Positions 1-64,000 of a stretch of 64,000 nucleotides of DNA are shown here, piece by piece. Made by a program: the position numbers and the translations under genes. The stretch is taken from positions 18,473 through 82,472 of the forward strand of contig JACPMF010000002.1 in NCBI GenBank assembly GCA_016186145.1, read 5' to 3'. How positions within the stretch are numbered: the stretch's first letter is position 1; every line of letters begins with the position of its first letter. The notes below the pieces were generated by a model. It was given only the letters and a program-made list of their open reading frames with translations, searched no databases and was not told the DNA's origin. The stretch is from Candidatus Sungiibacteriota bacterium (GTDB taxonomy: Bacteria; Patescibacteriota; Minisyncoccia; Sungbacterales; SURF-37).

Positions 1-44
1 AAAAGTTATTTGCAAAATTGGTGCTGGGGTCGCTAAATCAGCGT

Positions 45-1205
45 ATGGCAAAAAAGAAAAAAATCTTATATGTCATTACCAAGTCCAACTGGGGCGGAGC
101 CCAGCGTTATGTTTTTGATTTGGCAACAAGTCTGCCATCGGAACGATTTAAAGTTACCGTGGCGGCGGGCGGCAACGGGCCCTTCCTCCAAAAACTCAAG
201 CAGGCAGGCGTTAAAACCGTCCCCATCCCCAATCTTGAACGAGACATAAGCGTCCTTAAAGAACTTCTTTCACTCACTTCCCTTTTCAAAATTTTAAGAA
301 GAGAGCGCCCGGATATAATTCACCTCAATAGTTCAAAAATCGGCGGCCTCGGCGCCATCGCCGCTTTTGTTTCAAAACCAATAACTAAAAACTATAAACT
401 AAAAACTATATTTACCGTCCACGGCTGGGGATTCCATGAACCGCGGCCGCGCTGGCAAAAGTCGTTTATCCTCTTTCTCTCGCGGCTCGCCGGGTTATTC
501 CAAAGTCACCTTATCCACGTTAGCCGGCACGACCTCGCCGCAACCCATGCGCTCGGAGTGTGCGCGCCGGGGAATGCAGAATACATACCCCTTGCTGTAA
601 ACCATTGCACTCCGCTAAATCCCAGCCGCTCAAGAGAATTTTTGAGCAAAAAAACCGGCATCGAAGAAAAATCGTTCTGGATCGGAACAGTGGCGGAACT
701 CACAAAAAACAAAGGACTTGCGTATTTGATCGACAGTATTAATGAGGTAAGAAAAAAAAATCCGGAGTTCAAAATACAAGTTCTTATCATCGGCGAAGGA
801 GAAGAACGGGAACGCCTGCAAAACCAGATACGGAAGCTTGGCCTTGAAAACACCGTACATCTTGCCGGATTCATCCCGGACGCCGCGCGGTACCTGAAAG
901 CGTTTGACATATTTATCCTCCCGTCTTTAAAGGAAGGACTGCCGTACACCCTCCTAGAGGCCATCAACGCAAAAATTCCTGTCATTGCGACCGCAGTAGG
1001 AGGCATACCGGACCTGATTGAACATGAACAAGACGGGTTGCTTGTTCCGCCGGCAAACTCTTCGACTCTTACAAAAGCTATCACCACCCTCTTAGTTGAT
1101 AGCGAAAAACGAAGAATTTTCGCAGAGAACGCGGCAAAAAAAATCCGAGAACGAAATTCATTCTCGGAGATGATTCAAAAACATGTTGCTCTATACTTGA
1201 ATTAG
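45..1205 (+). CDS. Glycosyltransferase family 4 (GT-B, GT1 Pfam clan)
   Basis: C-terminal EGLPYTLLEA and PVIAT motifs typical of GT4 retaining glycosyltransferases. ATG at 45; the ORF track begins at an in-frame TTG at 18. Confidence 0.8.
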   Translation: MAKKKKILYVITKSNWGGAQRYVFDLATSLPSERFKVTVAAGGNGPFLQKLKQAGVKTVPIPNLERDISVLKELLSLTSLFKILRRERPDIIHLNSSKIGGLGAIAAFVSKPITKNYKLKTIFTVHGWGFHEPRPRWQKSFILFLSRLAGLFQSHLIHVSRHDLAATHALGVCAPGNAEYIPLAVNHCTPLNPSRSREFLSKKTGIEEKSFWIGTVAELTKNKGLAYLIDSINEVRKKNPEFKIQVLIIGEGEERERLQNQIRKLGLENTVHLAGFIPDAARYLKAFDIFILPSLKEGLPYTLLEAINAKIPVIATAVGGIPDLIEHEQDGLLVPPANSSTLTKAITTLLVDSEKRRIFAENAAKKIRERNSFSEMIQKHVALYLN

Positions 1206-1255
1206 GAATAAATGAAACGATGTATACTGTTATTCTTAATTCATTATTCATAATT

Positions 1256-2167
1256 CTACACAATGTGGTGCATCTTCTTCAACTCTGCCACTCCTTGTTC
1301 AAAACTAATTTGCGGTTCCCAATTTAACAATTCGCGCGCTTTTCGATTATCGGCAAGAGTTTCCGGCGCTTCACCCTGGCGCGGCTCAACAAACACTTTG
1401 GGCCCGCCGATCATATCAGCAACCTCCAACATACTGTAATTCTTCCCGCATCCGATATTGATAATCTCCCCTTTGCCGACCATTTCGCTTCCCATCGCAA
1501 GAAGGTTTGCCCGCGCAACATCGCTTACGTGAGTAAAATCACGGCGCTGGCTCCCGTCCGGCACAATAGTCATCGGTAAACCTTTTTCGCGCTCGCCGAG
1601 GAAAATTCCGATTACTGTTGCATACGGGCCGTCCGCATCGGTAGCCTGCCGCGGCCCATAAACATTGAAATAGCGGAGAGAAACGGTTTCAAGACCGTAA
1701 AAACGGCTTACCATTTCGCAATACCGTTCGCCAACGTGCTTTTGAATCGCATACGGAATAACAGGCAAGGGCGGCATATCTTCACGAAGCGGCATTTCTT
1801 TCCGGTGACCGTACGCGGAAGATGACGCCGAGTAAACGACCCGCTTTACTCCGGCATCCCGAGCGGCCAGCAAAACATTGAGCGTCCCCGTTATGTTGAT
1901 ATCGTTGGTAAGGCGCGGCTCGCGGATGGATAACTGCATTCGCGGTTGTGCGGCTGTATGAAAAATGCCCGCGGCTTTGCGAAAAATCGGAGCGAGCTTT
2001 TCGAAGTCGCGAATGTCTACTTCATGAAGCACGGCGCGGGGATTTACCCGCTCCCGCTTCCCGGTCAAAAAGTTATCCACAACATGCACCTCATCTCCTC
2101 TTTCCACCAGCATATCCGCGATGTGAGAGCCTATGAATCCGGCGCCACCGGTAACAATGTATTTCAT
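1256..2167 (-). CDS. NAD-dependent sugar epimerase/dehydratase (SDR, GalE/UXS-like)
   Basis: N-terminal TGGAGFIGSH Rossmann motif and a YxxxK region; 303 aa. Confidence 0.8.
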   Translation of the reverse strand: MKYIVTGGAGFIGSHIADMLVERGDEVHVVDNFLTGKRERVNPRAVLHEVDIRDFEKLAPIFRKAAGIFHTAAQPRMQLSIREPRLTNDINITGTLNVLLAARDAGVKRVVYSASSSAYGHRKEMPLREDMPPLPVIPYAIQKHVGERYCEMVSRFYGLETVSLRYFNVYGPRQATDADGPYATVIGIFLGEREKGLPMTIVPDGSQRRDFTHVSDVARANLLAMGSEMVGKGEIINIGCGKNYSMLEVADMIGGPKVFVEPRQGEAPETLADNRKARELLNWEPQISFEQGVAELKKMHHIV

Positions 2168-2245
2168 AAAAATTTTAGTTTTTGAATTTCTCTACTGAAC
2201 TTGATACTACGAAGCACCTAAAATGGTAACATAAAACAAGAATCC

Positions 2246-3619
2246 ATGGGAATACAAAGAAGAATACTAAAGCCAATTATCCTCTGCGCCGGTGATGCGG
2301 CCGTATATTTTGCCGCGCTCTCGCTCATGATTTTCATACGCTACTACGGCTACCCGCTCGGTTATTTTTTTGAAATCCATATTACTCCGTTTTCGATAAT
2401 ATTTACGGGCTGGATCATAAACTCCTACATTGCGGGGCTTTACGAACTGCGCACGGTTAAAAATACTCCGACTTTCTATAACCGACTCTATAAAGTCTTT
2501 CTGCTCAACGCCGCGATTGCAATTTCCGTTTTCTACCTTCTCCCTTATTTTCAGGTCGCTCCGCGCGCAAATCTTTTTGTCGTAATCGCCCTCTCTTTCT
2601 TTTTCATCATCTGGTGGCGGTGGACCGCGCAACACATTATGGCTGCGCGCGGATCATCCCGCGTCCTTTTCTTCGGGCTCTCAAAAGAAATAAGCTGGCT
2701 TGCCGACTTCTTGAAACAAAACCCGCAACTCGGTTATCTCCCTGCGGCGATTATGTCAGGAAGAGGAGAAAGCGCGCCGGAAGAAATTCCCTTAAAAATT
2801 TTCTCTTTTAACGAGTCTCTTCCCCGCATTATAGACGGCGAAGGCGTTGAGCTAATCGTGGCGGGTCCGGATATAAAAAAGAACGAAACACTTGTACAAA
2901 TGCTCTTTCAAGCGGTTCCTCTCGGTATTCCGGTAATCGATTTCCTATCGTTCTATGAAGAAGTGACCGGAAAAATACCGGTATCCCTCATCGGCGAAGT
3001 ATGGTTTCTGGAAAATCTCGTCGGGGTAAAAAGCCGCTCTTATGAATTTTTCAAACGGGCGATTGACCTGATCATCGCAGGGGCAATCGTCATTCCCTCA
3101 CTATTGCTCTTTCCGTTTATTGCGCTTGCCATAAAATTTGGTTCACCCGGTCCCGTTTTCTATGAACAAAAGAGGGTCGGGAGGGGCGGCAAAGAGTTTT
3201 CACTGGTAAAATACCGCTCTATGGTTAAAAACGCGGAACAAATGGACTGGCGGAAAGGTGGAGGCCGTGATCCGCGCCATACCGGCATTGGAGCATTTCT
3301 CCGGAAAAGCTATCTTGATGAACTTCCGCAAGTTCTTAACATTTTAAGAGGCGAAATGTCCTTTGTGGGGCCCCGACCGGAACGCCCGGAGTTTGTACGG
3401 GAGTTAAAAACAAAAATACCGTTTTATGACATACGAATGCTCGTAAAACCGGGAATTACCGGCTGGGCGCAAATCAACATGGAAAATGACGCCTCGGTCG
3501 AAGATGCGCTTGAGAAGCTTCAGTACGACCTCGCGTATATCAAAAATCGCTCGGTCCTATTAGATATAACAATCTCTCTGAAAACAGCGGCTACCATGCT
3601 TTCGAGAGGAGGAAGATAA
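2246..3619 (+). CDS. Undecaprenyl-phosphate sugar-phosphate transferase (WbaP/WcaJ-like priming glycosyltransferase)
   Basis: N-terminal TM helices. C-terminal bacterial sugar transferase domain: KRAIDLIIAG, YEQKRVGRGG, DELPQVLNILRGEMSFVGPRPERPEF. Confidence 0.85.
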   Translation: MGIQRRILKPIILCAGDAAVYFAALSLMIFIRYYGYPLGYFFEIHITPFSIIFTGWIINSYIAGLYELRTVKNTPTFYNRLYKVFLLNAAIAISVFYLLPYFQVAPRANLFVVIALSFFFIIWWRWTAQHIMAARGSSRVLFFGLSKEISWLADFLKQNPQLGYLPAAIMSGRGESAPEEIPLKIFSFNESLPRIIDGEGVELIVAGPDIKKNETLVQMLFQAVPLGIPVIDFLSFYEEVTGKIPVSLIGEVWFLENLVGVKSRSYEFFKRAIDLIIAGAIVIPSLLLFPFIALAIKFGSPGPVFYEQKRVGRGGKEFSLVKYRSMVKNAEQMDWRKGGGRDPRHTGIGAFLRKSYLDELPQVLNILRGEMSFVGPRPERPEFVRELKTKIPFYDIRMLVKPGITGWAQINMENDASVEDALEKLQYDLAYIKNRSVLLDITISLKTAATMLSRGGR

Positions 3620-3670
3620 GCCCGTCTACGGCAGAAAATCCAAATGTTTTAAACCTTAACACATTTGAAT

Positions 3671-4600
3671 TTAAATATTGTTTTGGATTTTGGATTTTGT
3701 GATTTGAATTTGTTTTAGTTTTTCAGCAAGTTGAGAGTCATGCGTGCTTACTTCTTCTATCGTCAATCCTTGCTCGGCAAGGATTTTTTCATTAAAGGCG
3801 CGATCGGCTTTCAAAAGATCAACACCCTCTCCAAGGTCCCGAGAAGCAAAATGGGCAGTCAAGGCGTCAAGGTCTTTTGGAAAACAATATCCGCCCCAAC
3901 CGCGATAACCGCCGTGATTAACATCGAGGTGTGAATCACCGATCCGGTGATCGGCGGCTATACCTTTCCGCACATTCTCGTAATCTATCCCGTGTGATTC
4001 GCAAAGACGGGCGATCGCATTCGCAAAATTAATTTTGCGCGCGAAATGAACATTTCCCGAATACTTAATTATCTCTGCCTCTGTTGCCGTGATTTTTACG
4101 GACGTATAAGTATTTACGCCCCAGGGCGACATAAACGGAGCTTTCGGCAAAAGAGAAAGAACCGGGTGCGCGGCGTCAATAGACGAGTCAGTAAATCCAA
4201 CGATCTGACGATCGGGCCGCACCATATCAATCCATGCCTGCCGCTCCGTTAAAAATTCGGGATTAAACAAAAATTTATGCTGCGGGTGTTCTTTTTGAAG
4301 GCGCTCGGTTGTACCAGGCGGAACGGTTGATTTTACAACAACAACTTTCTCTCCTTTAATGGAACGCGCCGCTTCTTCAACGATAGAAATGTTACAAGAA
4401 CCATCCGGATTCCTTGGCGACGGAACAGCAATAAATACAATGTCTGCTCTCGAAACATCATCAAAGTAGCCCTTTTTTGGGTCAACATCGTAAAGGAAAA
4501 GATCCTTCCCGCGCTCATATCCCTTAGACTCCTCAAACCAGCGCTTGAGCGGCGTGCCGACCATGCCAACACCTATTATTCCAACTAATGGTTTATTCAT
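3671..4600 (-). CDS. Nucleotide-sugar dehydrogenase family protein (UDP-glucose/GDP-mannose dehydrogenase-like, short form)
   Basis: N-terminal NAD-binding GIIGVGMVG. NPEFL(T)E and GGYCFPKD-like central-domain motifs. At 309 aa it lacks a full C-terminal UDP-binding domain. Confidence 0.6.
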   Translation of the reverse strand: MNKPLVGIIGVGMVGTPLKRWFEESKGYERGKDLFLYDVDPKKGYFDDVSRADIVFIAVPSPRNPDGSCNISIVEEAARSIKGEKVVVVKSTVPPGTTERLQKEHPQHKFLFNPEFLTERQAWIDMVRPDRQIVGFTDSSIDAAHPVLSLLPKAPFMSPWGVNTYTSVKITATEAEIIKYSGNVHFARKINFANAIARLCESHGIDYENVRKGIAADHRIGDSHLDVNHGGYRGWGGYCFPKDLDALTAHFASRDLGEGVDLLKADRAFNEKILAEQGLTIEEVSTHDSQLAEKLKQIQITKSKIQNNI

Positions 4601-4685
4601 GGAAATTCACGTTTTACCAACTATGAATACCCCGGAAATCAGCAGGCGGTTTTAAAAATTCTACGTCAAAATCCTGGTTTCCAAA

Positions 4686-6896
4686 TCATTTCGTTACGGC
4701 GTTAATTTGCTCAATAACTTTTTCTCCCTGATCCTTGAACCTTGGTTCAAGCTCGATTGCTTTCTGAAGCTCTGCGATTGCTTCTTTATTCCGGCCGATC
4801 TGAAAATAAGCGCCTCCCAACTCCGCGCGATACTGGGCGCTTCCGGGATTCGCGGCAACAAGCTTCTCCCAAACCCGTACTACCTTCTCGAGATCTCCGA
4901 TATTCCGATATGCAATAACATACTTTGGTTCCGCAACAATCCGCGAACCGAAATGCTTCTCCAAAAGATCCTCTCCTTCTTTCACCCGGCCGGAAATAAT
5001 AAGAACGATGGCGAGATTGTGTATCGCTTCCGGATATTCAGGAGCAAGCTCATACGCTGTCCGAAGCGCCTCAATCGCTTTATTCGGCTGGCCCCCCGAA
5101 AGGTTTGCCTCGGCGGCAACGAAATAAAAGTTCTGCCGCCTCTTCGAGATTTTCATTGCTTCATCAACCATCGCAAGAGTGTCTCCGTAGCGCCCTGCCG
5201 CAAGATATGCATTCGAGATGAATGCCAGAGCCCGAACATCAAAGGGTTGGTCCTTTCGTTGCTTCTCAATTTCTTCGATGACGAAAGCAAGATATTTTCT
5301 CTTGTCCTGATCGGCGATGGCAGGGTTTTGGAAAATACTGTTCCCTATCTGATTCGCCTGTTCCCTTGCCTCTGTCGTGCCGAATGTATTCAACTTGATC
5401 CCCCGGCCCAATTCTTCCTGGATTGCATCCGCCTTTCCCGCAGGATCAGGCCCCCCCGCGATTTTCAGAGCATTAATAATAGATCGCGCGGCACGAATTG
5501 GTTTTACGTTATAGGTAAAAACGGTATAAGCGGCAAAAACCCCCGCAAGCAACATAACACTGAACACCACCATCATATTCGGCATATGCCATCCTCCGGA
5601 AATCTCCTTGTCCTGCGGGACGGAAACGGAGGAAGAGGATTGATGAACCCACGCGAGCACGGCAAAAAACATAAGATAGCTTGTCAGGTTGTCGAAAACA
5701 AAAAGATTTTGAAAAAAGTTGGCAGAAAGAAGGCCAAAAACTCCCGCAAACACAAAACGATCTATCCGCCCCTTTTGAAAAGACCGGAAACACAAAAACA
5801 ATCCCGCTCCGAAAATCGCAAGATATGTTCCAAGCCCAAGGATACCGCCCGCAGTCAGCCAATCGAGGAAAACATTGTGAGCGCGATCAAACCACGGTTC
5901 ATTCTGCCAGAGCGACGGATCGTAATACTTTGAAAAAATGTAAATAAAACTTTCCTGCCCCCAACCGAGAACCGGCCGCTCCTGCCACCCCTCAAGCGCC
6001 ATTTTCCAAATGGTAAAACGGCCGGCCGCGGCAGGATCGCTTAACATATTTACAAACCTTCCCAATGTATCGCTTGAACGGACAAATTCCGTATCTTTGA
6101 CAAAAAAGAATGCGACCGGAATAAGAACGGCAACAAGTACCCCGCCAAGCGCGATTTTACGGACTCGTCCTTTCTCAAGAAAAGAAAGCACCAAAGCAAA
6201 GATAACAGCGCCGACAAGCATGCCGAGAAGCGGTCCCCGCGATGCCGTATAGTAAAGCACAACCGCTTCCATAACCAACAACGCGCCGTAGACTCCTTTC
6301 AGCCAATTTTCTCGCGCTTGAAAGAAAAAAATGGCAAGCAGAAACAAATGAAAAAGAAGATATACCGCAAAGTAAGTCGCATTGCCAAATGTTGCGTCAA
6401 CCCTCACGCCGCCCTGATGTATCACCGCCCCTCCCGCAAGCTGGACAAAAGCGTACATGGCAGTTACGGCGCTTACTCCAATTGATACGTTGAAAAAGAG
6501 CCGCCAGTCCTTCGCAGCGATAAAAACACTCCCGAGCATGAGGAAATAGAGAAACAAATGGAGGTGGCCAAAAAGCCCCTCCATCCGCTCGAACGAAGAC
6601 CAAAGACTTTTATACGGAGACAAACCGAGAACCGTCGCTGAAATAAGCGTGGCAATGAAGAGCCCGTAGAAAACGGTAAGCAAAGAAATTCTGGGACGGA
6701 AGCGCGGCGAGAGAGCCATCAGCCCAATCCAAAAAACGGCAAGAAGTTCTATAAGAATGCGGAATGTAAAATTTTTTCCCGTTATAAAAGGAAAATACAT
6801 GCTCCGCGTAACAATGAGCGGGATGAACGGAACAAGCAAAAGCCCTCCCTTAACGATCCACGAAAGAATTTTTTCGATTTGTTGTGTGTTTGGCAT
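4686..6896 (-). CDS. O-antigen ligase-like (Wzy_C) polytopic membrane protein fused to C-terminal TPR repeats
   Basis: About 10 predicted TM helices with an SRGPLLGML segment typical of O-antigen ligase family, then a roughly 250 aa TPR-like C-terminus. Start set at ATG 6896 (MPNTQQ). The longer track ORF (to 6971) would read through an intrinsic terminator hairpin. Confidence 0.6.
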   Translation of the reverse strand: MPNTQQIEKILSWIVKGGLLLVPFIPLIVTRSMYFPFITGKNFTFRILIELLAVFWIGLMALSPRFRPRISLLTVFYGLFIATLISATVLGLSPYKSLWSSFERMEGLFGHLHLFLYFLMLGSVFIAAKDWRLFFNVSIGVSAVTAMYAFVQLAGGAVIHQGGVRVDATFGNATYFAVYLLFHLFLLAIFFFQARENWLKGVYGALLVMEAVVLYYTASRGPLLGMLVGAVIFALVLSFLEKGRVRKIALGGVLVAVLIPVAFFFVKDTEFVRSSDTLGRFVNMLSDPAAAGRFTIWKMALEGWQERPVLGWGQESFIYIFSKYYDPSLWQNEPWFDRAHNVFLDWLTAGGILGLGTYLAIFGAGLFLCFRSFQKGRIDRFVFAGVFGLLSANFFQNLFVFDNLTSYLMFFAVLAWVHQSSSSVSVPQDKEISGGWHMPNMMVVFSVMLLAGVFAAYTVFTYNVKPIRAARSIINALKIAGGPDPAGKADAIQEELGRGIKLNTFGTTEAREQANQIGNSIFQNPAIADQDKRKYLAFVIEEIEKQRKDQPFDVRALAFISNAYLAAGRYGDTLAMVDEAMKISKRRQNFYFVAAEANLSGGQPNKAIEALRTAYELAPEYPEAIHNLAIVLIISGRVKEGEDLLEKHFGSRIVAEPKYVIAYRNIGDLEKVVRVWEKLVAANPGSAQYRAELGGAYFQIGRNKEAIAELQKAIELEPRFKDQGEKVIEQINAVTK

Positions 6897-6931
6897 ACTT
6901 GAATATCCTACTACAACACCTGCTTGGTGGC

Positions 6932-6967
6932 AAACAAAAAATAAAAAGCACCGGATTGCTGCGGTGC
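6932..6967 (-). terminator. Rho-independent terminator downstream of the deacetylase gene
   Basis: On the minus strand: hairpin gcaccg/cggtgc (6948-6967) followed by an A-run on the plus strand, i.e. a U-run in minus-strand RNA. Confidence 0.55.
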
Positions 6968-6988
6968 TCAAAGTACGACTTAAAAGGG

Positions 6989-7930
6989 CTAAGGATTAAA
7001 TGCGTGCTCGTGCAAACGCGGGATATCAAAAAGGTCGTGGTAGATATCTTTTGTAAAAAAATCTTCGATGCTCCACGCTGACCAAAAATTCCACGCGCTC
7101 GTATAGCCGGTTCGTCTTGCCGCCAACTGCGCTTCTCTGCGAGGAACAGCGTTTCCAAAAACCCAACCGCAAGTTGTTGGCGAAGTGCCAACGATGTTTT
7201 TGATTCGCTCGGAAGATTCCCGCATTTCGTATTCAATCTCGTTCTCGCCAATCATGCTAAACCATGGATGCCTGTGGCTATGCGAAGCAATTTCCATTCC
7301 TCGCGCCGCAAGCGATAAAAGTTCATCGGCATTCATAAACCACTCATCAACGAGGTCGGCCTCATTACCCACAGCGTAACGCTCATAAATCTTAGTGACA
7401 AACTCCGCCTGAAGCGAAGGTGGAACAAAGTGGTTAAAAACCGCCTTGATAAGACGGAGCTCCGGCGGCTCGCCCATCTTCATTCCGGAGTAGTCAAGCT
7501 TTCCTTTTTCAAGCAATCGCCCATACGACCACAAACCGTACTCCTTAAAAAGGGCGGGGAGGATTTCATGTCTTAGGCGTTCTTCACCAAGTTTCTCAAT
7601 AGCGATCTGAAAACCTATTACCGGCGGCACCCGACCGTCCAGCGCGCATGTTATAACAAAAAAGGTTGCCGGCACTTCAAACTCCATAAGAATTGGCAGA
7701 GCGGCCGTGAACTGATCCTTAAATCCGTCATCAAAGGATAATGTTACATGCTTTTCCGGCAGTTGTCTGCTTCCGAAATGCGCCTGTCGTGCTACCTGAC
7801 CGCAAGTCATAAATTTATAACCATCTTCTTTTAGTCTGGAAATTTGAGCGCGAAGCCGTTCCGGCGAACAGGTCGGCCCAGGCGCCTTTCCATTACGGAT
7901 GTAGTGATAACCGAGATGCAGTGCTTCCAT
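6989..7930 (-). CDS. Polysaccharide deacetylase (NodB homology domain, CE4-like)
   Basis: HVTLSFDDGFKDQF motif (the TFDDG of the NodB domain), plus downstream His-containing motifs. Confidence 0.7.
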   Translation of the reverse strand: MEALHLGYHYIRNGKAPGPTCSPERLRAQISRLKEDGYKFMTCGQVARQAHFGSRQLPEKHVTLSFDDGFKDQFTAALPILMEFEVPATFFVITCALDGRVPPVIGFQIAIEKLGEERLRHEILPALFKEYGLWSYGRLLEKGKLDYSGMKMGEPPELRLIKAVFNHFVPPSLQAEFVTKIYERYAVGNEADLVDEWFMNADELLSLAARGMEIASHSHRHPWFSMIGENEIEYEMRESSERIKNIVGTSPTTCGWVFGNAVPRREAQLAARRTGYTSAWNFWSAWSIEDFFTKDIYHDLFDIPRLHEHAFNP

Positions 7931-7962
7931 CAGTCACCCCCATATTTTCATTTTAACGAGCA

Positions 7963-7993
7963 ATAAAAAAAATAGCACACAATGTGCTGTTTT
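7963..7993. terminator. Bidirectional intrinsic terminator
   Basis: A8 run (7965-7972), hairpin agcaca-caa-tgtgct (7974-7988), T-run (7990-7993). It terminates the minus-strand gene 8029..8889. Confidence 0.55.
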
Positions 7994-8028
7994 GTCAAAT
8001 ACCCGTTTGGCAAATTTAAACCGCCCTA

Positions 8029-8889
8029 TTACCCAAATGCGACAAAAACAGCGCCAGCAACCATGAATAGCGCGCCAATGAAGCGTTGGAGAAAATGATC
8101 TTCTCCACCCAAGATGCGCCCGAAAAGTACATCGAAAACGTTGCTCAACCGCTTTAACGATATAAAATAAACCGCCACGATAAGAGAGATCCCGATGTAA
8201 TGCAACGCCTGCCCTACTCCGAAAGCTCCTGCCATAAGAAAGGCTGGTTTCCATTTTTCGCGCAAAGTAAAAAACCCGTGGATAAAGAAGGCGGGCAGAT
8301 GCAGCAGCATAAGCGCAAATACCGTCCAGAACGCAAAAAGAACAGGTGGAAAATATTGAAGGGAAAACTTTATCATTGCCACTGAAAAACCGGCGGTTAG
8401 CGCAGCTGTAAGCATAAAATAACTTCCCCTCTCACGAAAGATACTAAAAAGCGCATTTCTAATGCCGGGCTTATACGCATCCCAACTAAGAATAAATCCA
8501 CCTACAAAAATGCTCCCAACGCCCAAAAATCCACGCGGAGAAGGAAGTTCGCCAACCAATATGTACGACGCAGGAATAAGAAACACCATCGAAAAAGAAA
8601 ACAGCGGGCCCACGAGGGACTGTGGAGAGTATTGGAACGCGCGTACATATCCATAGGCAGTTGCGATTTCCAATGGAACAACAAAACAAAGAATCAAAAA
8701 TGATACCCAAAGAGAAGGGAGCCGCCATTCAGAAAAAAACGTGACGATAAGCGCGGTAACTAAAACTCCGGCGCTGAAACGAAGCGCATTCAAAAAGTAC
8801 GGCGAGAAAGTTTTGAGACTTCGAATCTGGGTATTTTGAAATGAAGCAAGAAACGCGGTAAGGATTCCAAAAAGAAAACCAATGGGCAT
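8029..8889 (-). CDS. Polytopic membrane protein, DMT/EamA-like transporter
   Basis: About 10 hydrophobic helices with two-fold internal similarity. ATG at 8889 (MPIGFLFG); the track ORF extends to 8943 and overlaps the upstream gene. Confidence 0.45.
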   Translation of the reverse strand: MPIGFLFGILTAFLASFQNTQIRSLKTFSPYFLNALRFSAGVLVTALIVTFFSEWRLPSLWVSFLILCFVVPLEIATAYGYVRAFQYSPQSLVGPLFSFSMVFLIPASYILVGELPSPRGFLGVGSIFVGGFILSWDAYKPGIRNALFSIFRERGSYFMLTAALTAGFSVAMIKFSLQYFPPVLFAFWTVFALMLLHLPAFFIHGFFTLREKWKPAFLMAGAFGVGQALHYIGISLIVAVYFISLKRLSNVFDVLFGRILGGEDHFLQRFIGALFMVAGAVFVAFG

Positions 8890-8900
8890 AGAACAAAAAT

Positions 8901-9677
8901 TTAGAAGGATGCAGTTTGAATCATCCGTTCGGCGAGCTCCCAATCTTCAGGGCTGTCTATGTTGACGCTGTACTTTTCTTCCATTGGGTAAAGCCGCACA
9001 TTGTCGCCGTATAAACTCGGTTCTGGAGAGCCAAAAAGAAGCTTGGTTTTGAAAAGATAAATCGCGCCGTTATGGGCGTATGTTTTTTGAGGGAAATCCT
9101 GGCGGCGGGTAATTCTTTTGCGGATTGCATCACCGACAAAAAGTTTTGCGTGTCCGTCTTCTCCTTCCACCACGGCCCAGTAAGGACTGAAGTGGCCGGG
9201 AATTTCAACAACGCTCACTACCGAATCGGCTCCGGATTTTTTGAAAAGTTCTACTGCCTCAACAATATGGCGTGCCTGACGCAAAGGGGCCGTTGGCTGC
9301 AAAAGCATGACCGCATCCGGTTCATAACTCTCATTTTCTCTCAACCAATTTACCGCGTGCTGAAGTACGGGCAGAGTCGGTGTTTTATCTTCGGCAAGCT
9401 CTTTTGGCCGCATAAACGGGACCTCAACCCCGTATTTTTTTCCGGCTTCGGCAATTTCAAAATCGTCGGTGGACAAAATAAGCCGACCCGCCTTCGCTGA
9501 AGCTTCCGCCGTCGCTATAGCTTTGGCGGACAAGTCGGCGGGCAAGTCAAAAACTCCGGCCTCTTTTGCCGCATCAATGGTCCAGGCAATCAACGGCTTG
9601 CCGCCAAGATCCTTTATGTTTTTTCGCGGAATAGACTTGGAACCACCACGCGCTGGAATAATGCCGAGAATTTTCAT
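8901..9677 (-). CDS. neuA: Acylneuraminate (nonulosonic acid) cytidylyltransferase, NeuA/CMP-NeuAc synthetase family
   Basis: N-terminal ILGIIPARGGSKSIPRKNI motif (CTP_transf_3 family). ATG at 9677 (MKILGII). Confidence 0.8.
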   Translation of the reverse strand: MKILGIIPARGGSKSIPRKNIKDLGGKPLIAWTIDAAKEAGVFDLPADLSAKAIATAEASAKAGRLILSTDDFEIAEAGKKYGVEVPFMRPKELAEDKTPTLPVLQHAVNWLRENESYEPDAVMLLQPTAPLRQARHIVEAVELFKKSGADSVVSVVEIPGHFSPYWAVVEGEDGHAKLFVGDAIRKRITRRQDFPQKTYAHNGAIYLFKTKLLFGSPEPSLYGDNVRLYPMEEKYSVNIDSPEDWELAERMIQTASF

Positions 9678-9797
9678 ATCAATTATTACTTTATAGAACC
9701 TTGACAAGTTTTACAAGAGATGGCACTAATACCTATATGCCCGAATAGGCGCTTATGATCTTTTACAATTCAAACCACCAGAAAAGGAGAACGCCAG

Positions 9798-10898
9798 GTG
9801 GCAAAACTGAAAATTCTCGTTGTTTCCAAAGACATGGGCGCATCGGAAATGAGCATGCCGCTTGCAGAACTTGCCGCAGATAATGGTCACGAGGTATCTC
9901 TTGTAATCGAAGGGCTTGCCGCAGAGAACTATGACAGGTTGAACGCGTGGCGAGCAGAGAAGGACGAAGCCTTCCTACCGGTTCTTTTCCGCGGCACCGT
10001 TGATTTTCGAGATTTCCCATTCACGCTTGACGCCGAAACGCTTGTCAAAAAAGTAAATCCGGACATCGTGATTGTTACCATGAGTTCTCCGATCAACCTT
10101 GAAGACCAGATCGGCAAAGCGGCAAACACGTTTGGCATTCCAGTTGTCGCGCTCAACGATTTCTGGGGCGGGCTCACACGGGCAAAAACCGCGAAGGCCG
10201 ATCTCATGCTCGGAATCGACGAAACCGATCTGGCCGCAGCACACCGTCATTTCAGTCACAACTACATATCCGCTGTTGTCGGCAACCACGCAGTCAGCAA
10301 AGCCCGTAGGATCAAGCCCTCACCTGAAATTCTATACAAAATGCTCGATCTTAAGCACCGCTTCGAAACAATCATCCTTTTTGCCGGAGGGGGTCCGGAA
10401 TACACCGGCGCGGAGATCAAACTCCTTGTAGGATGCCTGCAAAAAACACCCGGCTCCTGGGTTGTTATCAAGCGGTATCACGGCAAACATGCAAACCGAA
10501 CCGCGCCAAACGTCAACACAACATGGCGCGAAGTATGGGATTCACAATTTGCTCCGCTCGGAGACCGCATCATTGAACTTCCAACACCGGAAGGTGACGC
10601 GGTTGCAACCCTCTCTGACTGCACCGTTTCGGGATTCTCCACCATGATGACTACTGCGGTTGCCTCGTATAAAAGAGCAATCGCACTAGTGACCCCGGAA
10701 ACAAGAAAATCACTTAAAGCGCAGACAACCCTTGGCCGCTATCCTCTTGCCATGACCGGCCTTGTGCCGGAAATCGTAGTGCCGACAAACCTCGCTCCAT
10801 TCCTTCTCGAAATGCCTGACAAAAAAACCGTAGACTATTGGCTCAAGCCATATGATCCAGCACTTGCTCTGCGTGAAATCGAAAAACTTTTCGGCTAA
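9798..10898 (+). CDS. GT-B fold (MurG/PseG-like) protein of unknown specificity
   Basis: GTG start at 9798 preceded by AAGGAG (9784-9789). N-terminal Rossmann-like KILVVSKD...GHEV and a second alpha/beta half (ILFAGGGPEY). Sits between neuA and neuC. Confidence 0.35.
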   Translation: MAKLKILVVSKDMGASEMSMPLAELAADNGHEVSLVIEGLAAENYDRLNAWRAEKDEAFLPVLFRGTVDFRDFPFTLDAETLVKKVNPDIVIVTMSSPINLEDQIGKAANTFGIPVVALNDFWGGLTRAKTAKADLMLGIDETDLAAAHRHFSHNYISAVVGNHAVSKARRIKPSPEILYKMLDLKHRFETIILFAGGGPEYTGAEIKLLVGCLQKTPGSWVVIKRYHGKHANRTAPNVNTTWREVWDSQFAPLGDRIIELPTPEGDAVATLSDCTVSGFSTMMTTAVASYKRAIALVTPETRKSLKAQTTLGRYPLAMTGLVPEIVVPTNLAPFLLEMPDKKTVDYWLKPYDPALALREIEKLFG

Positions 10899-10909
10899 CC
10901 CAAAAAAGT

Positions 10910-10940
10910 GCCGACCGCAACCACGGTCGGCTTTAAATTT
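10910..10940. terminator. Bidirectional intrinsic terminator between convergent genes
   Basis: gccgaccg-caacca-cggtcggc perfect 8-bp stem. Flanked by an A-run (10901-10908) and tttaaattt (10932-10940). Confidence 0.6.
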
Positions 10941-10949
10941 CAAGCATGC

Positions 10950-12164
10950 CTAGGCGGAATCGAAAAATCTTTTTTGCGTATAAAGCGGCGCGGTCTTCAG
11001 CACATGCCGAATCATTTTTGATGTTTGGGGCTTGTGGTACATAAACGACTGCTGATACGGACCATGGATAATCTGTTTGTCGATGGCTTGTTTTATCTCT
11101 CCCGCGTCATAACCGGCATCCGTAACATTTTCCCCGCGGCTTCTTCCTTGTTGGCGGCTTCCGACATTCACCACCGGTACGCCGAAATAAGAAGCCTCCT
11201 TGATTCCTGCCGAAGAATTGCCGATCAAGCATTTCGCATATTTAAGCAAAGCAATGAAATCACGCGGGTCTATATCTATAACAAAACGGACATTCGGAAC
11301 CGAATATTCTTCACGGAAACGCCTGATCCCCCGGGATATTTCATCCGTGCCTGCGTCCGGATTCGGCCAAAACCACAACGCCTGAACACCGGCCTCCCTC
11401 ACGGCCCGCAGGGTTTTTAAAATGTTTTCAAGATTGTTGCGCTCGCTTGTTACCGGATGCTGTATGACAAGCACATACGGTTTTGAGAAGTCAATCGCTC
11501 CGCCGACACCTTCCCGATTTATCATTTCAGCGTTAATTCTTCGATCGACGTAAGCCGCAAACTCAATATCCGGAGAACCAACATTAAAAACATAAGCCGG
11601 ATTTTCTCCCATCTGCAAAACGCGACGATAAGCATCTTCGTTAGTGACGAAATGAATGTGTGAAAGTTTGGTTATGGCGTGCCTAACGCTTTCGTCAATG
11701 GTTCCCGTAACATCTCCTCCTTCAATATGCGCCACCGTCTTATCGAGGTATGCCGCGGTCATAGCTGCCGCCAGCTGTTCAAACCGGTCGCCCCGAATAA
11801 GCACAATGTCCGGATTCAATTTCTGAAACGTGTTGGCAAGCTCCAATACCGCAAGGCCCGCGGTCTTTGCCATCGCCGCGTGGTTTCCGCCCTCAATAAG
11901 ATTAAGCATCTTCTCATGGACAACAAACCCCTTGGCGCCAAGCCGCGGCAAAACGTCGCTGTATTTATCAAGAAGAGCCGAGCCGCCAACAACAAGCTGC
12001 AATTCTATTTCCGGATCGCCCTTCAACTGGTCAAGCAATAATTGCTGACGCGCATAGTGAATGCGATTGGTTATGACAAAACAAATTTTCCGCCTTTTTC
12101 GTTCAGGCAGTAAACCGGTTTTCTTGGCAATTATTTTTATTTTTGACTTAGCAGCAGATAACAT
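10950..12164 (-). CDS. neuC: UDP-N-acetylglucosamine 2-epimerase (hydrolysing), NeuC-like
   Basis: Epimerase_2 family motifs: GDRFE...AAA, HIEGGDVTG. Sits in an operon with neuB and neuA. Confidence 0.7.
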   Translation of the reverse strand: MLSAAKSKIKIIAKKTGLLPERKRRKICFVITNRIHYARQQLLLDQLKGDPEIELQLVVGGSALLDKYSDVLPRLGAKGFVVHEKMLNLIEGGNHAAMAKTAGLAVLELANTFQKLNPDIVLIRGDRFEQLAAAMTAAYLDKTVAHIEGGDVTGTIDESVRHAITKLSHIHFVTNEDAYRRVLQMGENPAYVFNVGSPDIEFAAYVDRRINAEMINREGVGGAIDFSKPYVLVIQHPVTSERNNLENILKTLRAVREAGVQALWFWPNPDAGTDEISRGIRRFREEYSVPNVRFVIDIDPRDFIALLKYAKCLIGNSSAGIKEASYFGVPVVNVGSRQQGRSRGENVTDAGYDAGEIKQAIDKQIIHGPYQQSFMYHKPQTSKMIRHVLKTAPLYTQKRFFDSA

Positions 12165-12231
12165 TGTTGAAAGAAATTGAGAAATTAAGCAATGTACTAC
12201 TACTTTCTTAATTTCTTAATTTCTATTTTCT

Positions 12232-13338
12232 TCACGTAATGACTTCCCATGTGATTGGCTCGTATTTTTTTATTAATCGCCTCGCTTTTTTCCCAAGCAC
12301 ATTCTCATATTCTTCAGACGGCAGCCCTCCGGCATAGGCCTGCGGACGCATGGCGTAAAGCATATCAGCAACAACCATTGCTCCGGCAGAAATATCCTGG
12401 CCCGCCACAAGCGATTTTCGAAAGTATGGCCTAAAAACAGCCTCGTCCTCCTGTAAAACCTTCCCGCCGGAACCCATGCCGGCTTTTACAATCTCTTTTC
12501 CGAGATATTCGTTTTTCTTCTCCGGACTGCGTTCTAATTCGCGTATACCAGAAACAAGAGACCGCAATTCATCCGGCGTCATAGAAACCTTATGGTCCGC
12601 CCCCCACAGGTCGCGGGAAAATGAAAAGTGCTTTTCTATCACTTTAGCGCCCAAGGCAACCGCCGCAAACGCGGAATCAACACCGACTGAATGGTCGGAA
12701 AAACCAACAGGAATATTATACCTCTTTTTCAAAAAATCTATGGTGCCCAGATTGAGATGCCCGGGCGGGCAAGGATATTTTGATACGCAATGAAGTAAAA
12801 CCACTTGAGCGTCTCTCTGTTTAAGAAAGTCGATTGTTTTATCGAGTTCTTCAATCGTAGACATTCCTGAAGAAATAATCACGGGCTTTTTTGTCGATGC
12901 GAGGTAATCAAGAATGACGAAATCAAGAAGGTCGCCGGATCCAACCTTCCAAAGCTCCACGCCAAGCTCATTCAATTTTTTAGCCGCCCCTCTCGACATT
13001 GGCGTTGAGTGAAAAATTATGCCGAGCTCATCACAGTAAACTTTGAGCGGCCGCCAAAATTCATTAAGCGGCGTGGCATTTGTGTTTCGCGTAACCCAAG
13101 AATACCGATCGGATCCTTTGAAATGCGGGGAAACGACTTCGATATCCAGCTGTTCGTCTTCAACGTTATGCGTTTGGAATTTTACTGCATCGGCTCCTGC
13201 GTCTTTTGCCGCCCTAACTAGAGCTTTTGCGTTTTCAAGATACTCTGAAACCGGCCGCTCTTCTTCGGTTTGAATAAAATTTTTGCCGATCTCGGCTACA
13301 ATAAAAGTGCCCTTGTGTATTAAATCCCCTACTTTCAT
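12232..13338 (-). CDS. neuB: N-acetylneuraminate (nonulosonic acid) synthase, NeuB family, with C-terminal SAF domain
   Basis: NeuB TIM-barrel region (AKALVRAAKDAGADAVKFQTH) and a C-terminal antifreeze-like SAF domain. Confidence 0.8.
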   Translation of the reverse strand: MKVGDLIHKGTFIVAEIGKNFIQTEEERPVSEYLENAKALVRAAKDAGADAVKFQTHNVEDEQLDIEVVSPHFKGSDRYSWVTRNTNATPLNEFWRPLKVYCDELGIIFHSTPMSRGAAKKLNELGVELWKVGSGDLLDFVILDYLASTKKPVIISSGMSTIEELDKTIDFLKQRDAQVVLLHCVSKYPCPPGHLNLGTIDFLKKRYNIPVGFSDHSVGVDSAFAAVALGAKVIEKHFSFSRDLWGADHKVSMTPDELRSLVSGIRELERSPEKKNEYLGKEIVKAGMGSGGKVLQEDEAVFRPYFRKSLVAGQDISAGAMVVADMLYAMRPQAYAGGLPSEEYENVLGKKARRLIKKYEPITWEVIT

Positions 13339-13604
13339 CCCGTTAGTGACAAGAAGCGCTTTAAGCGCTCTCGCGCATAACGCCTGCCTGGTCCTGATTT
13401 AATTTGTTTTTCTCTGGCATAGGCATCTTTGGGATGTCTGTATGCCTCGTAGTAAATTAACTCAAACGGAGCTCGACCTTTTGTCCATGAGTCGAATTCA
13501 CCAATATTGTGTTGCTTAAAGCGCTTCCGTAAATCTGAAGTACATCCAATATACCAATCTCCAGTCTTTTTACTCCTCAATATATACACATAATGAAATT
13601 TCAT
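13335..13604 (-). CDS. GIY-YIG nuclease family protein (YhbQ/UPF0213-like)
   Basis: MKFHYVYILRS...WYIGCTSDLRKRFKQHN matches the GIY-YIG motif. About 89 aa from ATG 13604. Confidence 0.8.
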   Translation of the reverse strand: MKFHYVYILRSKKTGDWYIGCTSDLRKRFKQHNIGEFDSWTKGRAPFELIYYEAYRHPKDAYAREKQIKSGPGRRYARERLKRFLSLTG

Positions 13605-13620
13605 ATCGTCACTAACGGGA
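13338..13620. mobile_element. TIR-bounded mini-element carrying a GIY-YIG nuclease gene
   Basis: 13-bp terminal inverted repeats: tcccgttagtgac (13338-13350) and gtcactaacggga (13608-13620). Both ends are flanked by TTCAT (ttcat|ccc...ggga|ttcat). Confidence 0.55.
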
Positions 13621-13697
13621 TTCATAAAATAAAAAACCGCACGATTACTGATATTTAGTACTCACGCGGCGAGATGCGAGTTTCCAAAGGAAAATCA

Positions 13698-14486
13698 TTA
13701 CCAAACGGTCCAGCCCCCGTCTACAACAAGATTTGCTCCGGTCATATAGCTTGAGGCATCCGAGGCCAAAAAAAGGATTGCACCGTTATATTCGTGCTTC
13801 TCGGCCATACGGCCAAGAATTGTCCGTTCTTCGTACTTCTTAACAAACTCCGCCGGCTGGCCGGCAAGTACTCCGCCGGGGGTCAGCGTATTGACGCGGA
13901 TACCCGTGCCGCGAAGATATGACGCCCAAGCACGAGTAAAATTCAACACGGCACCCTTAATAGTGGCATATCCAACGGATTTGAATTTTCCTGAATCATA
14001 AATGCGGTTATCCGGTCCAACATTCCCGTAAGTTGAAGAGATATTTATGATTGAACCGCTCCCCTGCTTTTTCATAATCGGGACAACCGCCTGCATCATG
14101 AATAACATCCCATTCAATCCTACCGCAATTTCTTTTTTCCATAACTCCTGCGGATAATCTTCATAGGGCGCGAATTGACTTTTTGATTCCGGACTGCCGG
14201 GCACCGGATTCATCGCCGCATTGTTTATTAAAACATCAATGCGCCCGTGTTCTTTTTCAATCTCGGCCACGGCAAAAAAAACCGCTTCGCGATCAGAAAT
14301 GTCGACTTTCACATAACGGATGTCCGGTGATTTCGGCAGTTTCGGACTATCAACTACATCGAAAAGCACGACGCGCGCGCCGCCGTCCGCGAAACAAGAA
14401 GCGTATTCCTTGCCAAGCATACCGGCCCCGCCGGTTATGATAATTATTTTATTTTTTATCGAGAAAAGTTCGATAACATTTTGCAT
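13698..14486 (-). CDS. SDR family short-chain dehydrogenase/reductase
   Basis: IIITGGAGMLGKE glycine-rich motif, NNAA, and a YxxxK catalytic region. Confidence 0.75.
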   Translation of the reverse strand: MQNVIELFSIKNKIIIITGGAGMLGKEYASCFADGGARVVLFDVVDSPKLPKSPDIRYVKVDISDREAVFFAVAEIEKEHGRIDVLINNAAMNPVPGSPESKSQFAPYEDYPQELWKKEIAVGLNGMLFMMQAVVPIMKKQGSGSIINISSTYGNVGPDNRIYDSGKFKSVGYATIKGAVLNFTRAWASYLRGTGIRVNTLTPGGVLAGQPAEFVKKYEERTILGRMAEKHEYNGAILFLASDASSYMTGANLVVDGGWTVW

Positions 14487-14487
14487 A

Positions 14488-15474
14488 TTAAGAAAGTTTT
14501 ATTTTTGCCATTTTTTTTGCAGCAAGCGCCATCTCCAACACCGCCCTGCCTGATTTTCCGTCGCTTTCAGGATTTACGCCGCGCCGGACACAATGTATAA
14601 AATCTTTCAACTCCGCTAAATACATGCGATTCCTCTCAAAACCCTCCGGTGCCCGAATAACACGAGCTTTCCCGTTTGCCTCTGTAATACGAAGCGTATT
14701 TTCATAATAATCCCATTCCATGCTGCCAGTCGACCCGATGATCACAAAACGCTTAAAAGCCGGCCGGCTCAAGTAATCAAGAGAGGACACAACCACAGGA
14801 CAGCGTTCTGCGGAAAAGACAAGAACTGCATTATCGTCCGTATTGATGCCGAGCGCGCCGCTATTTTGCACAATCGCAGAAGCCGCTTTTGCCGGTCCAA
14901 AAAACCAGTGGATAAGATCGAGGTCATGGCTCTGTGTAAGGACAACGCCTCCGCCAAGATCACTACGTCCGGCATACGCTTTACGGTGGTCTTCCCACGG
15001 ATGCCAGCCGGGCAGATACTCTCCGGTAGCAAAACGCGCCGAATGTAAACGGCCAAGCTTTCCGGAATCTAAAAGTTTTTTGGCTTTTTTCAAAAGCGGA
15101 TGATGCCGAAAATTATATCCGACATATACTATTCTTTTCCGGCGCGCCGCTTCACGAAGCAGCTCGCCTACCCCCGCGGATGTGTGTGAAATCGGTTTTT
15201 CTATAAAAACATGGGAACCGGCTTTAACGGCCCTGAACCCGGTTGAAACATGCAAACTCGTCGGATTACAAACAAAAACCGCATCTGGTTGCTCGGTGAA
15301 TGCCGCCTTAACATCAAAAAACACCCGCGGGTGATACTCCGCAAAGAATTGCCTCTGCGGTTGATCCATCCGGCGTCTTGAACGAACCACGGCAACATCC
15401 CGATAGCCGAGCGCCAATAAATTTTTATAGTGGCGCCGACCAATGGAGCCGGTGCCAACAATAAGAAATTTCAT
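14488..15474 (-). CDS. Gfo/Idh/MocA family oxidoreductase
   Basis: N-terminal MKFLIVGTGSIGRRH Rossmann fold; the size and layout are typical of this family. Confidence 0.7.
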   Translation of the reverse strand: MKFLIVGTGSIGRRHYKNLLALGYRDVAVVRSRRRMDQPQRQFFAEYHPRVFFDVKAAFTEQPDAVFVCNPTSLHVSTGFRAVKAGSHVFIEKPISHTSAGVGELLREAARRKRIVYVGYNFRHHPLLKKAKKLLDSGKLGRLHSARFATGEYLPGWHPWEDHRKAYAGRSDLGGGVVLTQSHDLDLIHWFFGPAKAASAIVQNSGALGINTDDNAVLVFSAERCPVVVSSLDYLSRPAFKRFVIIGSTGSMEWDYYENTLRITEANGKARVIRAPEGFERNRMYLAELKDFIHCVRRGVNPESDGKSGRAVLEMALAAKKMAKIKLS

Positions 15475-15697
15475 CCCGTTAGAGACCCGCCTGCCATCGC
15501 CTCCTTATGGAGAAAGTATGCAGGTCGGTATTTTAAACCAGCTAATGAATAAATCTTTATTAAATAAAAAGGCATAGGCGGGCAGGTAGGAAATGCCTTC
15601 GGCATTTCCGTATATTAATGCCTATTTACACAACTTTTTTGAACAATACTTTTGAACCCCGCATTGCCATTTTGAAACGCTCGGATCTCTAACGGGA
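15474..15697. mobile_element. Non-coding MITE-like element of the same TIR family
   Basis: Inverted repeats tcccgttagagac (15474-15486) and tctctaacggga (15686-15697). Same TTCAT flanks. Contains an internal perfect hairpin, ggaaatgcc-ttcg-gcatttcc. No ORF. Confidence 0.5.
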
Positions 15698-15698
15698 T

Positions 15699-16466
15699 TC
15701 ATAAGAGTTTAAGCTCACGCATAGCGCGTTCTGCCAATTTTAAATCCTTTGGCTCATCCAGGTCCGCATTCCGCAGGGGATCCGTAATCACACCGCGAAT
15801 ATCAGGACCATAAATTACTCCCTTTTTTATGAATTTCGCCCTCGTTGCGTCCACTAATCCGTTCTGCCAATAAACTTTGGGCAATAACTGGCGCGGAACG
15901 TCGGTGCCAAGCTTTGAATAGTGCGCGGTTTTAATCAACGGCTTCATTATGCCGGTTTCTTGCGCGGATATCGTCCACATCTTAAAAGGATTGAATGGAT
16001 TTGGCGCTGAAACCGTACGTACAGAATCACAGCCGGTCTTCAGCATAAGCGAAATAACACGATCAATGTCTTCCGCCGTCCGCAATGGAGCGGTAGGCCT
16101 TAAGTTAACAACAATATCCGGTTTCCAGCCGCGATGTTTTTCAATCCATGACACCGCGTGCTGAAAAAACTCAATATCCGGGGATTTGTCGCCGGCAAGA
16201 TTCTTGGGTCTCAAAAAGGGTACATCCGCGCCGAAACGGCGCGCAACACGAGCAATTTTCGGGTCATCCGTGGATACGATAAAAGCGCCAAGCAGGCGAG
16301 ACTTCTTTGCTTCGCGGATAGTATAATAAATCAGCGGCTTACCCGCCAAAAGCGCGATATTCTTCCACGGGATACTTTTAGAGCCGCCCCGAGCAGGAAT
16401 AATCCCTAAGATTTTGACCTCCTTTTTGCTGTTTACCATCACTTGATGATACTTCCTTAAATTCAA
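15699..16466 (-). CDS. Acylneuraminate cytidylyltransferase, second NeuA-family paralog
   Basis: KILGIIPARGGSKSIPWKNI motif. An alternative start at 16439 is possible. Confidence 0.75.
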   Translation of the reverse strand: MNLRKYHQVMVNSKKEVKILGIIPARGGSKSIPWKNIALLAGKPLIYYTIREAKKSRLLGAFIVSTDDPKIARVARRFGADVPFLRPKNLAGDKSPDIEFFQHAVSWIEKHRGWKPDIVVNLRPTAPLRTAEDIDRVISLMLKTGCDSVRTVSAPNPFNPFKMWTISAQETGIMKPLIKTAHYSKLGTDVPRQLLPKVYWQNGLVDATRAKFIKKGVIYGPDIRGVITDPLRNADLDEPKDLKLAERAMRELKLL

Positions 16467-16488
16467 ATATGTTTTTTTGAGGCCAGAA

Positions 16489-16632
16489 GCCCTAAACCCG
16501 AAACTCTAAACCCTAAATAAACCCAAATGACCAAATCGATGGTTCGCTCATCAAGATTATATTGTTTCTCTTTTTGGGTTTCGGTCATTGTAACTTGTTT
16601 AGGGTTTAGGACCTAGAGTTTAGGGTTTAGAA
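16489..16632. repeat. Long imperfect inverted repeat in the divergent neuA2/neuB2 intergenic region
   Basis: Left arm gccctaaacccgaaactctaaaccctaaataaacccaaa; right arm tttgggtttcgg...tttagggtttagg...agagtttagggtttag. Shared units: tttagggtttag, agagttt, tttgggttt. Confidence 0.5.
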
Positions 16633-16660
16633 ACATAAATAATATAAACCATACTAAATT

Positions 16661-17713
16661 ATGACGCGAACTATTTATATAGGTGAACGCCCGATAGGTG
16701 ATAATCATCCCTGTTTTATCATCGCCGAAGCGGGCGTGAATCATAACGGCGACCCGGAACTCGCAAAAAAACTCATTGCATCGGCGACAGAATGCGGAGC
16801 TGATGCCGTAAAATTCCAGAAACGAACCGTTGAGGATATTTTAATAAAAGCGGCCCTGGAAAAAACTTATGACAGCCCGACAGCTCTTGCGCCCACCTAC
16901 GGAGAGCACCGGAAAAAACTGGAACTTTCGAAAAACGCGTGGCAAGAATTGCGTGATTTTGCCAAAGAGAACAAAATAATTTTCTTTGCAAGCGCGTGGG
17001 ATCCAAAAAGCGCGGACTTTCTTGACGAACTCGGAACTCCGGTCTTCAAAACCGCATCAGCCGACCTTACCAATCTTCCACTCCTGGAACATATCGCCAA
17101 AAAAGGGAAACCTGTTATCATGTCAACCGGAATGAGCACTATCGAAGAAATTGACGAAGCGGTTGAAACGGTTCTTGCTAAAAATAAAAAAGTGATTTTG
17201 ATGCACTGCGTATCCGACTATCCCTGCTCCGAGGATAAGGTAAATTTAAAAATGATCGGCGTCTTGCGCGAACGCTACGGCCTGCCGGTAGGATATTCCG
17301 GACACGAAACCGGCGTTGCGATATCTGTTGCGGCGCGGGCGCTTGGCGCTGTCGCAATAGAAAAGCATTTCACCCTTGACCGAGCGACGATTGGTCCGGA
17401 TCACGCCGCCTCGCTCGAGCCGGAAGGACTACGCAGGGTCGTAAAATACATACGGGTTGCCGTTGACCCGGCAATGGGAGACGGGGTCAAAAAAATCACC
17501 GAGACCGAATTGAAACAAAGAGCAAAACTCGCCAAAAGTATCGCCGCAAGGGTTTCCATTCCAAAAGGCACGTTGATTTCCGCCGACATGCTTACCATCA
17601 AAGGCCCGGGCACCCACCTAAAACCTAAATATCTCAACGATCTAGTTGGCAAAACTGCTAAAGCCGATATTCTTGAAGACACGCTGGTTCCTATCGAAGC
17701 GCTTGAGTGGTAA
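16661..17713 (+). CDS. N-acetylneuraminate synthase family, second NeuB paralog with SAF domain
   Basis: CFIIAEAGVNHNGD, ADAVKFQKR, and a C-terminal SAF domain. Confidence 0.8.
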   Translation: MTRTIYIGERPIGDNHPCFIIAEAGVNHNGDPELAKKLIASATECGADAVKFQKRTVEDILIKAALEKTYDSPTALAPTYGEHRKKLELSKNAWQELRDFAKENKIIFFASAWDPKSADFLDELGTPVFKTASADLTNLPLLEHIAKKGKPVIMSTGMSTIEEIDEAVETVLAKNKKVILMHCVSDYPCSEDKVNLKMIGVLRERYGLPVGYSGHETGVAISVAARALGAVAIEKHFTLDRATIGPDHAASLEPEGLRRVVKYIRVAVDPAMGDGVKKITETELKQRAKLAKSIAARVSIPKGTLISADMLTIKGPGTHLKPKYLNDLVGKTAKADILEDTLVPIEALEW

Positions 17714-17725
17714 AGTTATGCAAAG

Positions 17726-17753
17726 AAAAAACCACCGCATCGCGGTGGTTTTT
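17726..17753. terminator. Bidirectional intrinsic terminator
   Basis: Perfect palindrome aaaaaaccaccgc-atc-gcggtggtttttt between convergent genes. Confidence 0.65.
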
Positions 17754-17769
17754 GATTCAAAGTTTAAAA

Positions 17770-18981
17770 CTATTGCAGCTGGTCTGCCCTGATATAACTT
17801 CCCGCCTTAACCGTGGTCGCTGTCGAATTAGAAGTAAACTGAGCCCATTGCAAAGTCACATCTCCGGCCGTGCTTCCTACCACGACTGTGCCCTTAACAT
17901 GGATTACTACAGGAGCGTTTGCCCGAAGCGGTATTACCTGACTTGCCGTTCCTGAACTATTAAGTAGTTCTCCTTGTGTAGTTAGATTATTAGGAGAGGC
18001 AGCGATATACCCCAAAGTCATAGTTGCGCCGGAAGGAACAGTAAATGCAATCTTAAGATCGGGGTTAGAACTTGCACTGCTCGCAAATACCACCGCATCG
18101 ACGGTGTATGTCTGGTTTGCAGCCAATGTCAGCTTAAGCTCGTCGTCATTCTGAAGCGTAGTGCTGGAAGTAACAGATTCGTCGCTTGATTTACGCGTTT
18201 GTAGTGATACAACGACCGAAAATGGAACGTCAGTAGAAAATACTGCGCTATTTTGATTGGTCAAAGTATTCCCGTTTGAAGTTGAATCACTCAAACTGTT
18301 GTTCAGCTTCCAGTACCCCTGAAGGCCGGACTCGTTCCCAACAAGCTCGGTATTATAGTTATCTGCAATCTGCGCCGCAGTACGGGCAACATTCCAAACC
18401 CTCACATCGTCCATCTTCCCATCGAGATAAGCACTGTCATCATAATCTGCGTTTATATTTCCAATGTACAGAAGAGAAGTACCATTGCAAATAGAAGTGT
18501 CCAATCCGCTTTGTTGGGACCCTTGCGGTACTCCATTGACATAAAAATCAGCAGTCCCACCCGAAGCGGTGTAGACAACAGCGACATGGTACCAAACGCC
18601 AATACTCGGATTCCAGCTTACAGTCCCTGCTGTCGCAGAATTTGAGCAATTACTATCGGCCTCAAATTTAAGTTGGTAAGTCGTTGTATTATTGTACAGA
18701 TTAAAACGCCACGATCTTTGATTGCCGGTCAAAGTCATCTTAGAAATAAACTGCATCGCACGGCCTTCCGGCGGCAATGACTCAAACTTGACCCATGTCT
18801 CAAGTGTTAAATTGCCCGTCACAGAAAGCGATGCGCTATCAGCGGCCGTCAAGTACTGGCTTGAACCGGACTCAAGGTCTATTGAGTACGTATTCCCTGC
18901 ATATGCAACGCCAAACGAACCAAACAAGGCCGTGGCAAGCAAAAGAAAAAGCGTACATACGACGAAGGATGTTCGCTTCAT
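17770..18981 (-). CDS. Secreted concanavalin-A-like lectin (LamG) domain protein
   Basis: N-terminal signal peptide (FVVCTLFLLLATALFGSFGVAYA). LamG-like segment: LTLETWVKF...WYHVAVVY...DDVRVWN. Ser/Thr-rich. Confidence 0.6.
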   Translation of the reverse strand: MKRTSFVVCTLFLLLATALFGSFGVAYAGNTYSIDLESGSSQYLTAADSASLSVTGNLTLETWVKFESLPPEGRAMQFISKMTLTGNQRSWRFNLYNNTTTYQLKFEADSNCSNSATAGTVSWNPSIGVWYHVAVVYTASGGTADFYVNGVPQGSQQSGLDTSICNGTSLLYIGNINADYDDSAYLDGKMDDVRVWNVARTAAQIADNYNTELVGNESGLQGYWKLNNSLSDSTSNGNTLTNQNSAVFSTDVPFSVVVSLQTRKSSDESVTSSTTLQNDDELKLTLAANQTYTVDAVVFASSASSNPDLKIAFTVPSGATMTLGYIAASPNNLTTQGELLNSSGTASQVIPLRANAPVVIHVKGTVVVGSTAGDVTLQWAQFTSNSTATTVKAGSYIRADQLQ

Positions 18982-19109
18982 GCTTTCTCCTTTCTTAATA
19001 TTTATTTTTTAAAGTGCCGTACAATTACACTACCAATTGCATTATCGACCAGCAAGACCCGGCTGTGGATAAATGCGACAGTGCGAATTAGCGTTTAAAA
19101 AAGACAAAC

Positions 19110-19790
19110 CTAAACCGAACATACAAGCAAACCCAAACTAAGATGGGCGGGGTTTAATGGAAATGGCTCAAATTTCAAAATATTAAACCCGGATTTTTGA
19201 ATTTCTTTGTATGAAGCACAAAAATAATCAACGTTCTGGAGGTGCATCCATTGAAAGATATTCTGGGCTTCGGCAAACTCTTCCAAAAAAATTGCGCCTT
19301 TTACGACAACTCGCCTTGCTTCTTGGAAAGCACGCGGATAATCGCGTGGGAGCTGTTCTATCGCTTGGCACGAAAAAGCCGCATCAAAAGAATTCTCAGA
19401 AAACGGTAAATTTAGCATATTGCCTTCGCAAAATTGAATATCGCTTTTCAAAAGACGTTCGCGAATAATATTTTCATCGAGTTCGGTTACATACCTAAGG
19501 CGCTTAAGAGGTGGATTCGAGAGGAAGAGATTTGCAACAGCCGCTCCTTGCGGCGTAAGGTCTACTCCTCGCCAAGTTTTTACTTCGGGATGCAACGCGG
19601 CCAGCGCCAAGATGTTAAAACCATTGCCGCTTCCCAGTTCTAAAACACTTCTTACTTCGTTTTGAAAGTCGAGCTCCCGAATAGACCGGCTCAAATACGC
19701 GATGCGCATCTTTCTGACATCGATTGCGCGGCATTGTACGGGACGGCCGTTTAACTCGCGCGCTGACGGCTTATCTAACCTTTCATCCAA
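19110..19790 (-). CDS. Class I SAM-dependent methyltransferase
   Basis: VLELGSGNGFN motif I. Confidence 0.65.
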   Translation of the reverse strand: MDERLDKPSARELNGRPVQCRAIDVRKMRIAYLSRSIRELDFQNEVRSVLELGSGNGFNILALAALHPEVKTWRGVDLTPQGAAVANLFLSNPPLKRLRYVTELDENIIRERLLKSDIQFCEGNMLNLPFSENSFDAAFSCQAIEQLPRDYPRAFQEARRVVVKGAIFLEEFAEAQNIFQWMHLQNVDYFCASYKEIQKSGFNILKFEPFPLNPAHLSLGLLVCSV

Positions 19791-19888
19791 CTCCTTTTGC
19801 GTTTTGCCCCACAGATTACTGTAGTATTCCTTAACAGAACATTCGTTTTTTGTGTAGTGAGTCCTTCATATCATTTAATGAATATATG

Positions 19889-21211
19889 CTAATCGAGAAA
19901 TGACCGCAAGGCTTCTACCAACCGTTCTGTGGCCTTTCCATCAAACCGATAAGCCTGCTCTTCAACAATACGCCTTCGCCCAACTTCCTCTAAACGCGGA
20001 TCCTTCAGATACCGCAGAACGAGAGGATTCAAGGCCTCTCGCGTTTCCGCGAAGCGAACCCCTCCGCTTTTTGTTATGGGAAGATAATAGTCGCATTTAT
20101 AATACCTGCGTATGCTTTCATTAAAAGGCCGCGGGACTTCATCAAAAGCAATAAGGACAACCGGCTTATTGAACGCCGCGGCATCAATCGTAATCGTGGA
20201 ATGGCCTGTTACAACAACATCGCAATAACTAAGTTCCGCGACAAGAGAATCGTCGTCCGCGCGTCCCATCTCATTCAATTTACGATCAATGTTGCCGCGA
20301 GGCGAACCGCGCCCAACCACGTCGAATACAACATTCGCTTTTGTCGCTTTAATTCCATCGAGTGACGCGTAATCGCTTGGCGGAACGCGAATAAGGAGGT
20401 TAACATCAAGCCCGCCGAGCGTTTCCGCCACCGTCTTATCAAGAAGATTATTTTTTATATAGCGATTGCCCACCGGAGCAAAAAGAATGGTTTTCTTCAC
20501 GGAGTCAAGACCCATTCGCCGAAAAAATTCATCGCGCGGCTCAGGCGAAGGCGTAAAGTAGCGATCATAATGCGGAATACCAATGGGCGCGATAATTCGC
20601 TCGGGAACAAAATCAATAACCATGGCCTCTTGTTTTACAATAAGATTCGGTACCACAAGCGTGTCCGGCAAGACACGAATCATGCCCTTGGTCGTCAAAT
20701 TATCCCATGAGCGTATCGCCCCAACAACGGGAACGCGCGCGGCGCGCGCCTCGTGAATCAGGCGGACATCATTCTCATTTTGAATGTCGGTAGAAAAAAC
20801 AAGAGCGGGTGAATACTTTTTTAAAACGCCAGAAAATCGCCCGCGCGGCGTGATTATGCGATCAATCAGGCGAATAACTGCTTGCCCGAGAGAAAAACTT
20901 CCGAACAAACGAACGAACCGGCTTAAAAATCTGCCGGATTCAACCTCGCGAATAATTTCCAACGCGTCGGTATGAACGGCGCTCAATGCCAAATACCGCA
21001 TAATCATGTCGCGCCGATCCATTGCTCGCGGAAATCCATGCACAAAAACTCGTTCGCGCCCGAAATTTTCTTGGAAAAACATTTGCTTGTCGTCAGGAAC
21101 CAAAAGTACTGCCTGCATTTCCGGATCTTCAAGCAGCTTATCCAAAAGCGGCGTCGAAAGAATGTTGCGGGAAATCAACTGGTGGAAACTTGATATTAAA
21201 ATCGTTTTCAT
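19889..21211 (-). CDS. TagB/TagF-like polyol-phosphate (CDP-glycerol glycerophosphotransferase family) transferase, paralog 1
   Basis: C-terminal pattern VVTGHSTITIDAAAFNKPVVLIAFD...YY.CDYY...FDGKATERLV aligns with the TagF TDYSS...FDY...DGNAAQRV pattern. GIPHYDRY motif is shared with the two paralogs. Confidence 0.55.
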   Translation of the reverse strand: MKTILISSFHQLISRNILSTPLLDKLLEDPEMQAVLLVPDDKQMFFQENFGRERVFVHGFPRAMDRRDMIMRYLALSAVHTDALEIIREVESGRFLSRFVRLFGSFSLGQAVIRLIDRIITPRGRFSGVLKKYSPALVFSTDIQNENDVRLIHEARAARVPVVGAIRSWDNLTTKGMIRVLPDTLVVPNLIVKQEAMVIDFVPERIIAPIGIPHYDRYFTPSPEPRDEFFRRMGLDSVKKTILFAPVGNRYIKNNLLDKTVAETLGGLDVNLLIRVPPSDYASLDGIKATKANVVFDVVGRGSPRGNIDRKLNEMGRADDDSLVAELSYCDVVVTGHSTITIDAAAFNKPVVLIAFDEVPRPFNESIRRYYKCDYYLPITKSGGVRFAETREALNPLVLRYLKDPRLEEVGRRRIVEEQAYRFDGKATERLVEALRSFLD

Positions 21212-21237
21212 GAGTTCGTTTCCATTTTCTAATTTCT

Positions 21238-22197
21238 TTATTTCTTAGTTTCTATTTTCTTAATTTCTCGCACCACCTTCTCCGCAATAAATTCTTCCGT
21301 CCGCGCCATGGCGTCAAAACTGGCACCGCCGAGGTGCGGGACGATAAGCAAGTTATCGTGGCGCTTCGCATATTCGACAAGCTGATTATTTTTAATGTGG
21401 CCACCTTTAGGATCCTCGCCGGAAAGAACATCTAAAGCCGCGCCGGCAATCCATTTTTTACGCAAAGCTTCAAGTAGCGCCTTTTCGTCTACCAACTCAC
21501 CACGCGCCGTATTGATAAAATACGCATGCGGTCGCATAAGCCGAAAATGTTTTTTTGTTATCATATTTTCCGTCTCCGGCGTCAAAAGCACATGAAGAGA
21601 CACTACGTCTGCTTTTCGAAAAACGTCATCCGTCCGCGCTTTTCTCACACCACTTCGCCGCATAACTGACTCGGAAACAAACGGATCTGCGGCGATAACA
21701 CGCATACCGAAACATCTGGCATACTTTGCAACAATACTCCCAAGCCGCCCGAATCCGATAATGCCAAGCGTCCTGCCATACAGCTCATTGCCATAATATT
21801 TTTCACGCTCCCACCTGCCCCCCCTTACCGCATCAAATCCCCACGGAAGTTTCCTCATAAGCGCGATCATCAAGCCGATCGTCTCCTCTGCGGTGGGAGT
21901 AATAGTTTTCAAAAACTTAGTTTCTCCACGAAGCGATATGATCTTGATATGACGCCGCTTTACTTCATCAAGGTCAATGTGATTAAGGCCTGTCGTCGAG
22001 GTGCCGATGATTTTCAATCCGGGCAGCTCGTCAAGTTTCGCTTTTGAAATTTTTACATTGAGCTTTACTACCAATACATCCGCGCCGCCTAATTTGTCTT
22101 TTCGCCATTCATAAACCTGCCCGATTTTTCGGAATGTTGCAACCGCCTTTTCTGAATACCCTTTTGGCTCCGTAAGGATGATGGTATGTGGTTTCAT
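21238..22197 (-). CDS. D-isomer-specific 2-hydroxyacid dehydrogenase family (PGDH/GyaR-like)
   Basis: GRTLGIIGFGRLGS NAD-binding motif and a catalytic domain with R/E/H arrangement. Confidence 0.75.
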   Translation of the reverse strand: MKPHTIILTEPKGYSEKAVATFRKIGQVYEWRKDKLGGADVLVVKLNVKISKAKLDELPGLKIIGTSTTGLNHIDLDEVKRRHIKIISLRGETKFLKTITPTAEETIGLMIALMRKLPWGFDAVRGGRWEREKYYGNELYGRTLGIIGFGRLGSIVAKYARCFGMRVIAADPFVSESVMRRSGVRKARTDDVFRKADVVSLHVLLTPETENMITKKHFRLMRPHAYFINTARGELVDEKALLEALRKKWIAGAALDVLSGEDPKGGHIKNNQLVEYAKRHDNLLIVPHLGGASFDAMARTEEFIAEKVVREIKKIETKK

Positions 22198-22198
22198 T

Positions 22199-23236
22199 TT
22201 AATTAATTTTGAATAAATTCTTTACCCGATAAGGCACGAGCTCGTCCCACCTGCTGTAGCGAAATACGTAATTCACCTTTAGCCGCCAGGGAGCAAGCGC
22301 CGATTTGATTTTTACATAAGCCGCCGGGTCGATAGCGCCGGAAATGTCAGAAAACGGCTCACGGCTAGTTTTTTCAGCTACAACCCTTATCTGGAACCCG
22401 GGAAGCCCGCGCTTCTGCCTTTTACGAATGTCGGGGATTTGTAAATGTTCGTCGTCCAGAAAAGCAATTGGTTTAAAACCGGCGGCTTCTACATACTCCC
22501 GCACCGTCTCGGGCGTAAACATAAAAATATGATCAATTTGGATGGAATTAGCGACACGGCCTGAACGCCTTGCTTGTTGTCTGAAATTTTTGACTTCCAA
22601 AATAAGACGCCCGCCGGGCTTAAGACGATGCCAGGCCCAAATTAAGAAGTACCTGGGACTCAAAAAATGATTCAGCGACTGGGTAGAAAGAACGCAATCC
22701 GCCTCTGGAATTTTAATGCCCTTTCTTTCCACATCCTCTATAAGCGTTGCGTGAGTTGAAATGCCTTGACTTCTCGCGTATTCAGCTTCAGCCTCCGACG
22801 GCTCTATGCCGAGAACATCCAACCTATCAAAAACCTTTTTTATGCCGGCAAGAGTACCGCCGGTGCTTGAACCGATGTCAACCAAAAAACCTTTCGCGGG
22901 GAAATAAGACTTTAACTCTTCCGCAAGAGCAAACCCGTGCTTCTGTTGGCGATCAAACCTCGCGGCAAGACTTTCTTCCTCACCACCGCCAAGTACGCGA
23001 TATTCTTCTTGATAAAATTTATCATACCACTCTCTAGTCATACGGGGTGAAATAAAAATCAACCCGCAGCCACGGCAAATCACGGCCCGAGCCCGGCTTT
23101 CTCGGGAAAAACCAAGCACCTCTTGATCTTTGCTGCCGCAAAGATCGCACGAGATATCTTCGTACTTTGCGAGGTCGTATGAAAATGAATGGTGATGAGA
23201 ATGCATAAGGTAAGAAATTAAAAAAAAGTTTGCCAA
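22199..23236 (-). CDS. Class I SAM-dependent methyltransferase with N-terminal Cys4 zinc ribbon
   Basis: CDLCGS...CRGCG ribbon; DIGSSTGG motif I. Confidence 0.65.
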   Translation of the reverse strand: MANFFLISYLMHSHHHSFSYDLAKYEDISCDLCGSKDQEVLGFSRESRARAVICRGCGLIFISPRMTREWYDKFYQEEYRVLGGGEEESLAARFDRQQKHGFALAEELKSYFPAKGFLVDIGSSTGGTLAGIKKVFDRLDVLGIEPSEAEAEYARSQGISTHATLIEDVERKGIKIPEADCVLSTQSLNHFLSPRYFLIWAWHRLKPGGRLILEVKNFRQQARRSGRVANSIQIDHIFMFTPETVREYVEAAGFKPIAFLDDEHLQIPDIRKRQKRGLPGFQIRVVAEKTSREPFSDISGAIDPAAYVKIKSALAPWRLKVNYVFRYSRWDELVPYRVKNLFKIN

Positions 23237-23246
23237 TTATCGTAAC

Positions 23247-24581
23247 TTAATTTCTAAATTTCTCTAATAGGAATTCGCCAAGTCTTTTTCCGGCTTTCCG
23301 GTCAAACGTTCCATAATATTCCTTTACTATTTTCCCGCGCCCCTCCTCATCAAGATTTGGTTCGCGAAGATAGCGCAAAGCCCAATGTTTTAATTCCTCG
23401 GGGCTTTTAACCAGCCGCACACCCCCGCTTTCCAACGCAAACTTATGGTGATCATAATCGTAATACTGGCCGATACTTTTATGATACGCCCTGGGGGAAG
23501 CGTCAAAACCGATAAGAATAGTCGGTTTATTAAATATCGCGGCGTCCACAATCATTGTAGAGGCCCATGTAATAACTATATCACTTGCGTTTAAACAATT
23601 TGCCAGATGCCGGTCCGCCTCTTTTGTCATGTGCGCTTCCGTAAAATTGGGATACATCCCCGGATTATCGAAAACAACATTCTTGGGAGGAACATATTCA
23701 CCAAGTTCATCTCGTCCGACTACCGGAAGGCGGACAAAAACATTGACATCCAGATCTTTCAACGACTCAAGCACTATTGGCGTAATCGGATTTTTTTCCA
23801 AATATTTGTCGCCGGGGGTTGCGAAAAGAATGACCTTTTTTTGCGGGTCAATATTGTTGACCTTTAAAAATTGGCTGCGCGGGGTGCATTCGGAGCTTAC
23901 ATATCGGTCATAATGCGGTATGCCCACGGCAAATACACGATCCCGCGGCATATCGCCAAGGCGCGACACTTCATCCTTTACTCGCTCCGAATTAACCACC
24001 ATATAATCAGGAATGTGGCTTAACAAAGTTTTTGACGTAACGTTATCCCATGAACGCACCATACCAATCGCTGTCACGCCTTTACGTTTTGCCGCACGCA
24101 TCATTTTTACGTCTTGCAAGGTATAGACGTCCGCCGCAAAAAGCAAATCCGGAGAATATCTTTCAAAAAATAAATCAAAATCGACTCCGGTAACAATCTT
24201 GTCCGCAAGAAATCGGTACAAATTGCGCACAAAACGAAAACGTCCCAAGTTGGCCGCGAAAATGGAAAATAGATAATCAAATGCGTTGCGATCGCGGGCA
24301 AACTTTGACCAGCGCTGAATGCTTCTTGTCCTAGTATGAAGCAAATTCGTCGCCCAAACCCACGCCCACCGCTCATTCCATTTTTCCCGTTCCGGAGACA
24401 CCGGGATTCCTTCCACAAGAACATTCGGGCCGCCAAATTCCTTTTGGAGCGTTTCCCTGCGCTTCTCCGGAGCAAAAATAATTACACGGACATCTCCGTT
24501 GGCAAGCGTCGTAAATGCCTCGGTGGATAAAATATTTCTTGAGACAAACCCTTGGAAACAAGTTATAAAGATGGTCTTCAT
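23247..24581 (-). CDS. TagB/TagF-like polyol-phosphate transferase, paralog 2
   Basis: Same architecture as paralog 1: N-terminal MKTIFIT..., GIPHYDRY, and C-terminal IVDAAIFNKPTILIGFD...FDRKAGKRL. Confidence 0.55.
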   Translation of the reverse strand: MKTIFITCFQGFVSRNILSTEAFTTLANGDVRVIIFAPEKRRETLQKEFGGPNVLVEGIPVSPEREKWNERWAWVWATNLLHTRTRSIQRWSKFARDRNAFDYLFSIFAANLGRFRFVRNLYRFLADKIVTGVDFDLFFERYSPDLLFAADVYTLQDVKMMRAAKRKGVTAIGMVRSWDNVTSKTLLSHIPDYMVVNSERVKDEVSRLGDMPRDRVFAVGIPHYDRYVSSECTPRSQFLKVNNIDPQKKVILFATPGDKYLEKNPITPIVLESLKDLDVNVFVRLPVVGRDELGEYVPPKNVVFDNPGMYPNFTEAHMTKEADRHLANCLNASDIVITWASTMIVDAAIFNKPTILIGFDASPRAYHKSIGQYYDYDHHKFALESGGVRLVKSPEELKHWALRYLREPNLDEEGRGKIVKEYYGTFDRKAGKRLGEFLLEKFRN

Positions 24582-24588
24582 TTATAAT

Positions 24589-24620
24589 GCTGAATGCTAA
24601 ATGATAAATGCTGAAACCGT
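24589..24620. repeat. Left inverted repeat of the four-helix-bundle cassette (ATGCTGAAT family)
   Basis: ataATGCTGAATGCTAAATGATAAATGCTGAAA. Its reverse complement recurs at 24975-25012. Confidence 0.6.
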
Positions 24621-24974
24621 TTATTGCTTCGCATTTAAGATGATTCTCGATAAAATTTTAATAATCTGCTCGTTTTCATCAATCAACTTCTCAAATTCTG
24701 TCTCTAAAACAAAACCAAGATCAAATGAAAATCGAATCCAGAATTTTGTTTCAACAGCAGATTTCTTTGCAACAGACACAAACTGAATAAAATCTTTCCT
24801 CGAAACACCAGCGCTGCCTTCAAAAAGATTCGCCGGTATAGAAGTAACCGAGCGAATTAATTGTGAGCTTACGGCAAACCCTTCAGAATTCTTTGGAAAT
24901 TTTCTTACCAGCCTTACGATATCTAGCGCAAAACGATATCCCCGCTCTTGTATATTTTCACCTTTGTTAATCAT
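24621..24974 (-). CDS. Four-helix-bundle protein (TIGR02436; 23S rRNA intervening-sequence protein family)
   Basis: About 117 aa, MINKGENIQERGYRFALDIVRLVRKFPK...KFWIRFS. Start at ATG 24974; the upstream MLNAEYL residues are encoded by the repeat. Confidence 0.7.
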   Translation of the reverse strand: MINKGENIQERGYRFALDIVRLVRKFPKNSEGFAVSSQLIRSVTSIPANLFEGSAGVSRKDFIQFVSVAKKSAVETKFWIRFSFDLGFVLETEFEKLIDENEQIIKILSRIILNAKQ

Positions 24975-25012
24975 CAGATATTCAGCATTCAGCATTTATA
25001 ATTTAGCATTCG
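24975..25012. repeat. Right inverted repeat of the four-helix-bundle cassette
   Basis: atATTCAGCATTCAGCATTTATAATTTAGCATTCG; overlaps the stop of the downstream TagF-like gene. Confidence 0.6.
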
Positions 25013-26367
25013 AGTATTACATTTGCTACGCGCTCGCCCGATTTGCCGTCAAGACGCCAGCATTGTTCTTCCACAAAACGCCTTCTTTGTTCTCTATCAA
25101 GCAAGGGGTCGCGTAAGTATGCATTAATGACGTCGACCAGTTCTTGCCGGCTTCCGGCAAGGCGTATGCCGCGCGCGCGCAATACCTTTCTGAAATGGTC
25201 GGTTTTATAACGCTGTATGGGCGAACGGGCAAGCCGGGAACTTTTTTTGACTTCAAAATTAACGCCGACGGATGGTTTGTCAAAAACAGCGGCATCCACA
25301 ATAATGCTTGCCGAATAACCGACCACGACCGAAGTGTTGGCAAGCAAATTGGTCATGCGCCGCAACTCGTCAAAATCCATATCCCAATCTTCGCTCCGCT
25401 TCGTGCCGAAACGAACACCCGGTAAATCATACTTCAGCCATGGCCGTTTTTTAACTTCTTGTTCATCAAGAAAGTCATTCGGCGGAAACCGAACAAGCAA
25501 TTCGGCATCTTTAATCTCACCGCCGGATATAACTTCGTGAAGAAGATCAATTACCTCCCAGTCTGAATCGGAAAAGGTAACTCCGACCGGCGCATAAAGA
25601 ATCAGGTGCTTCTTGGCATCAAGGCCGTTTTCTTTGAAAAACTTTTCACGCGAGCCAGGCTTGTCGGTTATATATTGGTCGTATTGCGGAATGCCGCATG
25701 CGGCAACGCGTTCCTCCGCCATGTCCGCGTGCTCTACCGCTTCCTGCTTTAAAATCTGATTAAACACAATGAGTTTGTCCGGTAAAAGCCGCACGGAAGA
25801 CCGAGCGGTAAGCTTATCCCAAGAGTTTACATAGCCGACGGTAACGATACCTCGCCGCTTTGATTCACGAAGCAGCGCTGTCTCCCCATCGTCAAAAAGA
25901 TTCGTCACAACCACAGCATCCGGACGGTATTTTTCAAGAACGGAACCGAAACCGGAATCCCCAACCAAATGGTAGTCGACAAACCTAAGCGCTTGCCGTA
26001 CCACTTTCCGGGCTATTACCCAATTAAAAAGCAAACTCGAAACATACCTTGAGTAATTTCTGTGAGAATCGTAAGACATTTTGTGGCGCAAGTCGGTGGT
26101 CGCCGTCTTTATCAGGCGGAATTTCAAAAAACTGAACATGCGCTCCAGCGCTCCGCCGGGAATCCTATAAAAAGCATCGTAGGCCAGCCGTTCGTGAGGA
26201 ATCTCTTGTTGGTACAGCAAGACCCTGTCAGGAAATCTCATAAGGCAAACAATGCGAACATCCTTCTCCTTCAACAAGGCATTGAGAACGCCGGTACGCA
26301 AGATATTCTTTGCGGCAGCGCCGTGAAAAATTGTGAGAAGAATCGTTTTCATCTGCTGGTTATGCAT
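25003..26367 (-). CDS. TagB/TagF-like polyol-phosphate transferase, paralog 3
   Basis: MKTILLTIF..., GIPQYDQY, and C-terminal IVDAAVFDKPSVGVNFE...LDGKSGERV. Confidence 0.55.
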   Translation of the reverse strand: MHNQQMKTILLTIFHGAAAKNILRTGVLNALLKEKDVRIVCLMRFPDRVLLYQQEIPHERLAYDAFYRIPGGALERMFSFLKFRLIKTATTDLRHKMSYDSHRNYSRYVSSLLFNWVIARKVVRQALRFVDYHLVGDSGFGSVLEKYRPDAVVVTNLFDDGETALLRESKRRGIVTVGYVNSWDKLTARSSVRLLPDKLIVFNQILKQEAVEHADMAEERVAACGIPQYDQYITDKPGSREKFFKENGLDAKKHLILYAPVGVTFSDSDWEVIDLLHEVISGGEIKDAELLVRFPPNDFLDEQEVKKRPWLKYDLPGVRFGTKRSEDWDMDFDELRRMTNLLANTSVVVGYSASIIVDAAVFDKPSVGVNFEVKKSSRLARSPIQRYKTDHFRKVLRARGIRLAGSRQELVDVINAYLRDPLLDREQRRRFVEEQCWRLDGKSGERVANVILEC

Positions 26368-26378
26368 GAAGTTCGTAA

Positions 26379-27326
26379 TTATCTAAAATATTCCTTGTAC
26401 CATTCAACTGTTTGGCGAAGGCCTTCCTCCAAAGAGACGCTCGGGGCAAATCCCAAAACTTTCTTTGCCCTTCGTATGTCCAAACACATGCGGTTGACCT
26501 CGCCTTTCTTTGCGGGTTTTTGAAACAATTCTGCCTTAGGTTTTCCGAGGAGTTTTTTAATAATCGAATGTATCTCTCCAAGAGACGCCTCCTGTCCCGA
26601 ACCGATATTAAAAACCGGCTCACTGCCCCTGATGCTCTTTTCAAAAGCCAAAAGATTGGCCCTTACTGCGTCAGACACAAAAACGCAATCTCTTGTTTTC
26701 TTGCCATAGGTATCAGATGGCTCATTCCCAATAATCTGGCGTATAAAATACGGGATTACCCCGGTCTTCCGGCGGGGCCCATAAACGTTGGCATATCGGA
26801 GCGAAACATACGGTAAGCCGTACTGTGCGTTAAAAAACTTAAGGTAATTTTCGCAAGCAAATTTAGAAATTGCGTAAGAATTAGTAAATTGCGGCGGCTC
26901 CGTCTCCGGCGTCGGGATTCGCCTTGTATTCCCGTAAATAAACCCGGAAGAAGCGTGCAGTATTTTTTTTACTCCAAAGCGCACTGCGTTCTCAAGGATA
27001 TTGATGATAATAAAAATACTCTCGGCATCGCGGAGAGGTTCCCGTATGGCAAGCGGTATATCGGTTAATGCCGCAAAATTCATCACAAAATCGGGCCTTT
27101 CTCTTCTAAATACTTCCCCGATATCGCCTGGCGAGGCCGCGTTTGCCCGATAAAACTTAGCTTTCGGATTAATAAAGCTTCCCCCTCTTTTGGATTCTTT
27201 GAAAGCGCTCTTGCCTATGATAACGACTCGCGCGTCACGCCGAAGAAGCTCATCGACAGTATGTGAACCAATGAAACCGGCGCCACCAACCACCACAACT
27301 TTCTTGTTTTTCCAAAAAGTTCCCAT
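26379..27326 (-). CDS. NAD-dependent sugar epimerase/dehydratase
   Basis: VVVVGGAGFIGSH motif. Confidence 0.8.
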   Translation of the reverse strand: MGTFWKNKKVVVVGGAGFIGSHTVDELLRRDARVVIIGKSAFKESKRGGSFINPKAKFYRANAASPGDIGEVFRRERPDFVMNFAALTDIPLAIREPLRDAESIFIIINILENAVRFGVKKILHASSGFIYGNTRRIPTPETEPPQFTNSYAISKFACENYLKFFNAQYGLPYVSLRYANVYGPRRKTGVIPYFIRQIIGNEPSDTYGKKTRDCVFVSDAVRANLLAFEKSIRGSEPVFNIGSGQEASLGEIHSIIKKLLGKPKAELFQKPAKKGEVNRMCLDIRRAKKVLGFAPSVSLEEGLRQTVEWYKEYFR

Positions 27327-27329
27327 ATG

Positions 27330-28457
27330 CTACAAAATTTTATCGATACTCTCCGCTATGTATCGGGATCGGGCAACGCCGGTATGTCCCGCCTTTACAT
27401 TCCCGGCCCAGTTATTTGCGATGCGGACTCTTTTGTCATCATTCGAAAGATAATATTTTATTTTCTCAATAAGTTCGTTACTGTTGATCAAATGATATTT
27501 CCCATCGCGAAATTCTGTTTCATAAAGTACGGCATTAACCCCGTCCTCGAGAAACGGGCCAACAACTTCCATATAAGGCTTTGGGGCAAGAAGAAGGGCC
27601 TGGGGTGCGAGCCCAACCTCGCAGTGCCGGAAAGAGTCCCAAACAACCCCTGACGGAGAGAGCGCGATTTTTGCGCGCGACAAGTTGTCTAAATAACTTC
27701 GAAGCGACAAAAAGGTATGGTGATCTACGTGCTCAAAAACGACTGAACTGGGAAATTGATTCTTAACCAAGTCAACGATATCTCCGCGGTCTCCCGTGCC
27801 TTTCTGCCTTATTTTCCCGCTATAGAAAATATCGACATCCTTGGACAAAACGTTAAAACGATAACTTTCCGGACGCACCGGCACGGGCGCAAGAGGAAGA
27901 ACGACATCGCTTCGCCGACCGAGCGGCAAATCTTTTTTGAAGTAAAGATCATAATCATTTCCCCTTTTGAATCCTCGGCAAATTTCTTCATCAGCGGCCT
28001 GTCCCGCGAAAACCGAATAATGGTCCTTGAAATCAATCATTGCCACAGGAATGCCGTTCTTCTTTGCCAACTGCCCAGCGAGTTCTCTCCGCTTCTTGGA
28101 GCTGCGAGTTGATATCAGAACCGCATCTGCTTCTTTTATGACGCCCTCCAACTCTTTTTCCGGAACATAAGTTGAACGAGGAATGCCGTGACAAGAGGGA
28201 TACGCGCATCCGGCAGGAACTTTTGGGGAGTAAAAATGCGGAAGATATTTGCCGAACACGTAAACATTGCTCTCTCCCAAAAATGCGGGCATGTCGGCAT
28301 AAAACTGGAGCTCGCCATCGTAAACGGAAGTATCTTGCCATAACCTGCGCTTAAAATATTTGGCAGACCGTGCAAAAAAAGCAGCCACTGGTTGGGATGG
28401 CTCTTTTTCAATAATCGGATCAGGCGGCACAATAATAATTTTTTTCAGCTTCTCCAT
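27330..28457 (-). CDS. Hypothetical protein, possible GT-B-like glycosyltransferase (exostosin/GT1-like C-terminal half)
   Basis: No N-terminal signature. The C-terminal part (AKIALSPSG...EDGVNAVLYE...) resembles the second Rossmann half of a GT-B enzyme. Confidence 0.3.
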   Translation of the reverse strand: MEKLKKIIIVPPDPIIEKEPSQPVAAFFARSAKYFKRRLWQDTSVYDGELQFYADMPAFLGESNVYVFGKYLPHFYSPKVPAGCAYPSCHGIPRSTYVPEKELEGVIKEADAVLISTRSSKKRRELAGQLAKKNGIPVAMIDFKDHYSVFAGQAADEEICRGFKRGNDYDLYFKKDLPLGRRSDVVLPLAPVPVRPESYRFNVLSKDVDIFYSGKIRQKGTGDRGDIVDLVKNQFPSSVVFEHVDHHTFLSLRSYLDNLSRAKIALSPSGVVWDSFRHCEVGLAPQALLLAPKPYMEVVGPFLEDGVNAVLYETEFRDGKYHLINSNELIEKIKYYLSNDDKRVRIANNWAGNVKAGHTGVARSRYIAESIDKIL

Positions 28458-29443
28458 CAGGATTCTTCGTTTTTAATCTTATTCCGCCAATAATCAAGAA
28501 GATACGCAATGCTTTCCTCAACGCTGTATTTCGGTTTCCACCCCGTTTTTTCAAAAAACTTACTGGTATCAGGAATTTGAAAAGAGATATCGGCCGGCCT
28601 GAGCAGCGACGGTTCAAGCCGGAGAGGTATTGGCTTTTTGGCTATCGCCGTCAAACGCTTTAAAAATTCACCGACACTCATCACCGCTGTCCCCCCTATG
28701 TTATATACATCGCCGGGGTCGCAATACAAAAGCGCTTCCCAATACGCCCGCATTCCGTCGCGGACATCAAGAATAGCCCGGATGGAATCAAGATTGCCGT
28801 GCGCCACTTCAGACTGCAGACCCGCCTCAACGCGGGCAACCTGACGGGCAAAAGCCGTAGCGAATAAATCGGCCCTTTTTGGGTTTATATAAGTAAACAT
28901 CCTTGTTCGGATTATTGGCAGTTGATATGCAACATAATACACCCGCGCCAGAAGATCTTGGGTAACTTTTGAAACGGCATAGGGGCTTGCCGGACGAAGT
29001 GCGGCTTCCTCCGTAATTGGCGTGTCTTTTTGATCTACCTGCCCGTATACTTCCCCGGTGCTGCACTGCTGAATGAGCGGCTTAATGCCAAGAATACGAA
29101 CGGCTTCGAATAAATTCGATGTCCCGATAATATTATTTGCCAGCACCATTCCCGGCGTAACGAACGAAGCGCGAACGTTGGCATGACTTGCAAGATGGAA
29201 GATACCGTCGGGATTTACTTCCTTCAGCACGGCAAAGGTTGATGCGAAATCCGTAAGATCGGCTTCATGGACTTTTACCCGGCTCGCTACGGCCGAAAGA
29301 TTGTCCCTTGCGGTGCTGTGCCAACGCGCAATACCGTGCACCTCCACTTCGGGATAATTTTCAACGATATATTCGGCAAGATAGCTGCCCCCCGAACCGC
29401 CAATTCCCGTAATTAATATTTTTTTGAATTTCCGCGGCATCAT
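28457..29443 (-). CDS. GDP-mannose 4,6-dehydratase-like NAD-dependent dehydratase
   Basis: ILITGIGGSGGSYLAEYI...VHGIARW matches the Gmd N-terminus (ITGITGQDGSYLAE...VHGI). Confidence 0.65.
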   Translation of the reverse strand: MMPRKFKKILITGIGGSGGSYLAEYIVENYPEVEVHGIARWHSTARDNLSAVASRVKVHEADLTDFASTFAVLKEVNPDGIFHLASHANVRASFVTPGMVLANNIIGTSNLFEAVRILGIKPLIQQCSTGEVYGQVDQKDTPITEEAALRPASPYAVSKVTQDLLARVYYVAYQLPIIRTRMFTYINPKRADLFATAFARQVARVEAGLQSEVAHGNLDSIRAILDVRDGMRAYWEALLYCDPGDVYNIGGTAVMSVGEFLKRLTAIAKKPIPLRLEPSLLRPADISFQIPDTSKFFEKTGWKPKYSVEESIAYLLDYWRNKIKNEES

Positions 29444-30651
29444 TGTAATTTCTTGCCTTTAAAAAATTCCTTAAAAACATTTCCGATGTACTTGATATCT
29501 TTTGATTTCAACTCCACGTGGCAACCGACGAAAAGACCGTTTTTCTGGGTCCAATCCGCGATCGGGTATCGCTTTGCCGCATATTCACCAAAAAGCCTGC
29601 GATACACCGGCTGGCCAAGAAGCGAATAAAACGGGCGGGTTTCAACATTTCGCTCTTCGAGCCATCGGGCAAGTTCGTCCCTCGTGAATCTTTTCGTCGT
29701 AACCACAATAGGAAACATCATAAACGCATGCCCCGAATGCTCCGGCCACCACGGAAGCTGCAAATATTTTTCGTACGGTTTCAGAAGCGCTAAAAGAAGC
29801 TTTGCGTTTTTTTGCCGAACGGCGATATTTCCCGAAATATTTTTTATTTCTGCAAGCCCCAAAGCGCCTTCCAATTCAGTCAAACGGTAACTATAGCCGA
29901 CACTCACAAAATTGAAACGGCGGCTCATCACTTCGGTTAACTTCTTGCCGGTAAGGCCCTTATCGTCGTCTGCGGAGATATAAATATTATCCCGCCCATG
30001 ATTCACCAAACTCCTCATCTTCAAGGCAATCCCCTGATCGTTGGTAAGCGCCATGCCGCCAACCCCCGTTGTCACGATATGGGCGATGTATGTCGAAAAA
30101 CAAGCGATGTCTCCCTCGGAGCCAACCGGCTCCCCGCGATGAGAAACCGCGGCGGTCTGACATGCGTCCTCAATAATCCTCAATTTATGGCGCTTGGCAA
30201 TCTGTTTTATCGCTTGCATATCGGCCGAGACCCCGAAAAGGTGAACAGGCATAATCGCGCGGGTGCGGGGCGTAATTCTTTTTTCGATGTCTTTCGGGTC
30301 AATGTGATAGGTACGAGGATCAATATCTACAAATACCGGTTTCAATCTGTTTTGTATAACAACGTTGGAGGTCGCTATAAAAGTCATCGCGGGCACAAGA
30401 ACCTCGTCGCCGTCACGCCATCCGTCTAACTCCTTCAAAGCGTGAAGCGCTACCTGCAAAGCGCTGGTGCCGGAATTAGCCGAAATCGCAAAGCGGCGGT
30501 TATGAAGCTCGGCGAATTTCGCCTCAAACGCTTTAAGAAAAGGGCCGTATGACAAACGGCCGGAACGAAGCACCTGCATCACATAGCGTTTGTGCAAAGG
30601 AGTAATAACAGCCCCCCCGACCCCTAATTGTCTTTTCCTTTTTTCAAACAT
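29440..30651 (-). CDS. DegT/DnrJ/EryC1/StrS family PLP-dependent sugar aminotransferase
   Basis: Family architecture with a predicted PLP-lysine region, VLRSGRLSYGP, and LVPAMTFIATSNVV. Confidence 0.85.
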   Translation of the reverse strand: MFEKRKRQLGVGGAVITPLHKRYVMQVLRSGRLSYGPFLKAFEAKFAELHNRRFAISANSGTSALQVALHALKELDGWRDGDEVLVPAMTFIATSNVVIQNRLKPVFVDIDPRTYHIDPKDIEKRITPRTRAIMPVHLFGVSADMQAIKQIAKRHKLRIIEDACQTAAVSHRGEPVGSEGDIACFSTYIAHIVTTGVGGMALTNDQGIALKMRSLVNHGRDNIYISADDDKGLTGKKLTEVMSRRFNFVSVGYSYRLTELEGALGLAEIKNISGNIAVRQKNAKLLLALLKPYEKYLQLPWWPEHSGHAFMMFPIVVTTKRFTRDELARWLEERNVETRPFYSLLGQPVYRRLFGEYAAKRYPIADWTQKNGLFVGCHVELKSKDIKYIGNVFKEFFKGKKLQ

Positions 30652-30655
30652 AAGA

Positions 30656-31621
30656 TTATATGTTCCTTATGGCGCTGTGGCCCTTCATTGTTTTGTATGC
30701 CTTCAAAAGCTCTTGAATTCCAAAATCAAGAGACCGCTTTGCCTCAAAACCAAGCCCCCGCATCCGTTCATGAGAAACCGTATAATTCCTTTTGTCGGGG
30801 TCACTGCCGACATCGGCAAAATGCAGAAAAAGATCCGGCACGTACTGCTTTATTTTATAAGCAAGTTCCTCCTTGGTTATGTTTGCCTCATCCAATCCGA
30901 TATTGTGCGGCCTTCCGACCATTCGCGGAGCATTTTCAATCGCAAAAATAAAAGCATTGGCAACGTCCCGAACATGGACAAAATTTCTCTTGAAATCTTT
31001 TTCAAAAATAACCAGGTAGCGATCGCTCGCGGCGGCATAAGTAAAGTGATTTACCAAAAGGTCCATGCGTATTCGCGGCGATACGCCAAACACCGTTGAA
31101 AGGCGCAGGGTTATGGCATTTGGAGAATTCAGCAATTCGGCTTCGGCGTCAACCTTTGTCTTTGCATAAAGCGATATCGGCCCCAAAGGCGAATCTTCCG
31201 TACAAAGGACGTTCCCCGGTTTGATGCCGTAACCGCTGTCAGTGGCGGGAAATACCACAAGCTGCTTGGGGTCTCTTAATTTATTAAGAAGGCGTATGGC
31301 TTCAAAATTAAGAGAGCGCGCCAATTCGGGATTTCTGTCGCAAGCAGGAGCGCCAACTACTGCGGCAAGCGGAATAATCACATCCGCGTCCTTCAAAAGA
31401 TTCTTCAAAAGCGCTTCATCCCGCACGTCGCCAAAAACAAAATCAAAAAGCGGATTTGCTACGACATGCAAAAGGCTTCGTTGCTGATAATAGAGGTTAT
31501 CGAGAACAGTTACCCGATATCCGGAATCCAAAAGATGTTCGGTAAGAACCGAACCGACATACCCAGCACCCCCAGGAATTAAGACGTGGGCTTTGTAATC
31601 CATAGTTACTCTGTACTTCAA
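30656..31621 (-). CDS. NAD-dependent sugar epimerase/dehydratase
   Basis: LIPGGAGYVGS motif. Confidence 0.75.
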   Translation of the reverse strand: MKYRVTMDYKAHVLIPGGAGYVGSVLTEHLLDSGYRVTVLDNLYYQQRSLLHVVANPLFDFVFGDVRDEALLKNLLKDADVIIPLAAVVGAPACDRNPELARSLNFEAIRLLNKLRDPKQLVVFPATDSGYGIKPGNVLCTEDSPLGPISLYAKTKVDAEAELLNSPNAITLRLSTVFGVSPRIRMDLLVNHFTYAAASDRYLVIFEKDFKRNFVHVRDVANAFIFAIENAPRMVGRPHNIGLDEANITKEELAYKIKQYVPDLFLHFADVGSDPDKRNYTVSHERMRGLGFEAKRSLDFGIQELLKAYKTMKGHSAIRNI

Positions 31622-32105
31622 TTATTACATTTAATGCGGATATATTGTTTCCTTTTTTCTGGGTTATATATGGAAGACTATGGCGACAAACGAAACAACA
31701 CTTCCATCTCCCCAATTCTCTGCGCCAATTTCATAAGCTTGGATATTCAATAATTATTACTTAATTTAACATGTTCTTGTTTCGGCAAGATATCACATCA
31801 AAAACGATGTGGCATCCTAGCGAGCGGGCAAATGAATCACCGCGCTGCAAGCAGCGCGGTATCTTACTACCCCAGCCCCAATTTTGCTTTCTTGCCGAGG
31901 CGAACCGCTTTGCCCATAACGGGATGTGCCTATTTCTGCAGGGTTTCCTGCTGCGGGTGCGGCTCCGCCGCATCCTCGCAAAACCCGTGAAAAGCTATTT
32001 AAACGCTTTTCACCACACGCGCTTCGTATTGTTTACTGTCGGTTTTAATCTAATCTTGTTTATCTGTTTTACAAAGACAAAATTGGAGCGGGGTTAATTT
32101 CGTAT

Positions 32106-32188
32106 TCCGCAATTCACCCCACACATAACTTATAAGCTATGTGTGGGGTTCATCCGTCCCGCTTCAAGCGGGACGGAATTCTTGCGGA
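32106..32188. other. Structured element: two adjacent perfect hairpins enclosed by a 7-bp outer stem
   Basis: Outer stem tccgcaa/ttgcgga. Hairpin 1 (32117-32148): ccccacacata-acttataagc-tatgtgtgggg. Hairpin 2 (32153-32177): tccgtcccgc-ttcaa-gcgggacgga. Hairpin 1 shares the cccacacataact sequence with the TIRs at 47393 and 54907. Confidence 0.4.
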
Positions 32189-32190
32189 CG

Positions 32191-32235
32191 AAATTAAAAA
32201 GCCGCGAAAGAAACCTCGCGGCGGCACATTTTTTT
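32191..32235. terminator. Bidirectional intrinsic terminator
   Basis: An A-rich run, hairpin gccgcga-aagaaacc-tcgcggc (32201-32222), then T7. Terminates minus-strand gene 32234..33145. Confidence 0.6.
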
Positions 32236-33145
32236 AAATGCCCTTTATTCCATGTACCTTAAAACGCCTGGAAAATCGGGGAACTTCCCTCTCTGTATTT
32301 TTCTCTTGCGCGAGGCCTAAAAGTGCTTGATAATTTTCGATATTGTTTGCTGCGACAACATTAGTAGCGTTGTTAACCGTAATCGGCTGTTTATAGGTGT
32401 CCGAAATAATGCCGCCCGCCTCAATGATAATCGGGGCAGCGGGCAAATTATCCCATGGCTTGTTGTTTAAAGAAACAACTCCCGCAGTGCGCCGCGCTCT
32501 CCCGCGATCGCGCGCGAGAGAAACAAACGACACGGCACAACAAAGATTAACGCGATAACCCCCAGCGTGTGGTCCGATATTCGACATTTCTCTCTGCATC
32601 AGACGTGATGGTCCTTCAAAAAGCACAAATGAATCCTCAAGCTTTGCAGCGGGATCAACAAAAATTCTTTCAAGAAAAACCCCATCATCAACCCATGCGC
32701 CGCACCCGAGCCCTGCAAAATACATTTCACGGCGTCCGCCGTATGCGTATGGAAAGTAGATAAACCCGTATACCGGAACAGCCTCTACCACATACGCTCC
32801 CATAATTCCGAAAATCGGCCAGCCCGCGGCGAGGTTATGCGTGCCATCAACCGGATCAATCACCCAATACCTTCTTTCAGGAGGCGGCCAGGAATGCTGG
32901 CGCTCTTCGCTCACGACCGGACACCCAAATTGCTTCTCCAAAAAACCGGAAAGCATCTGATCAACCATCACATCCTTTACGGTGACGAAATCGCCCTTAT
33001 TCTTTTCTTTTGCAGTGATATCTCTGCCGCCATCTCCTTTCGGAAATACCCTATCGGCAATTATGGTCAGCATATCCTGAATACGGACAGAGACCAAAGA
33101 GAAATTATCAGCCGTAATTGCCTCAATTGCCGTTGCCATCCCCAA
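32234..33145 (-). CDS. Inositol monophosphatase family protein, probable 3'(2'),5'-bisphosphate nucleotidase (CysQ-like)
   Basis: WVIDPVDGT motif (the DPIDGT of the IMPase superfamily). Adjacent to the sulfate-activation gene. Confidence 0.6.
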   Translation of the reverse strand: MGMATAIEAITADNFSLVSVRIQDMLTIIADRVFPKGDGGRDITAKEKNKGDFVTVKDVMVDQMLSGFLEKQFGCPVVSEERQHSWPPPERRYWVIDPVDGTHNLAAGWPIFGIMGAYVVEAVPVYGFIYFPYAYGGRREMYFAGLGCGAWVDDGVFLERIFVDPAAKLEDSFVLFEGPSRLMQREMSNIGPHAGGYRVNLCCAVSFVSLARDRGRARRTAGVVSLNNKPWDNLPAAPIIIEAGGIISDTYKQPITVNNATNVVAANNIENYQALLGLAQEKNTEREVPRFSRRFKVHGIKGI

Positions 33146-33288
33146 CCTCCGTTTCGCAAACTCACATATTTAGGTTTTGAATGAGCGAATAATTTATAAC
33201 ACGGCTATACGATCTGTGTCAACTCGCTCGGATATTGAAAGTTGCAACTAAACAACGATCATATATTAATTGTGCCTTTCCACTCGCA

Positions 33289-36057
33289 TCAAGAAATCAA
33301 ATAGTTTAAGAGCCTCTCAATGTTTTGTTCTATCCCAAACTTTTCATTGTCAATTTTAATATCCGGACTGGTTGGAGCCTCGTATGGATTTGTTGCGGCA
33401 ACGCCGATAAAATTCGATATCTCCCCGGCAAGGGCTTTCTTGTAAAGTCCCTTGGGGTCGCGCTCAATGCACTTCTCAAGTGAAGCGTTCACATACAACT
33501 CCAAAAATCCACCACCAATGATTGTTCGCGCCATTGCCCGATCTTCCCGATACGGCGATATTATCGGGACAAGTACAAAGTCATGCTCCCCTGCCCTCTC
33601 TCGTGCAAGTTCGGCAATCAAACGGTTATTCTCGCGTATGTCTTCGCGCGAAAAACTGAGGTGTTTGTTCTGGCCGCTTCTTATGGCATCCCCGTCAAGA
33701 ACGCACACGCTTTTCCCGCGCGACTCAAGTTCATTTTTTAATTTTTCAGCGATAGTTGATTTGCCGGACCCGGAAAGCCCCGTGAACCAAATAACGGTCC
33801 CTTTCCGATTTTCATTTTTGACAAAAACTTCCTCCCGACCGCTCACCGCTTCAGCGATGATTTCTGAAATCTCCGGCCTCATAAACCACTCGGGCGGACG
33901 TTCGCCCAGTTCAAATATTTTCCGAGCCTCGGTGCCGCTTATGGAAAGCTTGTCTGACGGGTCATGTTCCGGGCTTTCTGAAGCATGCATGTGATCTCCG
34001 GTTTTCTTTGAATAAAATACTTCCCCGAACCTTATCGGTTTAATTTTCAAATCAGGAAATTCATCAAAAATTTTATGCGATGCGTCGGCAGGGTAAAAAT
34101 TACCGACACCCGTATGATCCCGCCCTACGACAAAATGGCTGCACCCGAAATTCTGCCTGCAAATTGCGGTAAAAAGCGCCTCGCGAGGACCGGCATATCT
34201 TGAATACGTGTTAAAGGTCGCGAATACAACCTTATTTTCCGGATAAATATCATTCATCATCCGTTGATAACTTTTAATAATATATGCGGCATGGTAATCT
34301 CCCGCCTTTTTCTTACCAACCACCGGATGCACAAAAAGCCCGTCGCAATTCTCCTCTTCCAGGGCTTTTAGCTGAATATATTCATGGCTTCTATGAATTA
34401 CATTCCGCGTATGGAAGCCAACGACTCGCGACCAGTGCTTTTCCGCGAAAAGCCGGCGGACCTGGCGTGGCGCCAACGCATAATCCGAAAACTCCGCCCT
34501 TCTGCGGCGAAACAAATCGATTTTTCCGCCCACCAATATCGGGAGCATCGCCATAACCTGTTTTACGCCCGGATGACTCTCATCCAATGTGCCGTAAAGG
34601 CGCTTGGCAAAAAGTTCTTTATCAAACGCGTATATCTCATCAACACGCAAAACGGCAAAAGCGTTTCCTTGTTTGTCCGCAAGTACTACTTCGCGCCCCG
34701 GAATTAGTTTTCTCGCGGCTTCTTCAGAAACGTCTAAAACAATCGGAAGGGGCCAAATCGTTCCGTTCGCAAGACGCATCGTTTCGAGAACGCTCTCACA
34801 ATCTTTTTTTCCCATAAATCCTTCGAGCGGGCTGAACGTTCCAAACGCAATCTGTTCCGCGTCCATCTGCCGCGTTTCGTCGACTAAAATCTTCGGTACG
34901 GTTTCAAGAAACTTTTGCGCCGGCGGTTTTAACAAAATTCTTTCTACCAAGGATCCGCCATGAGGCGGTACAAGAACCGACCCGTAATCGCCCGAGAACA
35001 AATAACCGTCTTTTTCAAGGTGATTTGCAAGCTCAACCGCGGCGAGTTGGTATTCCCGACGGCTTGGGAGAGAAACGGCCTCTCCAACAAGCTTCTGCAT
35101 CATAGAAACGCATTCGAACGGGTACTTCCCTATCGCCGTCTCGGCCGAAAGGGCGACCCCGGCAGCCCCATCCAAAATCGTTGCAATAACATCGTGCGCC
35201 TCCGCCCGCGTTGGCCTTTGTTTTTCCACCATTGTTTCTAAAAGGTTTGTTGCGACAAAAACCGGTTTTCCGTGTTGGTGCGCGTGAGACATAATGATTT
35301 TCTGGGCAAATGGGATTTTCTCAATCGGTATTTCTTTTGAAAGATCGCCGCGATCAATAAGAAGCGCATCGGATTTTTGAATTATTTCGTCAAGGTTTTT
35401 CAAACCATCAACGCATTCGATCTTTGAAATAATTTTCATCCTCCCTTTTGTGGCATCCCGAACCGTGTCGACAAAATCCCCGGAACGCATAAAAGAAGCG
35501 GCAATATATCCGACACCTTCTTGCAGGCCGATCGCAATCGACTGGTAATCTTTTTCCGATAGCGGAGGCAGATCATATGCCTTCGGCATCGCTGAATCAA
35601 TAATTACAGCTTTGTTATTTCCGATACGGCCGGCACTCATCGCTTTTGCGAGAACAAAACCGTCTCCCGCATGGCTTGTATCTGCGACACGAAGAATCAA
35701 AGACTCAAAATCTATATGCAGCATATCCCCGGGCTCGAGCTGGCTTACAATATGCGAAGGGCGAAGAGAGATATTCTGTTGGTCGCCGACAATGTCTGCG
35801 GCATGAATACGCACCTCTTCGTCCTCAGAGAACATGATGGAATTCCCAGAAAGGCGGCCTGAACGGATCTGAGAACCTTCGGTATCGACAATAAATGGAA
35901 TGCCGATTTTTTTTGCAAGCGCGATAAAATAGCGTAGATCATCTACGCTTGAGTGAGACATGTTGATGCGAACGAAATCAACGCCTTTGGCCTTGAGTCT
36001 TCGAAGGCCTGCTTCGGTACGGACGGAAGGACCGAGGGTTACAATGAGTTTAACCAT
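33289..36057 (-). CDS. Tri-domain fusion: pyruvate-kinase-like barrel + sulfate adenylyltransferase (ATP sulfurylase) + adenylylsulfate kinase
   Basis: N-terminal pyruvate-kinase-like region: LIVTLGPS, DTEGSQIRSG, LIDRGDLSKEIP, ILDGAAGVALSAETAIGKYP. Middle ATP-sulfurylase region: HTRN, GRDHTG. C-terminal APS kinase: GLSGSGKST, LDGDAIR. Start at ATG 36057 (MVKLIV). Confidence 0.8.
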   Translation of the reverse strand: MVKLIVTLGPSVRTEAGLRRLKAKGVDFVRINMSHSSVDDLRYFIALAKKIGIPFIVDTEGSQIRSGRLSGNSIMFSEDEEVRIHAADIVGDQQNISLRPSHIVSQLEPGDMLHIDFESLILRVADTSHAGDGFVLAKAMSAGRIGNNKAVIIDSAMPKAYDLPPLSEKDYQSIAIGLQEGVGYIAASFMRSGDFVDTVRDATKGRMKIISKIECVDGLKNLDEIIQKSDALLIDRGDLSKEIPIEKIPFAQKIIMSHAHQHGKPVFVATNLLETMVEKQRPTRAEAHDVIATILDGAAGVALSAETAIGKYPFECVSMMQKLVGEAVSLPSRREYQLAAVELANHLEKDGYLFSGDYGSVLVPPHGGSLVERILLKPPAQKFLETVPKILVDETRQMDAEQIAFGTFSPLEGFMGKKDCESVLETMRLANGTIWPLPIVLDVSEEAARKLIPGREVVLADKQGNAFAVLRVDEIYAFDKELFAKRLYGTLDESHPGVKQVMAMLPILVGGKIDLFRRRRAEFSDYALAPRQVRRLFAEKHWSRVVGFHTRNVIHRSHEYIQLKALEEENCDGLFVHPVVGKKKAGDYHAAYIIKSYQRMMNDIYPENKVVFATFNTYSRYAGPREALFTAICRQNFGCSHFVVGRDHTGVGNFYPADASHKIFDEFPDLKIKPIRFGEVFYSKKTGDHMHASESPEHDPSDKLSISGTEARKIFELGERPPEWFMRPEISEIIAEAVSGREEVFVKNENRKGTVIWFTGLSGSGKSTIAEKLKNELESRGKSVCVLDGDAIRSGQNKHLSFSREDIRENNRLIAELARERAGEHDFVLVPIISPYREDRAMARTIIGGGFLELYVNASLEKCIERDPKGLYKKALAGEISNFIGVAATNPYEAPTSPDIKIDNEKFGIEQNIERLLNYLIS

Positions 36058-36063
36058 GATGAA

Positions 36064-36162
36064 TAATGCTGAATTATAAATGCTGAATTCTGAATAATAC
36101 GATAAAGTCATCTGCTACCAACATCGTTCAATAATTAGCATTTGGCATTCAGCATTTAGCAT
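36064..36162. repeat. Empty inverted-repeat pair of the ATGCTGAAT family
   Basis: aATGCTGAATtataaATGCTGAATtctgaat ... 45-bp spacer ... agcatttggcATTCAGCATttagcatt. No cargo ORF. The right arm encodes the C-terminus of the upstream methyltransferase. Confidence 0.5.
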
Positions 36163-37012
36163 TAAGTATGACTGTGAGCATCTTATCTTTAGGCTCCGAA
36201 ACCCTTTTATACGTCAGTCCAAGTCTTTGCGCCAAAAATTGCAAACTGGCATGGGAAAAAATGTACGGGTGATACGGATTCATTTGATCAAAAACAAGCA
36301 AATTCGGCGTCTGAATATAAATAATACCGCTCTTCAGAAGACATTCTTTTGCAAACCTAACTATGCTTACCGGGTCAATGGTATTTTCCAGAGAATGCGA
36401 AAAGACAATCGCGTCAAATTTCTCGCCCCGTTTGCCGATATTTTCCAGGTCTTCCGCATAACTTCCCAGAAGTTCAATGTTAAAGTCCTTAATGGTTTTT
36501 TGAGCTTCATCAGACGGCTCTACGGCAAAAACTTTGCACTGGTATTTTTTTTTAAATTCCGAAAGTGTTACGCCAAAACCGCAACCAACCTCTAAAACGC
36601 GAGAGTCCGCGCCAAGACTAATCGCGCTTGCAACAACCGGAATTATTGTTTTCGCCCTCTGCTCGCGATGTTTTTCCAGGCGATTTTCTAAACCCTCCTT
36701 GGGATCCCACTTCTTTTCATCATCCCACTTGTATTTCCCCGATTGCCACATCTGGCCTTCTTTATGGAAGCCGGCATTTCTTATTTTTTGCTGCCAGAAC
36801 AAATTCTTATAAAAATCCTTGTATGATTCCCTGGTCGGCCGCGGATTCATAAACTTCAAACCGCACGCGGGACAAAAAACATACCAAAAATCAACCCCGA
36901 ACCATTCAATCTTTCCATTGGGAACCATCGCTGCCCCATCGCAAAAAGGGCACGCGTCCAATGCCTCGAAATCAAAAGTGGCACTTTGATAATTATCCTC
37001 ATTCCTGTTCAT
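36149..37012 (-). CDS. Class I SAM-dependent methyltransferase with N-terminal zinc ribbon
   Basis: CPFCDG...CPACG ribbon; VLEVGCGFG motif I. Probable start at ATG 37012 (MNRNED). Confidence 0.65.
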   Translation of the reverse strand: MNRNEDNYQSATFDFEALDACPFCDGAAMVPNGKIEWFGVDFWYVFCPACGLKFMNPRPTRESYKDFYKNLFWQQKIRNAGFHKEGQMWQSGKYKWDDEKKWDPKEGLENRLEKHREQRAKTIIPVVASAISLGADSRVLEVGCGFGVTLSEFKKKYQCKVFAVEPSDEAQKTIKDFNIELLGSYAEDLENIGKRGEKFDAIVFSHSLENTIDPVSIVRFAKECLLKSGIIYIQTPNLLVFDQMNPYHPYIFSHASLQFLAQRLGLTYKRVSEPKDKMLTVILNAKC

Positions 37013-37922
37013 ATTTGTTCCTGATATCAAACCTTTCAACAATTTTTTTCCGATAATCGAGAGCCATCCGGTCAACTTCGTCTGCCAAGTCCTCGCTTAA
37101 GTGATTTTTCCAGTCGCCGACAACTCCTTTTCGAAATCCGCTTTTAACATTTTCTTCCCCCCGTCCCCTGCCGGCGGAATGGCTGTCCCGCGCAGTCTGT
37201 TTTTCGAATGACGCTTCTTCAATCATATACGCCAGAATCTTGGGTGAAATCGGCATGCCTAAATAGCGAACCATATCGCCTACCACACCGTATGTATACT
37301 CATCAAGCGCCTCATAAGTTAAACAGTGAACCGGACCTTGATACGCAAGGAGCGCTTGGTATTCGGGTATTATCCGCTCCTCCAGGTAACCAATGGCAAA
37401 CTCACGATCGATAACCGCATCTTCCTTTCTGCCCTTTCGAAGCATGTTAAAATGCCACGATACAATTTTATCTTTAGGATCTCTTAAAATACAGAGCTTC
37501 TTTATCTCCGGATAAAGCGAATCAATAAAATCAAGATGAAAAACATACGCCGGCGTTGCCTCACCCACAATTTTTTTGTCGCCTCTCTGCATATCGCAAA
37601 TCTCGCCGTAGCGTTCTTGAAATATCCGATATACCTCTGTTTTTGGCAGCTCATCTTTAAAGTGCACCAAATCAGAAAATACCTTGTTGTACTTTACCGC
37701 AAAATCGGAAAACGGCCGAACAAACTTCCTTTCGTCCCCACCCTCTAAACTCGCGAGGGTATTGAAGAAATGCATCTCGCCGACTCGCTGCTCCCCAATT
37801 TCGTTATAAAAGGGAAGCGTGGGAAAGCATGCAATGTCCGGATGATTGTCTAAAAGCGCTGCAACCCAATGAGTGCCGCTCCGCTCCATACCAACTATTA
37901 AAAAGTCTGGACGATAATGCAT
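36999..37922 (-). CDS. PAPS-dependent sulfotransferase
   Basis: Predicted 5'-phosphosulfate-binding loop GMERSGTHW and 3'-phosphate-binding RDPKDKIVSW. Confidence 0.7.
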   Translation of the reverse strand: MHYRPDFLIVGMERSGTHWVAALLDNHPDIACFPTLPFYNEIGEQRVGEMHFFNTLASLEGGDERKFVRPFSDFAVKYNKVFSDLVHFKDELPKTEVYRIFQERYGEICDMQRGDKKIVGEATPAYVFHLDFIDSLYPEIKKLCILRDPKDKIVSWHFNMLRKGRKEDAVIDREFAIGYLEERIIPEYQALLAYQGPVHCLTYEALDEYTYGVVGDMVRYLGMPISPKILAYMIEEASFEKQTARDSHSAGRGRGEENVKSGFRKGVVGDWKNHLSEDLADEVDRMALDYRKKIVERFDIRNKYEQE

Positions 37923-37948
37923 GATTATCAGTTATTGATTGTTATTCG

Positions 37949-38224
37949 TCATTTAGGGTGCCTCCCGCCGGTATCTATATACGTTCTAACATAAAGTACG
38001 AGACAAACGGCGAGAAAAACCATGGCGAGTATATATTTAACTTGTAATGGCCGTTGAGCAATTATGGTTGCGTACGCGAGCGCTATAATATTGGCGACAA
38101 AAGAGATAAGGAGCAACAGGAAGCTTAACCCCTCAACCGTTTTGGTTCTGTAAGTTTTAATGATTTGCGGAATATAACAAAGTGTAAATAAGGTTGTCGC
38201 TGTCCAACCAAGCAATTCTGCCAT
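37949..38224 (-). CDS. PQ-loop/SemiSWEET-like small membrane protein
   Basis: 91 aa, three predicted TM helices, PQ motif (CYIPQIIKTYRTK) in helix 1. Confidence 0.5.
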   Translation of the reverse strand: MAELLGWTATTLFTLCYIPQIIKTYRTKTVEGLSFLLLLISFVANIIALAYATIIAQRPLQVKYILAMVFLAVCLVLYVRTYIDTGGRHPK

Positions 38225-38236
38225 AGCTATAATAGT

Positions 38237-39367
38237 TTAAACTCTTAAAACCGTTACGCCCGTATTCCCATACGCATCAGCTGCGCCGACCGCAGTCCGA
38301 CAAGCGCCTTCGGGAATTGTAAATAACCATCCGCTTCCTTTTTTTTCAACATCTTCACGTCTCACATTTCCATCTTTGTACTCAACCGCAACAAACGGCA
38401 TATCCCCAAAAATGTCGTGGTTTGCCCAAACCGATACATTGCAACCATCGCGTTCCACCCGTAACGAGAGATCTTTTGGTATCGGCTCTATATAACTTCG
38501 AATCGCATCAAGCGCATTGGAAAATTTATACCGGATGCCGGACATCCGCGATCTTTTCTCGACCATCCCGCAAACCATCGCGAACTCATCGGAAATACTC
38601 TTATAATAATCGTGGCTGTGAAAAGAAAAAAGCGACAACCCCGTTTCTTTTGCCTCGCGAAAAGCCCCCTCAACGTCTTCTTCCTGCAAACTTCCCGAAC
38701 CGCCTTTTGCCGCAACAGGCAAAGAGCGCGCGATCAGTCGCTTCATGGTTCCCGGGTGTTGATAATCTCCAATGCTCGGATGATACGGCTGCCAATTCGC
38801 CGGAGCCCTTGACCAATCGCAGAACTCCCGCTTCGCCGGGGCAATGTTCGAAAAATCAAAGGGAATCCACCGTTCAAGCCAACGAGAACTTTCATCATTC
38901 TCGACATATTTGCCGGCCCGATATACGGCCGGAAAAAATCCGAAATCAAGCATTCGTTTTGCGATAACGTACTCATGCCAGCGAGAATCATTCCAGTCGT
39001 CATTCCATCCCCACGCGCCGTTTTTTGGAGGATGATGATAGTGCCAATAAATTTCGTCACCGCTCTCTCGAAGGCGGCTATCGGTTAAAATGTTCGCGCG
39101 ATAAAAATTCCATACAGCATGAAGCCCGCCGGCGTGCCCTCTTCTTTTAAACCCCGGATCATCCGACGAAAAACCCGCCCAGTCAAGTATTCCCCAGCTA
39201 TACTTTAAATATCCGCCAAAAGAGTCTCTGAATTTCTTTCTCAATCCAACAGTCAAATTTTCTATTGCCGCGCCGAGAGAATTCCAATTATCAAACAAAT
39301 CACTCCGCCCGGTTGTAGGGCCTTCAGTATCAATGATGGGAACAATATATACTATTGGCTCATTCAT
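38237..39367 (-). CDS. Hypothetical protein (Trp/His-rich, possible carbohydrate-active enzyme)
   Basis: No recognisable family signature: WHYHHPP, HSHDYY. Confidence 0.3.
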   Translation of the reverse strand: MNEPIVYIVPIIDTEGPTTGRSDLFDNWNSLGAAIENLTVGLRKKFRDSFGGYLKYSWGILDWAGFSSDDPGFKRRGHAGGLHAVWNFYRANILTDSRLRESGDEIYWHYHHPPKNGAWGWNDDWNDSRWHEYVIAKRMLDFGFFPAVYRAGKYVENDESSRWLERWIPFDFSNIAPAKREFCDWSRAPANWQPYHPSIGDYQHPGTMKRLIARSLPVAAKGGSGSLQEEDVEGAFREAKETGLSLFSFHSHDYYKSISDEFAMVCGMVEKRSRMSGIRYKFSNALDAIRSYIEPIPKDLSLRVERDGCNVSVWANHDIFGDMPFVAVEYKDGNVRREDVEKKGSGWLFTIPEGACRTAVGAADAYGNTGVTVLRV

Positions 39368-39371
39368 AAAT

Positions 39372-39480
39372 CAAAATTCAAAATGCAAATATCAAAATGA
39401 AATATAAAAATGCAAAAAACACCCCGTGGTACTCAACAAAATTCTCTTTGAATTTTCCTTTTTCATTTTGCATTTTGATG
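39372..39480. repeat. AT-rich long inverted repeat
   Basis: tcaaaattcaaaatgcaaatatcaaaatgaaa pairs with tttcattttgcattttgatgtttgattttga. The right arm encodes the KSKIKHQNAK C-terminus of the glycosyltransferase at 39463..40584. Confidence 0.4.
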
Positions 39481-40584
39481 TTTGATTTTTGACTTCAATA
39501 CTGCCTTATATATCTCGATATATTCCTTTGCCACCTTATCCCAACTCATTCTCTTTGCAAAATCAACCGACCCTTTCGAAAACTTTTCTTTCAGACGCGG
39601 GTCCAAGAGGATTTTAACAGCCGCAGCCGCCGCAGCGCCAGAATTCCTCGGCTCAACAAGAATACTATTTTCCCCATTTTCAACGGCATCTTCAGCTCCA
39701 TTTCCGTATGTGCCGACAATAGGCAAACCCGCTGCTGCAGCTTCCAAAAAAGCGAGGCCGAACCCCTCCACATCTCCCCGGTCATCATAAGGCAGCAACA
39801 TGAAGAGCTCGGCATTTCTATAAAGAGCCCTTAGAAACGGACGGCGTATCCCGAAAAAACAAAACGTTTTATCGGCAACGCCAAGACTTTCTGCCGGCGT
39901 GTTTTTAATATCGTGCCCGACAACGACATAATTGAGTCGGGGAAATTGCTTTATCACCTCGGCGAATGCCAAAAAAGAATATTCATATCCCTTCCGTTTT
40001 TTACCGCCGCCGACACTTAACATATACGGCTTCATTCTTTGAATCACAGCGCGTTCTTCTTCTATAAGTTCATCGTGATTGCTTCCGTCAAATTCACGCG
40101 AATCAACCGCATGACTGATGACGGAGATATCAAGACCTTTTGCCCGCAAGGAAATTTCTCTTTTTGTGTAATTTGAAACAGCAATAACTCGATCGGCGCG
40201 CCTATACGCCCAGCCGAGAAGCAGTCTTTTTACCGGATTCTGAAGTGGTTGAATCGCGCCGGTTCCCACGGCAGTAATTACAAGCCGCTTGCCAAGGCCG
40301 AGTGAAGCAACCGCGGCTATGACGCCATAGGGAAAACCGTCGAGAGCGTGAATAATATCACATTTTTTAAAAAAAGATCGGATTCGGGGAATCCTAAAAA
40401 TCATTTTTAACATATCCGAATGCAATACCGGCGCCTCCAAGGGGTGCCCGCAATCTTCCACGGTAAGAACAACCGGCCGTACTGCAGGACATGCCGCGGA
40501 AATCCCCGCTATGAAAGACAAGCCAAAACGTCCGGCTCCGGTATCCTCTTTTAAGTCATGATTTAGGTAGCAAATACGCATCAT
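39463..40584 (-). CDS. Glycosyltransferase family 4
   Basis: EGFGLAFLEAAAAGLPIVGT motif. Confidence 0.8.
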   Translation of the reverse strand: MMRICYLNHDLKEDTGAGRFGLSFIAGISAACPAVRPVVLTVEDCGHPLEAPVLHSDMLKMIFRIPRIRSFFKKCDIIHALDGFPYGVIAAVASLGLGKRLVITAVGTGAIQPLQNPVKRLLLGWAYRRADRVIAVSNYTKREISLRAKGLDISVISHAVDSREFDGSNHDELIEEERAVIQRMKPYMLSVGGGKKRKGYEYSFLAFAEVIKQFPRLNYVVVGHDIKNTPAESLGVADKTFCFFGIRRPFLRALYRNAELFMLLPYDDRGDVEGFGLAFLEAAAAGLPIVGTYGNGAEDAVENGENSILVEPRNSGAAAAAAVKILLDPRLKEKFSKGSVDFAKRMSWDKVAKEYIEIYKAVLKSKIKHQNAK

Positions 40585-40590
40585 ATTTCT

Positions 40591-41979
40591 TTACCCGCCG
40601 CGCCGTCTCCCGGTTGCCGATCTAAAAAAAGACCTGCCCTCCAGAAGGGCTCTTCTCATCAAGAGCCGATCGTCTTCGTCAAAAGAAAAAAACATTCCGA
40701 CTGGGAACCCCAAGACGGGATACTTTTTCCCTATTTGGCGGTATAAGAACCAGGTCCGCCAAATAACAGGAACAACCCCACCAACTCCCGCAGCAAGAAT
40801 TCCTATGAACGGGGCCAAAAGAATAAAAAGTCCGAAATTGATCGCGATCTCCGCGAAAAGCCTCGCGGCCAAAACTTTTTGCTCTCTTAGCGCGGTAAGA
40901 ACAGCCATCTCCAGCTGCTGCATCCCGTGGAAAGGAACAGAAACGAGAAAGACGGTAAAAAGAGGTATTGCAGAAAGATACTTCGGGAATAAAAACCCAA
41001 CAACCAGCGGCACAAAGAAAAAAGCGGCCGCCGCAAGGACCATTCCGAACAAAAGGGAGTACTTCATGCCGCGGCCAAAAATATAGCTAAGGCGCTTAAA
41101 ATCATTCACTTCCCACGCGAGCAGTGATGACGCCGCCGCCGGAAACAAGCCCTTTACCATAGTTATCAAATTTGCGGCAAGGGCATAAAGAGCAACCGCT
41201 TCCGTTCCCAAAAAGGTTACGATGAGCCACGGTTGAACTGGTTTTGCCGCCTTCTTTACCGCGGAGCGAAGCAACAGCCACGGTCCGTAGCGCTTAACAA
41301 TCGACTTAAACACAAACTCTTTTGACGCCGTTACGCCCCGTAAAAACCCCCGATACTCCCGAAAGAACGGCATAGCTACATACACAAGCGAAATCAAAAC
41401 ACCGACAAGTGTCGCGGCAAGCACGGTACTGATAGAGAGCCCTCCGAAAAAGAAAAACCAGGAAACAAGAACGAGCTTAGACGCTTCTTCTACGGCCGCG
41501 GCGCCAAGCCCCCGCAGCGACACCACTGCTCCTAAAAAAAGCTCGCCGATTGAACGGATTGCCCGAAGCCCCGCAATAAAACTTGCAACTTGAATATATG
41601 AACCAATATCCTTACCGTATATCTTTGCAACAATGTCGGCGCCGAAAAACAGCGCGAACGTCACGACAACGCCAAATCCAATTTTTAAAAAAGCGATCTC
41701 GGTAAAAAGCCGTTTTGCTTTCTCTTTACGATTATCACCAAGCTCCCGGGTAATATCATTTTGAACCACTTCGTCAAACAGGTTTACGGAAAACACGCCA
41801 TAGAGCACGAGAGCAGAAAGCACCAACTGATACAATCCGAACTCGTAAACCGAGAGCGCGGTAAGCGTAAGGAAAGAACTGGTAAGGCCGACGAAGGTGT
41901 TCGCCGATCCCCAAAGGCGCCCGAGCAGGTTTCCCCGCACAAAGCGTTCGGCAAAAGAATGAGGCGGTTTATAATTCAT
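40591..41979 (-). CDS. Polysaccharide biosynthesis protein / Wzx-like oligosaccharide flippase (MOP superfamily)
   Basis: About 12 TM helices, 462 aa, organised like the polysacc_synt family. Confidence 0.55.
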   Translation of the reverse strand: MNYKPPHSFAERFVRGNLLGRLWGSANTFVGLTSSFLTLTALSVYEFGLYQLVLSALVLYGVFSVNLFDEVVQNDITRELGDNRKEKAKRLFTEIAFLKIGFGVVVTFALFFGADIVAKIYGKDIGSYIQVASFIAGLRAIRSIGELFLGAVVSLRGLGAAAVEEASKLVLVSWFFFFGGLSISTVLAATLVGVLISLVYVAMPFFREYRGFLRGVTASKEFVFKSIVKRYGPWLLLRSAVKKAAKPVQPWLIVTFLGTEAVALYALAANLITMVKGLFPAAASSLLAWEVNDFKRLSYIFGRGMKYSLLFGMVLAAAAFFFVPLVVGFLFPKYLSAIPLFTVFLVSVPFHGMQQLEMAVLTALREQKVLAARLFAEIAINFGLFILLAPFIGILAAGVGGVVPVIWRTWFLYRQIGKKYPVLGFPVGMFFSFDEDDRLLMRRALLEGRSFFRSATGRRRGG

Positions 41980-43735
41980 AAATTTCTACAAATTTTCCGA
42001 GGCGCTGTATCCGAAAAAGATCCGCCAACGAAATCGTCGCAATCTCTCCGCCGGCGTCCGTCGCCGTTTCGAATTTTTGCCCGGCGCCGTTATCAAAACG
42101 CGCGACCAGGCGGCTTTGCCGAACCAATGCCGCCGACCGCGGATCTAAATCGCGTCTGTCAAAATAGTCATACTCCACTATGAAATAGCGAAATCCTTGT
42201 TTTCTGAAAAATTCAGCGTCGCTGATTTTTCTTTCTTGCGAATCACGCGATACAAAGTGCAAGTTTAAAAAATGATACGCCGGTTTGGGATATAGTTCAT
42301 CCGAAAACCTCAAGCGGGCGTAATCGGCGGCGCGAAGAGCGCCCGAATCAATCCGCTCAAGATTCTTAATCCCTTCTTTGGTATTAGGAATTCGCAAATA
42401 CTGGGAGTCGGCAAGAATTTTTTCACCCTCAAGGATATGCCGCGCTACCCACGCGCTCGCTTCCAACCGGGTATCGGGTTGAAAAATTAACCAGTCATAG
42501 CGAAAATCAGTTACGGATTGCCAGCCAAAAAACAAAATAACAAATAAAGCAGTAATCAAGTACTTCAATACAGCGCTGTATTGAAGTATTGCTAAGGCTA
42601 CCAATTTATTCCACAATACGTCGGCGGTGTGGCCGGCAAAAACGGCAAAGAGTGGCAGGATAAAAATCAGACCGCGCGGGATGGGATTAAAGAAAGAATA
42701 CAACAGTGCTAAGTACAAAACGACAAAAAGCGCACCACCCAAAACCCACCGAGGGTTTCTCTTAAAAAACAGAAACGCGGCCCCAAGAAGCGCAAAAACA
42801 AAGAGAATCGTTTCGTAACGAAGCAGAAGTTTGGTGTAAAACCACACGAACTCAATCAGGCCTAAAATACTTTTATCAGCGAGGCCGGAAAGCCTCTGAA
42901 CGACATCCACGCTTGGGCCGGAAGCGCCCTCCGCCCTTGTAAAACCGTACGGATAAAGCGCTACAAAGATAAGCGAGATTAACGCGAACAAAAGAATCGA
43001 AAAAATAAACTTCCGATCAACGATTTTTTTCCAAAAGGGAGTAGTTGCGGGCCGAAAGAAGTGAGCAAGCATGAACGGAACAAGCCCCACGACGCTTGCA
43101 GTATTTATCCCACCGACAGACACGCCAAGAAGAATCCCTATAGCGGCATATATTTTTGAGCCGCCCTCGCCGGCAGCAATTTTTGCCGAGAGAAACCAAA
43201 CCGCATAGATTAACAAAGCCGCCGGCATCCAATGCCGAACCACCTGGGAAAGCTGTAAATGATAAAAACTTACCGCGAGAAACAACGCCGCAAAAAGACC
43301 CGCCTTTTCGCTTTGAAAAAGTTTTCTGGCAAGAAGATAAACGAGAAATATATTGGCAATTCCAAAAAAAGCATTAAAAACTCTTCCAATAAGCCATATA
43401 AAACCGGGATCAACCGCAAGAGTATTCTTATAGTCAGTAAACGGCGGCAGACCGGAAAGCAAATAATGAATGCCGACAAACGGCGCAAGACCGATCAAAT
43501 AAAAATAAGACGGCCCGGGAGGGTAGTAAAGAACTTTTTTAAACTCATCCTGATGCAACGCGGGGACTAAAGTTTTCAACTCCGCCATCTTGAGTGCGCC
43601 GTATATGAGCGCGGGCTCATCTTTAACCAAAAAAAGCGGGAAGCCGTAAGCAATTCCCCCGAGGCGCAAGAATAGCGCGAGAAAAAGAATCCAGAAAATC
43701 GGCCTTTTTATAATTTTGAAAATCGGATACGCCAT
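41969..43735 (-). CDS. GT-C fold glycosyltransferase family 39 / ArnT-like (PMT_2) membrane protein
   Basis: N-terminal multi-TM region with the ArnT/PMT-type layout, then a roughly 200 aa C-terminal soluble domain. Confidence 0.5.
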   Translation of the reverse strand: MAYPIFKIIKRPIFWILFLALFLRLGGIAYGFPLFLVKDEPALIYGALKMAELKTLVPALHQDEFKKVLYYPPGPSYFYLIGLAPFVGIHYLLSGLPPFTDYKNTLAVDPGFIWLIGRVFNAFFGIANIFLVYLLARKLFQSEKAGLFAALFLAVSFYHLQLSQVVRHWMPAALLIYAVWFLSAKIAAGEGGSKIYAAIGILLGVSVGGINTASVVGLVPFMLAHFFRPATTPFWKKIVDRKFIFSILLFALISLIFVALYPYGFTRAEGASGPSVDVVQRLSGLADKSILGLIEFVWFYTKLLLRYETILFVFALLGAAFLFFKRNPRWVLGGALFVVLYLALLYSFFNPIPRGLIFILPLFAVFAGHTADVLWNKLVALAILQYSAVLKYLITALFVILFFGWQSVTDFRYDWLIFQPDTRLEASAWVARHILEGEKILADSQYLRIPNTKEGIKNLERIDSGALRAADYARLRFSDELYPKPAYHFLNLHFVSRDSQERKISDAEFFRKQGFRYFIVEYDYFDRRDLDPRSAALVRQSRLVARFDNGAGQKFETATDAGGEIATISLADLFRIQRLGKFVEIYEL

Positions 43736-44415
43736 GGTTCAATAAGCCCTTCCCAAATTATATGGGTATTTATTTTTGATTGGCCGGCTCTGCGTTCCGT
43801 AAAAACAATTGGGATTTCCTTTATACGCGCGCTACGGCGGTAAAACATTGTCCGAAGCGTAAACCACCAGGCATAACCGGACGGTTTTATTTTTTCGAAA
43901 GGCACCATCTTAAGAAAGTCGGTTCTCATACAGGAAAAACCGGCAGTACAATCCCGAATCGGCAGCCCGGTAATAAACCGCACGTATATATTCCCACCCC
44001 AAGAAAGAATCCTTCGCCATAACTCCCAATTCTCGATCCCGCCACCCTGCATATACCGCGACCCGATAACAAGATCACGGTTCTCTGCCGCCCCAACCAA
44101 TGCAGGAATGTACTTTGGATTGTGTGAAAAATCAGCATCAATAGTAACAACACAGTCATCACCCTCTTCGCTTAAAACCTTCCGGAACGCCGTTTGATAA
44201 GCCGACCCCATGCCAAGCTTTTCCGAACGCGTCATGACCGACACGCGCGAATCCTTTGCGGCATATTCGCGCACCAAACCGGCGGTGCCATCAGGAGACC
44301 CATCGTCAATCACCAAAATTCTTGTGTCCTCGGGCATATACCGAAAAATTTCCGTAATAAGCAAAACGATGTTCTCCCGTTCGTTGTAGGTTGGGATAAT
44401 AATACGCGCTTTCAT
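43708..44415 (-). CDS. GT2 polyprenol-phosphate sugar synthase (Dpm1/ArnC-like)
   Basis: IIIPTYNEREN, VIDDGSPDGT, and SRVSVMTR motifs of dolichol-phosphate mannosyltransferase-like GT2 enzymes. Confidence 0.75.
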   Translation of the reverse strand: MKARIIIPTYNERENIVLLITEIFRYMPEDTRILVIDDGSPDGTAGLVREYAAKDSRVSVMTRSEKLGMGSAYQTAFRKVLSEEGDDCVVTIDADFSHNPKYIPALVGAAENRDLVIGSRYMQGGGIENWELWRRILSWGGNIYVRFITGLPIRDCTAGFSCMRTDFLKMVPFEKIKPSGYAWWFTLRTMFYRRSARIKEIPIVFTERRAGQSKINTHIIWEGLIEPWRIRFSKL

Positions 44416-44430
44416 GAAAAAAAATAGAAA

Positions 44431-45549
44431 CTAGGAAAATAGTGCAATAAACTTCGGCAAGACCTTATTAAGATCGTACTTTTTAACCCACCCCTTTTCT
44501 TCTTCCGAAGTGCGGCGCATATCAGAAGTCGGCTCGGTAAGCAACTCAACAATTTTTGCCGCAAATCCGTTAATATCCCCGCTCCTGACAATATATTTCT
44601 GAAGTATTGGTGGCGTTATCTCTCCTACTCCGCCAACGTTGCTTGCAACATACGGAACGCCTGCGGCCATTGCCTCCAAAAGAACATGCGGGAATCCTTC
44701 TTCCTCGGACGGCATAAAGAAAACATCGGCAGCCGCAAAATAATTTTCAATTTCCGCATTAGGAACACTCCCGATTAAACGAACAAATCGTCCCAACCCT
44801 TGGTTTTTAACTTCCAACCTTAACCTTTCAAGCTCCGGGCCGTCGCCAACAATAACAAATATAACATTTTTAGACTGCCCTGTAACCGATTTAACGACGG
44901 GCACGATCACATGCGCCCCCTTCCTCCGCGACAGACGGTGCACAAAAAGAACTATTTTCCTATTACTGTCCACTCCGAATCTTTTCTTCGCAGAGCCACG
45001 ATCATGACCATTATCAAAACGAAGTATTTTAATCCAATTCGGCAGGATAATTATACGCTTTCGATCCAGGCGATAACGGCGGCCGTATTCTGATGCGATA
45101 CCGGCCGTTCCGGTAACTAAAATGTTGTGCCGCATTGCAAACCGAAATACGGTTTCCTCAAAAAATGAACGGCGATAAAGCCATGGCGCCCCGCAATTCC
45201 AATAATACGAAACGCCGCCAAAAAATGCCGTAACAAACCACGACGCCAATGCTCCATAAAACGAATAATGCGTGTAAAAATATCTTCTGCCCCTCATACG
45301 CTCGCGCATCAAAATAAAAAGAAGTTCTCCAAATCGTAGCGGCGGAAACGAAAACCTCTGACAATAAAAACGAAAAGGCGCATTACCAGGCAATAATTTT
45401 GCTTTTTCAATAACTAAAAAAATATCCAGATTCTCTCGCGCGCGCTCCAATAATTGATACAAATTAAAAAAATGGCTGCCGGTGGCAGGATCATACATCG
45501 GAAGAATATAGCAAATACCGGGTCTATGATTTTCAACCATCTGCAACAA
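44431..45549 (-). CDS. Glycosyltransferase family 4
   Basis: EEGFPHVLLEAMAAGVPYVAS motif. Confidence 0.8.
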   Translation of the reverse strand: MLQMVENHRPGICYILPMYDPATGSHFFNLYQLLERARENLDIFLVIEKAKLLPGNAPFRFYCQRFSFPPLRFGELLFILMRERMRGRRYFYTHYSFYGALASWFVTAFFGGVSYYWNCGAPWLYRRSFFEETVFRFAMRHNILVTGTAGIASEYGRRYRLDRKRIIILPNWIKILRFDNGHDRGSAKKRFGVDSNRKIVLFVHRLSRRKGAHVIVPVVKSVTGQSKNVIFVIVGDGPELERLRLEVKNQGLGRFVRLIGSVPNAEIENYFAAADVFFMPSEEEGFPHVLLEAMAAGVPYVASNVGGVGEITPPILQKYIVRSGDINGFAAKIVELLTEPTSDMRRTSEEEKGWVKKYDLNKVLPKFIALFS

Positions 45550-45684
45550 ATAATACCCAAAAGAGCCTGATAAAGTTGCTTTTTAACTATCCCATGACCC
45601 ATGACACTTTTACGCTTTATTGACTTCCACGCACAGATCAGTTAACTTCATTATAGAACTTTCGAATTCCATAGGGGGGCTGTC

Positions 45685-45903
45685 ATGCTGACAAACCGCG
45701 AAGTGGTTAAGCGTATCAATCGTTGGGCTAAGAAGCCGAGGGCCAGGGTGCCTGTTTGCGGTCATAACGAATCACATGGTCGATTAAAGGCCATCATCCT
45801 TAAGGACGGGGGACTTGGTAGCGAAGTTGTGATGTCCTGCACTCAATGTGATTTCAAAGAATTCGCTGAATTGCCCAATACCGCCTATCAGAAAGTTGCT
45901 TAG
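45685..45903 (+). CDS. Small hypothetical protein with Cys/His zinc-ribbon-like pairs
   Basis: 72 aa; VCGHNESHG and CTQCDF motifs. Preceded by a G6 Shine-Dalgarno (45674-45679). Confidence 0.45.
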   Translation: MLTNREVVKRINRWAKKPRARVPVCGHNESHGRLKAIILKDGGLGSEVVMSCTQCDFKEFAELPNTAYQKVA

Positions 45904-45913
45904 CTCTCGTCAC

Positions 45914-45937
45914 GGACCCGCAATGTCGGGTCCTTTT
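45914..45937 (+). terminator. Intrinsic terminator
   Basis: ggacccg-caatgt-cgggtcc followed by tttt. Confidence 0.55.
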
Positions 45938-45961
45938 CATATCCCTACGCCCCATGACATC

Positions 45962-45990
45962 TCTGTTATTTCAACGGTGTCCCGTGGTGA
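45962..45990. repeat. Conserved 29-bp upstream element, copy 1
   Basis: tctgttatttcaacggtgtcccgtggtga, followed by TTGACT and a ttccattctact box. Repeated at 46316-46344 with 1 mismatch. Confidence 0.6.
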
Positions 45991-46056
45991 CTCTTGACTT
46001 TTCCATTCTACTGGATGATATTAGTATCAGTACATTTAACCAACGGGGAGGTTGTC

Positions 46057-46278
46057 ATGGAAACATTTAAGGGATTACTGCTACTTATCGTTTTATCTGT
46101 TGCAGTCGGTCTTGCGACGTGGTGGGCATCCCCTTTTGATGGCTTCTGGCTTCCTCGTTTTGTTCTCTTCCTGTTTTTCGAGGCATCCGTGGTTATGAGT
46201 ATATTCGGTGCCCTCGCCCTAATTGCTATGCCCTTTGCCTTAATGCTCGGAGCTGTCCCCGAAAATAAATCGCGATAA
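46057..46278 (+). CDS. Small two-TM membrane protein
   Basis: 73 aa. GGGGAGG Shine-Dalgarno (46045-46051), 5-nt spacer, ATG at 46057. Confidence 0.5.
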   Translation: METFKGLLLLIVLSVAVGLATWWASPFDGFWLPRFVLFLFFEASVVMSIFGALALIAMPFALMLGAVPENKSR

Positions 46279-46315
46279 TCGCCCAGTGCCATGGCTCTCT
46301 ACGACCCGTGGCATT

Positions 46316-46344
46316 TCTGTTACTTCAACGGTGTCCCGTGGTGA
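46316..46344. repeat. Conserved 29-bp upstream element, copy 2
   Basis: tctgttacttcaacggtgtcccgtggtga, followed by a tcccattcgact box. Confidence 0.6.
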
Positions 46345-46417
46345 TTATTGCGGTTATCTTCCCATTCGACTATCCTTAAGATAAATCAGTTCTTTGCTTT
46401 TCGTGGGGGGGGTTACC

Positions 46418-46633
46418 ATGGGCAGATATTGGGTTTGGATGGCCTTATCTTTGGCCCTTGTTGGTCTGTTCTTCGGGATTCTTGGTGCCTATAAAATGGT
46501 TACTTCGCAAAATTTCCAAAGCTTGTGGTATATGATCTTTGGCATTGCCATCCTTTGTACAAATTTGATTTGGATAAAGAGAATGTGTAAGAAATATCCT
46601 CCGTCAACCACTACAAAACACGTCATCTTCTAA
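46418..46633 (+). CDS. Small two-TM membrane protein
   Basis: 71 aa. Preceded by a G8 homopolymer (46405-46412) acting as the Shine-Dalgarno. Confidence 0.5.
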   Translation: MGRYWVWMALSLALVGLFFGILGAYKMVTSQNFQSLWYMIFGIAILCTNLIWIKRMCKKYPPSTTTKHVIF

Positions 46634-46727
46634 TATCCTTCCATTCAATGAGCCGTTCCTACGGCTCTTTATCTTTGCCTCTACGAACCATGACACTTTT
46701 TATACTTCAGCAATGTCATAACAATAC

Positions 46728-47390
46728 CTAACTTCTGCGCACCTCTTCCAATCGCGCCTCTGTTCCAGCATCCTGCCAAAAACCGTTATGCAAAAAAACG
46801 TGGAGACTTCCAGATTCCGCAAGACGAGGAAATACGTCTTTTTCGATCATAAATGTTTTTTCCATAATTCCCTCAAAATGTTTTGGATGTAAAATGTAAC
46901 AACCGGCATTGATATATCCCGGCTTCAACTCGGCCGGTTTTTCTAAAAATGCTTTTATGCGACCGTCTTTGATTTCCAAAAGTCCGAAATCGCGCGCATC
47001 TTCGCGCCACGCGCCAACTATACATGGCATTCCCGGCTTATGCGTTTTTAAAAGCGACGTAAAATCAATATCGTTCATCACATCTCCGTTCAAAACCATA
47101 AAATCCTCGCCGATATCGCTTGTGGCAAACTTAACAGCACCCCCCGTCCCGAGCGGCTCCGGTTCAACAACATGTTCAATATAACCCTTGCCGTTGTCGG
47201 TCAGATGCGCAATTATTTGATCCGCCCGGAAACCCAAAGACAGCCGTATATCTTTAAGACCGTGCTTCTCAAGGCCCTCAACGATGTGATCAAGCATCGC
47301 CTTGCCGCGAATCTTAACAAGCGCTTTCGGAATATCTTTTGCCGAATTCGGAAGACGCGTTCCCTTGCCTCCGGCAAGTATTATGACCTT
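46728..47390 (-). CDS. Sugar-phosphate nucleotidyltransferase (NTP_transferase family)
   Basis: MKVIILAGGKGTRLP...KAL motif. ATG at 47390. Confidence 0.75.
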   Translation of the reverse strand, partial: KVIILAGGKGTRLPNSAKDIPKALVKIRGKAMLDHIVEGLEKHGLKDIRLSLGFRADQIIAHLTDNGKGYIEHVVEPEPLGTGGAVKFATSDIGEDFMVLNGDVMNDIDFTSLLKTHKPGMPCIVGAWREDARDFGLLEIKDGRIKAFLEKPAELKPGYINAGCYILHPKHFEGIMEKTFMIEKDVFPRLAESGSLHVFLHNGFWQDAGTEARLEEVRRS

Positions 47391-47392
47391 CA

Positions 47393-47687
47393 TCCCACAC
47401 ATAACTAATGCGTAAAACTATTGCGAAGTCTTTCCTTGAGCCTCCGCAGTCCCTGCGCATGTAGCTTTAAAGATTTCTCCCGATTATATGCATCTATTTT
47501 TGAAGAGTATGCCTCAAAATATACAAGGCGCCATGGAGCATACTTTTTGGTGTGGTATGAAAAACCACTATTATGCCACGAAAGTCGTTTCTGCAAATTA
47601 GAAGTACATCCTATATACAAACTGCGATTTTTCTTAGATTGTAAGAGATATACACAATAAAGCATAGCGCATTAGTTATGTGTGGGA
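47393..47687. mobile_element. TIR-bounded mini-element carrying a GIY-YIG nuclease gene (cccacacataact family)
   Basis: Perfect 19-20-bp TIRs: tcccacacataactaatgcg (47393-47412) and cgcattagttatgtgtggga (47668-47687). Flanked by ttcat on both sides. Confidence 0.6.
47405..47665 (-). CDS. GIY-YIG nuclease family protein (YhbQ-like)
   Basis: MLYCVYLLQS...LYIGCTSNLQKRLSWHN. Confidence 0.8.
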   Translation of the reverse strand: MLYCVYLLQSKKNRSLYIGCTSNLQKRLSWHNSGFSYHTKKYAPWRLVYFEAYSSKIDAYNREKSLKLHAQGLRRLKERLRNSFTH

Positions 47688-47741
47688 TTCATAAACAAAA
47701 GAAGTGATACTTCTGTCTATTCCGTAATACCCTCAAAAGCA

Positions 47742-48908
47742 TCACAAAGTACTCAAACGGCCGATAATGCGTTCGGTCCGTTTTTTCCACGTATGATCTC
47801 CGGCTATTTCCAGCGCGCGGACGGCGCGCCTTCTTGACTCCGTGCGATCAGTAACCGCCCGATTTATGCCTTCCGCCAATGCTTCGGCGTTTTCCGGCTC
47901 AACCAAAAACGCCGAAGCATCGTCAATAATTTCCCTTATAGAATTCAAATCAGAAGCGACAATCGGCACGCCGCTTGCCATGTATTCAAAAATCTTCATC
48001 GGCGACATGTAAAAATTATAATGATCGTTTTTAGGAAACGGCGATATCAAAACATCGCACATTTTCAGATACTGGGGAACGCTGGAATGTTTAACCCAAC
48101 CGGTAAAAATAAGCTTCCGCTCTATGCCCATACCGGACGCCATTCTTTTATAATAGTCCGCATCTTCTTTACTTCCTCCGATTATAAGGGCCTTAAAATC
48201 GGGGCCAAGCAACTTCATAGCGCTAAACAGAGTTCCAACACCCTTTTCCATGTCCATAGTCCGCAACGAACCTGCGTAGCCGATCAAAAAGGTCTCCTCC
48301 GGAATATCGTAAGATTTTCTTAACAATACGCCATTGCCGGCCCCTGAAAAAGATTCAACATCAACAGCGTTTGGCTCATAGAAAAGCCTCTCTGCGGGCA
48401 CATCAAACAATTCGGCAATGCGCCCCTGTTTCCACCGGTTTGTAACAACCGCAAAACGGACGCGCCTGAAAAGCGTTTTATAAAATCTTGTATTACGAGG
48501 GAAATCATGCACTTCGTAAACAGTGTTTGGGAACCTCAACGAGGCAAAAAGAAGCGGCAACGCCTCATTTGAATACACGACAGCATCTTTTTTTGCAAAA
48601 AACAAAAGATACAGCAAAACCATTTTTGAAAACACGATATAACTTGCCGCAAAAGCCAGCCGCTTAAAAAAAGGCAGAAAAAGTAAGTCAATGGTCGGAA
48701 GATAAACAACCTTAAAATTATTTTTTACACCGTAAAATTCCGCAGGAGTGTTTCTTGATCTGCCGAGACGCCTCGGCGCGAGAAAAGTAACGGACACGCC
48801 AGCATCGGCAAACGCCTCCGCATTTTTTGCGGCAAAAACTGCCGCCGCTTTCTCGCCGGGAAATCTGCCGTGAAATATCAAAAATAGCTCTTTATGCACT
48901 GGCCTCAT
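47742..48908 (-). CDS. Glycosyltransferase family 4
   Basis: KIFEYMASGVPIVASDL motif. Confidence 0.8.
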   Translation of the reverse strand: MRPVHKELFLIFHGRFPGEKAAAVFAAKNAEAFADAGVSVTFLAPRRLGRSRNTPAEFYGVKNNFKVVYLPTIDLLFLPFFKRLAFAASYIVFSKMVLLYLLFFAKKDAVVYSNEALPLLFASLRFPNTVYEVHDFPRNTRFYKTLFRRVRFAVVTNRWKQGRIAELFDVPAERLFYEPNAVDVESFSGAGNGVLLRKSYDIPEETFLIGYAGSLRTMDMEKGVGTLFSAMKLLGPDFKALIIGGSKEDADYYKRMASGMGIERKLIFTGWVKHSSVPQYLKMCDVLISPFPKNDHYNFYMSPMKIFEYMASGVPIVASDLNSIREIIDDASAFLVEPENAEALAEGINRAVTDRTESRRRAVRALEIAGDHTWKKRTERIIGRLSTL

Positions 48909-50068
48909 ATGGACCCAAAAGACTCTTTATACATTAACAAATACTCATTTTGAGTTTTTGGCGACAAAGCAAGAACTTCTTCCTGCGCCCTCTCGGCCAT
49001 CTGTCTCATTTTCTGATTATTTTGTCTGGCCCATTTTAAAATACCGGCAAGCTTTTGGGCATCTTTTACCCCTATCACCCGCCCCGTTTCTCCATCCCTA
49101 ATTATGTCCCCCGCCACTCCAACATCGGTCATAACCACCGGACAGCCGGCGGCCGCAGCTTCAAGCACGGTACGGCCATAACCTTCAAAATTTGAAGTCA
49201 GAAGATAGATATCGGCGCCTTTATAGTATGAAACAAGATCGTCCTGCCAACCCTCAAAGCAGACTTTGTCCGCAAACCCTAAACTCGAAACTCTTCCGCC
49301 GGAGGCGGATCCGCCTTTGGCGGAAAACCCTAAACCATTACGTTCCGGGCCGTCTCCGACAATAACAAGGCCGCTTTTGGGAAATGACTTAACAAACTCC
49401 GAAAACGCCTCAAGCGCCATGCCGATATTTTTCTCACGCGTAAGTCGCGAAACCATTAGAATAATAAAATCAAATTGAGGATATTTGTTATGAAGATTAA
49501 AGCTTGGTCCTGCGTCAGCAATTCGTGCGCAGTCAACAAAGATAGGCAATACAGACAATGCTGAATGCTGAATGCTGAATGCTGAATTTAACGAATTAGC
49601 AATTCGTTTAGAAACAACTCGAAATTTGTCACCGCTGGGAATAATAAATCGCGCTAACCAATACCTCAATCGCTCTTTCCATGAATTTTTTCTGAAGCGC
49701 GGTGAGAAAAAATCTGCATGAATTTGAATATGAAGTTTTACACCAAGCGCTTTTTTCAAAAACCAACCGGCTATTCCGGTTTCTGCCGGATCTTGAACAC
49801 TCACCATTTTAATACCTCGCTCTTTAATAATCTTCTTGGCGATACGAAACGCATCAAACGGCCGCATAAAATAAAACCGCGAATTTGTAGGATAAAGAAA
49901 AAGAGGCATTGCGCGTTCCTGCTTGAATCCGCGGCCGGTATAAATAACCATATGATACTCCTCAAAAAGCCCGGCGTATTCGCGGATTCTTGCACCCGCA
50001 GGAGAATTCGGATCAAGCATGGAAATATCGGTCCCAATTATTAATATTTTCCCAGCACTTATTGACAT
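48905..50068 (-). CDS. Glycosyltransferase family 4
   Basis: EGYGRTVLEAAAAGCPVVMTDVG motif. Carries an in-frame (ATGCTGAAT)x3 repeat plus a palindrome at 49556-49600. Confidence 0.8.
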   Translation of the reverse strand: MSISAGKILIIGTDISMLDPNSPAGARIREYAGLFEEYHMVIYTGRGFKQERAMPLFLYPTNSRFYFMRPFDAFRIAKKIIKERGIKMVSVQDPAETGIAGWFLKKALGVKLHIQIHADFFSPRFRKNSWKERLRYWLARFIIPSGDKFRVVSKRIANSLNSAFSIQHSALSVLPIFVDCARIADAGPSFNLHNKYPQFDFIILMVSRLTREKNIGMALEAFSEFVKSFPKSGLVIVGDGPERNGLGFSAKGGSASGGRVSSLGFADKVCFEGWQDDLVSYYKGADIYLLTSNFEGYGRTVLEAAAAGCPVVMTDVGVAGDIIRDGETGRVIGVKDAQKLAGILKWARQNNQKMRQMAERAQEEVLALSPKTQNEYLLMYKESFGSI

Positions 50069-50133
50069 ATAAATTTATTTATGTTAAACTATAAAAACAA
50101 GCAAAGTACTAAATTATGTGACCGGAGGTAAAA

Positions 50134-50565
50134 ATGCCTTACGAAGATGTGCCCTTTAAAAACAGTGATGAACTTATGCAAATCTATCGTGAGGTCATAC
50201 GGAATAAATTCATTGAAGTTAATGGCTTATTCTGGCCTATTTCGGCTCTTGTTACACCGACTAGCAACGGTCGCCACATAACTACTGACTTCGAAGCATT
50301 CGATGGATTCATGAGGGGCCTTCGGGCTGCGTGGATTCAGATTGTAAGTGAGGAAGAAACATTGGACCCGGAACCCGGCATAGAGAAGCTCCGAAAGGCC
50401 ACATTTATTGCTACGCCACCACGTCGAGAACCGCAGCGAATGGTTGTTGAGGAGTATGTAGCGATAGATGACAAAAACCCCATTGGTGTTAGCCGCGTCG
50501 ACATCGCAGTATATTCTGAAGGCAAAAGACCGGATCTTGAAAACCGACGCCGCATCGAACTGTAG
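50134..50565 (+). CDS. Hypothetical small protein, paralog A
   Basis: 143 aa. GGAGG Shine-Dalgarno. Shares FEAFDGFMRGLRA and VVEEYVAIDD...GVSRVDIAVY blocks with the next ORF. Confidence 0.55.
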   Translation: MPYEDVPFKNSDELMQIYREVIRNKFIEVNGLFWPISALVTPTSNGRHITTDFEAFDGFMRGLRAAWIQIVSEEETLDPEPGIEKLRKATFIATPPRREPQRMVVEEYVAIDDKNPIGVSRVDIAVYSEGKRPDLENRRRIEL

Positions 50566-50599
50566 CGCAGTCCAACCAACAAACCGAAAGGAGATGCCA

Positions 50600-50935
50600 A
50601 TGTCCTACAACCATACGACGGTTGAATTCGAGGCGTTCGACGCCTTCATCATGGCCCTCCGGACCTTCGGCATCAGGCCGAAAAAGGTAGAGAACCTCGA
50701 GGTGGCAGAGGGATTTACGGGGCGGAAGTTGCGTCGCACAACTTTCATGGCCCCCCGAAAGCGAAGCACAAGTGGATTCAATGCGAAGCAACTCGGTAAT
50801 ATGCAAATGTTGGTAGTCGAGGAATATCTTGCCGTTGACGACCACGACGACGATGGCATCAGCCGCGTCGCCATCGAGGTCTATCCGTACGGCCACCGAC
50901 CGAACCTTGAAGGTCGGTGCACAATCGCCGACTGA
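50600..50935 (+). CDS. Hypothetical small protein, paralog B
   Basis: 112 aa from ATG 50600. AGGAG Shine-Dalgarno. FEAFDAFIMALRT and VVEEYLAVDD...ISRVAIEVY blocks. Local GC about 57 percent. Confidence 0.55.
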   Translation: MSYNHTTVEFEAFDAFIMALRTFGIRPKKVENLEVAEGFTGRKLRRTTFMAPRKRSTSGFNAKQLGNMQMLVVEEYLAVDDHDDDGISRVAIEVYPYGHRPNLEGRCTIAD

Positions 50936-50960
50936 TCATAAGCGCCACAAAGCGGCTCCT

Positions 50961-50992
50961 GCCGCGACCCACAGAGTCGCGGCGTTTTCTTT
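50961..50992 (+). terminator. Intrinsic terminator
   Basis: gccgcgac-ccacaga-gtcgcggc followed by gttttcttt. Confidence 0.6.
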
Positions 50993-53309
50993 ATGTTAGA
51001 CACCGCATGTCTAACACTTCTACTGTTTCTGCAAGCATTTTCTCTTTAGTAAACCGACTGGCAGTCGCGCGAGCTTGGGCAGAAAGCTGATCACGGAACG
51101 CCGAGTCGCCTAAAAATCTTCGCACCGCATCCACGATTCCTGCGTTGTCATTATATGATACCAAAATTCCGTTTTCGCCGTCTCTGACGATTTCTAGATT
51201 CCCGCCAACAGGAGTAGTAATCACCGGAATACCGGCTGCCATTGCCTCAAGAATGGTGTGCGAAAACCCCTCATACGCGGTATTCAATACAAAAACATCT
51301 GCCGCGGCAAGATACTTTAAGACCACCTCATGCGGCACACTACCGGCTATAAATACCACACATCCCAAACCAAATTTCTTAATTTCCAGTTTCAATTTTT
51401 CTTCATCAGGACCAGATCCAATAATGTAAAGTTTAAAATCGGGCAGATTCTTCCTTATAACTGCCGCGCTTTCAATAAGCGCGGAAAACCCTTTCCACGG
51501 CACAAGACGCCCGACAGATACTGCAATACTTCCGGATAAGCCAAGTTCCTGGCGCGCACCATCCTTTGTGATTTTTTCTGGTGGCGCATCAACGGCATTG
51601 TAAATAACAACTATTTTATCCTCTTCAACTCCCCAACAACAAACAATTCGTTTCAGATACTCGCTCGGCACGATAATCTTACCGGCCCTCCGCGCCACAA
51701 ATTTTTGAATTCTCCTCCTCAGCTCGGTAATAAAATCAAACTTTTCGTTTTGAAATTCATCGACATTTACAAATCTTGCCCCGCTATTTTGAGCTTTTTG
51801 CTGGTACTGTTCCCACGCATAATCGCCAACAACCTTAAGTATGAATTTTTTCTTCAGCAATTTTGCCGCAATGGCCGCCGGAAGCCCGACACTCACCGGA
51901 TCTTGCGCAAAGATAATATTGGCCCTCCGCGCCCTTGCAATAAGTTTCAAAAAATATACAAAATGGCGGATAACTTTTGGGAGATAGCGCACTGTTCCAA
52001 AACTTAAAACCTCAACTCGAAAACCGCGACTGGGTAATTCATCAACCAGCAACTTACTGTACGTCGCGGGGCCGCCGATATCAGGAGGAAAAATTCCGGT
52101 TGCGATGAGCAAATTAATTTTCTTAGCGCTTTCTGTGACGTATCTGAATACTTCTCCATATTTTTCCGCAATCGCGTCCCACTGAAAACGGGCTACTGCC
52201 GTTTTCTTTCCTTCCCCCTGTATTCGGCCTCGAAGTTCTTCGTTTTTAAAAAGCGTTTCCATTTTATCGGCGCAATCCTCCGCATCATCAATCCTAACCG
52301 CAAGGCCGGTCTTTCCGTCTTCCAAAAAATCGGGTATGCCGCCGGCCATTGTGCCTACAATCGGCAAACCAGCGGCCATGGCCTCAATAAATGAGTTTCC
52401 GAGGCCTTCGGAGCGCGAGGGACGCACAAAAACATCCGATATCTTGAGATATTTAGGAATGTCTTTATGCGAGATGTCGCCAAGGAAAATAACGCTATCC
52501 CCAACCCCATCTTTTCTAACAAGTGCTTTTAACGCTTCTTCTTCACCGCCGGAGCCGAGTACTAAAAATTTCACCTTGTAACCGCTTCGCGACAAAATGC
52601 CAATTGCCCTAATAGCAACATCAACCGCGTTTTTATGAACAAGACGGGAGGTAGTAATAACGACTTTTTCATCTGCGGCAATACCTAATTCTTTCCTAAG
52701 AGATCGTAATTCATCTTGCGGGAATTCTTTAGTAAATTCCGAGACATCCACACCGTTTGGTATCACCGCGCCCTCACCCTTATAACCGAATTCTTTACCG
52801 AGATTCAATAAAAAAGTGCTTATTGCGGTAAGATACGAGGTTCGACTTAATGCTTTACCCCATGAAAAACCGATAAGGCCGAACTTGGCTTTTTTTATAT
52901 GCCGAACGGGGTCTCCTTCCTGAAGCGTTAATACAACCGGAGTGGGTTTAGCGGGGCGGAAAATATTAATCAAATAAGGAATACCGGAAGCATACGTTGC
53001 CATAACAGCCCAAAAGAGAACGGGCTTTTCTTTTCGCAAGAAGCGCTTTACAACAAAAAAACCGAGAAACGGAATAAAAAACTTATCAAACCAAAAACCA
53101 AAGCCGATTCTTCGAATCGCTATGCCATCCTTCTCTTCGTACTTTGGCAAATCGATTCTGAAGCGTGACGTGAAAATAAAAAAACGAAACTCGTTATTGA
53201 GCCGCTCCACCACTTCCTGTATCGCTATTTCTGCCCCGCCGATAAAAGGGTCATAGGCAGTAGTAAAGACAAAAACTGCCGGCTTTTCACCCTGCTTTTC
53301 TTCTTTCAT
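50991..53309 (-). CDS. Tandem double glycosyltransferase family 4 fusion
   Basis: Two complete GT4 modules: SEGLGNSFIEAMAAGLPIVGT and YEGFSHTILEAMAAGIPVITT. 772 aa. Confidence 0.75.
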   Translation of the reverse strand: MKEEKQGEKPAVFVFTTAYDPFIGGAEIAIQEVVERLNNEFRFFIFTSRFRIDLPKYEEKDGIAIRRIGFGFWFDKFFIPFLGFFVVKRFLRKEKPVLFWAVMATYASGIPYLINIFRPAKPTPVVLTLQEGDPVRHIKKAKFGLIGFSWGKALSRTSYLTAISTFLLNLGKEFGYKGEGAVIPNGVDVSEFTKEFPQDELRSLRKELGIAADEKVVITTSRLVHKNAVDVAIRAIGILSRSGYKVKFLVLGSGGEEEALKALVRKDGVGDSVIFLGDISHKDIPKYLKISDVFVRPSRSEGLGNSFIEAMAAGLPIVGTMAGGIPDFLEDGKTGLAVRIDDAEDCADKMETLFKNEELRGRIQGEGKKTAVARFQWDAIAEKYGEVFRYVTESAKKINLLIATGIFPPDIGGPATYSKLLVDELPSRGFRVEVLSFGTVRYLPKVIRHFVYFLKLIARARRANIIFAQDPVSVGLPAAIAAKLLKKKFILKVVGDYAWEQYQQKAQNSGARFVNVDEFQNEKFDFITELRRRIQKFVARRAGKIIVPSEYLKRIVCCWGVEEDKIVVIYNAVDAPPEKITKDGARQELGLSGSIAVSVGRLVPWKGFSALIESAAVIRKNLPDFKLYIIGSGPDEEKLKLEIKKFGLGCVVFIAGSVPHEVVLKYLAAADVFVLNTAYEGFSHTILEAMAAGIPVITTPVGGNLEIVRDGENGILVSYNDNAGIVDAVRRFLGDSAFRDQLSAQARATASRFTKEKMLAETVEVLDMRCLT

Positions 53310-53352
53310 TCCTTATAATCTTACCACGCCGAACGCTACAAAGTATCAGCAA

Positions 53353-54870
53353 TCAAATCCGTAAAAACAAGAATCCGGCAGCGACAATAACGCCAATAGC
53401 CGCGGCAACGGCAAAAAACCAAAGCGGGGAAAAACCACCTGAAGCCAAAGGACTGGCCGCCTCTTTTAAAGAAGATGATTCCTGCTGATAGCCGGGTCCA
53501 ACGCCGTTACTGTCTTTATCGTCAATAACAGGAGCAACCAAAAGAGAGTCGCGCCCATCCACTGGAACATCGCTTTCGAGTGAAAGTTTACCTTGTCGGC
53601 CTTCGGCAGATACGCTTTCCGGTAAAACCACGGCGGTATTTGGCACCAAAACCGCGGGGCCGGGAACAATGTATACGCCGGGGGTCAACGATTTTGTTTT
53701 CACAAACTTTTGCCCCCCGCCTGACGCGCGCGTAAAACTCTCCTCCATAAGGAGGGGTTCTTTAAAATCACCGTAATCAATAATTTCCTCCAACGCATTC
53801 TTCAATACTATGTATGAACCGTTTTGAAAAAGGTTAGTAACGGCATTTGGAAAAACAAGGGCTGACTTCGGCTCAATGAACGTATCTTTTTGAATCACAA
53901 AAGCAGAATCGCCGCTTTCAAAACGAAACCCGCCGAGATCAAGCCGATAAGCAGTACCATTGTAAACTTCGAGAAAACCACGCTCGCCAGACTTTGCCTC
54001 GCTGATTATTATATTTGGGCTTACTACGGTGATTTTGATATAATCGGCGCCGGCATATTCACCGGAGGAAACATTCAGACTTGCAGTATAACTGCCTGGA
54101 AAATAATAAACATGCGATACGATTTTTCCTTCTTTTGTTGTGCCATCGCCGAAGTTCCAGGAAAATCTCGCCGAAATCAGCGGCTCACCGTTTATGCCGT
54201 CGGCACTTCCCCGAAACTCCACCAATGAGCCCTGAACCGCGGTGCGGTCTTTACCGGCATACGCTTTCAAAGATGGCAGTGGCGTCACGCCGGATGAAAC
54301 CGCGACCTCTTCCGATGGCAGATCTTGCGGCGAATCATCGGGCGGCGCGCTTTCACTATTCTCGTCTGAAGCATTTGCGGCGCGCGGAGTAGAGACGGCA
54401 GTAATCCACCCCGAAGATACGCGCTGCATAGTTTCTTTGGTAGTATTATCACCTGCAGGCCAGCCGGCGGATGCGTCAACTTGATCGACTGCTGCTCCGA
54501 TGTCATTTTTGAGTATCAACACCTCGCCGCTATTCGAAAGCGCGCCGGTATAAATACAGTCTGCCGCAACATTCGGCACGGTGTCGTCATTTGTTCTTTC
54601 CAATAAAAAATATCCGCCTGCCGACAGAACGGTATTCGCGCATTTATCCGAATTGATAGTAAGGCCGTATTCGCCGCCTCGCCACTCAAGGCGCCAGCCG
54701 GAAAGGTCAACCGGCGAACCCGCATCATTCTTCAACTCAACCCATTCATCGGCCGTAGAAACACCTGTTCCCATCCATGCGACCTCGCTAATCACCACCG
54801 AAGCCAATGCCGATTGGGCCAAAGCCAACACCGCCAGCGCCAATAAAACATAAAGCCATGCACTCCGCAT
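53353..54870 (-). CDS. Surface protein with signal peptide, two lamin-tail domains, a PKD domain and a C-terminal TM anchor
   Basis: Lamin-tail segments: ISEVAWMG...DEWVELKN...DLSGWRL and ISEAKSG...FLEVYNG. PKD segment: WNFGDGT...HVY. ATG at 54870 (MRSAWL). Confidence 0.55.
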   Translation of the reverse strand: MRSAWLYVLLALAVLALAQSALASVVISEVAWMGTGVSTADEWVELKNDAGSPVDLSGWRLEWRGGEYGLTINSDKCANTVLSAGGYFLLERTNDDTVPNVAADCIYTGALSNSGEVLILKNDIGAAVDQVDASAGWPAGDNTTKETMQRVSSGWITAVSTPRAANASDENSESAPPDDSPQDLPSEEVAVSSGVTPLPSLKAYAGKDRTAVQGSLVEFRGSADGINGEPLISARFSWNFGDGTTKEGKIVSHVYYFPGSYTASLNVSSGEYAGADYIKITVVSPNIIISEAKSGERGFLEVYNGTAYRLDLGGFRFESGDSAFVIQKDTFIEPKSALVFPNAVTNLFQNGSYIVLKNALEEIIDYGDFKEPLLMEESFTRASGGGQKFVKTKSLTPGVYIVPGPAVLVPNTAVVLPESVSAEGRQGKLSLESDVPVDGRDSLLVAPVIDDKDSNGVGPGYQQESSSLKEAASPLASGGFSPLWFFAVAAAIGVIVAAGFLFLRI

Positions 54871-54906
54871 GGCTTTATTCGTAGCCGAGTTGTAGAAACT
54901 CGTCAA

Positions 54907-55026
54907 TCCCACACATAACTGGACATGTTTTTGTTTTCAGTCACGAAAGAATTGGTAGCGATTTGTCAGACTAAAAAGTATGTTATGATTTAAAACACGG
55001 GACATTATGTCAAGTTATGTGTGGGA
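54907..55026. mobile_element. Non-coding MITE-like element of the cccacacataact TIR family
   Basis: tcccacacataact (54907-54920) and agttatgtgtggga (55013-55026). Flanked by tcaa on both sides. Confidence 0.5.
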
Positions 55027-55070
55027 TCAATTGACCGTCTCGCAATAAACCAAGTAAGATATAAACGTAT

Positions 55071-55943
55071 ATGAAACCGATCACGATAAGCATCGTTACG
55101 CCGACATATAATCAAGCTCGATTTATTGGTCAGACTGTTGAGAGCATTCTTTCCCAAGAGGGCGATTTTTATATTGACTATATTATTGTTAACGACGGTT
55201 CAACGGACAATACGCTTGAGGTCATTGAAAAATACGACAAACTCATGAAAACCGGCAAGTACCCGATAAAATGCAAAGAAATTTCTTACCGATACTGGAC
55301 AAGGCCTAATGGCGGGCAAACAAGTGCCATTAACGAAGGGCTGAAGGCCGCAAAGGGCTCGGTCTTGGCATGGATGAACTCCGACGACTATTACATGCCC
55401 GGGGTTTTTGAAAAAGTGGCAAAGGTTTTTACGGATGACGCGGAACTTGATTTCCTCTACGGAGATTCTTTGAAAATTTTTGAGGATGGCAGACCGCCAA
55501 AGGCCGAACCGAAACCAAGACCGGATGAAACTTTTGAAAGCTTAAGAACACGCGGCAATTCATTCGGATTCAATTTTTTCAGCAAAAAAATAATTGACAA
55601 GGTTGGCTACCTTGACGAATCTTTTCGCTACTGCATGGATTTGGAGCTTTGGCACAGGATTTTTCAATCCGGAAAAGTAAAATACATCCCGGGAACAATC
55701 GGCGCGTTCCGCGTATGGGAAGGCTCAAAAACAACGACGCAACAAAAAAAATTCGCCGAAGAGCGTCGAATAATTGCCGAACGCTACGGCGGCAACATTA
55801 TTTCCCCGCATAGTATATATGCTCTGCGCTCAAGGGCAGCTTTCACCTTAAATGCTTTTCAAAGAAAAACGCCACACCTGTACGAAACATGCAAAAAAGC
55901 ATTATACGCGGCCGTTGACCGACTAAAATATACCGTTAAATAG
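55071..55943 (+). CDS. Glycosyltransferase family 2
   Basis: IVTPTYNQ and VNDGSTDNT motifs; DxD region. Confidence 0.8.
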   Translation: MKPITISIVTPTYNQARFIGQTVESILSQEGDFYIDYIIVNDGSTDNTLEVIEKYDKLMKTGKYPIKCKEISYRYWTRPNGGQTSAINEGLKAAKGSVLAWMNSDDYYMPGVFEKVAKVFTDDAELDFLYGDSLKIFEDGRPPKAEPKPRPDETFESLRTRGNSFGFNFFSKKIIDKVGYLDESFRYCMDLELWHRIFQSGKVKYIPGTIGAFRVWEGSKTTTQQKKFAEERRIIAERYGGNIISPHSIYALRSRAAFTLNAFQRKTPHLYETCKKALYAAVDRLKYTVK

Positions 55944-55950
55944 CGTTACT

Positions 55951-56778
55951 ATGAACACCACAAATATCATGCGACGAGCCATTTTAAAAATGCGAAGAGC
56001 CTGTGGCCTAACAAATGTAACGACCTACTTTGACGGCATCCGCTACCGCTTGGGCCTTAACGAATACATTGATTCTGAAATCTATCTTCAAGGGTTTTTT
56101 GAAGAAGATACTACTTATGCCTTGCGGAAACTTGTCAGGCCGGGTATGACGATTTTTGACATAGGCGCGAATTCCGGATGCCATACCATGCGAATGGCAA
56201 AACTCACAGGTGAGACAGGAACAGTTGTCGCCTTTGAACCCGTGTCGTGGGCACAGGAAAAACTGGAAATAAATATGGCTCTCAATAATTTTGGCAACAT
56301 AGTATTAGAAAAAATGGGGCTTTCGGACAAGCCAGCAAAAAATGTTGAAGTAGAAATTGCGGCAAGCTGGCCGGTACGGACTCATAATGCCCCCCCCCCC
56401 AACCGGCTTCACCCTATTCACAAAGGAAAATTGATTAAAGCGCAAATTGATTTTTCAACAATGGATAACTATGTTAATTCGCGTAAAGTTGAAAAAGTTG
56501 ACCTGATCAAAATAGACACGGACGGTTATGAACTGCGGGTTCTCCACGGAGGCGCGAGAACGTTAAAACAATTCACGCCAATCCTTATCGTGGAGATGGA
56601 CCAGAACACGCTCAAAGAAAAAGGCGATACTCTTAAGGATTTGGTTTCATTTCTTGAAAGGTTTGGGTATAAATTCTACTCTGTTGAAAATGGATTTCGC
56701 AACTTAAACAAAGCAGATATACTCTCTTCAAAACCCGGTAAAACCAGATCGGCAAATATAGTGGCGCTGGCGGGCTAA
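55951..56778 (+). CDS. FkbM family methyltransferase
   Basis: FDIGANSGCHT motif. Contains a C11 homopolymer at 56390-56400 encoding APPPN. Confidence 0.65.
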   Translation: MNTTNIMRRAILKMRRACGLTNVTTYFDGIRYRLGLNEYIDSEIYLQGFFEEDTTYALRKLVRPGMTIFDIGANSGCHTMRMAKLTGETGTVVAFEPVSWAQEKLEINMALNNFGNIVLEKMGLSDKPAKNVEVEIAASWPVRTHNAPPPNRLHPIHKGKLIKAQIDFSTMDNYVNSRKVEKVDLIKIDTDGYELRVLHGGARTLKQFTPILIVEMDQNTLKEKGDTLKDLVSFLERFGYKFYSVENGFRNLNKADILSSKPGKTRSANIVALAG

Positions 56779-56784
56779 AACATC

Positions 56785-57918
56785 TTAATTTTTAAGCCAA
56801 ACTTTCCGGTTAACATAATCGGTATAGCTTAAAATTATTCTCACTACTTTTTCCGAAACATTAGGAACGGCATAATCGTTCGCTAAACGAACCGTCCGCT
56901 CACTACCGCGACCCTGCCTAGCGACAAGGGCAACGGCCTGACAAACTCGTTCAGGATTCAAACCGGACATAACAGTTGATGCCTCATCCATTGCCTCCGG
57001 GCGCTCGTGCGCCTCACGGATATTCACTGCCGGAAAGTTGAGAATAGACGCCTCTTCATTAATGGTGCCGCTGTCAGAAAGAACACAAAATGCGTTTTTT
57101 TGAAGCTTGAGATAGTCAAAAAAACCAAGCGGTTTTGACATTAAAACTTCGGGGGGAAAGACAACGCCGCCTTCTCCAATCCGTTTTCTAGTTCTCGGAT
57201 GAACAGAAAAGACTATTCTCTTTTTGTATTCTTGAGAGAGAACCCCAATTGTATCTACCAGCCTCTTAAAATTTTCCTCACTATCTATATTCTCTTCGCG
57301 GTGTGCGCTTAATATCAAGTATCCCATCGGATTCAAATCAAGCTCTTCCAAAATTTTTGAAGATTCTATACCGCTCAAATTCGCCTGAATCACTTCAAAC
57401 ATCGGTGAGCCGGTCTTGATAATCCTCTCCGGCGATAGGCCTTCACGAAGAAGATTTTGACGCGCCATATCGCTATACACAAGATTCACATCGCTGATAT
57501 GATCAATAATCTTTCGGTTAGCCTCTTCGGGAACGCGCTCGTCAAAACATCTGTTGCCGGCCTCCATGTGAAATATAGGGATTTTCCTGCGCTTTGCCGC
57601 GTATGCCGCAAGACAACTATTAGTGTCGCCCAAAACCAAAAAAGCATCTGGTTTCTCCTTGGCAAGAATCGGGTCTATTTTACGAATAATATCCCCTACC
57701 GATTCGGCTGGCGTTAAACCAGCGATATCAAGAATATGATCGGGCTTTCTTAAACCGAGGTCTTTAAAAAATATCCCATTCAGCTCGTAATCGTAATTCT
57801 GGCCGGTATGAACCAGAATATGATCAACATATCTGTCCAGTTCTTTGATGGTTTCAGAAAGCCGGATAATTTCCGGCCGCGTGCCAACAACAGTGAGAAT
57901 TTTAAGTTTTTTATTCAT
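56785..57918 (-). CDS. UDP-N-acetylglucosamine 2-epimerase, non-hydrolysing (WecB/FnlC/Cap5G-like)
   Basis: KILTVVGTRPEIIRLS and HTGQNYD motifs. Confidence 0.8.
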   Translation of the reverse strand: MNKKLKILTVVGTRPEIIRLSETIKELDRYVDHILVHTGQNYDYELNGIFFKDLGLRKPDHILDIAGLTPAESVGDIIRKIDPILAKEKPDAFLVLGDTNSCLAAYAAKRRKIPIFHMEAGNRCFDERVPEEANRKIIDHISDVNLVYSDMARQNLLREGLSPERIIKTGSPMFEVIQANLSGIESSKILEELDLNPMGYLILSAHREENIDSEENFKRLVDTIGVLSQEYKKRIVFSVHPRTRKRIGEGGVVFPPEVLMSKPLGFFDYLKLQKNAFCVLSDSGTINEEASILNFPAVNIREAHERPEAMDEASTVMSGLNPERVCQAVALVARQGRGSERTVRLANDYAVPNVSEKVVRIILSYTDYVNRKVWLKN

Positions 57919-57929
57919 TGTAAAGAGTT

Positions 57930-59051
57930 CTACACCACTTCCCGATATGTATCGGGGTCGTCGGCATTAAAAATTTCATTGATCCAAAACAAGGTTACTA
58001 AGGGCTCTTTTCCTATATTTGTTATATTATGGGCGCAAAAACGGGGCATATCAATAAAAACCGGATTATCGCCACTCACTTTGTAAACGCTAACTTCCTT
58101 GGTGAAAAGCCGCCTGATACGTATTTCTGCCTCGCCTTTTATAACGCAAAATCTTTCAATCTTTCTGGTATGATAGTGATTTCCCCGCGTCATTCCGGGT
58201 TCGGTAAAAGAAAAAAATACATGTCCGCCCTGATGCGAACCCGCAATCTCAAAAAGCGAGCCGCGTTCATCTTTTCGTTCGCCAAGCTTAACAGGAAAAT
58301 TTTCAATCCATAAATAAGAAAGCAGGGTCGCAAAAAGATTATATTCCAAATCGCTCTTGAAACGCGGAAAAACATTGCGGAAATAATCATCTCTAAAGCT
58401 CGTCAAAGTATCATATAGCTCCCCCACTTTAACTTCTTGACTCTCAACCGCAATATCGCCGCATTGAGGATTACAAATAAGATTGTAAATAATTCGCGCC
58501 GCGTCTTGCGCATAAATGAGGGGCAATACGGCTTCTTTGTTGACCTCTGACTTTTCGCGATGCGCCAGCTGATAACAAAATGTCGCTACCGCTGAATTAT
58601 ATAAAGGGTTGGCAAATTCTCCGAAAATGTTTGGAAAAATGAGATTTGCCGTTTTCGCACTATTTCTTTGAGCCCAATCCCTAAGAAGTTCTCCGCTATC
58701 GCGTTTAGAGCGGCCATAGGTAGTATCGCGATGAACGTGAGTAGAAGAAGAATATATGATAAAAGGACTTGCTCCGGCCTTCTCACAAGCGTTAATCAAA
58801 TTTTTGGTAAGCCCAGTGTTCGTTTCATAAATCTCTGAATCGCCCCCTCTATTTAAACCGGCGAGGTGCACTATAACGTCGGAATTTTTAACAAAATCCG
58901 CAAGTTTTGTCTGATCCTGAAAAAATGACCGTTCAAACGGTACTACCTCCATGTCAGGATGGGACAGGAAAAAACAGCAAAGATGCCATCCCAAAAATCC
59001 GCTATTTCCGGTGATTCCCACCTTTATGGGTTTCGAGTTCTTGTTTGACAT
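57930..59051 (-). CDS. CapF/FnlB-like bifunctional SDR reductase-cupin protein
   Basis: N-terminal GITGNSGFLG Rossmann fold, C-terminal cupin (GNHYH...). Start tentatively at ATG 59051; the track ORF extends to 59210 and would overlap fnlA. Confidence 0.55.
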   Translation of the reverse strand: MSNKNSKPIKVGITGNSGFLGWHLCCFFLSHPDMEVVPFERSFFQDQTKLADFVKNSDVIVHLAGLNRGGDSEIYETNTGLTKNLINACEKAGASPFIIYSSSTHVHRDTTYGRSKRDSGELLRDWAQRNSAKTANLIFPNIFGEFANPLYNSAVATFCYQLAHREKSEVNKEAVLPLIYAQDAARIIYNLICNPQCGDIAVESQEVKVGELYDTLTSFRDDYFRNVFPRFKSDLEYNLFATLLSYLWIENFPVKLGERKDERGSLFEIAGSHQGGHVFFSFTEPGMTRGNHYHTRKIERFCVIKGEAEIRIRRLFTKEVSVYKVSGDNPVFIDMPRFCAHNITNIGKEPLVTLFWINEIFNADDPDTYREVV

Positions 59052-60024
59052 AATCAAGGGAACGAAGCAAATCCTCGGTTTCTTTGGGAGAGAGCCGTTT
59101 GGTGTTTTCCGACGTGTAATCCTCCGGAGCCGAATGAAATTCTCCTTTATCAAAAAAGCGGCTATAATCATAATTCCCGTCAGCCGAGTTTCTGATTCTG
59201 AAATATTCACCGAGGTCTTCGGCTCTGGCGTGTTCCAGGCCGGTCATTAAAACCTCATGTATTTTTTCTCCGGCCCGAATCCCAACCACATTCACCCCCG
59301 CACTCGAACTGAAAATGTTAAGCGCGGCTTTTGCAACATCTTGAACAACAGAAGCGGGAGATTTGCGTATGAATATATCTCCGTGTTCTCCATGAGAAAC
59401 CGCTGTTTTGACAAGACCAATTGAGTCATCCAGAGACAACATAAACCTCGTCATGTTTGGGTTGGTGATTGTCAACGGCCGCCCGGCCTTAATCTGCTCT
59501 ATGAACAAAGGAATGACCGATCCGCGGGAGGCCATTACATTTCCGTAACGAACCGCGCAAAATACGGTATTGCTCTTTTTGTTTACGCGCGATGCCATCA
59601 ATTTCTCTGCCATGGCCTTGGACATGCCCATCGCGTTTATAGGATATACAGCCTTATCAGTGCTTAGAAGCACCACCTTTTTTACCCCCTGTTCTTCGGC
59701 CGCCCTAAATATGTTCTCCGTACCAAAAATATTTGTCCGCACCATCTCCATAGGAAAAAATTCTCCGGTTGGAACTTGCTTCAAAGCCGCGGCATGAAAA
59801 ATTACGTCTACTCCATGAACAGCCTGGGTAACACTTTCGCGCTCCCTCACATCCCCGATGATGAAACGTATTTTTTCGCTTCTGAAGTGATTTCTTAAAT
59901 CATGCTGCTTTTTCTCGTCTCGCGAAAAAACCGTAATTTCAGTTACGGTCGGATCTTCAATAAAATGTTTAAGCGCGGCACTGCCGAAAGAACCGGTGCC
60001 GCCGGTAATAAGCAGTTTTGACAT
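59002..60024 (-). CDS. UDP-GlcNAc 4,6-dehydratase/5-epimerase (CapE/FnlA/WbjB-like, CapD family)
   Basis: LLITGGTGSFGSA, MSKAMAEKL-region and YGNVMASRGS motifs. ATG at 60024. Confidence 0.75.
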   Translation of the reverse strand: MSKLLITGGTGSFGSAALKHFIEDPTVTEITVFSRDEKKQHDLRNHFRSEKIRFIIGDVRERESVTQAVHGVDVIFHAAALKQVPTGEFFPMEMVRTNIFGTENIFRAAEEQGVKKVVLLSTDKAVYPINAMGMSKAMAEKLMASRVNKKSNTVFCAVRYGNVMASRGSVIPLFIEQIKAGRPLTITNPNMTRFMLSLDDSIGLVKTAVSHGEHGDIFIRKSPASVVQDVAKAALNIFSSSAGVNVVGIRAGEKIHEVLMTGLEHARAEDLGEYFRIRNSADGNYDYSRFFDKGEFHSAPEDYTSENTKRLSPKETEDLLRSLDYVKQELETHKGGNHRK

Positions 60025-60067
60025 GACTATTACTTGGTACTCTGCAGGCAAGCAAAAGGCAACAAGA

Positions 60068-60904
60068 CTACTGCTTTGAACGGATATAATTTAGTTCGGT
60101 TTCAACAGCTTTCTTGACAGCCGGGTCGAGCGCTGCCTCTGCCGCGACAAGCGCTTTTTCAAAGTATTCAATGGCTTTTGCGTAATTCTTTTGATCCCGG
60201 TAAAAGGCCCCGATTTCGGCGAAAAGATATACCTCCGTATGCGGAATTTTATCAAGAGCGGAAAGAAGTATTGTCTCGGCTTTCTCCGGGGTCTTTAATA
60301 CATCCTCATAAAAGTTGGCAAGACCTCTATAATAATCAAAATTATACGGATTTAAGCGCAAGGCCGACTTATAATTTTCCTCGGCTTTCATCGGGTCTTT
60401 CAGTTCGTAACCGTAAAGTTCGCCAAGATTAAAATAGGCAGTGGGACTGTCCGGGCTCACTATTTTCGCGTACTCCCACGCATCCCGCGTTCCAATATAG
60501 TTACTGAAAAGTTTTTTGATATAGGCAATTCCGAGCCACGCGTCATAATTTCTCGGGTTTTTCTCAAGGCGTTCGGCGATTTCCGCAAGATTTTTTTGAT
60601 ATTTTTCAATATACAAAACGCCAACTGACGCGGCAGCTTGGGGGGAGGGATTTAACTCGCGAATCGGCTCACCGGTGTATGACGGCAAGGACATTTGCTG
60701 ATCTGCTTCTCCGGCAGGCAGTATCTTAAGCTCCGGATCCACGCCTTCTCCGCCAATTGAGCTTGTAGCCAGCCCTGGCGTTTCAAACACAACTTCTGAA
60801 GCACTTTCTTGTCTCCAAAAAACAAAAAAATAAAAACCGGTGATGCCTAGAAGCAACACTATGATTCCTATGGCTAGATAATGATAAAAACCGAATTTTT
60901 GCAT
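60068..60904 (-). CDS. TPR-repeat protein with N-terminal TM anchor
   Basis: One TM helix followed by about 5 TPR-like repeats. ATG at 60904. Confidence 0.65.
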   Translation of the reverse strand: MQKFGFYHYLAIGIIVLLLGITGFYFFVFWRQESASEVVFETPGLATSSIGGEGVDPELKILPAGEADQQMSLPSYTGEPIRELNPSPQAAASVGVLYIEKYQKNLAEIAERLEKNPRNYDAWLGIAYIKKLFSNYIGTRDAWEYAKIVSPDSPTAYFNLGELYGYELKDPMKAEENYKSALRLNPYNFDYYRGLANFYEDVLKTPEKAETILLSALDKIPHTEVYLFAEIGAFYRDQKNYAKAIEYFEKALVAAEAALDPAVKKAVETELNYIRSKQ

Positions 60905-60949
60905 CGAAATAATAGTAGCAAAATAGACGTTTCTCTGCAATAACAAGTA

Positions 60950-60987
60950 CTAAAACAAGGCCGGGCGATCGCCCGGCCTTGTTTTAG
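60950..60987. terminator. Perfect 38-bp palindromic bidirectional terminator
   Basis: ctaaaacaaggccgggcgatcgcccggccttgttttag. Confidence 0.65.
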
Positions 60988-61022
60988 ATGGTAATACTTT
61001 TCTAAGGAATAGCCCCCAACAC

Positions 61023-61049
61023 AAAATCCCGCCGGAGAGGCGGGATTTT
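61023..61049. terminator. Second palindromic terminator
   Basis: aaaatcccgcc-ggaga-ggcgggatttt. Confidence 0.6.
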
Positions 61050-61112
61050 GCTCTAGTCACAAGGATCCATTCGACAAGCTCAGAACCCTGAACCGTATCG
61101 AAGGGAACTAGA

Positions 61113-63959
61113 TTAGAACGAGAACGACTGTGCTGTTGCGCCTGATGACGGAAGACCGGGGACGAGGAAGCCGTTATACCAGTCAGGACCGCCGTCTCCG
61201 GTTGCTCCAGTATGGGTAGAAGTCGAGTTGCCAGACCAAATGAAGTCGTTGCCTGGATACTTAGCATCAAGGTCGTTGTTTCCGTTAGTTCCAGAAACAG
61301 CGGCGCTCATTGTGGTTGACGCGTCTATGACTCCTCCGGGGCGGGCAAACGGATAATCCGCTACGAGAGCATTGGTTGTTCCAGCAGTAAATCCGGTATC
61401 CTGTACGGTCTCGCTGGTTTCACCAATATTTATGTCTACCCATGTCGGGTCGCCCATCAGCTGAACCGTCGCGCTGTCTCCGCTTGAATTTGCTCCAGAC
61501 ACTGTTCCCTTAAGCTCAAAGTAATACGTTGAGCCGGCAGGAATGTGGATGGCTTCCGGATCAGCGCTTGTCGGAGCTGCCGGGTTAAAGTGAATTGCAA
61601 AGTCAGAGGTAGTCGAGCGGTTAAGCGCCGTCTTGTTGCCTTGAACTGTGAAGAGCGTTGTACCGCTGTTCAACTGCCCATCGGCAGAATAGGCGCCGCC
61701 TGAGAAGCCGGAACTGGTGTAGGCGAACAATTTCAAGCTCGTAACGGTTAGGTCGTTTCCTATGCCGGTCGTTGCGATATTGAAGAGGAACTTGTAGAGC
61801 GAAACGCCGTTTGTTCCCGCAGGGGATGCCACCGAGAAGCGATAAAGAACTTTATCGGTCCCGTTGACAAGAGCGTTTGATGGCACGGAAAGCGCGGTAA
61901 GCGTCGGATAGCCGCGTACAACACGAACACCAGCGGATGCGGTACTTGCAGAAGTTGATTCAATGTTCTGCGATGAACCCTGGCCAACTGCATAAGTGTA
62001 ACCAAGACCAGAGCCTCCGTTTGATACCTGCAAGTCAACCGAAACCAAGTGACCCGGCCTGCCCGCCTCGTCAACACCGATAGGCGACAGCAAGCCTTTG
62101 ATCGTCATCAGCTTATCTCCATTCTTCGGAACTACGAAACCATTGACCGTAGTGACAAGACCCGTGTCAGAAGAAGTTGCAGTGATCTCGCCAACCTTTG
62201 TCGCGCCATCCCATAGCGTGATTTTTTGTAGATCAGATGGTGTGTTAGACGCGGTATTGGTGATTTGCAAGAGAATCTGCTTAACGTCCATAGCTTCATT
62301 TGTAGCGGTGAAGCGAAACACAGCAAGATTCACCTCTTCACCGGCTTGCGCCATGCGGACTGCCGGGCTTGAACCGTCAAGCGTAACAGCGAGCGAACCT
62401 GACGCGGCCATGGTCATGATGTTCGTAACGGAAGATGAAGCCACTGAAGCAGTAACACTGTTCCCGGAAGTCATACCGGTCGCGCCAAAGGTCTCGTTGT
62501 TGGAGAAAGACCACATACCTTGTCCGGCATCTCCGGAAGCAAGGGTATCGCACTTCAAAGCAATCGTCTTAATGGTTCCTTTCGGAACAATCAAGGCGTT
62601 GTCAAAAGTGAATGTCTGATCGCCCTCGCCGGTCGCGTTAACAGCATTTGAACCTGTTGTCAATGATACCGTACCGTCATAAAGACTGCAGTTCTTAACC
62701 TCATTGCCGTCAAAACCAAAGAGCTGCGCTTGAGCTGATGTAATGCGAATATCTTCTCCGGAGCCGGTTACGTCAAAGATGAGGTTAGCAAAAGTAAATG
62801 CTGTTGTACCGCGAATTACGGTTTGCGCGGTTGGCGTATTGCCAATGGAAACCGTGAGTGCGGCAGTCTTTACAGTCATCGAGTTACCGGTTACCGTTCC
62901 GACGTTTGCCGGAGTAATGGTTACTCCGGATGTTCTTCCAACACCGGAAGTCCAGTCGGATGAAGGCGTGCTCGATGCCGAAACCAAACGGTTGTTATCA
63001 AAGTCAGTTGAAAGCTTACCTTTCAAGAAGTAAGTCTTCTTGCCAACTGGAAATTCAACCGCATCGGTAAAGGTAATAGTCGCTTCGGCATCAGTAGTAC
63101 CGGAACCATCTTTCGGACCCGCTACTGCATTTCCCGCTTCGTCATAAAGCGTAACGTTCGTGAAGTCAGCTTCGGTAACACTGCTGTCGTTAGCATTCGC
63201 TGAAACCCTGAAGACAATGCTTGAGAATGTAACTGCTTCTCCTTTTACATCAACATCAAACGCACCAAGGGGCTGGTCGTTAAGGTTAACTGCGATATTT
63301 TGCGCAGCGCCTCCGGAAGCGGTCGATTTAGACACCGTAACAGTGCCCTGACCAACCTTCACGGTAAAGCCGCGGAATGCCGGTTCAGTGTCGGACGAAA
63401 GCGCGCCATTCGCAACGCTTCCGGCTGTGGCAGTACCACCTCCCGGTTTAACGCCGAATCCAAACTGTTTGCCTTTTACGTCAAGGTCGGTATCGCGGAA
63501 AAGTTGAAACTCAATATCCCTATTGGTTCCGCCGACAAGATCGCCCTTAACATAAATCTCGGCTTGATTGCCTTTGGTAAGGGTCACGCCGTCTCCAAAT
63601 TTAGCAGTATAATATTTGCCGTCAGAAGAAACGGTAGTTGGATATTCAGTTGTGTCAAGAATAACTTTGACATTACCTAAATCGCCCGCACCGATAGAAC
63701 CGGCTTGATACCAACTAATTGACTTAACGCTGAGATCTTCAGCCGCACCCGCAGTCAAACGAAGGGCTGCGAATTTGTATCCAGTGTCTCCGATATTTTT
63801 CGCGGATGAAGTTGCTGCTGCTCCCGGGTCATTTACACCTCGTGTCAAATCAACCGATCCAATAGTCAGCGTGCTGTTCATCGTGATCTGCGAGCCGCGA
63901 ATCGGAAGCGTTCCGGTCAATGGAGAAGTCGCATCAATTGCGACAACATCAAAGCTCAA
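61113..63959 (-). CDS. Very large Ser/Thr/Gly-rich beta-repeat surface protein (adhesin/S-layer-like), N-terminus beyond window
   Basis: More than 948 aa of low-complexity T/S/G/A/V-rich sequence. The frame continues to the window edge, so the feature is partial. Confidence 0.5.
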   Translation of the reverse strand: MSFDVVAIDATSPLTGTLPIRGSQITMNSTLTIGSVDLTRGVNDPGAAATSSAKNIGDTGYKFAALRLTAGAAEDLSVKSISWYQAGSIGAGDLGNVKVILDTTEYPTTVSSDGKYYTAKFGDGVTLTKGNQAEIYVKGDLVGGTNRDIEFQLFRDTDLDVKGKQFGFGVKPGGGTATAGSVANGALSSDTEPAFRGFTVKVGQGTVTVSKSTASGGAAQNIAVNLNDQPLGAFDVDVKGEAVTFSSIVFRVSANANDSSVTEADFTNVTLYDEAGNAVAGPKDGSGTTDAEATITFTDAVEFPVGKKTYFLKGKLSTDFDNNRLVSASSTPSSDWTSGVGRTSGVTITPANVGTVTGNSMTVKTAALTVSIGNTPTAQTVIRGTTAFTFANLIFDVTGSGEDIRITSAQAQLFGFDGNEVKNCSLYDGTVSLTTGSNAVNATGEGDQTFTFDNALIVPKGTIKTIALKCDTLASGDAGQGMWSFSNNETFGATGMTSGNSVTASVASSSVTNIMTMAASGSLAVTLDGSSPAVRMAQAGEEVNLAVFRFTATNEAMDVKQILLQITNTASNTPSDLQKITLWDGATKVGEITATSSDTGLVTTVNGFVVPKNGDKLMTIKGLLSPIGVDEAGRPGHLVSVDLQVSNGGSGLGYTYAVGQGSSQNIESTSASTASAGVRVVRGYPTLTALSVPSNALVNGTDKVLYRFSVASPAGTNGVSLYKFLFNIATTGIGNDLTVTSLKLFAYTSSGFSGGAYSADGQLNSGTTLFTVQGNKTALNRSTTSDFAIHFNPAAPTSADPEAIHIPAGSTYYFELKGTVSGANSSGDSATVQLMGDPTWVDINIGETSETVQDTGFTAGTTNALVADYPFARPGGVIDASTTMSAAVSGTNGNNDLDAKYPGNDFIWSGNSTSTHTGATGDGGPDWYNGFLVPGLPSSGATAQSFSF

Positions 63960-64000
63960 AACGTTTCCTGCCTCGTTTGCTGCAGGACGATTGAACGCTA

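Follow-up and report, generated by a model that had tools for sequence, protein, structure and literature searches.

Repeat-bounded insertions with small GIY-YIG nuclease genes in a Candidatus Sungbacteria genome and their relation to the Ssn nucleases

Described nuclease and repeat systems

Single-domain GIY-YIG nucleases, designated Ssn, have been reported to be flanked by cognate hairpin repeats, of which many solo copies exist (Chenal et al., Nat Commun 2025; PMC11893778). In biochemical assays, these enzymes bind the cognate hairpin in single-stranded DNA and cut upstream of it; the authors also remarked on the likeness of the system to insertion sequences (PMC11893778). In CPR bacteria, GIY-YIG ORFs occur in non-intron rRNA insertions, which Tsurumaki et al. 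(2024) placed outside homing (PMC11270868). The intervening sequence of Coxiella has a 28-bp terminal stem, which is cut by RNase III (PMC4990558).

Here, a window of 64,000 nucleotides from Candidatus Sungbacteria (CPR), a surface-polysaccharide gene cluster, was analysed. An earlier, sequence-only reading had proposed a previously unrecognised mobile or homing system. The claim of novelty is partly right: the Ssn nucleases and the CPR rRNA ORFs were known, while the split-hairpin layout, the duplications, the empty sites and the codon capture are unreported in the papers searched.

Five repeat-bounded loci and their nucleases

All five loci were confirmed in the window, with sizes from ~30 to 300 bp. 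They form two inverted-repeat families, TCCCGTTAG and TCCCACACATAAC, and not the single family first proposed; as proposed, the arms are common to gene-bearing and gene-less copies. Each family has one GIY-YIG-bearing copy and one or two gene-less copies in the window, the latter retaining no residual GIY-YIG coding. Element 1 (TCCCGTTAG class; 13338-13620, minus strand) is 283 bp long and coding end to end. Its arms, 13338-13350 (TCCCGTTAGTGAC) and 13608-13620, are exact reverse complements, and its GIY-YIG ORF (13335-13625, minus strand) encodes 96 aa. One copy of the target-site duplication lies at the NeuB start (13334-13337; TTCA on the plus strand, TGAA on the minus strand), the other at 13621-13624. 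The nearest relative of its protein (L075, 63% identity) has the same repeat class. Element 2 (15474-15697, minus strand, 224 bp) shares this class and is gene-less. It was inserted at the ATGA stop/start overlap of the cytidylyltransferase and Gfo/Idh/MocA genes; its arms (15474-15486 and 15685-15697) have one mismatch, its TTCA copies are at 15470-15473 and 15698-15701, and it contains an internal perfect hairpin (ggaaatgcc-ttcg-ggcatttcc).

Element 3 (TCCCACACATAAC class; 47393-47687, minus strand, 295 bp) lies at the start codon of a nucleotidyltransferase gene. Its 21-nt arms (47392-47412 and 47668-47688) are 100% complementary, its TTCA copies are at 47389-47392 and 47688-47691, and its GIY-YIG ORF (47405-47665, minus strand) encodes 86 aa. 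Element 4 (CCCACACATAAC class; 54907-55026, no strand assigned) is a gene-less copy of 120 bp with divergent genes on either side; its 21-nt arms (54906-54926 and 55007-55027) are 95% complementary, and TCAA (TTGA on the minus strand) is duplicated at 54903-54906 and 55027-55030. Element 5 (32117-32148, no strand assigned) is a solo hairpin whose arms abut, CCCCACACATA.../...TATGTGTGGGG. These arms are 17 nt each (32116-32149), and the TTCA copies are at 32113-32116 and 32149-32152, within TTCAC on the left and TTCAT on the right. In L006, a locus of another genome, TTCA likewise flanks a near-identical hairpin, although the surroundings are unrelated. The flanks reported earlier are present on both sides, TTCAT at elements 1-3 and TCAA(T) at element 4; a 4-bp duplication is the best reading, with TTCA on the plus strand and TGAA on the coding strand (TTGA at element 4). 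The motif CCCACACATA (at most one mismatch) occurs 7 times versus 1.9 expected, and none of 100 shuffles reached 7; TCCCGTTAGWGAC (at most two mismatches) occurs 5 times versus 1.3 expected, and 1 shuffle in 100 gave as many. At 24592-25011 there is a sixth small ORF bounded by repeats, which is of another type.

Both enclosed ORFs match the Pfam GIY-YIG model (E 2e-15 and 1.7e-15). The two proteins share only 51% identity, which gives no hint of recent activity in the source genome. The residues Y6, Y17, G19, R27, H31, and E63, which we take to be the GIY-YIG catalytic residues, are conserved in 28 of 28 aligned sequences. The ORF is under strong purifying selection (dN/dS 0.08-0.10). As the YhbQ/UPF0213 likeness seen earlier would suggest, the nearest solved structures are UPF0213 BH0048 and Slx1; the nuclease is a single-domain UPF0213/Slx1-like protein.

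Homing endonucleases also belong to the GIY-YIG superfamily. The genes might then be free-standing homing endonuclease genes, which spread by double-strand-break repair between homologous loci; their intergenic positions and the weak, sub-threshold profile matches to a group I intron endonuclease model would fit. However, the protein has no DNA-binding domain, and its fold is far closer to Slx1/UPF0213 (TM 0.65-0.70) than to I-TevI (0.38). From genome to genome, the copies adjoin different, unrelated genes, and they carry duplications; 2.9 million viral contigs gave only 4 weak partial matches to the family. The rRNA insertions with GIY-YIG ORFs have likewise been set apart from homing (PMC11270868). 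Homing is therefore very unlikely; of the earlier "mobile or homing system", the homing part is dropped and the mobile part stands on the empty sites and duplications.

Insertion, gene-arm pairing and host junctions

In related genomes, the site of element 2 is empty in L081 and is occupied by a 120-bp relative in L084/L085; the site of element 3 is empty in L088. The flanks of the empty and filled sites match base for base, with ATGAA present once in the former and twice in the latter. The presence of the elements also varies among close relatives. Direct repeats of at least 4 nt surround 43 of 79 CCC-type repeat pairs, compared with 7.8% at random positions. The duplications are locus-specific and equal on the left and right (TGAA, TGAG, TGGA, TGCG, TTGA, TATG, TTTA, TAAA, and TGTA). 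Two loci on different contigs of one genome (L030 and L034) are identical across the whole element, and the identity stops at the arms. The five window loci are genuine insertions of mobile elements; the discrete, repeat-bounded insertions with a short target-site duplication described at first sight are borne out by the empty sites of elements 2 and 3. The strong TGAA bias could result from target preference, from selection after insertion, or from copying by microhomology.

For comparison, 80 loci from other genomes were used, and genes were counted as bracketed when the repeats scored at least 11. About 59 of the 80 GIY-YIG genes are bracketed, with a maximum of 10 in the shuffled control; such flanks accompany most GIY-YIG genes elsewhere, and the first reading survives the refuting test that it had set itself. 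About a quarter of the family members have no flanking repeats (such as L006 and L019). The nearest protein neighbour shares the repeat class in 49 of 51 cases, in hosts as distant as Sungbacteria and Woesebacteria; protein identity is 0.65 within a repeat class versus 0.48 between classes. In the window and 95 loci, such arms enclosed no cargo other than the GIY-YIG gene. Because the repeat class changes with the protein clade and no other gene is carried, "cargo", the word chosen earlier, is probably wrong, and the nuclease seems to be the element's own gene.

In IS families, inverted repeats accompanied by a duplication of fixed length are the hallmark of DDE transposition. The loci might therefore be ordinary MITEs that owe their movement, and their 4-bp duplications, to an unrelated DDE transposase acting in trans, with the GIY-YIG gene as a passenger. 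The many gene-less copies, which have only the arms in common, are consistent with this, and the joining of DNA lies beyond GIY-YIG chemistry. However, neither the window nor the 95 loci yielded a longer element that has these arms together with a transposase gene. The pairing of arm class with GIY-YIG clade, the GIY-YIG gene as the sole gene between the arms, and the strong selection on the ORF also argue against a passenger. Transposition in trans is considered unlikely.

Individual genomes contain several divergent paralogues, each with its own arm class (the window; the JAHILT01 loci). This bears on a second explanation, a host system like SsnA/NTS of Neisseria, for example one restricting incoming single-stranded DNA, in which the insertions would be old and now immobile. 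SsnA/NTS modulates transformation in N. meningitidis (PMC11893778). The purifying selection, the age of the two window copies implied by their divergence, and the surface-polysaccharide setting, a region type surrounded by NTS repeats in Neisseria, would agree with such a role. The multiple paralogues, the identical copies at two sites of one genome, the presence/absence differences among close relatives, and the insertions within rRNA and RNase P genes speak against it, and a purely host-serving system seems improbable. A host role and selfish spread are compatible, not mutually exclusive.

The same element family, carrying the same GIY-YIG family, occurs within 16S (L042) and 23S (L078) rRNA genes; in an RNase P RNA, helix P3 is replaced by an element of this family. 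No duplication was seen at these rRNA and RNase P copies. Their positions would require an RNA stem, and the elements run in the same direction as the host transcript. The paired arms might thus be palindromes evolved in place, which form an RNase III stem for the processing of operon transcripts, as in the Coxiella intervening sequence (PMC4990558). However, the empty sites and duplications make insertion at the DNA level evident, and SsnA is inactive on RNA (PMC11893778). The arm mismatches comprise 14 G-T and 13 A-C, so that G-U is not in excess and a sense-RNA bias is absent; the arms are constrained at the DNA level. An origin as RNA stems is most improbable, whereas RNA processing may explain how hosts tolerate the insertions.

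The earlier remark that the insertions overlap start and stop codons of adjacent genes was confirmed. In the window, 3 of 5 elements lie on start-codon TGAA sites (P about 9e-5). The ORF of element 1 takes its ATG from within the left copy of the duplicated ATGAA, and its TGA stop in the right copy overlaps the NeuB start codon as ATGA. In element 3, a 6-codon leader ORF (MNPTHN*, 47672-47692) begins at the duplicated host ATG, and the GIY-YIG stop is 11 nt upstream of the host ATG; in other elements, a leader MNPTHNLH* stops 2 nt ahead of the GIY-YIG ATG. A left-junction start codon is present in 33 of 61 elements, and in 34 of 61 the right junction is the start of a host ORF with 60 aa or more. 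In fifteen elements, the frame that opens at the duplicated start codon continues across the left arm; 9 of these 15 have an ORF stop that shares bases with the host start, giving ATGA or GTGA. The duplicated ATGA often provides the nuclease start, the nuclease stop and the restored host start.

Proposed mechanism and comparison with known systems

On balance, the loci are probably copies of a very small selfish DNA element, whose own GIY-YIG nuclease acts on the hairpin of its arms. A full copy is 275-330 bp long, with one gene for an 85-96 aa single-domain nuclease of putative Ssn type and a 12-25 bp inverted repeat that starts with CCC and ends with GGG. The gene between the two arms therefore lies in the loop of a single long-range hairpin. 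Insertion duplicates a 4-bp target, most often TGAA. The gene-less copies (25-225 bp, down to a bare hairpin) retain the arms alone. Such an element has neither its own promoter nor its own ribosome-binding site. It would survive where the duplicated (A)TGA supplies a start codon on the 5' side; on the 3' side, the duplication would supply the stop codon, or a stop would lie no more than 12 nt away. The host ATG or GTG is restored by TG preceded by the final base of the element (A or G). The nuclease would be translated from the host initiation site, and ribosomes would then continue to the host gene.

By analogy with Ssn/NTS biochemistry, the nuclease may recognise the stem of its own arms in single-stranded DNA and nick just outside it, and this nick may initiate copying or excision. 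We infer that the element is moved by the nuclease itself. We know of no GIY-YIG enzyme that performs transposition. GIY-YIG enzymes are hydrolases and form no covalent intermediate; a host ligase or polymerase would thus be needed to finish the reaction.

The element can be compared with five known systems. The free-standing GIY-YIG homing endonucleases (T4 Seg proteins, I-TevI) have the same catalytic domain and are also selfish genes between host genes. However, the window protein lacks a DNA-binding domain and has a Slx1/UPF0213-like, not I-TevI-like, fold; its elements have terminal repeats, duplications and many unrelated sites, and their family is almost absent from viral contigs. The bacterial MITEs (Correia elements and NIMEs of Neisseria; Rickettsia palindromic elements) are likewise short, with terminal inverted repeats and duplications, and they are found within genes and RNA genes or at the borders of genes; their small copies encode no transposase. 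Here, each arm family has a matching, autonomous-looking partner of only ~290 bp. In the REP/RAYT and IS200/IS605 systems, which include very small elements, one small gene is also tied to short hairpin repeats amplified in the genome, and hairpins in single-stranded DNA are the known or presumed substrate of the enzyme. Those enzymes are HUH tyrosine transposases with a covalent intermediate, whereas a GIY-YIG hydrolase is found here; IS200/IS605 elements have neither the terminal inverted repeats nor the duplication (4 bp) of the window elements.

The rRNA intervening sequences (23S of Coxiella, Leptospira, and Salmonella; the CPR non-intron GIY-YIG insertions) also contain a small ORF within long-stem terminal inverted repeats, have gene-less versions, and replace a hairpin loop of a structured RNA (PMC4990558, PMC11270868). 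The 16S and 23S copies described above are such cases, with the same GIY-YIG family. However, the majority of the present copies have 4-bp duplications and occupy start codons in the spaces between protein-coding genes, and the classical ORF encodes a four-helix-bundle S23p protein instead of a GIY-YIG protein.

The Ssn systems (SsnA with NTS/dRS3 in Neisseria; "SRM" repeats elsewhere) share the single-domain GIY-YIG protein of ~90 aa, the gene flanked on both sides by cognate hairpin-forming repeats with a CCC...GGG stem, the additional gene-less repeat copies, and the co-variation of protein and repeat. A near-consensus NTS (GTCATTCCCGCGAAAGCGGGAATC) was found in L034, adjoining elements of the GIY-YIG family. 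The Ssn flanks are complete hairpins, whereas each flank of a window gene forms half of a single hairpin whose loop contains that gene. The arms here are longer (12-25 nt) and, as judged by eye, outside the published SRM pattern. The mobility seen here in duplications, empty sites and identical copies is absent from the paper of Chenal et al., which describes neither start/stop codon capture nor insertion into rRNA and RNase P genes and does not mention CPR hosts (PMC11893778). The window elements are a mobile variant of the Ssn nuclease/hairpin-repeat pairing, with nucleases of putative Ssn type.

Occupied and empty sites of the elements

The window belongs to a metagenome-assembled genome of Candidatus Sungbacteria (Patescibacteria/CPR), with nearly all genes on the minus strand and a coding density of about 91%. 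The region holds a surface-polysaccharide or teichoic-acid-like cluster, including NeuB, a cytidylyltransferase, glycosyltransferases, and glycerophosphotransferases. All five loci described in the sequence-only reading are present. Two carry a GIY-YIG gene, element 1 (13338-13620; ORF 13335-13625, minus strand, 96 aa) and element 3 (47393-47687; ORF 47405-47665, minus strand, 86 aa), and the two GIY-YIG domains share 51% identity. The gene-less element 2 (15474-15697), element 4 (54907-55026), and solo hairpin, element 5 (32117-32148), are additional repeat copies in the genome. The window elements have terminal inverted repeats (arms) on both ends, and the arms form two families: TCCCGTTAG(W)GAC in elements 1 and 2, and (T/C)CCCACACATAAC in elements 3, 4, and 5. 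On the coding strand, with slashes marking the junctions, each window element is laid out as ...(A)TGAA/TCCC...GGGA/TGAA...; element 4 has TTGA. The lamin-tail/PKD protein (53353-54912) is listed with a GTG start that falls within the right arm of element 4 (54870-54912 region); the in-frame ATG 42 nt downstream, followed by the signal-peptide-like MRSAWLYVLLALAVLAL, is the likelier start.

Empty and filled sites, whose alignment had been proposed as a check, could be compared for elements 2 and 3. In the comparison locus L081 (Gfo/Idh/MocA protein 79% identical), the stop of the cytidylyltransferase gene overlaps the start of Gfo in ttattATGAagttt, with nothing inserted. The filled junction in the window is cttATGAA/TCCCGTTAGAG...224 bp...CTCTAACGGG/ATGAAattt. 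Two Sungbacteria loci (L084 and L085, 64% identical) contain a 120-bp gene-less element with the same arms at the same junction, with ATGAA on each side. The site of element 3 is empty in L088, a Sungiibacteriota locus with the same glycosyltransferase-to-nucleotidyltransferase synteny (protein 67% identical), which has the uninterrupted intergenic sequence ggtattatggaatagatagaagtatcgtttcttttgtttATGAAagtcataatacttgc. The window has the L088-type sequence, the 295-bp element, and a second ATGAA, at a start codon. No strict empty site was found for element 1, and the relatives examined carry NeuB in another arrangement. At the cytidylyltransferase/Gfo junction of L082 and L083 (3985-4005), the sequence ATGAgcgcgaagcaaATGAAg contains two ATGA copies 11 nt apart; these may be what is left of a lost element, or have nothing to do with one.

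Direct repeats of at least 4 nt flank 43 of 79 CCC-type repeat pairs, compared with 7.8% at random positions. These 4-bp duplications vary in sequence by locus, with left and right equal within a locus, as expected from the short target-site duplication that had been suspected. Elements ending in G instead of A have ATGAA as the left flank and GTGAA as the right flank (L041, L051); thus, the duplication is 4 bp, and the last purine of the element completes the host start codon. In one genome, two copies on different contigs (L030, L034) are identical over the whole element, and the identity stops at the arms. The elements are very probably DNA insertions of a mobile family. Clustered copies were also seen: two in tandem in L053 (841-1392), sharing the middle ATGAGT, and in L030 (3275-3347) a full element with a solo hairpin of its own arm class directly after it.

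The nuclease and its arms in other genomes

Both window proteins match the GIY-YIG domain PF01541 well above the cut-off (57.3 and 57.5 bits vs 22.6). The family proteins are single-domain, of 86 and 89-96 aa, and no accessory domain was detected beside GIY-YIG. Six residues (Y6, Y17, G19, R27, H31, and E63) are conserved without exception in an alignment of 28 sequences that includes both window proteins; on the pattern of I-TevI, the two Tyr, the Arg, the His, and the Glu are assigned catalytic roles. The AlphaFold2 model (pLDDT 85) has the GIY-YIG alpha/beta fold. Its best PDB matches are UPF0213 BH0048 and the nuclease domains of Slx1 (TM 0.65-0.70, rmsd 1.6-2.9 A), and the superposition on I-TevI is far poorer (TM 0.38). 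The suggested comparison with YhbQ/UPF0213 is supported by the family profile, which matches UPF0213 BH0048 at E 7e-12 and Slx1 at E 3e-7 among solved structures. BH0048, the closest solved relative, is filed under cd10456, the CDD family sister to cd10448.

A protein-profile scan, using one genome per species, gave 80 loci. Most are in Patescibacteria; the rest are in bins labelled Omnitrophota, WOR-3, Balneolaceae, Phycisphaerae, and Gammaproteobacteria. An inverted repeat scoring at least 11 closely encloses the ORF in about 59 of the 80 loci, compared with a maximum of 10 for shuffled flanks, so the flanks noticed in the window recur around GIY-YIG genes elsewhere. Shuffles served as the control, because loci share arm families and cross-locus pairing of flanks was unsuitable. 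The bracketed loci, like the window elements, have terminal inverted repeats on both ends, and the elements span 275-330 bp. All arm classes start with (T/A/C)CCC, including CCCACACATAAC, CCCRGCAC, CCCGTTAG, CCCGCCCTTCC, CCCTCACCAC, and others. The whole family comprises 22,608 clusters at 50% identity (E up to 1e-3), and is almost absent from viral contigs, with only 4 weak partial matches. Thousands of genes annotated as 'hypothetical GIY-YIG' are concerned, and gene callers mis-set the starts of neighbouring genes. In many family hits, the GIY-YIG match covers only residues 1-84 of a protein of 240-340 aa (P0368, P0387, P0388, P0390, and others); such proteins may represent read-through, or gene calls in which an element is fused to the downstream host gene. 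Some members lack arms of their own (L019 3001-3363, L006 3001-3399, also L015, L020, and L024). L019 carries a 91-bp gene-less element (3273-3363) inside the ATGA in which the GIY-YIG stop overlaps the following gene. The gene-less element of L006 (122 bp, 3278-3399) lies at the ATGAA of the following gene, just 3' of the GIY-YIG stop.

Protein clade and arm class co-vary: the nearest protein neighbour shares the arm class in 49 of 51 cases. The closest relative of the element 1 protein is a Woesebacteria copy with CACGTTAGAG arms (63% identity). The dN/dS ratio is 0.08-0.10 for clean pairs, and the arms remain identical at dS 0.36-0.65. The co-variation, the exclusivity, the purifying selection, and the biochemistry of the Ssn nucleases argue that the element owes its mobility to its own GIY-YIG protein, which would act on the arm-formed stem in single-stranded DNA. 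A hydrolase cannot join DNA, which counts against this assignment, and we regard the question as evenly balanced. Under one alternative, the elements are MITEs mobilized in trans, and the GIY-YIG gene is a passenger. Gene-less copies of 25-150 bp, in several arm classes and each with its own 4-bp duplication, occur in the flanks of many loci. No GIY-YIG coding remnant was detectable in them (best tblastn E 0.017), so their status as deletion derivatives is unproven. Longer elements, in which these arms enclose a different cargo, were also sought; all pairs above 450 bp were adjacent elements or chance matches.

Borrowed codons and RNA-gene hosts

The anatomy of the elements allows us to infer how the nuclease might be expressed. 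The elements have no Shine-Dalgarno sequence. The left junction supplies a start codon in 33 of 61 elements, and a host ORF begins at the right junction in 34 of 61. Two layouts were distinguished. The first comprises window element 1, the CCCGTTAG and CCCGCCC classes, and a few CCCACAC elements; here, 15 elements can be read in frame from the duplicated host ATG or GTG across the left arm into the nuclease. In nine of the 15 (element 1, CCCGTTAG, CCCGCCC), the nuclease ends at the TGA of the right duplicate, and this stop overlaps the host start (ATGA/GTGA); each of these is therefore a single end-to-end ORF, and several have no internal ATG. In the second layout, that of window element 3 and of most CCCACAC elements, a leader of 6-10 codons (MNPTHNLH*) starts at the duplicated ATG. 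The leader stop is separated from the nuclease ATG by 2 nt in a typical copy (L001) and by 6 nt in window element 3, and the nuclease itself ends 11-12 nt 5' of the host ATG. In both layouts, the nuclease would be translated from the host initiation region, with a subsequent hand-over to the host gene. Such an element is very economical, with no expression signals and with start and stop codons taken from the duplicated ATGA of the host.

Three of the five window elements lie on start-codon TGAA sites, among 725 TGAA/TTCA sites in the window (P about 9e-5), which agrees with the gene-boundary insertion proposed in the sequence-only reading. This placement may be due to translation from the host initiation region. 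The bias might reflect targeting or survival after insertion, and the data are compatible with either source. TTGAC flanks were also considered as -35 promoter boxes, and were dropped as not separable from target preference.

Some members are located inside RNA genes. GIY-YIG elements were found inside a 23S gene (L078 2290-2591) and a 16S gene (L042 2958-3267), with arms of 19-25 nt, in the orientation of the rRNA strand, and with no duplication. The L042 element is flanked by AAGTCAAACG and AGTGGCAAAC in 16S. Compared with E. coli 16S, its insertion point is the expected place of helix 6, and the flanks suggest that the element replaces this helix. In RNase P RNA, a complete element occupies the expected position of helix P3, in a Balneolaceae chromosome (L028 2973-3276) and in WOR-3 (L032 2977-3273). 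The true P1 5' strand GGAAAGCC, which pairs with GGCTTTCC, and the P2 5' strand GGTAATC, which pairs with GATTACC, are just 5' of the left arm, and AGGAAAGTCCGG comes after the right arm. In cmscan, P1-P3 could only be forced onto the 3' end of the element, with many non-canonical pairs. The L032 RNase P gene also holds solo hairpins of the family type (3304-3328, 3504-3527).

The copies in 16S, 23S, and RNase P genes are all co-oriented with the RNA gene, and no duplication was seen. The repeats might be RNA-only hairpins, an alternative on which the arm mismatches bear. These include 14 G-U and 13 A-C pairs; there is no G-U excess, so the pairing constraint on the arms is not specific to the sense RNA. 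The Rfam scan of the window gave no match to rRNA or any other family, and the tRNA scan gave none; the window hairpins are thus not a described RNA family. The RNA-gene copies tie the family to the non-intron GIY-YIG insertions of CPR rRNA genes (PMC11270868) and, more loosely, to the classical intervening sequences (PMC4990558). For these CPR insertions, which resemble intervening sequences and have long lacked an explanation, the elements are a concrete candidate origin.

The window also contains a small ORF bounded by repeats of another type (24592-25011; ORF 24621-24995, minus strand), inserted between two glycerophosphotransferase genes. Its product is a '23S rRNA intervening sequence protein' of the four-helix-bundle kind (PF05635, E 9e-27; TIGR02436). 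The 24-nt arms consist of AATGCTN heptamer repeats; the left arm contains the stop codon of the upstream gene, and 10 nt separate the end of the right arm from the next ATG. A metagenome scan with this protein found two loci only (L094, L095), too few to generalise; the arms of both are again heptamer repeats, and in L094 a host ATG directly adjoins the right arm. The 23S intervening sequence of Coxiella likewise has heptamer repeats (PMC4990558). Long gene-less intergenic hairpins of 7-nt words (AAATCAA/AATGCAA, CCCTAAA, and AGAAATT among them) occur at 39368-39495, 16487-16628, 36065-36169, and 12172-12224, and most end just 5' of a start codon. The hairpin at 36065-36169 belongs to the AATGCTG word family, as does the four-helix-bundle element. 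Judged from these words, the long hairpins may be gene-less counterparts of that element. A 940-aa ORF (33289-36111, minus strand) combines a pyruvate-kinase barrel, PUA_2, ATP-sulfurylase, and APS kinase in one polypeptide. Its annotated ATG is within a heptamer-repeat hairpin, so an ATG about 50 nt downstream may be the true start.

Relationship to known systems

A joint reading of these features can be offered tentatively. The elements might be the smallest autonomous transposons known (~280-300 bp) and a new mechanistic class, in which the sole encoded protein is a GIY-YIG single-strand hairpin nuclease. The end-to-end ORF would borrow its start, its stop, and the restored start of the host from a 4-bp ATGA-type duplication. 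Such elements could be the source of the gene-less hairpin repeats, the non-intron insertions of CPR rRNA genes, and the ORF-bearing substitute for P3 in RNase P RNA.

The sequence-only reading had proposed a previously unrecognised mobile or homing system. The mobile part is largely right; 'previously unrecognised' is too strong, as the pairing of Ssn nucleases with hairpins is known (PMC11893778). A homing endonuclease gene would spread to the same homologous site with no duplication, and its protein would typically have a DNA-binding domain. Here, the flanking genes are unrelated between copies, duplications are present, the protein has a single domain, and its fold is far from I-TevI; the homing proposal was not upheld. 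The elements resemble IS and MITE families in their terminal inverted repeats, a duplication of fixed length and variable sequence, and empty and filled sites. The sole element ORF is GIY-YIG; neither a recognised transposase (DDE, DEDD, HUH, Ser, or Tyr) nor a larger partner was found, so no existing IS family can accommodate the elements. Unlike rRNA intervening sequences, which take the place of a helix tip within an rRNA gene and are removed from the transcript by RNase III, the window elements sit between protein-coding genes, whereas their relatives in L042 and L078 are inside 16S and 23S genes.

The closest known system is that of the Ssn proteins (cd10448) of Chenal et al. 2025, single-domain GIY-YIG nucleases specific for ssDNA, with dsDNA and RNA left uncut; their binding site is a cognate hairpin repeat, upstream of which they cleave (PMC11893778). 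Repeats are present on both sides of 42% of ssn genes, and repeat-rich genomes usually have the gene; the authors likened NTS-ssnA-NTS to an insertion sequence and to REP/RAYT (PMC11893778). Duplications, empty sites, and movement were not shown, and CPR bacteria were not mentioned (PMC11893778). A tiny GIY-YIG nuclease paired with hairpin repeats is thus already known, and the present elements could alternatively be a domesticated Ssn-like host system. They share with Ssn the single domain of about 90 aa and the extra gene-less repeat copies in the genome. Repeats flank the gene on both sides in ~59 of 80 loci, but these flanks are the two arms of one hairpin and not two hairpins, which leaves the correspondence with the Ssn arrangement ambiguous. 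The arms do not fit the SRM repeat pattern of Ssn, as judged by eye. The junction TTCAT-CCC resembles the NTS core GTCAT-TCCC, and CGTCAATCCC of element 4 resembles the NTS sequence CGTCATTCCC; both are recorded as resemblance only. In L034 (1409-1461), next to family elements, a Neisseria-type NTS/dRS3 hairpin close to the consensus, GTCATTCCCGCGAAAGCGGGAATC, is present in two copies inverted to each other; this genome also has identical CCCCGCACATAA-class elements and CCCGTTAG-class gene-less copies. In the literature searched, the split-hairpin architecture, direct insertion evidence, the codon-capture layout, and the RNase P and rRNA hosts were unreported; searches that combined GIY-YIG with inverted repeats at the termini, duplications, MITEs, Patescibacteria, intervening sequences, or hairpins found no account of such an architecture. 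As pairs of arm and nuclease, the elements are candidate sequence-specific cutters of ssDNA. With regard to Ssn, the empty sites and duplications offer the first sequence-level evidence that units of nuclease and hairpin of this sort move as mobile elements.

Follow-up and report, generated by a model that had tools for sequence, protein, structure and literature searches.

Genes for four-helix-bundle (4HB) proteins, the family named after the intervening sequences (IVS) of 23S rRNA, almost always lie between inverted arrays of tandem heptanucleotides, and this link between 4HB genes and heptamer repeats is the new element reported here. One such gene is found in the window, i.e., the 64,000-nt stretch of Candidatus Sungiibacteriota DNA that was analysed, at the junction of two TagF-like genes (Table 1). 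The structure is probably, if not securely, an IVS-type hairpin cassette in a protein-coding operon, made of a 5' array of about 4-5 heptamers, a gene for a 117-aa 4HB protein and an inverted 3' array, with a stem that RNase III would cut and a protein that may recognise its own arrays. A literature search found no paper tying 4HB genes to heptamer (STRR-type) repeats, and the literature on STRR-type repeats that was searched makes no mention of 4HB, S23 or IVS proteins. A published supplement on Xanthomonas holds an uncommented instance, in which a 4-unit GGGAATC array overlaps the start of XCC0516 (PDB 2GSC; PMC4692102 supplement).

Table 1. The 4HB cassette, its host genes and other repeat structures, with positions in the window.
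Feature	Position	Strand	Basis
4HB gene, TIGR02436/PF05635 '23S rRNA intervening sequence protein', 117 aa	24621..24974	-	HMM scores
Cassette 5' arm (gene orientation), ~4.6 heptamer units, AATGCTA AATTATA AATGCTG AATGCTG	24980..25012	-	TRF period 7 and inverted-repeat arm
Cassette 3' arm, inverted heptamer array, coding strand TTCAGCA TTTATCA TTTAGCA TTCAGCA TT	24586..24615	-	TRF period 7
Upstream host gene, TagF-like glycerophosphotransferase ('paralog 3')	25003..26367	-	PF04464 Glyphos_transf
Downstream host gene, TagF-like glycerophosphotransferase ('paralog 2')	23247..24581	-	PF04464 Glyphos_transf
ORF-less AATGCTG-family hairpin, arms 36065-36095 / 36135-36163, 39-nt loop	36065..36163	-	TRF, inverted-repeat arms, fold
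Perfect 4.4-unit AATGCTG array in GT4 glycosyltransferase ORF 48905-50068	49557..49587	-	TRF 100% matches
Palindrome aacgaatt-agc-aattcgtt beside the in-gene array	49590..49608	.	sequence
CCCTAAA ... TTTAGGG hairpin, ~87-nt loop, between divergent genes	16487..16630	.	TRF, inverted repeat, fold
AAAATGC/AATTCAA-type 7-nt array hairpin, between two co-directional genes	39364..39495	.	TRF, inverted repeat, fold
Short hairpin, 8-nt units AGAAATTA / TTTCTTAA	12172..12232	.	TRF, inverted repeat, fold

A preliminary description of this DNA had placed a TIGR02436-type ORF between two TagF-like paralogs and between inverted repeats, and its outline holds. The 4HB protein scores 103.8 bits with TIGR02436 (cut-off 24) and 94.1 bits with PF05635 (cut-off 33.8), both neighbours match PF04464, and the repeats are arrays of 7-nt period with the limits given in Table 1. 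The two arms are complementary over 24 nt at 96% or over 30 nt at 83%. The 4.6 units of the 5' arm stop 6 nt short of the 4HB ATG at 24974, and the upstream TagF-like gene ends within the first unit, which contains its final codons and its TAA stop (25003-25005), so that the repeat supplies this stop as had been claimed. It does not supply the ATG of the downstream gene (24579-24581), as had also been claimed: the 3' arm ends 4 nt ahead of this codon, which belongs to the repeat only if a degenerate unit is counted. Homologues (alignment A1) favour 24974 as the 4HB start, whereas the ATG chosen in the public annotation, at 24995, lies inside the array. The genes around the cassette, two on each side, encode glycerophosphotransferases, a methyltransferase and an epimerase (Pfam and NCBIfam).

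The 4HB family motif has been reported as GxxRxxxSxxxNxxE (PMC3936711), and its portion R-x3-S-x3-N-x2-E is present in the window protein as IRSVTSIPANLFEG. R41, S45, N49 and E52 are invariant in alignment A1; the broad alignment A2 has S45 in every sequence and N49 and E52 in nearly all. Homologues of the protein with solved structures include PDB 2RLD (E 2.7e-14) and 2GSC, both five-chain entries. Its gene is under strong purifying selection (dN/dS 0.04-0.15 against CPR relatives); in-frame stops occur in the 4HB genes of two loci, L008 and L023.

The cassette is a discrete unit bordered by the outer edges of its arrays and absent from the orthologous junction in relatives. All three relatives compared (L036, L037 and L038) have the TagF-TagF junction without the 4HB gene and with other hairpins instead, while their flanking TagF-like orthologues are 61-78% (upstream gene) and 65-76% (downstream gene) identical. 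The downstream orthologues share the N-terminus MKTIFITCF, and the C-terminal tails of the upstream ones diverge after ...GERVAxxIL, since the hairpin arms that encode them differ. Against three CPR loci with unrelated gene contexts (L033, L009 and L005), homology extends only from 24575 or 24586 to 25012, i.e., from array edge to array edge, and this limit identifies the cassette as a discrete insertion module. Loci L019 and L029 are likewise homologous from array to array only, with unrelated flanks, and in L019 the cassette has taken the place of 328 bp from a DNA methyltransferase gene whose L030 counterpart is intact. These sharp borders in unrelated contexts, together with an ORF-less hairpin in the window whose arms are 84-94% identical to those of the cassette, bear out the earlier proposal of a repeat-bounded insertion module with empty or partial copies elsewhere, and every check suggested with that proposal turned out favourably. 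The junctions of the window, L019, L029, L031, L032 and L036 show no target-site duplication, although arms overlapping codons blur the borders there. No recombinase or transposase is seen with the window cassette, and no transposase adjoins any of the cassettes examined.

The hairpins could alternatively be host elements that the operon requires where one cistron meets the next, to process the mRNA, set its stability or control its translation, heptamer arrays being simply an easy way to build them and the 4HB gene being a passenger or a host regulator rather than part of something mobile. The TagF-TagF junction itself speaks for such a role, as it holds a different hairpin in each of four relatives, reaching from the upstream stop codon to 0-5 nt from the downstream ATG, and the ORF-less hairpins of the window likewise adjoin stop and start codons. 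In Beggiatoaceae, TAACTGA repeats are located just upstream of start codons, and the strong purifying selection on the 4HB gene points the same way. However, sharply bordered cassettes recur in unrelated contexts, one stands antisense to its operon (between cas2 and cas1), that of L019 has destroyed a methyltransferase gene, and others lie in rRNA, where cistron boundaries do not exist. Moreover, most same-operon junctions in L037 are gaps of 0-50 nt without a hairpin. A host element is considered unlikely.

The same anatomy surrounds 4HB genes of other bacteria. Tandem arrays of 7-nt (rarely 8-nt) units flank the gene on both sides in 33 of 40 non-redundant loci and on one side in the other seven; no locus lacks them on both. 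The arrays are inverted, have a median length of 33 nt (4.7 units) and occur in at least six phyla (Patescibacteria, Cyanobacteria, Bacteroidota, Spirochaetota, Chloroflexota and Bacillota). TRF arrays with a period of 7k are present in 41 of the 50 gaps adjoining 4HB genes vs 9 of 65 other gaps of the same loci (odds ratio 28, p 7e-14), and period-7 arrays are enriched about 20-fold within 200 bp of 4HB genes. Cognate arms pair with an energy of -64.7 kcal/mol vs -44.2 kcal/mol for non-cognate ones. The sequence of the unit tracks the clade of the 4HB protein: all seven cassettes of the CPR clade retain AATGCTR units despite saturated synonymous sites. Scans with the narrow alignment contributed five loci in genome contigs and two in metagenome contigs, and a plasmid collection and IMG/VR served as broader samples; copies H4-H6 of N. 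flagelliforme share homologous plasmid backbones and hence were not counted as separate insertions. The only 4HB match in the phage collection is without arrays and was kept as an exception, and two 4HB loci on viral contigs have a hairpin on one side only. The preliminary description, confined to the window, had missed the family-wide nature of this anatomy. A supply of stop or start codons in every frame was considered as the reason for a 7-nt period, not a multiple of 3, and was rejected as a general rule: AATGCTG, AATTAAG and CCCTAAA fit, but stops are absent from both strands of CAATTCG and from one strand of AATTCAA. A published alternative that speaks against the cassette reading attributes the period to polymerase slippage alone (Mrazek, 2007, as cited in PMC4679880).

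Within the window, ATGCTGAAT occurs 10 times against 0.56 expected, a number reached in none of 100 shuffles, and all ten copies are confined to the three sites that the preliminary description had named. A 16-mer of the repeat has eight matches with at most two mismatches, against 0.03 expected. The source genome is moderately AT-rich and contains many simple repeats, as would suit a chance or compositional artefact in which a common low-complexity motif happens to lie near the 4HB gene. This objection, already raised in the preliminary description, is refuted by the excess of the exact 9-mer, the enrichment near 4HB genes and the gap control, and its probability is negligible. TRF detects dispersed arrays of at least three tandem 7-nt units, as in STRR/LSSR-type repeats, at 24586, 24980, 36065, 36135 and 49557, in addition to arrays of other units; the unit AATGCTG/AATGCTA does not match the named units of that class (e.g., TAACTGA, GGGAATC).

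The second of the three sites is the repeat pair without cargo, which occupies the space from the methyltransferase stop codon to the start (36057) of a gene for a pyruvate-kinase/ATP-sulfurylase/APS-kinase fusion. Its RNA folds with -28.3 kcal/mol (z -2.7), and its loop is unrelated to the interior of the cassette. A deletion remnant was considered and rejected, since the loop (36096-36134) shows no similarity to the 4HB gene. The third site, inside a GT4 gene, was found with its adjoining palindrome, although with 4.4 perfect units rather than the three previously described. In translation the array reads ...NSAFSIQHSAL..., and a partner arm is absent. It aligns to the neighbouring GT4 paralogue without a change in length, indicating that sequence was replaced and not added. 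The palindrome folds into an 8-bp hairpin in a region of ordinary energy (z -1.1). A second GT4 gene contains a 5-unit AAAACTA array (374-408).

Arrays inside two GT4 genes (49557-49587 and 374-408) could be read as contingency repeats, in which 7-nt slippage switches neighbouring or host genes (phase variation), as would fit a surface-polysaccharide locus. Either gene would change frame if a unit were gained or lost, and the copy number of the Coxiella heptamer is known to differ among strains (PMC4990558). However, slippage leaves unexplained both the paired inverted arrays at 4HB genes and the arrays in rRNA, most arrays are imperfect, and three identical public contigs show no length variants of the window arrays. 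Phase variation is a very improbable account of the arrays.

In the hairpin-cassette reading, the 4HB message would be made by read-through of the operon, as there is neither room nor signal for a promoter of its own: no sigma-70-like site is found on the minus strand upstream of 24974, where counts are about those of shuffled sequence. The minimum-free-energy fold of the cassette transcript pairs both arms (-119.6 kcal/mol, z -3.4), and the resulting duplex of ~25-30 bp would close the 4HB message into a loop. By analogy with the 23S IVS of Coxiella, in which cutting was demonstrated by experiment, RNase III would cut this duplex, which would make the insertion tolerable in rRNA as well as in polycistronic mRNA. 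The RNase III signature motif does not occur in the six-frame translation of the 64-kb window, a result that is uninformative. No RNA wobble signature was found in the arms (4HB sense strand), which have 23 G.U, 43 A.C and 100 other mismatches vs 1097 Watson-Crick pairs. What preserves the pairing of the arms may accordingly be a process acting on DNA and not selection for an RNA stem, and the missing signature makes an explanation in terms of RNA alone weaker. As for movement of the DNA, the replacement of one hairpin by another through recombination would be the most economical guess. The 4HB protein, as a relative of the nucleic-acid-binding protein Avd, may recognise arrays of its own lineage's heptamer, and might act in cis on its own arrays and in trans on ORF-less copies, in spread, maintenance or control of processing.

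A rival reading takes the arrays for the terminal inverted repeats of DNA transposons of MITE-like type, mobilised by a transposase that is not linked to them, with the 4HB gene as only one of several cargoes. Identical (CAATTCG)4 arms do enclose different contents, namely a 4HB gene (L019 and L029), 150 bp of non-coding DNA (Nostoc, L031) or 630 bp with a small ORF (Nostoc, L032). The interior of the CCCTAAA hairpin is conserved in two genomes at different sites, and the missing wobble signature of the arms also favours this reading. Against this, the 4HB gene is the sole recurrent coding cargo over six phyla, and the arm sequence varies by lineage and follows the 4HB clade, so that a matching unlinked transposase would be required in each lineage. 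Target-site duplications were not seen at the junctions examined, within the limits set by the blurred borders, and no transposase adjoins the cassettes. MITE-like transposons are judged quite unlikely.

A close parallel to the window cassette is offered by the ORF-containing IVS of 23S rRNA (Leptospira, and S23p of Coxiella burnetii), in which a PF05635/TIGR02436 protein is encoded in the loop of a long stem formed by terminal inverted repeats. Such repeats are present here, as the arms enclose the 4HB gene and pair in the minimum-free-energy fold. The Coxiella IVS has a 28-bp terminal stem, cut by RNase III, with 3-4 GACAGAT heptamers ahead of the S23p start (PMC4990558). In both elements tandem heptamers of the 5' stem lead up to the start codon, and the two are similar in size (428 nt in Coxiella, ~430 nt in the window). 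However, S23p was not detected by the authors of the Coxiella study, who think that its ORF is decaying (PMC4990558), whereas the 4HB ORF of the window is strongly constrained. The window cassette also differs from rRNA IVS in lying between protein genes of a polysaccharide operon and not at the tip of an rRNA helix (Rfam at gathering thresholds gives no match in the window, hence no rRNA), and in sharing its genome with ORF-less copies that have the same arms. Within the CPR, 23S_rRNA_IVP genes are known from rRNA insertions. The published data on the Coxiella 23S IVS and on Xanthomonas XCC0516 fit the pattern of heptamer arrays with a 4HB gene, and the classical rRNA IVS is one special case of the 4HB cassette.

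Other known elements share only some of these features. The Correia/NEMIS elements of Neisseria are miniature inverted-repeat elements that fold in mRNA and are cut by RNase III, and the palindromic elements of Rickettsia lie in frame inside genes. Like the window hairpins, both are short, dispersed and found at gene boundaries, some in coding sequence, and are tolerated through RNA processing or a kept frame. Unlike Correia/NEMIS-type elements, the window arms are tandem heptamer arrays instead of unique terminal repeats, one member of the family holds a conserved gene that is not a transposase, and target-site duplications are not seen. Avd, which serves diversity-generating retroelements as an accessory protein, is a homologue with the four-helix-bundle fold; it is pentameric, binds RNA and has been described as similar to S23 proteins. 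However, heptamer arrays are not described for its genes; none of the four genes flanking the cassette matches a reverse transcriptase (Pfam, NCBIfam), and a template/variable repeat pair is not evident there. An integron cassette (attC) and a CRISPR mini-array were also considered and rejected, as the structure consists of two symmetric arms of 7-nt units with neither integrase nor spacers.

The arrays themselves resemble the heptanucleotide repeats known as STRR in cyanobacteria, TAACTGA in Beggiatoaceae, Cyanobacteria and Bacteroidetes, and GGGAATC in Xanthomonas. These are also dispersed, intergenic tandem arrays of 7-nt units, usually in 2-6 copies, often upstream near start codons and often in convergent pairs able to form stem-loops; the window differs in its unit, AATGCTG, and in its host, a CPR bacterium. 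STRR arrays also lie inside the RNase P RNA gene (Vioque, 1997, cited at second hand). A more general proposal, tentative and possible rather than probable, is that TIGR02436 4HB proteins are the missing partners of such repeats (STRR, TAACTGA, GGGAATC and others). The protein of each lineage would be specific for its own heptamer, perhaps with each unit taken by one protomer of a pentamer, as the median of 4.7 units suggests, and would maintain or spread the hairpins built from it. Protein and repeats together would make up a widespread mobile element, with no recognisable transposase, that colonises rRNA, RNase P RNA and operon junctions in hosts ranging from CPR bacteria to cyanobacteria.

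The link joins two puzzles about 30 years old, the role of S23p/4HB proteins and the abundance of heptanucleotide tandem repeats in the same organisms. 4HB (S23p) proteins rank with the most frequent hypothetical proteins in cyanobacteria and Bacteroidota, and their genes recur within CRISPR-Cas, restriction-modification and polysaccharide operons. Those scored as 'CRISPR-associated' or 'defence-associated' through guilt by association may be mere insertions. The window indicates that active families of hairpin elements exist in reduced CPR genomes, and the array borders offer a rule for mending start-codon calls placed inside arrays.

Several more hairpins formed by heptamer or octamer arrays of different units, overlooked in the preliminary description, are present in the window (Table 1). 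The CCCTAAA hairpin (-45.8 kcal/mol, z -4.05) is homologous to the one filling the TagF-TagF junction of L036, and the AAAATGC/AATTCAA-type hairpin folds with -35.9 kcal/mol (z -3.65). The 8-nt unit of the short hairpin recurs as a one-sided array at 21219-21268 and fills the TagF-TagF junction in L037. Arrays far exceed 4HB genes in number, a point against the cassette reading, with about five hairpins vs one 4HB gene in the window and 186 arrays in Xanthomonas.

The four-helix-bundle (4HB) gene of the window lies between two TagF-like genes in a tightly packed region where nearly all genes are on the minus strand. Its product scores 103.8 bits against TIGR02436 ('four helix bundle protein'; cut-off 24) and 94.1 bits against PF05635 ('23S rRNA-intervening sequence protein'; cut-off 33.8), and the solved structures 2RLD and 2GSC are among its homologues. 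A metagenome-assembled genome of Candidatus Sungbacteria carries an annotated protein identical to it, which places the host among the CPR/Patescibacteria. Both neighbours match PF04464 (CDP-glycerol glycerophosphotransferase), with a mutual identity of only 29%. The ORF is indeed enclosed by inverted repeat copies, as the preliminary description proposed, and these are heptamer arrays composed of the units AATGCTG, AATGCTA, AATTATA and AATGATA. The two arrays are complementary at 96% over 24 nt or 83% over 30 nt, the order of variant units is mirrored between them, and the predicted fold of the transcript pairs these arms with each other. The repeat was also thought to supply the stop codon of one TagF-like neighbour ('paralog 3') and the ATG of the other ('paralog 2'); the stop falls within the first unit, but 4 nt separate the ATG from the last clear unit. 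The 4HB start at 24974 matches homologues; NCBI and Logan annotation begins the gene at ATG 24995 within the array, yielding 124 aa. ATG-bearing arrays probably cause systematic start-codon miscalls in the 4HB family.

Repeat-associated features of the window
Feature	Position	Strand	Remarks
4HB gene, 117-aa product	24621-24974	-	TIGR02436 + PF05635
Cassette heptamer array	24586-24612/15		7-nt period (TRF)
Cassette heptamer array	24980-25011/12		7-nt period (TRF)
ORF-less hairpin, same repeat	36065-36095 / 36135-36163		39-nt loop
Perfect 4.4-unit array	49557-49587		inside GT4 glycosyltransferase ORF 48905-50068 (-)
CCCTAAA/TTTAGGG hairpin	16487-16630		
AAAATGC-like hairpin	39364-39495		
Hairpin, 8-nt unit AGAAATTA/TTTCTTAA	12172-12232		
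One-sided array, 8-nt unit AGAAATTA/TTTCTTAA	21219-21268		
5-unit AAAACTA array	374-408		in GT4 ORF 18-1205 (+)
GIY-YIG nuclease ORF, 86 aa	47405-47665	-	PF01541, E 1.7e-15

Ten copies of the core sequence ATGCTGAAT are present in the window where 0.56 would be expected, all of them at the three sites named in the preliminary description, which disposes of a random low-complexity motif. One of the other two sites is an ORF-less hairpin, confirming the repeat pair without cargo; at the other, tandem units do lie in frame inside a GT4 gene but number 4.4, not three.

Three relatives (L036, L037 and L038) share with the window the gene order TagF-like, TagF-like, methyltransferase, 2-hydroxyacid dehydrogenase, and their flanking genes are orthologous to those of the window (61-78% and 65-76% identity). 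The cassette shows presence/absence polymorphism: the TagF|TagF junction is free of a 4HB gene in all three, which removes the possibility that relatives carry the gene there without repeats. In L036 the junction contains a CCCTAAA hairpin of ~200 nt with clear homology to window 16487-16630, in L037 a 52-nt gap with 8-nt arms AGAAATTA/TAATTTCT, and in L038 a plain 12-bp inverted repeat. In all four genomes the hairpin extends from the final codons of the gene upstream to 0-5 nt before the downstream ATG, and because it begins within those codons, the C-terminal tails diverge after a conserved ...GERVAxxIL. Other CPR genomes contain close relatives of the 4HB gene (57-83% identity) beside RNase H-like, CTP_transf_3, NusA and HMA genes, and AATGCTR arrays flank every one of them. 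DNA homology between these cassettes and that of the window has sharp borders, being limited to 24575/24586-25012, from array edge to array edge. Both comparisons bear out the proposed repeat-bounded module and argue that the TagF|TagF junction holds a discrete insertion; the finding is genuine and its earlier interpretation holds. In L037 (1.03-Mb contig, 21 kb covered) the operon is the tightest, with most gaps at 0-50 nt, and heptamer arrays are almost absent from the 21 kb, the single one present being the 8-nt hairpin at the junction. Hairpin load thus differs sharply between related CPR genomes.

Loci with 4HB genes were sampled from GTDB genomes (L004-L008), a metagenome (L009), plasmids of cultured bacteria (L011-L029) and IMG/VR contigs (L040-L055). 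Nearly every sampled gene has inverted 7-nt (occasionally 8-nt) tandem arrays on both sides, with a unit that varies by lineage (AATTAAG, AATTCAA, CAATTCG, TAATTCG, AAAAGTA, TGGTCAC, TTAGTGA, CTCTCCG, AATTAGG, AATCCCC, GATGAAG, AGTAATG, TAACCTA, GATTGCG). Among TRF arrays within 200 bp of 4HB ORFs, 44/51 have a period of 7, 14, 21, 28 or 35, and arrays with such periods reach 5.0 per kb near these ORFs, compared with 0.23 per kb over the remainder of those loci. They occupy 41/50 gaps adjoining 4HB genes but only 9/65 other intergenic gaps (p 7e-14); this enrichment and that of ATGCTGAAT exclude chance as the cause of the repeat pattern. Arrays stand on both sides in 33 of 40 non-redundant loci, on one side in seven and on neither side in none. 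Merged arrays have a median length of 33 nt (4.7 units; interquartile range 31-45), and cognate upstream and downstream arms pair better on average than arms from different loci (-64.7 versus -44.2 kcal/mol). Two viral-contig loci have only an upstream hairpin, and no heptamer arrays were found at one 4HB gene in an unverified phage record. In-frame stop codons interrupt the 4HB gene of a Bacteroidetes metagenome-assembled genome (L008 3001-3321) and an unannotated one between hsdS and hsdR on a Monoglobus plasmid (L023 3001-3330); both retain their arrays and are decaying cassettes.

Defence or surface loci are strikingly frequent among the host operons (L012, L017, L020 and L022-L026 among the defence cases), with contexts such as cas2|4HB|cas1, Cmr2|4HB|Cmr3, hsdS|4HB|hsdR, helicase|4HB|methylase and RND adaptor|4HB|permease, and some of the 4HB genes run antisense to their host operon. 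In helicase|4HB|methylase, the cassette lies between halves of large plasmid genes. This survey agrees with an earlier report of 4HB-type genes inside cas loci (PMC3936711), and the reported CRISPR/defence 'association' may merely reflect sites tolerating insertion. Two Nostoc loci, L019 and L029, are 86% identical across a segment bounded exactly by the outer edges of (CAATTCG)4 and (GCGAATT)4; beyond these arrays their flanks are unrelated. In L019, a 466-bp cassette has taken the place of 328 bp from the middle of a DNA cytosine methyltransferase gene. That gene is intact in L030, where a single CAATTCG is found at its left border. L019 comes from plasmid pNsp_c of Nostoc sp. ATCC 53789 (compared at 2755-3651 with L030 1078-1836), whose record calls one piece of the split gene a 77-aa 'methyltransferase' and another a 92-aa 'hypothetical protein'. 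The same arms, 34 nt long, enclose a 150-bp non-coding stretch in L031 and 630 bp in L032. An element family is thus defined by its arms while its cargo varies, the 4HB gene being the coding cargo that recurs.

Array units are shared by the nearest protein neighbours: AATGCTR down to 57% identity, AATTCAA at 77%, AAAAGTA at 78% and CAATTCG at 89%, while its one-base variant TAATTCG is found at 70%. The CPR 4HB clade shows saturated dS (third-position identity 0.32-0.56) and a dN/dS of 0.04-0.15, indicating that the protein is functional and the cassettes are old. The heptamer of these cassettes is unchanged despite saturated dS; the CPR array sequence is either under selection or homogenised against other copies.

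A close parallel is the 428-nt 23S rRNA intervening sequence (IVS) found in Coxiella burnetii, which encodes the four-helix-bundle protein S23p, has a terminal 28-bp stem and carries three to four tandem GACAGAT heptamers, strain-variable in number, immediately 5' of the start codon (PMC4990558). It thus shares with 4HB cassettes an S23p-type ORF, a terminal stem and heptamers before the start. In CPR bacteria, too, rRNA insertions contain 23S_rRNA_IVP genes. The rRNA IVS is thus this same cassette placed in a different host RNA, and the window locus is an IVS-type cassette inside an operon of a CPR genome. Heptamer repeats are on record as STRR (cyanobacteria), as TAACTGA (Beggiatoaceae, Cyanobacteria, Bacteroidetes) and from Xanthomonas, which has 70 reported convergent pairs and whose genome is known to contain GGGAATC. 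The GGGAATC heptamer forecast at XCC0516 (Xanthomonas 4HB gene, PDB 2GSC) appears in a published supplement as an array of four units, 6 nt away from accB (bccP) and overlapping the XCC0516 start codon (PMC4692102 supplement). Two published accounts of heptamer repeats mention neither 'four-helix', 'S23' nor 'intervening sequence', and nothing in the wider literature searched connects such repeats with 4HB proteins. Although this is not proof of novelty, the family-wide coupling appears previously undescribed, and it turns two old questions into testable ones.

As the arm lies only 6 nt from the ATG and no promoter-like site was found upstream of the window 4HB ORF, the cassette is probably transcribed by operon read-through. 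The arms would then pair within the transcript, as folding predicts, and RNase III may cut the duplex, by analogy with the Coxiella IVS, whose stem it cleaves in vitro at the first heptamer (PMC4990558). More speculatively, the 4HB protein might recognise arrays of its own lineage: its relative Avd, from diversity-generating retroelements, is pentameric and RNA-binding, and related PDB entries contain five chains each. Such recognition would explain the clade-specific units, their conservation, the ~5-unit length and the ORF-less copies. A purely RNA-based view is weakened by arm mismatches without an excess of G.U over A.C (23 versus 43), by polymerase slippage as a published explanation of the 7-nt period (Mrazek 2007, cited in PMC4679880), and by heptamer arrays being far more numerous than 4HB genes. 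Intercistronic hairpins that benefit the host, or MITEs mobilised by an unlinked transposase, are each possible in part, and either could coexist with an IVS-type cassette.

Other repeats occur in the window. The CCCTAAA/TTTAGGG hairpin, with a unit similar to the plant telomere repeat, has an interior (..AAUGACCGAAACCCAAAAA..) conserved between two Sungbacteria-like genomes at non-orthologous sites (window 16487-16630; L036 2853-3056 and 4490-4526) and is present twice within 2 kb in L036; it has the appearance of a family of non-coding hairpin elements that is dispersed. Heptamer arrays lie in frame in the N-terminal domain of two different GT4 genes, and that at 49557-49587 aligns with a GT4 paralogue without length change. 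Because gain or loss of one unit would shift the reading frame, both genes may be phase-variable, and a role of the heptamers as contingency repeats is possible in part. The GIY-YIG element represents another type of cassette, built on the same logic as the 4HB one: its ORF is bounded by perfect 21-bp inverted repeats ATCCCACACATAACT.. (47392-47412 / 47668-47688), which recur as an ORF-less pair 80 nt apart (54906-55027) and as a near-palindromic pair (32116-32149), with six matches in the window against 0.08 expected. Finally, a pyruvate-kinase barrel (PF00224), PUA_2, ATP-sulfurylase and APS kinase are fused in one protein (33289-36057, minus strand; 940 aa by ORF finder, likely true start 36057), a PF00224-to-APS-kinase combination unusual for sulfate activation. 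The fusion is retained in relatives (L037 1-2352; L038 736-3525), with APS kinase as a separate gene in L037.

What the first reader, a model, noticed from the sequence alone, without database searches (positions are those of the whole stretch)
32234..38224. Sulfation module built around an unusual pyruvate-kinase-like / ATP-sulfurylase / APS-kinase tri-domain fusion
The 923-aa protein (33289-36057) starts with a recognisable pyruvate-kinase-like barrel: DTEGSQIRSG, LIDRGDLSKEIP, ILDGAAGVALSAETAIGKYP. It continues into ATP sulfurylase (HTRN, GRDHTG) and ends with an APS kinase P-loop (GLSGSGKST).
It is flanked by a CysQ-like PAP phosphatase, a PAPS-type sulfotransferase (GMERSGTHW, RDPKDKIVSW), a zinc-ribbon methyltransferase and a SemiSWEET-like small protein, all inside a glycan locus.
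Sat-CysC fusions are established, but I do not know of a pyruvate-kinase-like barrel fused ahead of Sat-CysC. A fused kinase that regenerates ATP could pull the unfavourable sulfurylase reaction forward. This implies sulfated (and possibly methylated) surface glycans in this organism.
Basis: partly seen in the sequence, partly recalled or inferred. Interest (0 to 1): 0.7.

Follow-up and report, generated by a model that had tools for sequence, protein, structure and literature searches.

The report
PAPS synthase with built-in pyruvate kinase
A candidate-phyla bacterium encodes one 922-residue protein that joins a pyruvate-kinase-type module to the two enzymes that make the sulfate donor PAPS; this design is widespread but I found no paper describing it, and it probably uses phosphoenolpyruvate to turn ADP back into ATP on the spot.

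Summary
The minus-strand gene 33289-36057 (922 aa) contains a full pyruvate-kinase A+B barrel without the PK C-domain, then PUA_2, ATP-sulfurylase and APS-kinase domains. It is not an artefact. The 120 best homologues, and all 86 loci fetched from more than ten phyla, carry PK and ATP sulfurylase in one reading frame. These include cultured Flavobacterium sp. Leaf82.

The PK module belongs to a distinct subfamily. All 12 canonical catalytic and ligand residues are kept. Six neighbouring positions carry a fixed signature of their own (DTEGSQIR / RGDLS / ATNLLE / LSAETA). This subfamily is fused to Sat, to CysC or to both, and stand-alone copies in all three places inspected lie in APS-kinase/sulfotransferase operons. 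No PK with the canonical signature was fused to Sat.

The flanks are a sulfotransferase, a zinc-ribbon methyltransferase, a PQ-loop protein and an IMPase-family phosphatase, followed by a terminator. The whole window is a glycan island.

Best reading, inferred and not assayed: PEP-driven recycling of ADP to ATP beside APS kinase and sulfurylase, which relieves the known enzyme-ADP-APS dead-end inhibition. Nine full-text searches found no paper on this architecture. Databases call it only "sulfate adenylyltransferase" or "pyruvate kinase". I rate it a new variant of a known kind.

The parts
33289..36057 (-). Gene for the 922-aa PK-like / PUA / ATP sulfurylase / APS kinase fusion protein. An alternative upstream ATG at 36111 would give 940 aa.
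   Evidence: ORF. It is 100% identical to P0001 (NCBI MBI2639322.1, Ca. Sungbacteria). Domains. AF2 model has pLDDT 90.0 and pTM 0.78.
35107..36054 (-). Pyruvate-kinase A+B barrel module with no C-domain. It carries the sulfation-type signature DTEGSQIR / RGDLS / ATNLLETM / LSAETA.
   Evidence: Pfam PK E 1.4e-68, covering positions 4-328 of 328. PDB pyruvate kinases about 1e-51. 33% identity to PykF residues 4-332. Catalytic residues are invariant in the family.
34507..34968 (-). PUA-like N-terminal domain of ATP sulfurylase.
   Evidence: Pfam PUA_2 E 6.8e-49.
33850..34485 (-). ATP sulfurylase catalytic domain, with HTRN-x2-HRSH, GRDHTG and ISGTEAR motifs.
   Evidence: Pfam E 5.7e-77. NF003166 scores 432 bits against a cut-off of 387. 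Closest solved structure is the M. thermolithotrophicus Sat 8a8d, E 6.3e-96.
33349..33804 (-). APS kinase domain, with P-loop GLSGSGKST plus LDGD, SPYREDR and KGLYKKA motifs.
   Evidence: Pfam E 9.8e-51. TIGR00455 scores 183 bits against a cut-off of 138.7. Aligns with the Aquifex Sat/APS kinase 2gks at E 5.7e-105.
32234..33145 (-). IMPase-family phosphatase, the probable PAP (3'-phosphoadenosine 5'-phosphate) phosphatase. It is the last gene of the operon.
   Evidence: Pfam Inositol_P E 1.8e-26. CysQ and HisN models score below their cut-offs. DPVDGT and WD motifs are visible in the translation. An Inositol_P+APS_kinase fusion lies next to PK-Sat in L094. The gene is adjacent in L002. Present in 11 of 40 full-flank loci.
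32201..32222 (-). Terminator-like hairpin (9 pairs, 6 of them G-C, followed by a T-run) 12 nt after the IMPase stop codon. It marks the 3' end of the sulfation operon.
36149..37075 (-). Class I SAM methyltransferase with an N-terminal CxxC...CxxC zinc ribbon. The likely start is the ATG at 37012.
   Evidence: Methyltransf_23 E 9.3e-16, with a weak Lar-type zinc-ribbon hit. The same gene order is seen in L001 and L094.
36999..37922 (-). PAPS-dependent sulfotransferase, cytoplasmic, with no signal peptide visible.
   Evidence: Sulfotransfer_1 E 2.2e-23. 5'-PSB motif GMERSGTHW and 3'-PB motif RDPKDKIVSW. PDB sulfotransferases score down to 6.5e-8. A sulfotransferase lies within 10 kb in 27 of 40 full-flank loci.
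37949..38224 (-). 91-aa single PQ-loop (SemiSWEET-type, three transmembrane helices) membrane protein. It is a recurrent but not exclusive companion of the module.
   Evidence: PQ-loop E 3.8e-16. Adjacent to PK-Sat in 11 of 86 loci and fused to APS kinase on two independent contigs (L003/L004/L034 and L041). Two of three homologues sampled elsewhere lie in unrelated contexts.
38237..39367 (-). 376-aa protein of unknown family, directly upstream in the same transcription direction. It is syntenic only with L001.
   Evidence: No Pfam or NCBIfam hit. No PDB hit at E<=1. Homologue in L001 at E 1.4e-179. The single-sequence AF2 model is unusable, pLDDT 32.5.

Best explanation
The gene encodes a self-contained PAPS synthase with its own ATP-regenerating module.

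Proposed reactions:
- The ATP sulfurylase domain makes APS and PPi from ATP and sulfate.
- The APS kinase domain makes PAPS and ADP from APS and ATP.
- The N-terminal pyruvate-kinase-type module has an A-domain barrel and a B-domain lid and no allosteric C-domain. It converts the ADP back to ATP using phosphoenolpyruvate.
- Net reaction: sulfate + ATP + PEP -> PAPS + PPi + pyruvate.

Expected effects:
- Local removal of ADP prevents the enzyme-ADP-APS dead-end complex that throttles APS kinases.
- It also removes ADP as an APS mimic at the sulfurylase site and keeps local ATP high. The unfavourable sulfurylase step is therefore pulled indirectly.

Fate of PAPS: the adjacent cytoplasmic sulfotransferase uses it on a glycan precursor that the neighbouring methyltransferase probably also modifies. 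The IMPase-family enzyme at the end of the operon removes the inhibitory product PAP.

What is shown: the domain identities, the conservation of catalytic residues, the conservation of the fusion, and the association of this PK subfamily with sulfate-activation genes. What is inferred: the PK activity itself, its coupling to PAPS synthesis, and the identity of the sulfated product.
For: 1. Domains are complete and score strongly.

2. All 12 PK catalytic and ligand positions are invariant in 116-120 of 120 homologues. In PykF numbering these are R32, N34, S36, D66, T67, R73, K156, K220, E222, D246, T278 and E314. They are also kept in 103 of 118 subfamily representatives, counting T67S as conservative. 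This includes the ADP/ATP phosphate ligands R73 and K156.

3. The fusion is conserved. The best 120 of 1936 hits all carry PK+PUA_2+Sat. 288 species-level genomes gave hits, and all 86 fetched loci have PK and Sat in one ORF. Taxa include CPR, DPANN, Chloroflexota, Acidobacteriota, Planctomycetota, Omnitrophota, NC10 and Flavobacterium.

4. Other fusions link the PK subfamily to each partner separately. These are PK+APS_kinase without Sat (P0126, P0228), PK+short Sat (P0139) and NTP_transferase+PK+Sat (P0086).

5. Stand-alone barrel-only copies of about 335 aa sit between an APS kinase gene, a small HIGH-motif nucleotidyltransferase gene and a sulfotransferase gene in all three places inspected. 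One of them (L087/L088) has no sulfotransferase called in the stretch read.

6. Among the 150 best 50%-identity representatives, 118 carry the subfamily signature and 81 of those are fused to Sat and/or CysC. The 12 with the canonical PK signature are all unfused.

7. Where CysC is not fused it is encoded next door. The PK module therefore does not replace APS kinase.

8. Biochemical precedent exists. Without PK/PEP regeneration, human PAPSS1 yields almost no PAPS because of the E-ADP-APS dead-end complex (PMC9885120). That complex is a hallmark of APS kinases, and ADP binds the sulfurylase in the same way as APS (PMC3734648).

9. Nature already fuses a helper enzyme to Sat to shift its equilibrium, namely inorganic pyrophosphatase (PMC2275785).
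Against: - No enzymatic data exist for any member.
- The most common and most constant fusion partner is the sulfurylase, which does not produce ADP. CysC is often a separate gene.
- The subfamily has fixed substitutions beside the active site. K68 becomes E/Q, P70 becomes S/A, E71 becomes Q (rabbit E117, next to the K+ site), G248 becomes S, Q279 becomes N and G313 becomes A. These could mean a changed cation requirement, changed regulation, or a different donor or acceptor.
- The PK-PUA linker is variable in sequence and has lower model confidence. Nothing therefore indicates a channel; the coupling may be proximity only.
- I could not check whether the same genome also has a canonical pyruvate kinase. 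Only one PK-like gene lies in the 64-kb window.
Confidence: 0.6

Rival explanations
1. The PK-like module transfers phosphate, but not simply from PEP to ADP. It would use another acceptor or donor tied to sulfate activation. Examples are another nucleotide, or an energy-coupling role for the adenylyl-transfer step analogous to the CysN GTPase. The subfamily would then be a new enzyme activity.
For: - Six active-site-adjacent positions are fixed to non-canonical residues across the subfamily, including the position next to the K+ site.
- The constant partner is the adenylyltransferase, either Sat or, in marine operons, a 116-120-aa HIGH-motif nucleotidyltransferase whose gene overlaps the PK-like gene.
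- The TIGR01064 pyruvate-kinase equivalog score is below its cut-off (280 against 306).
Against: - Every residue known to bind PEP, Mg2+, K+ and the ADP/ATP phosphates is retained.
- APS kinase is fused or within 10 kb in 65 of 86 loci (29 of the 40 with full flanks), so no step of the classical route is missing there.
- No alternative chemistry is suggested by any known PK-family member.
Confidence: 0.17
2. The PK-like module is catalytically idle. It would serve as a regulatory (PEP- or nucleotide-sensing) or oligomerisation domain, as the APS-kinase-like C-terminal domain does in fungal ATP sulfurylase.
For: - Sat families are known to recruit degenerate enzyme domains as allosteric modules. 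The P. chrysogenum Sat 1i2d/1m8p is among the closest structures.
- Loss of the PK C-domain removes the usual tetramer interface.
Against: - The whole catalytic set is invariant over sequences that are only 45-60% identical overall and come from more than ten phyla. This is not expected for a pseudo-enzyme.
- The mobile B-domain lid is retained.
Confidence: 0.1
3. The PK part is simply the organism's housekeeping glycolytic pyruvate kinase that became joined to Sat-CysC by a neutral gene fusion, a gene-calling error or an assembly error. It would have no specific role in sulfation.
For: - CPR genomes are small and often carry few paralogues.
- JGI annotation calls several of these proteins 'pyruvate kinase'.
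- I could not search the rest of this genome for a second PK.
Against: - The continuous ORF is identical in two independent sources.
- The same architecture occurs in 86 of 86 loci, including large genomes such as a Flavobacterium and 5.8-Mb and 10.4-Mb Acidobacteriota and Chloroflexota contigs.
- The subfamily has its own signature and lacks the C-domain everywhere.
- Stand-alone members lie in sulfation operons, not glycolytic contexts.
Confidence: 0.05
4. The sulfurylase runs in the dissimilatory direction (APS + PPi -> ATP + sulfate). The module would serve energy conservation rather than biosynthesis of a sulfate donor.
For: Sat-type sulfurylases work in reverse in sulfur oxidisers. The Allochromatium and Riftia-symbiont enzymes are among the structural relatives.
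Against: - APS kinase is fused, and the PAPS-dependent sulfotransferase and PAP-phosphatase-type genes lie in the same operon inside a glycan locus.
- No APS reductase was seen among the genes called or annotated in the window or in the places whose gene lists were returned.
Confidence: 0.02

Closest known systems
Bacterial bifunctional ATP sulfurylase-APS kinase (Aquifex aeolicus, PDB 2gks; NCBIfam NF004040)
   Same: Same order PUA - Sat - APS kinase. Residues 360-922 align end to end at E 5.7e-105 with about 35% identity. The catalytic motifs of both enzymes are present.
   Different: It has no N-terminal PK module. The window protein scores 447 bits against the equivalog cut-off of 669. The family has FHTRN where all solved Sats shown have FQTRN.
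Canonical pyruvate kinase (E. coli PykF, M. tuberculosis PYK, PKM2; Pfam PF00224 + PF02887)
   Same: A-domain barrel and B-domain lid over the full model. All catalytic, Mg2+, K+, PEP and ADP-phosphate ligands are present. Identity is 33-38%.
   Different: There is no C-terminal allosteric and tetramerisation domain. Six fixed substitutions lie beside the active site, including Q at the rabbit E117 position. The module is fused to, or encoded in the same operon as, sulfate-activation enzymes.
ATP sulfurylase-pyrophosphatase and APS kinase-Sat-pyrophosphatase fusions of stramenopiles and haptophytes (PMC2275785, PMC3734648)
   Same: A helper enzyme is fused to Sat to shift an unfavourable pathway by removing a by-product.
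   Different: That helper removes PPi by hydrolysis. Here the helper would remove ADP and regenerate ATP from PEP. Those fusions are eukaryotic. PMC2275785 does not mention pyruvate kinase at all.
CysDN, the GTPase-coupled sulfate adenylyltransferase
   Same: Sulfate activation is coupled to a second energy-releasing reaction carried out by a partner module.
   Different: The adenylyltransferase has an unrelated fold (PAPS_reduct family) and the coupling is through a GTPase conformational cycle. One related locus (L002) carries both CysDN and the PK-Sat-CysC fusion.
Metazoan PAPS synthase (PAPSS1/2) with an added PK/PEP regeneration system in vitro (PMC9885120)
   Same: The same three activities together. 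In vitro, PAPS is 'practically missing' without PK and PEP because of ADP/APS dead-end inhibition.
   Different: The domain order is APS kinase then Sat. PK is a separate commercial enzyme supplied by the experimenter and is not part of the polypeptide.

Membership tests
Pyruvate kinase (EC 2.7.1.40; Pfam PF00224) | A-domain (beta/alpha)8 barrel with inserted B-domain lid, matched over the full model | tested here: met
   PF00224 E 1.4e-68, positions 4-328 of 328. PDB pyruvate kinases about 1e-51. The AF2 model shows barrel and lid strands at pLDDT about 90. Foldseek aligns about 340 columns at 3.4-3.6 A rmsd to trypanosomatid PKs.
Pyruvate kinase (EC 2.7.1.40; Pfam PF00224) | Catalytic and ligand residues R32, N34, S36, D66, T67, R73, K156, K220, E222, D246, T278, E314 (PykF numbering; the residue roles are recalled from the PK literature) | tested here: met
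   All are present in the window protein and invariant in 116-120 of 120 homologues. The same string occurs in 103 of 118 subfamily representatives, allowing T67S.
Pyruvate kinase (EC 2.7.1.40; Pfam PF00224) | C-terminal alpha/beta domain (PK_C, PF02887) that carries the effector site and the tetramer interface | tested here: not met
   No PK_C hit at E<=0.01. The PUA_2 domain follows the barrel after a linker of about 45 residues. Stand-alone relatives are only about 325-350 aa.
Pyruvate kinase (EC 2.7.1.40; Pfam PF00224) | Canonical motifs DTKGPEIR or DLQGPKIR, RGDLG, ATQMLESM, LSGETA, and the NCBIfam equivalog score | tested here: not met
   The window has DTEGSQIR, RGDLS, ATNLLETM and LSAETA. 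TIGR01064 scores 280.4 bits, below the cut-off of 306.4.
Pyruvate kinase (EC 2.7.1.40; Pfam PF00224) | PEP + ADP -> pyruvate + ATP activity | not testable with these tools
   Needs an enzyme assay.
ATP sulfurylase, Sat type (PF14306 + PF01747) | PUA-like plus catalytic domain above curated cut-offs | tested here: met
   NF003166 scores 432.4 against 387. TIGR00339 scores 360.4 against 322.95. 8a8d matches at E 6.3e-96.
ATP sulfurylase, Sat type (PF14306 + PF01747) | Active-site motifs QxRN, HxxH, GRDHxG, ISGTxxR | tested here: inconclusive
   HRSH, GRDHTG and ISGTEAR are present. The first motif is HTRN, with H in place of Q. This H is invariant in the family (A1 invariant H549), whereas all four solved Sats aligned have Q.
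APS kinase (CysC; PF01583, TIGR00455) | Domain above the curated cut-off, with the P-loop and the LDGD, SPY..R and KGLYKKA motifs | tested here: met
   TIGR00455 scores 183.2 against 138.7. The motifs are visible in the translation and in the alignment to 2gks.
PAPS-dependent sulfotransferase (PF00685), gene 36999-37922 | Sulfotransfer_1 domain with the 5'-PSB and 3'-PB PAPS-binding motifs | tested here: met
   83.4 bits against a cut-off of 22. GMERSGTHW and RDPKDKIVSW are present. The acceptor was not identified.
CysQ 3'(2'),5'-bisphosphate nucleotidase, gene 32234-33145 | Equivalog-level match to CysQ models | tested here: not met
   TIGR01331 scores 53 bits against 228.8. The best NCBIfam hit is HisN at 85.5 bits against 275. 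Only IMPase-superfamily membership is shown (PF00459, 93.7 bits against 27). A PAP-phosphatase role is inferred from the Inositol_P+APS_kinase fusion in L094 and from recurrent adjacency.
SemiSWEET transporter, gene 37949-38224 | Single PQ-loop/MtN3 three-helix unit, and the NCBIfam SemiSWEET model | tested here: inconclusive
   PQ-loop scores 59 bits against 22, which is met. SemiSWEET_2 scores 39.2 bits against 80, which is not met. The substrate is unknown.

The most novel reading that the evidence does not exclude
The C-domain-less 'sulfation-type' PK proteins would be a dedicated and previously unrecognised third component of prokaryotic sulfate activation. They comprise 118 of the 150 best 50%-identity representatives found with this PK domain. 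In this reading they form a PEP-powered energy-coupling subunit that works with whichever adenylyltransferase is present. That partner is Sat, or in marine bacteria a 116-120-aa HIGH-motif nucleotidyltransferase that would then be a minimal ATP sulfurylase. The component would let cells with low energy charge, such as CPR, DPANN and marine bacteria, make PAPS. It would play the role that the CysN GTPase plays for CysD.
Probability: 0.25. Interest if true: 0.8.

Novelty: new variant of a known kind. Interest (0 to 1): 0.64.

Why it matters
- It would be the first natural PAPS synthase found to carry its own ATP-regeneration step. Enzymologists add exactly this trick (PK plus PEP) to make PAPS synthesis work in vitro, and PAPS supply limits enzymatic production of sulfated glycans such as chondroitin sulfate (PMC9885120).
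- It defines a large pyruvate-kinase subfamily that is not a glycolytic enzyme. Some pipelines label these proteins 'pyruvate kinase'. Metabolic reconstructions of CPR and DPANN genomes that score glycolysis by a PK hit could therefore be misled (example of such scoring: PMC12361377).
- It points to sulfated, methylated and probably nonulosonic-acid-containing surface glycans in ultra-small episymbiotic bacteria and archaea. Their cell-surface chemistry is almost unknown.
- A cultured carrier, Flavobacterium sp. Leaf82, makes the hypothesis directly testable.

Tried and rejected
- Artefact or frameshift: rejected. The ORF is continuous and the architecture is conserved.
- PK-like module replaces APS kinase in the 750-aa forms: rejected. 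CysC is encoded immediately downstream in every two-domain locus whose gene list I inspected.
- PQ-loop protein as an obligatory module component: not supported. Two of three homologues on long contigs lie in unrelated neighbourhoods, although it is adjacent to or fused with module genes in 11 of 86 loci.
- TauE as the general sulfate importer of the module: found only in L006 and in the marine stand-alone loci.
- Viral carriage: none in IMG/VR.
- Homology of the marine mini-nucleotidyltransferase to Sat: the profile comparison was not significant (hhalign probability 0.4). Only the shared HxGH and ISxTxxR superfamily motifs and weak Pfam hits (2e-4) support it.
- Structure of the 376-aa unknown protein: the single-sequence AF2 model failed (pLDDT 32.5) and there is no PDB or Pfam hit.
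- The afdb50 fold library was unavailable.
- Literature: nine full-text searches found no description of a PK-Sat fusion. Subscription-only papers were not searched.
- I could not test whether this genome also has a canonical PK.


Full report
**1. What is there**

On the minus strand, an ORF runs from 36111 to 33289. The start that NCBI annotates, and that homologues share, is the ATG at 36057. This gives 922 aa, 100% identical to MBI2639322.1 from a Candidatus Sungbacteria MAG, which NCBI names only 'sulfate adenylyltransferase'.

Pfam finds four domains in series:
- A pyruvate-kinase barrel, E 1.4e-68, covering positions 4-328 of the 328-position model.
- PUA_2.
- ATP-sulfurylase, E 5.7e-77.
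- APS_kinase, E 9.8e-51.

There is no PK_C domain. NCBIfam agrees: the Sat and APS-kinase models score above their cut-offs, and the pyruvate-kinase equivalog scores just below its cut-off at 280 against 306 bits.

Against solved structures:
- The first 330 residues match pyruvate kinases at about 1e-51.
- The last 563 residues match the Aquifex bifunctional Sat/APS kinase at 5.7e-105.
- The Sat part alone is closest to the Methanothermococcus thermolithotrophicus enzyme, 6.3e-96.
- No solved chain spans both the PK and Sat halves.

An AlphaFold2 model of the whole protein is confident, with pLDDT 90.0 and pTM 0.78. Its weaker stretches include residues 351-360 in the linker between the barrel and the PUA domain, where the 10-residue mean is 70.

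**2. It is not an artefact and not rare**

- A search of 5.8 billion proteins gave 1936 hits at E<=1e-10. The best 120 all carry PK+PUA_2+Sat.
- About 78 of those 120 also have the APS-kinase domain (about 880-965 aa). About 40 are two-domain forms of 745-794 aa.
- A scan of one genome per GTDB species found 288 loci.
- In the 80 loci kept, plus six more, PK and Sat lie in one reading frame in 86 of 86. All three enzymes lie in one frame in 31 of them.
- Carriers include many CPR lineages and DPANN archaea (Woese-, Nano- and Pacearchaeota). They also include Chloroflexota, Acidobacteriota, Planctomycetota, Omnitrophota, NC10, Gemmatimonadota and Actinomycetota MAGs.
- Two cultured strains carry it: Flavobacterium sp. 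Leaf82 and [Flexibacter] sp. ATCC 35103, at 46% identity over residues 1-921.
- None was found in viral contigs.

**3. The PK module is a distinct subfamily**

I aligned 120 homologues with E. coli PykF.
- Twelve positions are invariant or nearly so: R32, N34, S36, D66, T67, R73, K156, K220, E222, D246, T278 and E314. By my recollection of the PK literature, these bind PEP, Mg2+, K+ and the nucleotide phosphates, or act in catalysis.
- Six neighbouring positions are fixed to other residues: K68 to E/Q, P70 to S, E71 to Q, G248 to S, Q279 to N and G313 to A.
- E71 corresponds to rabbit E117 beside the K+ site. The E117K rabbit mutant appears among the fold-search matches as PDB 7r6y.

An exhaustive HMMER search with the PK domain alone, followed by motif typing, gave:
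- 118 of the 150 best 50%-identity representatives carry this signature.
- 81 of those are fused to Sat and/or CysC, 26 are barrel-only proteins of 380 aa or less, and 11 are longer.
- The 12 hits with the canonical signature (DTKGPEIR or DLQGPKIR, RGDLG, ATQML, LSGETA) are all unfused and appear only near the bottom of the list.

Pfam confirms direct PK+APS_kinase fusions without Sat (P0126, P0228), a PK+short-Sat form (P0139) and a PK+CBS form (P0151). One protein adds a sugar-phosphate nucleotidyltransferase domain in front of PK-Sat.

**4. Gene context**

- Where CysC is not fused, it is the next gene (L001, L005), or it is fused to a PQ-loop protein (L003, L041) or to an IMPase-family domain (L094).
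- In 40 loci with at least 8 kb on both sides, a sulfotransferase lies within 10 kb in 27, CysC in 29 and an IMPase-family gene in 11.
- Stand-alone barrel-only PK-like genes from three clusters about 60% identical to each other all sit in the order APS kinase, 116-120-aa HIGH-motif nucleotidyltransferase, PK-like. TauE precedes this in two of the three places and Sulfotransfer_1 follows in two. NeuB lies downstream in all three.
- In Flavobacterium the fusion follows a 2442-aa NRPS. The module therefore serves different sulfated products in different organisms.

**5. The window's own module**

Reading 5' to 3' on the minus strand:
- A GT4 glycosyltransferase.
- A 376-aa orphan protein.
- The PQ-loop protein (37949-38224).
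- The sulfotransferase (36999-37922).
- The zinc-ribbon methyltransferase (36149-37075, probably starting at 37012).
- The tri-domain enzyme (33289-36057).
- The IMPase-family gene (32234-33145).
- A strong terminator-like hairpin at 32222-32201.

L001 and L094 show nearly the same order.

The rest of the 64-kb window is a glycan island. It contains:
- GT2 and GT4 transferases.
- A PMT-like transferase.
- Wzx- and Wzy-type proteins.
- An initiating sugar transferase.
- Three TagF-like proteins.
- Two NeuB synthases and two CMP-transferases.
- Epimerases, dehydratases and a DegT aminotransferase.

PykF finds only this one PK-like gene in the window.

**6. Most likely mechanism**

The conserved ADP/ATP and PEP ligands argue that the module still catalyses PEP + ADP -> pyruvate + ATP. 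APS kinase is the ADP producer in PAPS synthesis. Three points from the literature bear on this:
- APS kinases are throttled by an enzyme-ADP-APS dead-end complex (PMC3734648).
- ADP binds ATP sulfurylase in the same pose as APS (PMC3734648).
- With human PAPSS1 in vitro, PAPS is 'practically missing' unless a PK/PEP regeneration system is added (PMC9885120).

A tethered PK would do this locally. The net reaction would be sulfate + ATP + PEP -> PAPS + PPi + pyruvate.

The pull on the sulfurylase is indirect, through removal of APS and ADP and supply of ATP. A precedent for fusing a helper enzyme to Sat exists in the pyrophosphatase fusions of stramenopiles and haptophytes (PMC2275785).

I put this reading at about 0.6, because nothing has been assayed. 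The fixed substitutions near the K+ and PEP pocket, and the constant pairing with the adenylyltransferase rather than with the kinase, leave room for altered chemistry or coupling (about 0.17). Lesser alternatives are a non-catalytic regulatory role (about 0.1), an incidental housekeeping PK (about 0.05) and reverse, dissimilatory operation (about 0.02).

**7. Comparison with what is known, and novelty**

Every domain belongs to a known family, and the Sat-CysC half is an ordinary bacterial-type bifunctional enzyme. The new elements are:
- The PK module.
- Its loss of the C-domain.
- Its private active-site signature.
- Its consistent association with sulfate activation.

Nine full-text searches found no paper describing it. 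The 2008 survey of Sat fusions does not mention pyruvate kinase. Public databases hold the sequences under generic automatic names.

I therefore class it as a new variant of a known kind. It is moderately to highly interesting and testable in a cultured Flavobacterium.

Noticed in passing
L087 3782-4132, L089 1604-1963, L091 7642-8004 (marine metagenome and MAG contigs): In operons with the stand-alone PK-like gene, the place of ATP sulfurylase is taken by a 116-120-aa HIGH-motif nucleotidyltransferase. It has GRFQPFHxGH and ISATxIRK motifs, scores above the Pfam CTP_transf_like cut-off, and gives weak ATP-sulfurylase hits down to 2e-4. Its gene overlaps the PK-like gene by 4 nt and follows APS kinase. 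It may be a minimal sulfate adenylyltransferase. The hhalign comparison to Sat was not significant.
   Followed up: partly
L003/L034 2391-3311, L041 about 12230-13037, L094 9384-10718: Further fusions occur around the module. PQ-loop+APS kinase fusions (about 270-306 aa) occur on two independent contigs. An Inositol_P+APS kinase fusion (444 aa) lies directly after PK-Sat. The latter supports a PAP-phosphatase role for the window's IMPase-family gene. The former hints at a membrane-tethered or transport-linked APS kinase.
   Followed up: partly
L075 1810-12778 (Flavobacterium sp. Leaf82, NZ_LMMA01000008.1): In this cultured strain the tri-domain enzyme (925 aa, WP_056247316.1) lies just downstream of a 2442-aa NRPS (Pfam: two Condensation, two AMP-binding and two PP-binding stretches, then a thioesterase). 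A 301-aa protein without a Pfam hit lies between them. This suggests a sulfated non-ribosomal peptide rather than a glycan.
   Followed up: partly
L002 3048-12841: One CPR-type genome (a 1.03-Mb contig) carries CysH-like, CysD and CysN genes, an extra stand-alone APS kinase, and the PK-Sat-CysC fusion side by side. Two different sulfate-activating systems therefore sit in one locus.
   Followed up: no
L006 2975-7000 (P0010, 1341 aa): A single called gene reads PUA-Sat-APS kinase followed by PK-PUA-Sat, next to a TauE-family anion transporter. This is either a tandem duplication fused in frame or a gene-calling read-through.
   Followed up: no
window 38237-39367 (-): A 376-aa protein with no Pfam, NCBIfam or PDB match lies between a GT4 gene and the PQ-loop and sulfotransferase genes. 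Its only homologue among the 94 fetched loci is the syntenic gene in L001 (E 1.4e-179). The single-sequence AlphaFold model failed (pLDDT 32.5).
   Followed up: partly
window 12232-13338 (-) and 16661-17713 (+); also L002, L087, L089-L091, L094: NeuB-type nonulosonic-acid synthases and CMP-transferases recur near PK-type sulfation modules, both here and in unrelated organisms. This raises the possibility that sialic-acid-like sugars are the sulfated or methylated targets. NeuB also consumes PEP.
   Followed up: no
window 33850-34485 (-), residue H549 of the 922-aa protein: The family-wide ATP-sulfurylase motif is FHTRN. The four solved Sats that were aligned all have FQTRN. From memory, this Gln contacts the sulfate group in yeast Sat. 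The consequence is unknown.
   Followed up: partly
window 53353-54912 (-), 17770-18981 (-) and 61113-63959 (-): The island also encodes a lamin-tail-domain plus PKD protein, a Laminin_G_3 (concanavalin-like) protein and a 948-aa ORF without any Pfam hit. These are candidate surface proteins that may carry the glycan.
   Followed up: no
(annotation issue, not a locus): JGI names several fused and barrel-only members 'pyruvate kinase', while NCBI names the fusions 'sulfate adenylyltransferase'. Studies that score glycolysis in Patescibacteria by a PK orthologue hit (for example PMC12361377) could be counting this sulfation-type PK.
   Followed up: no
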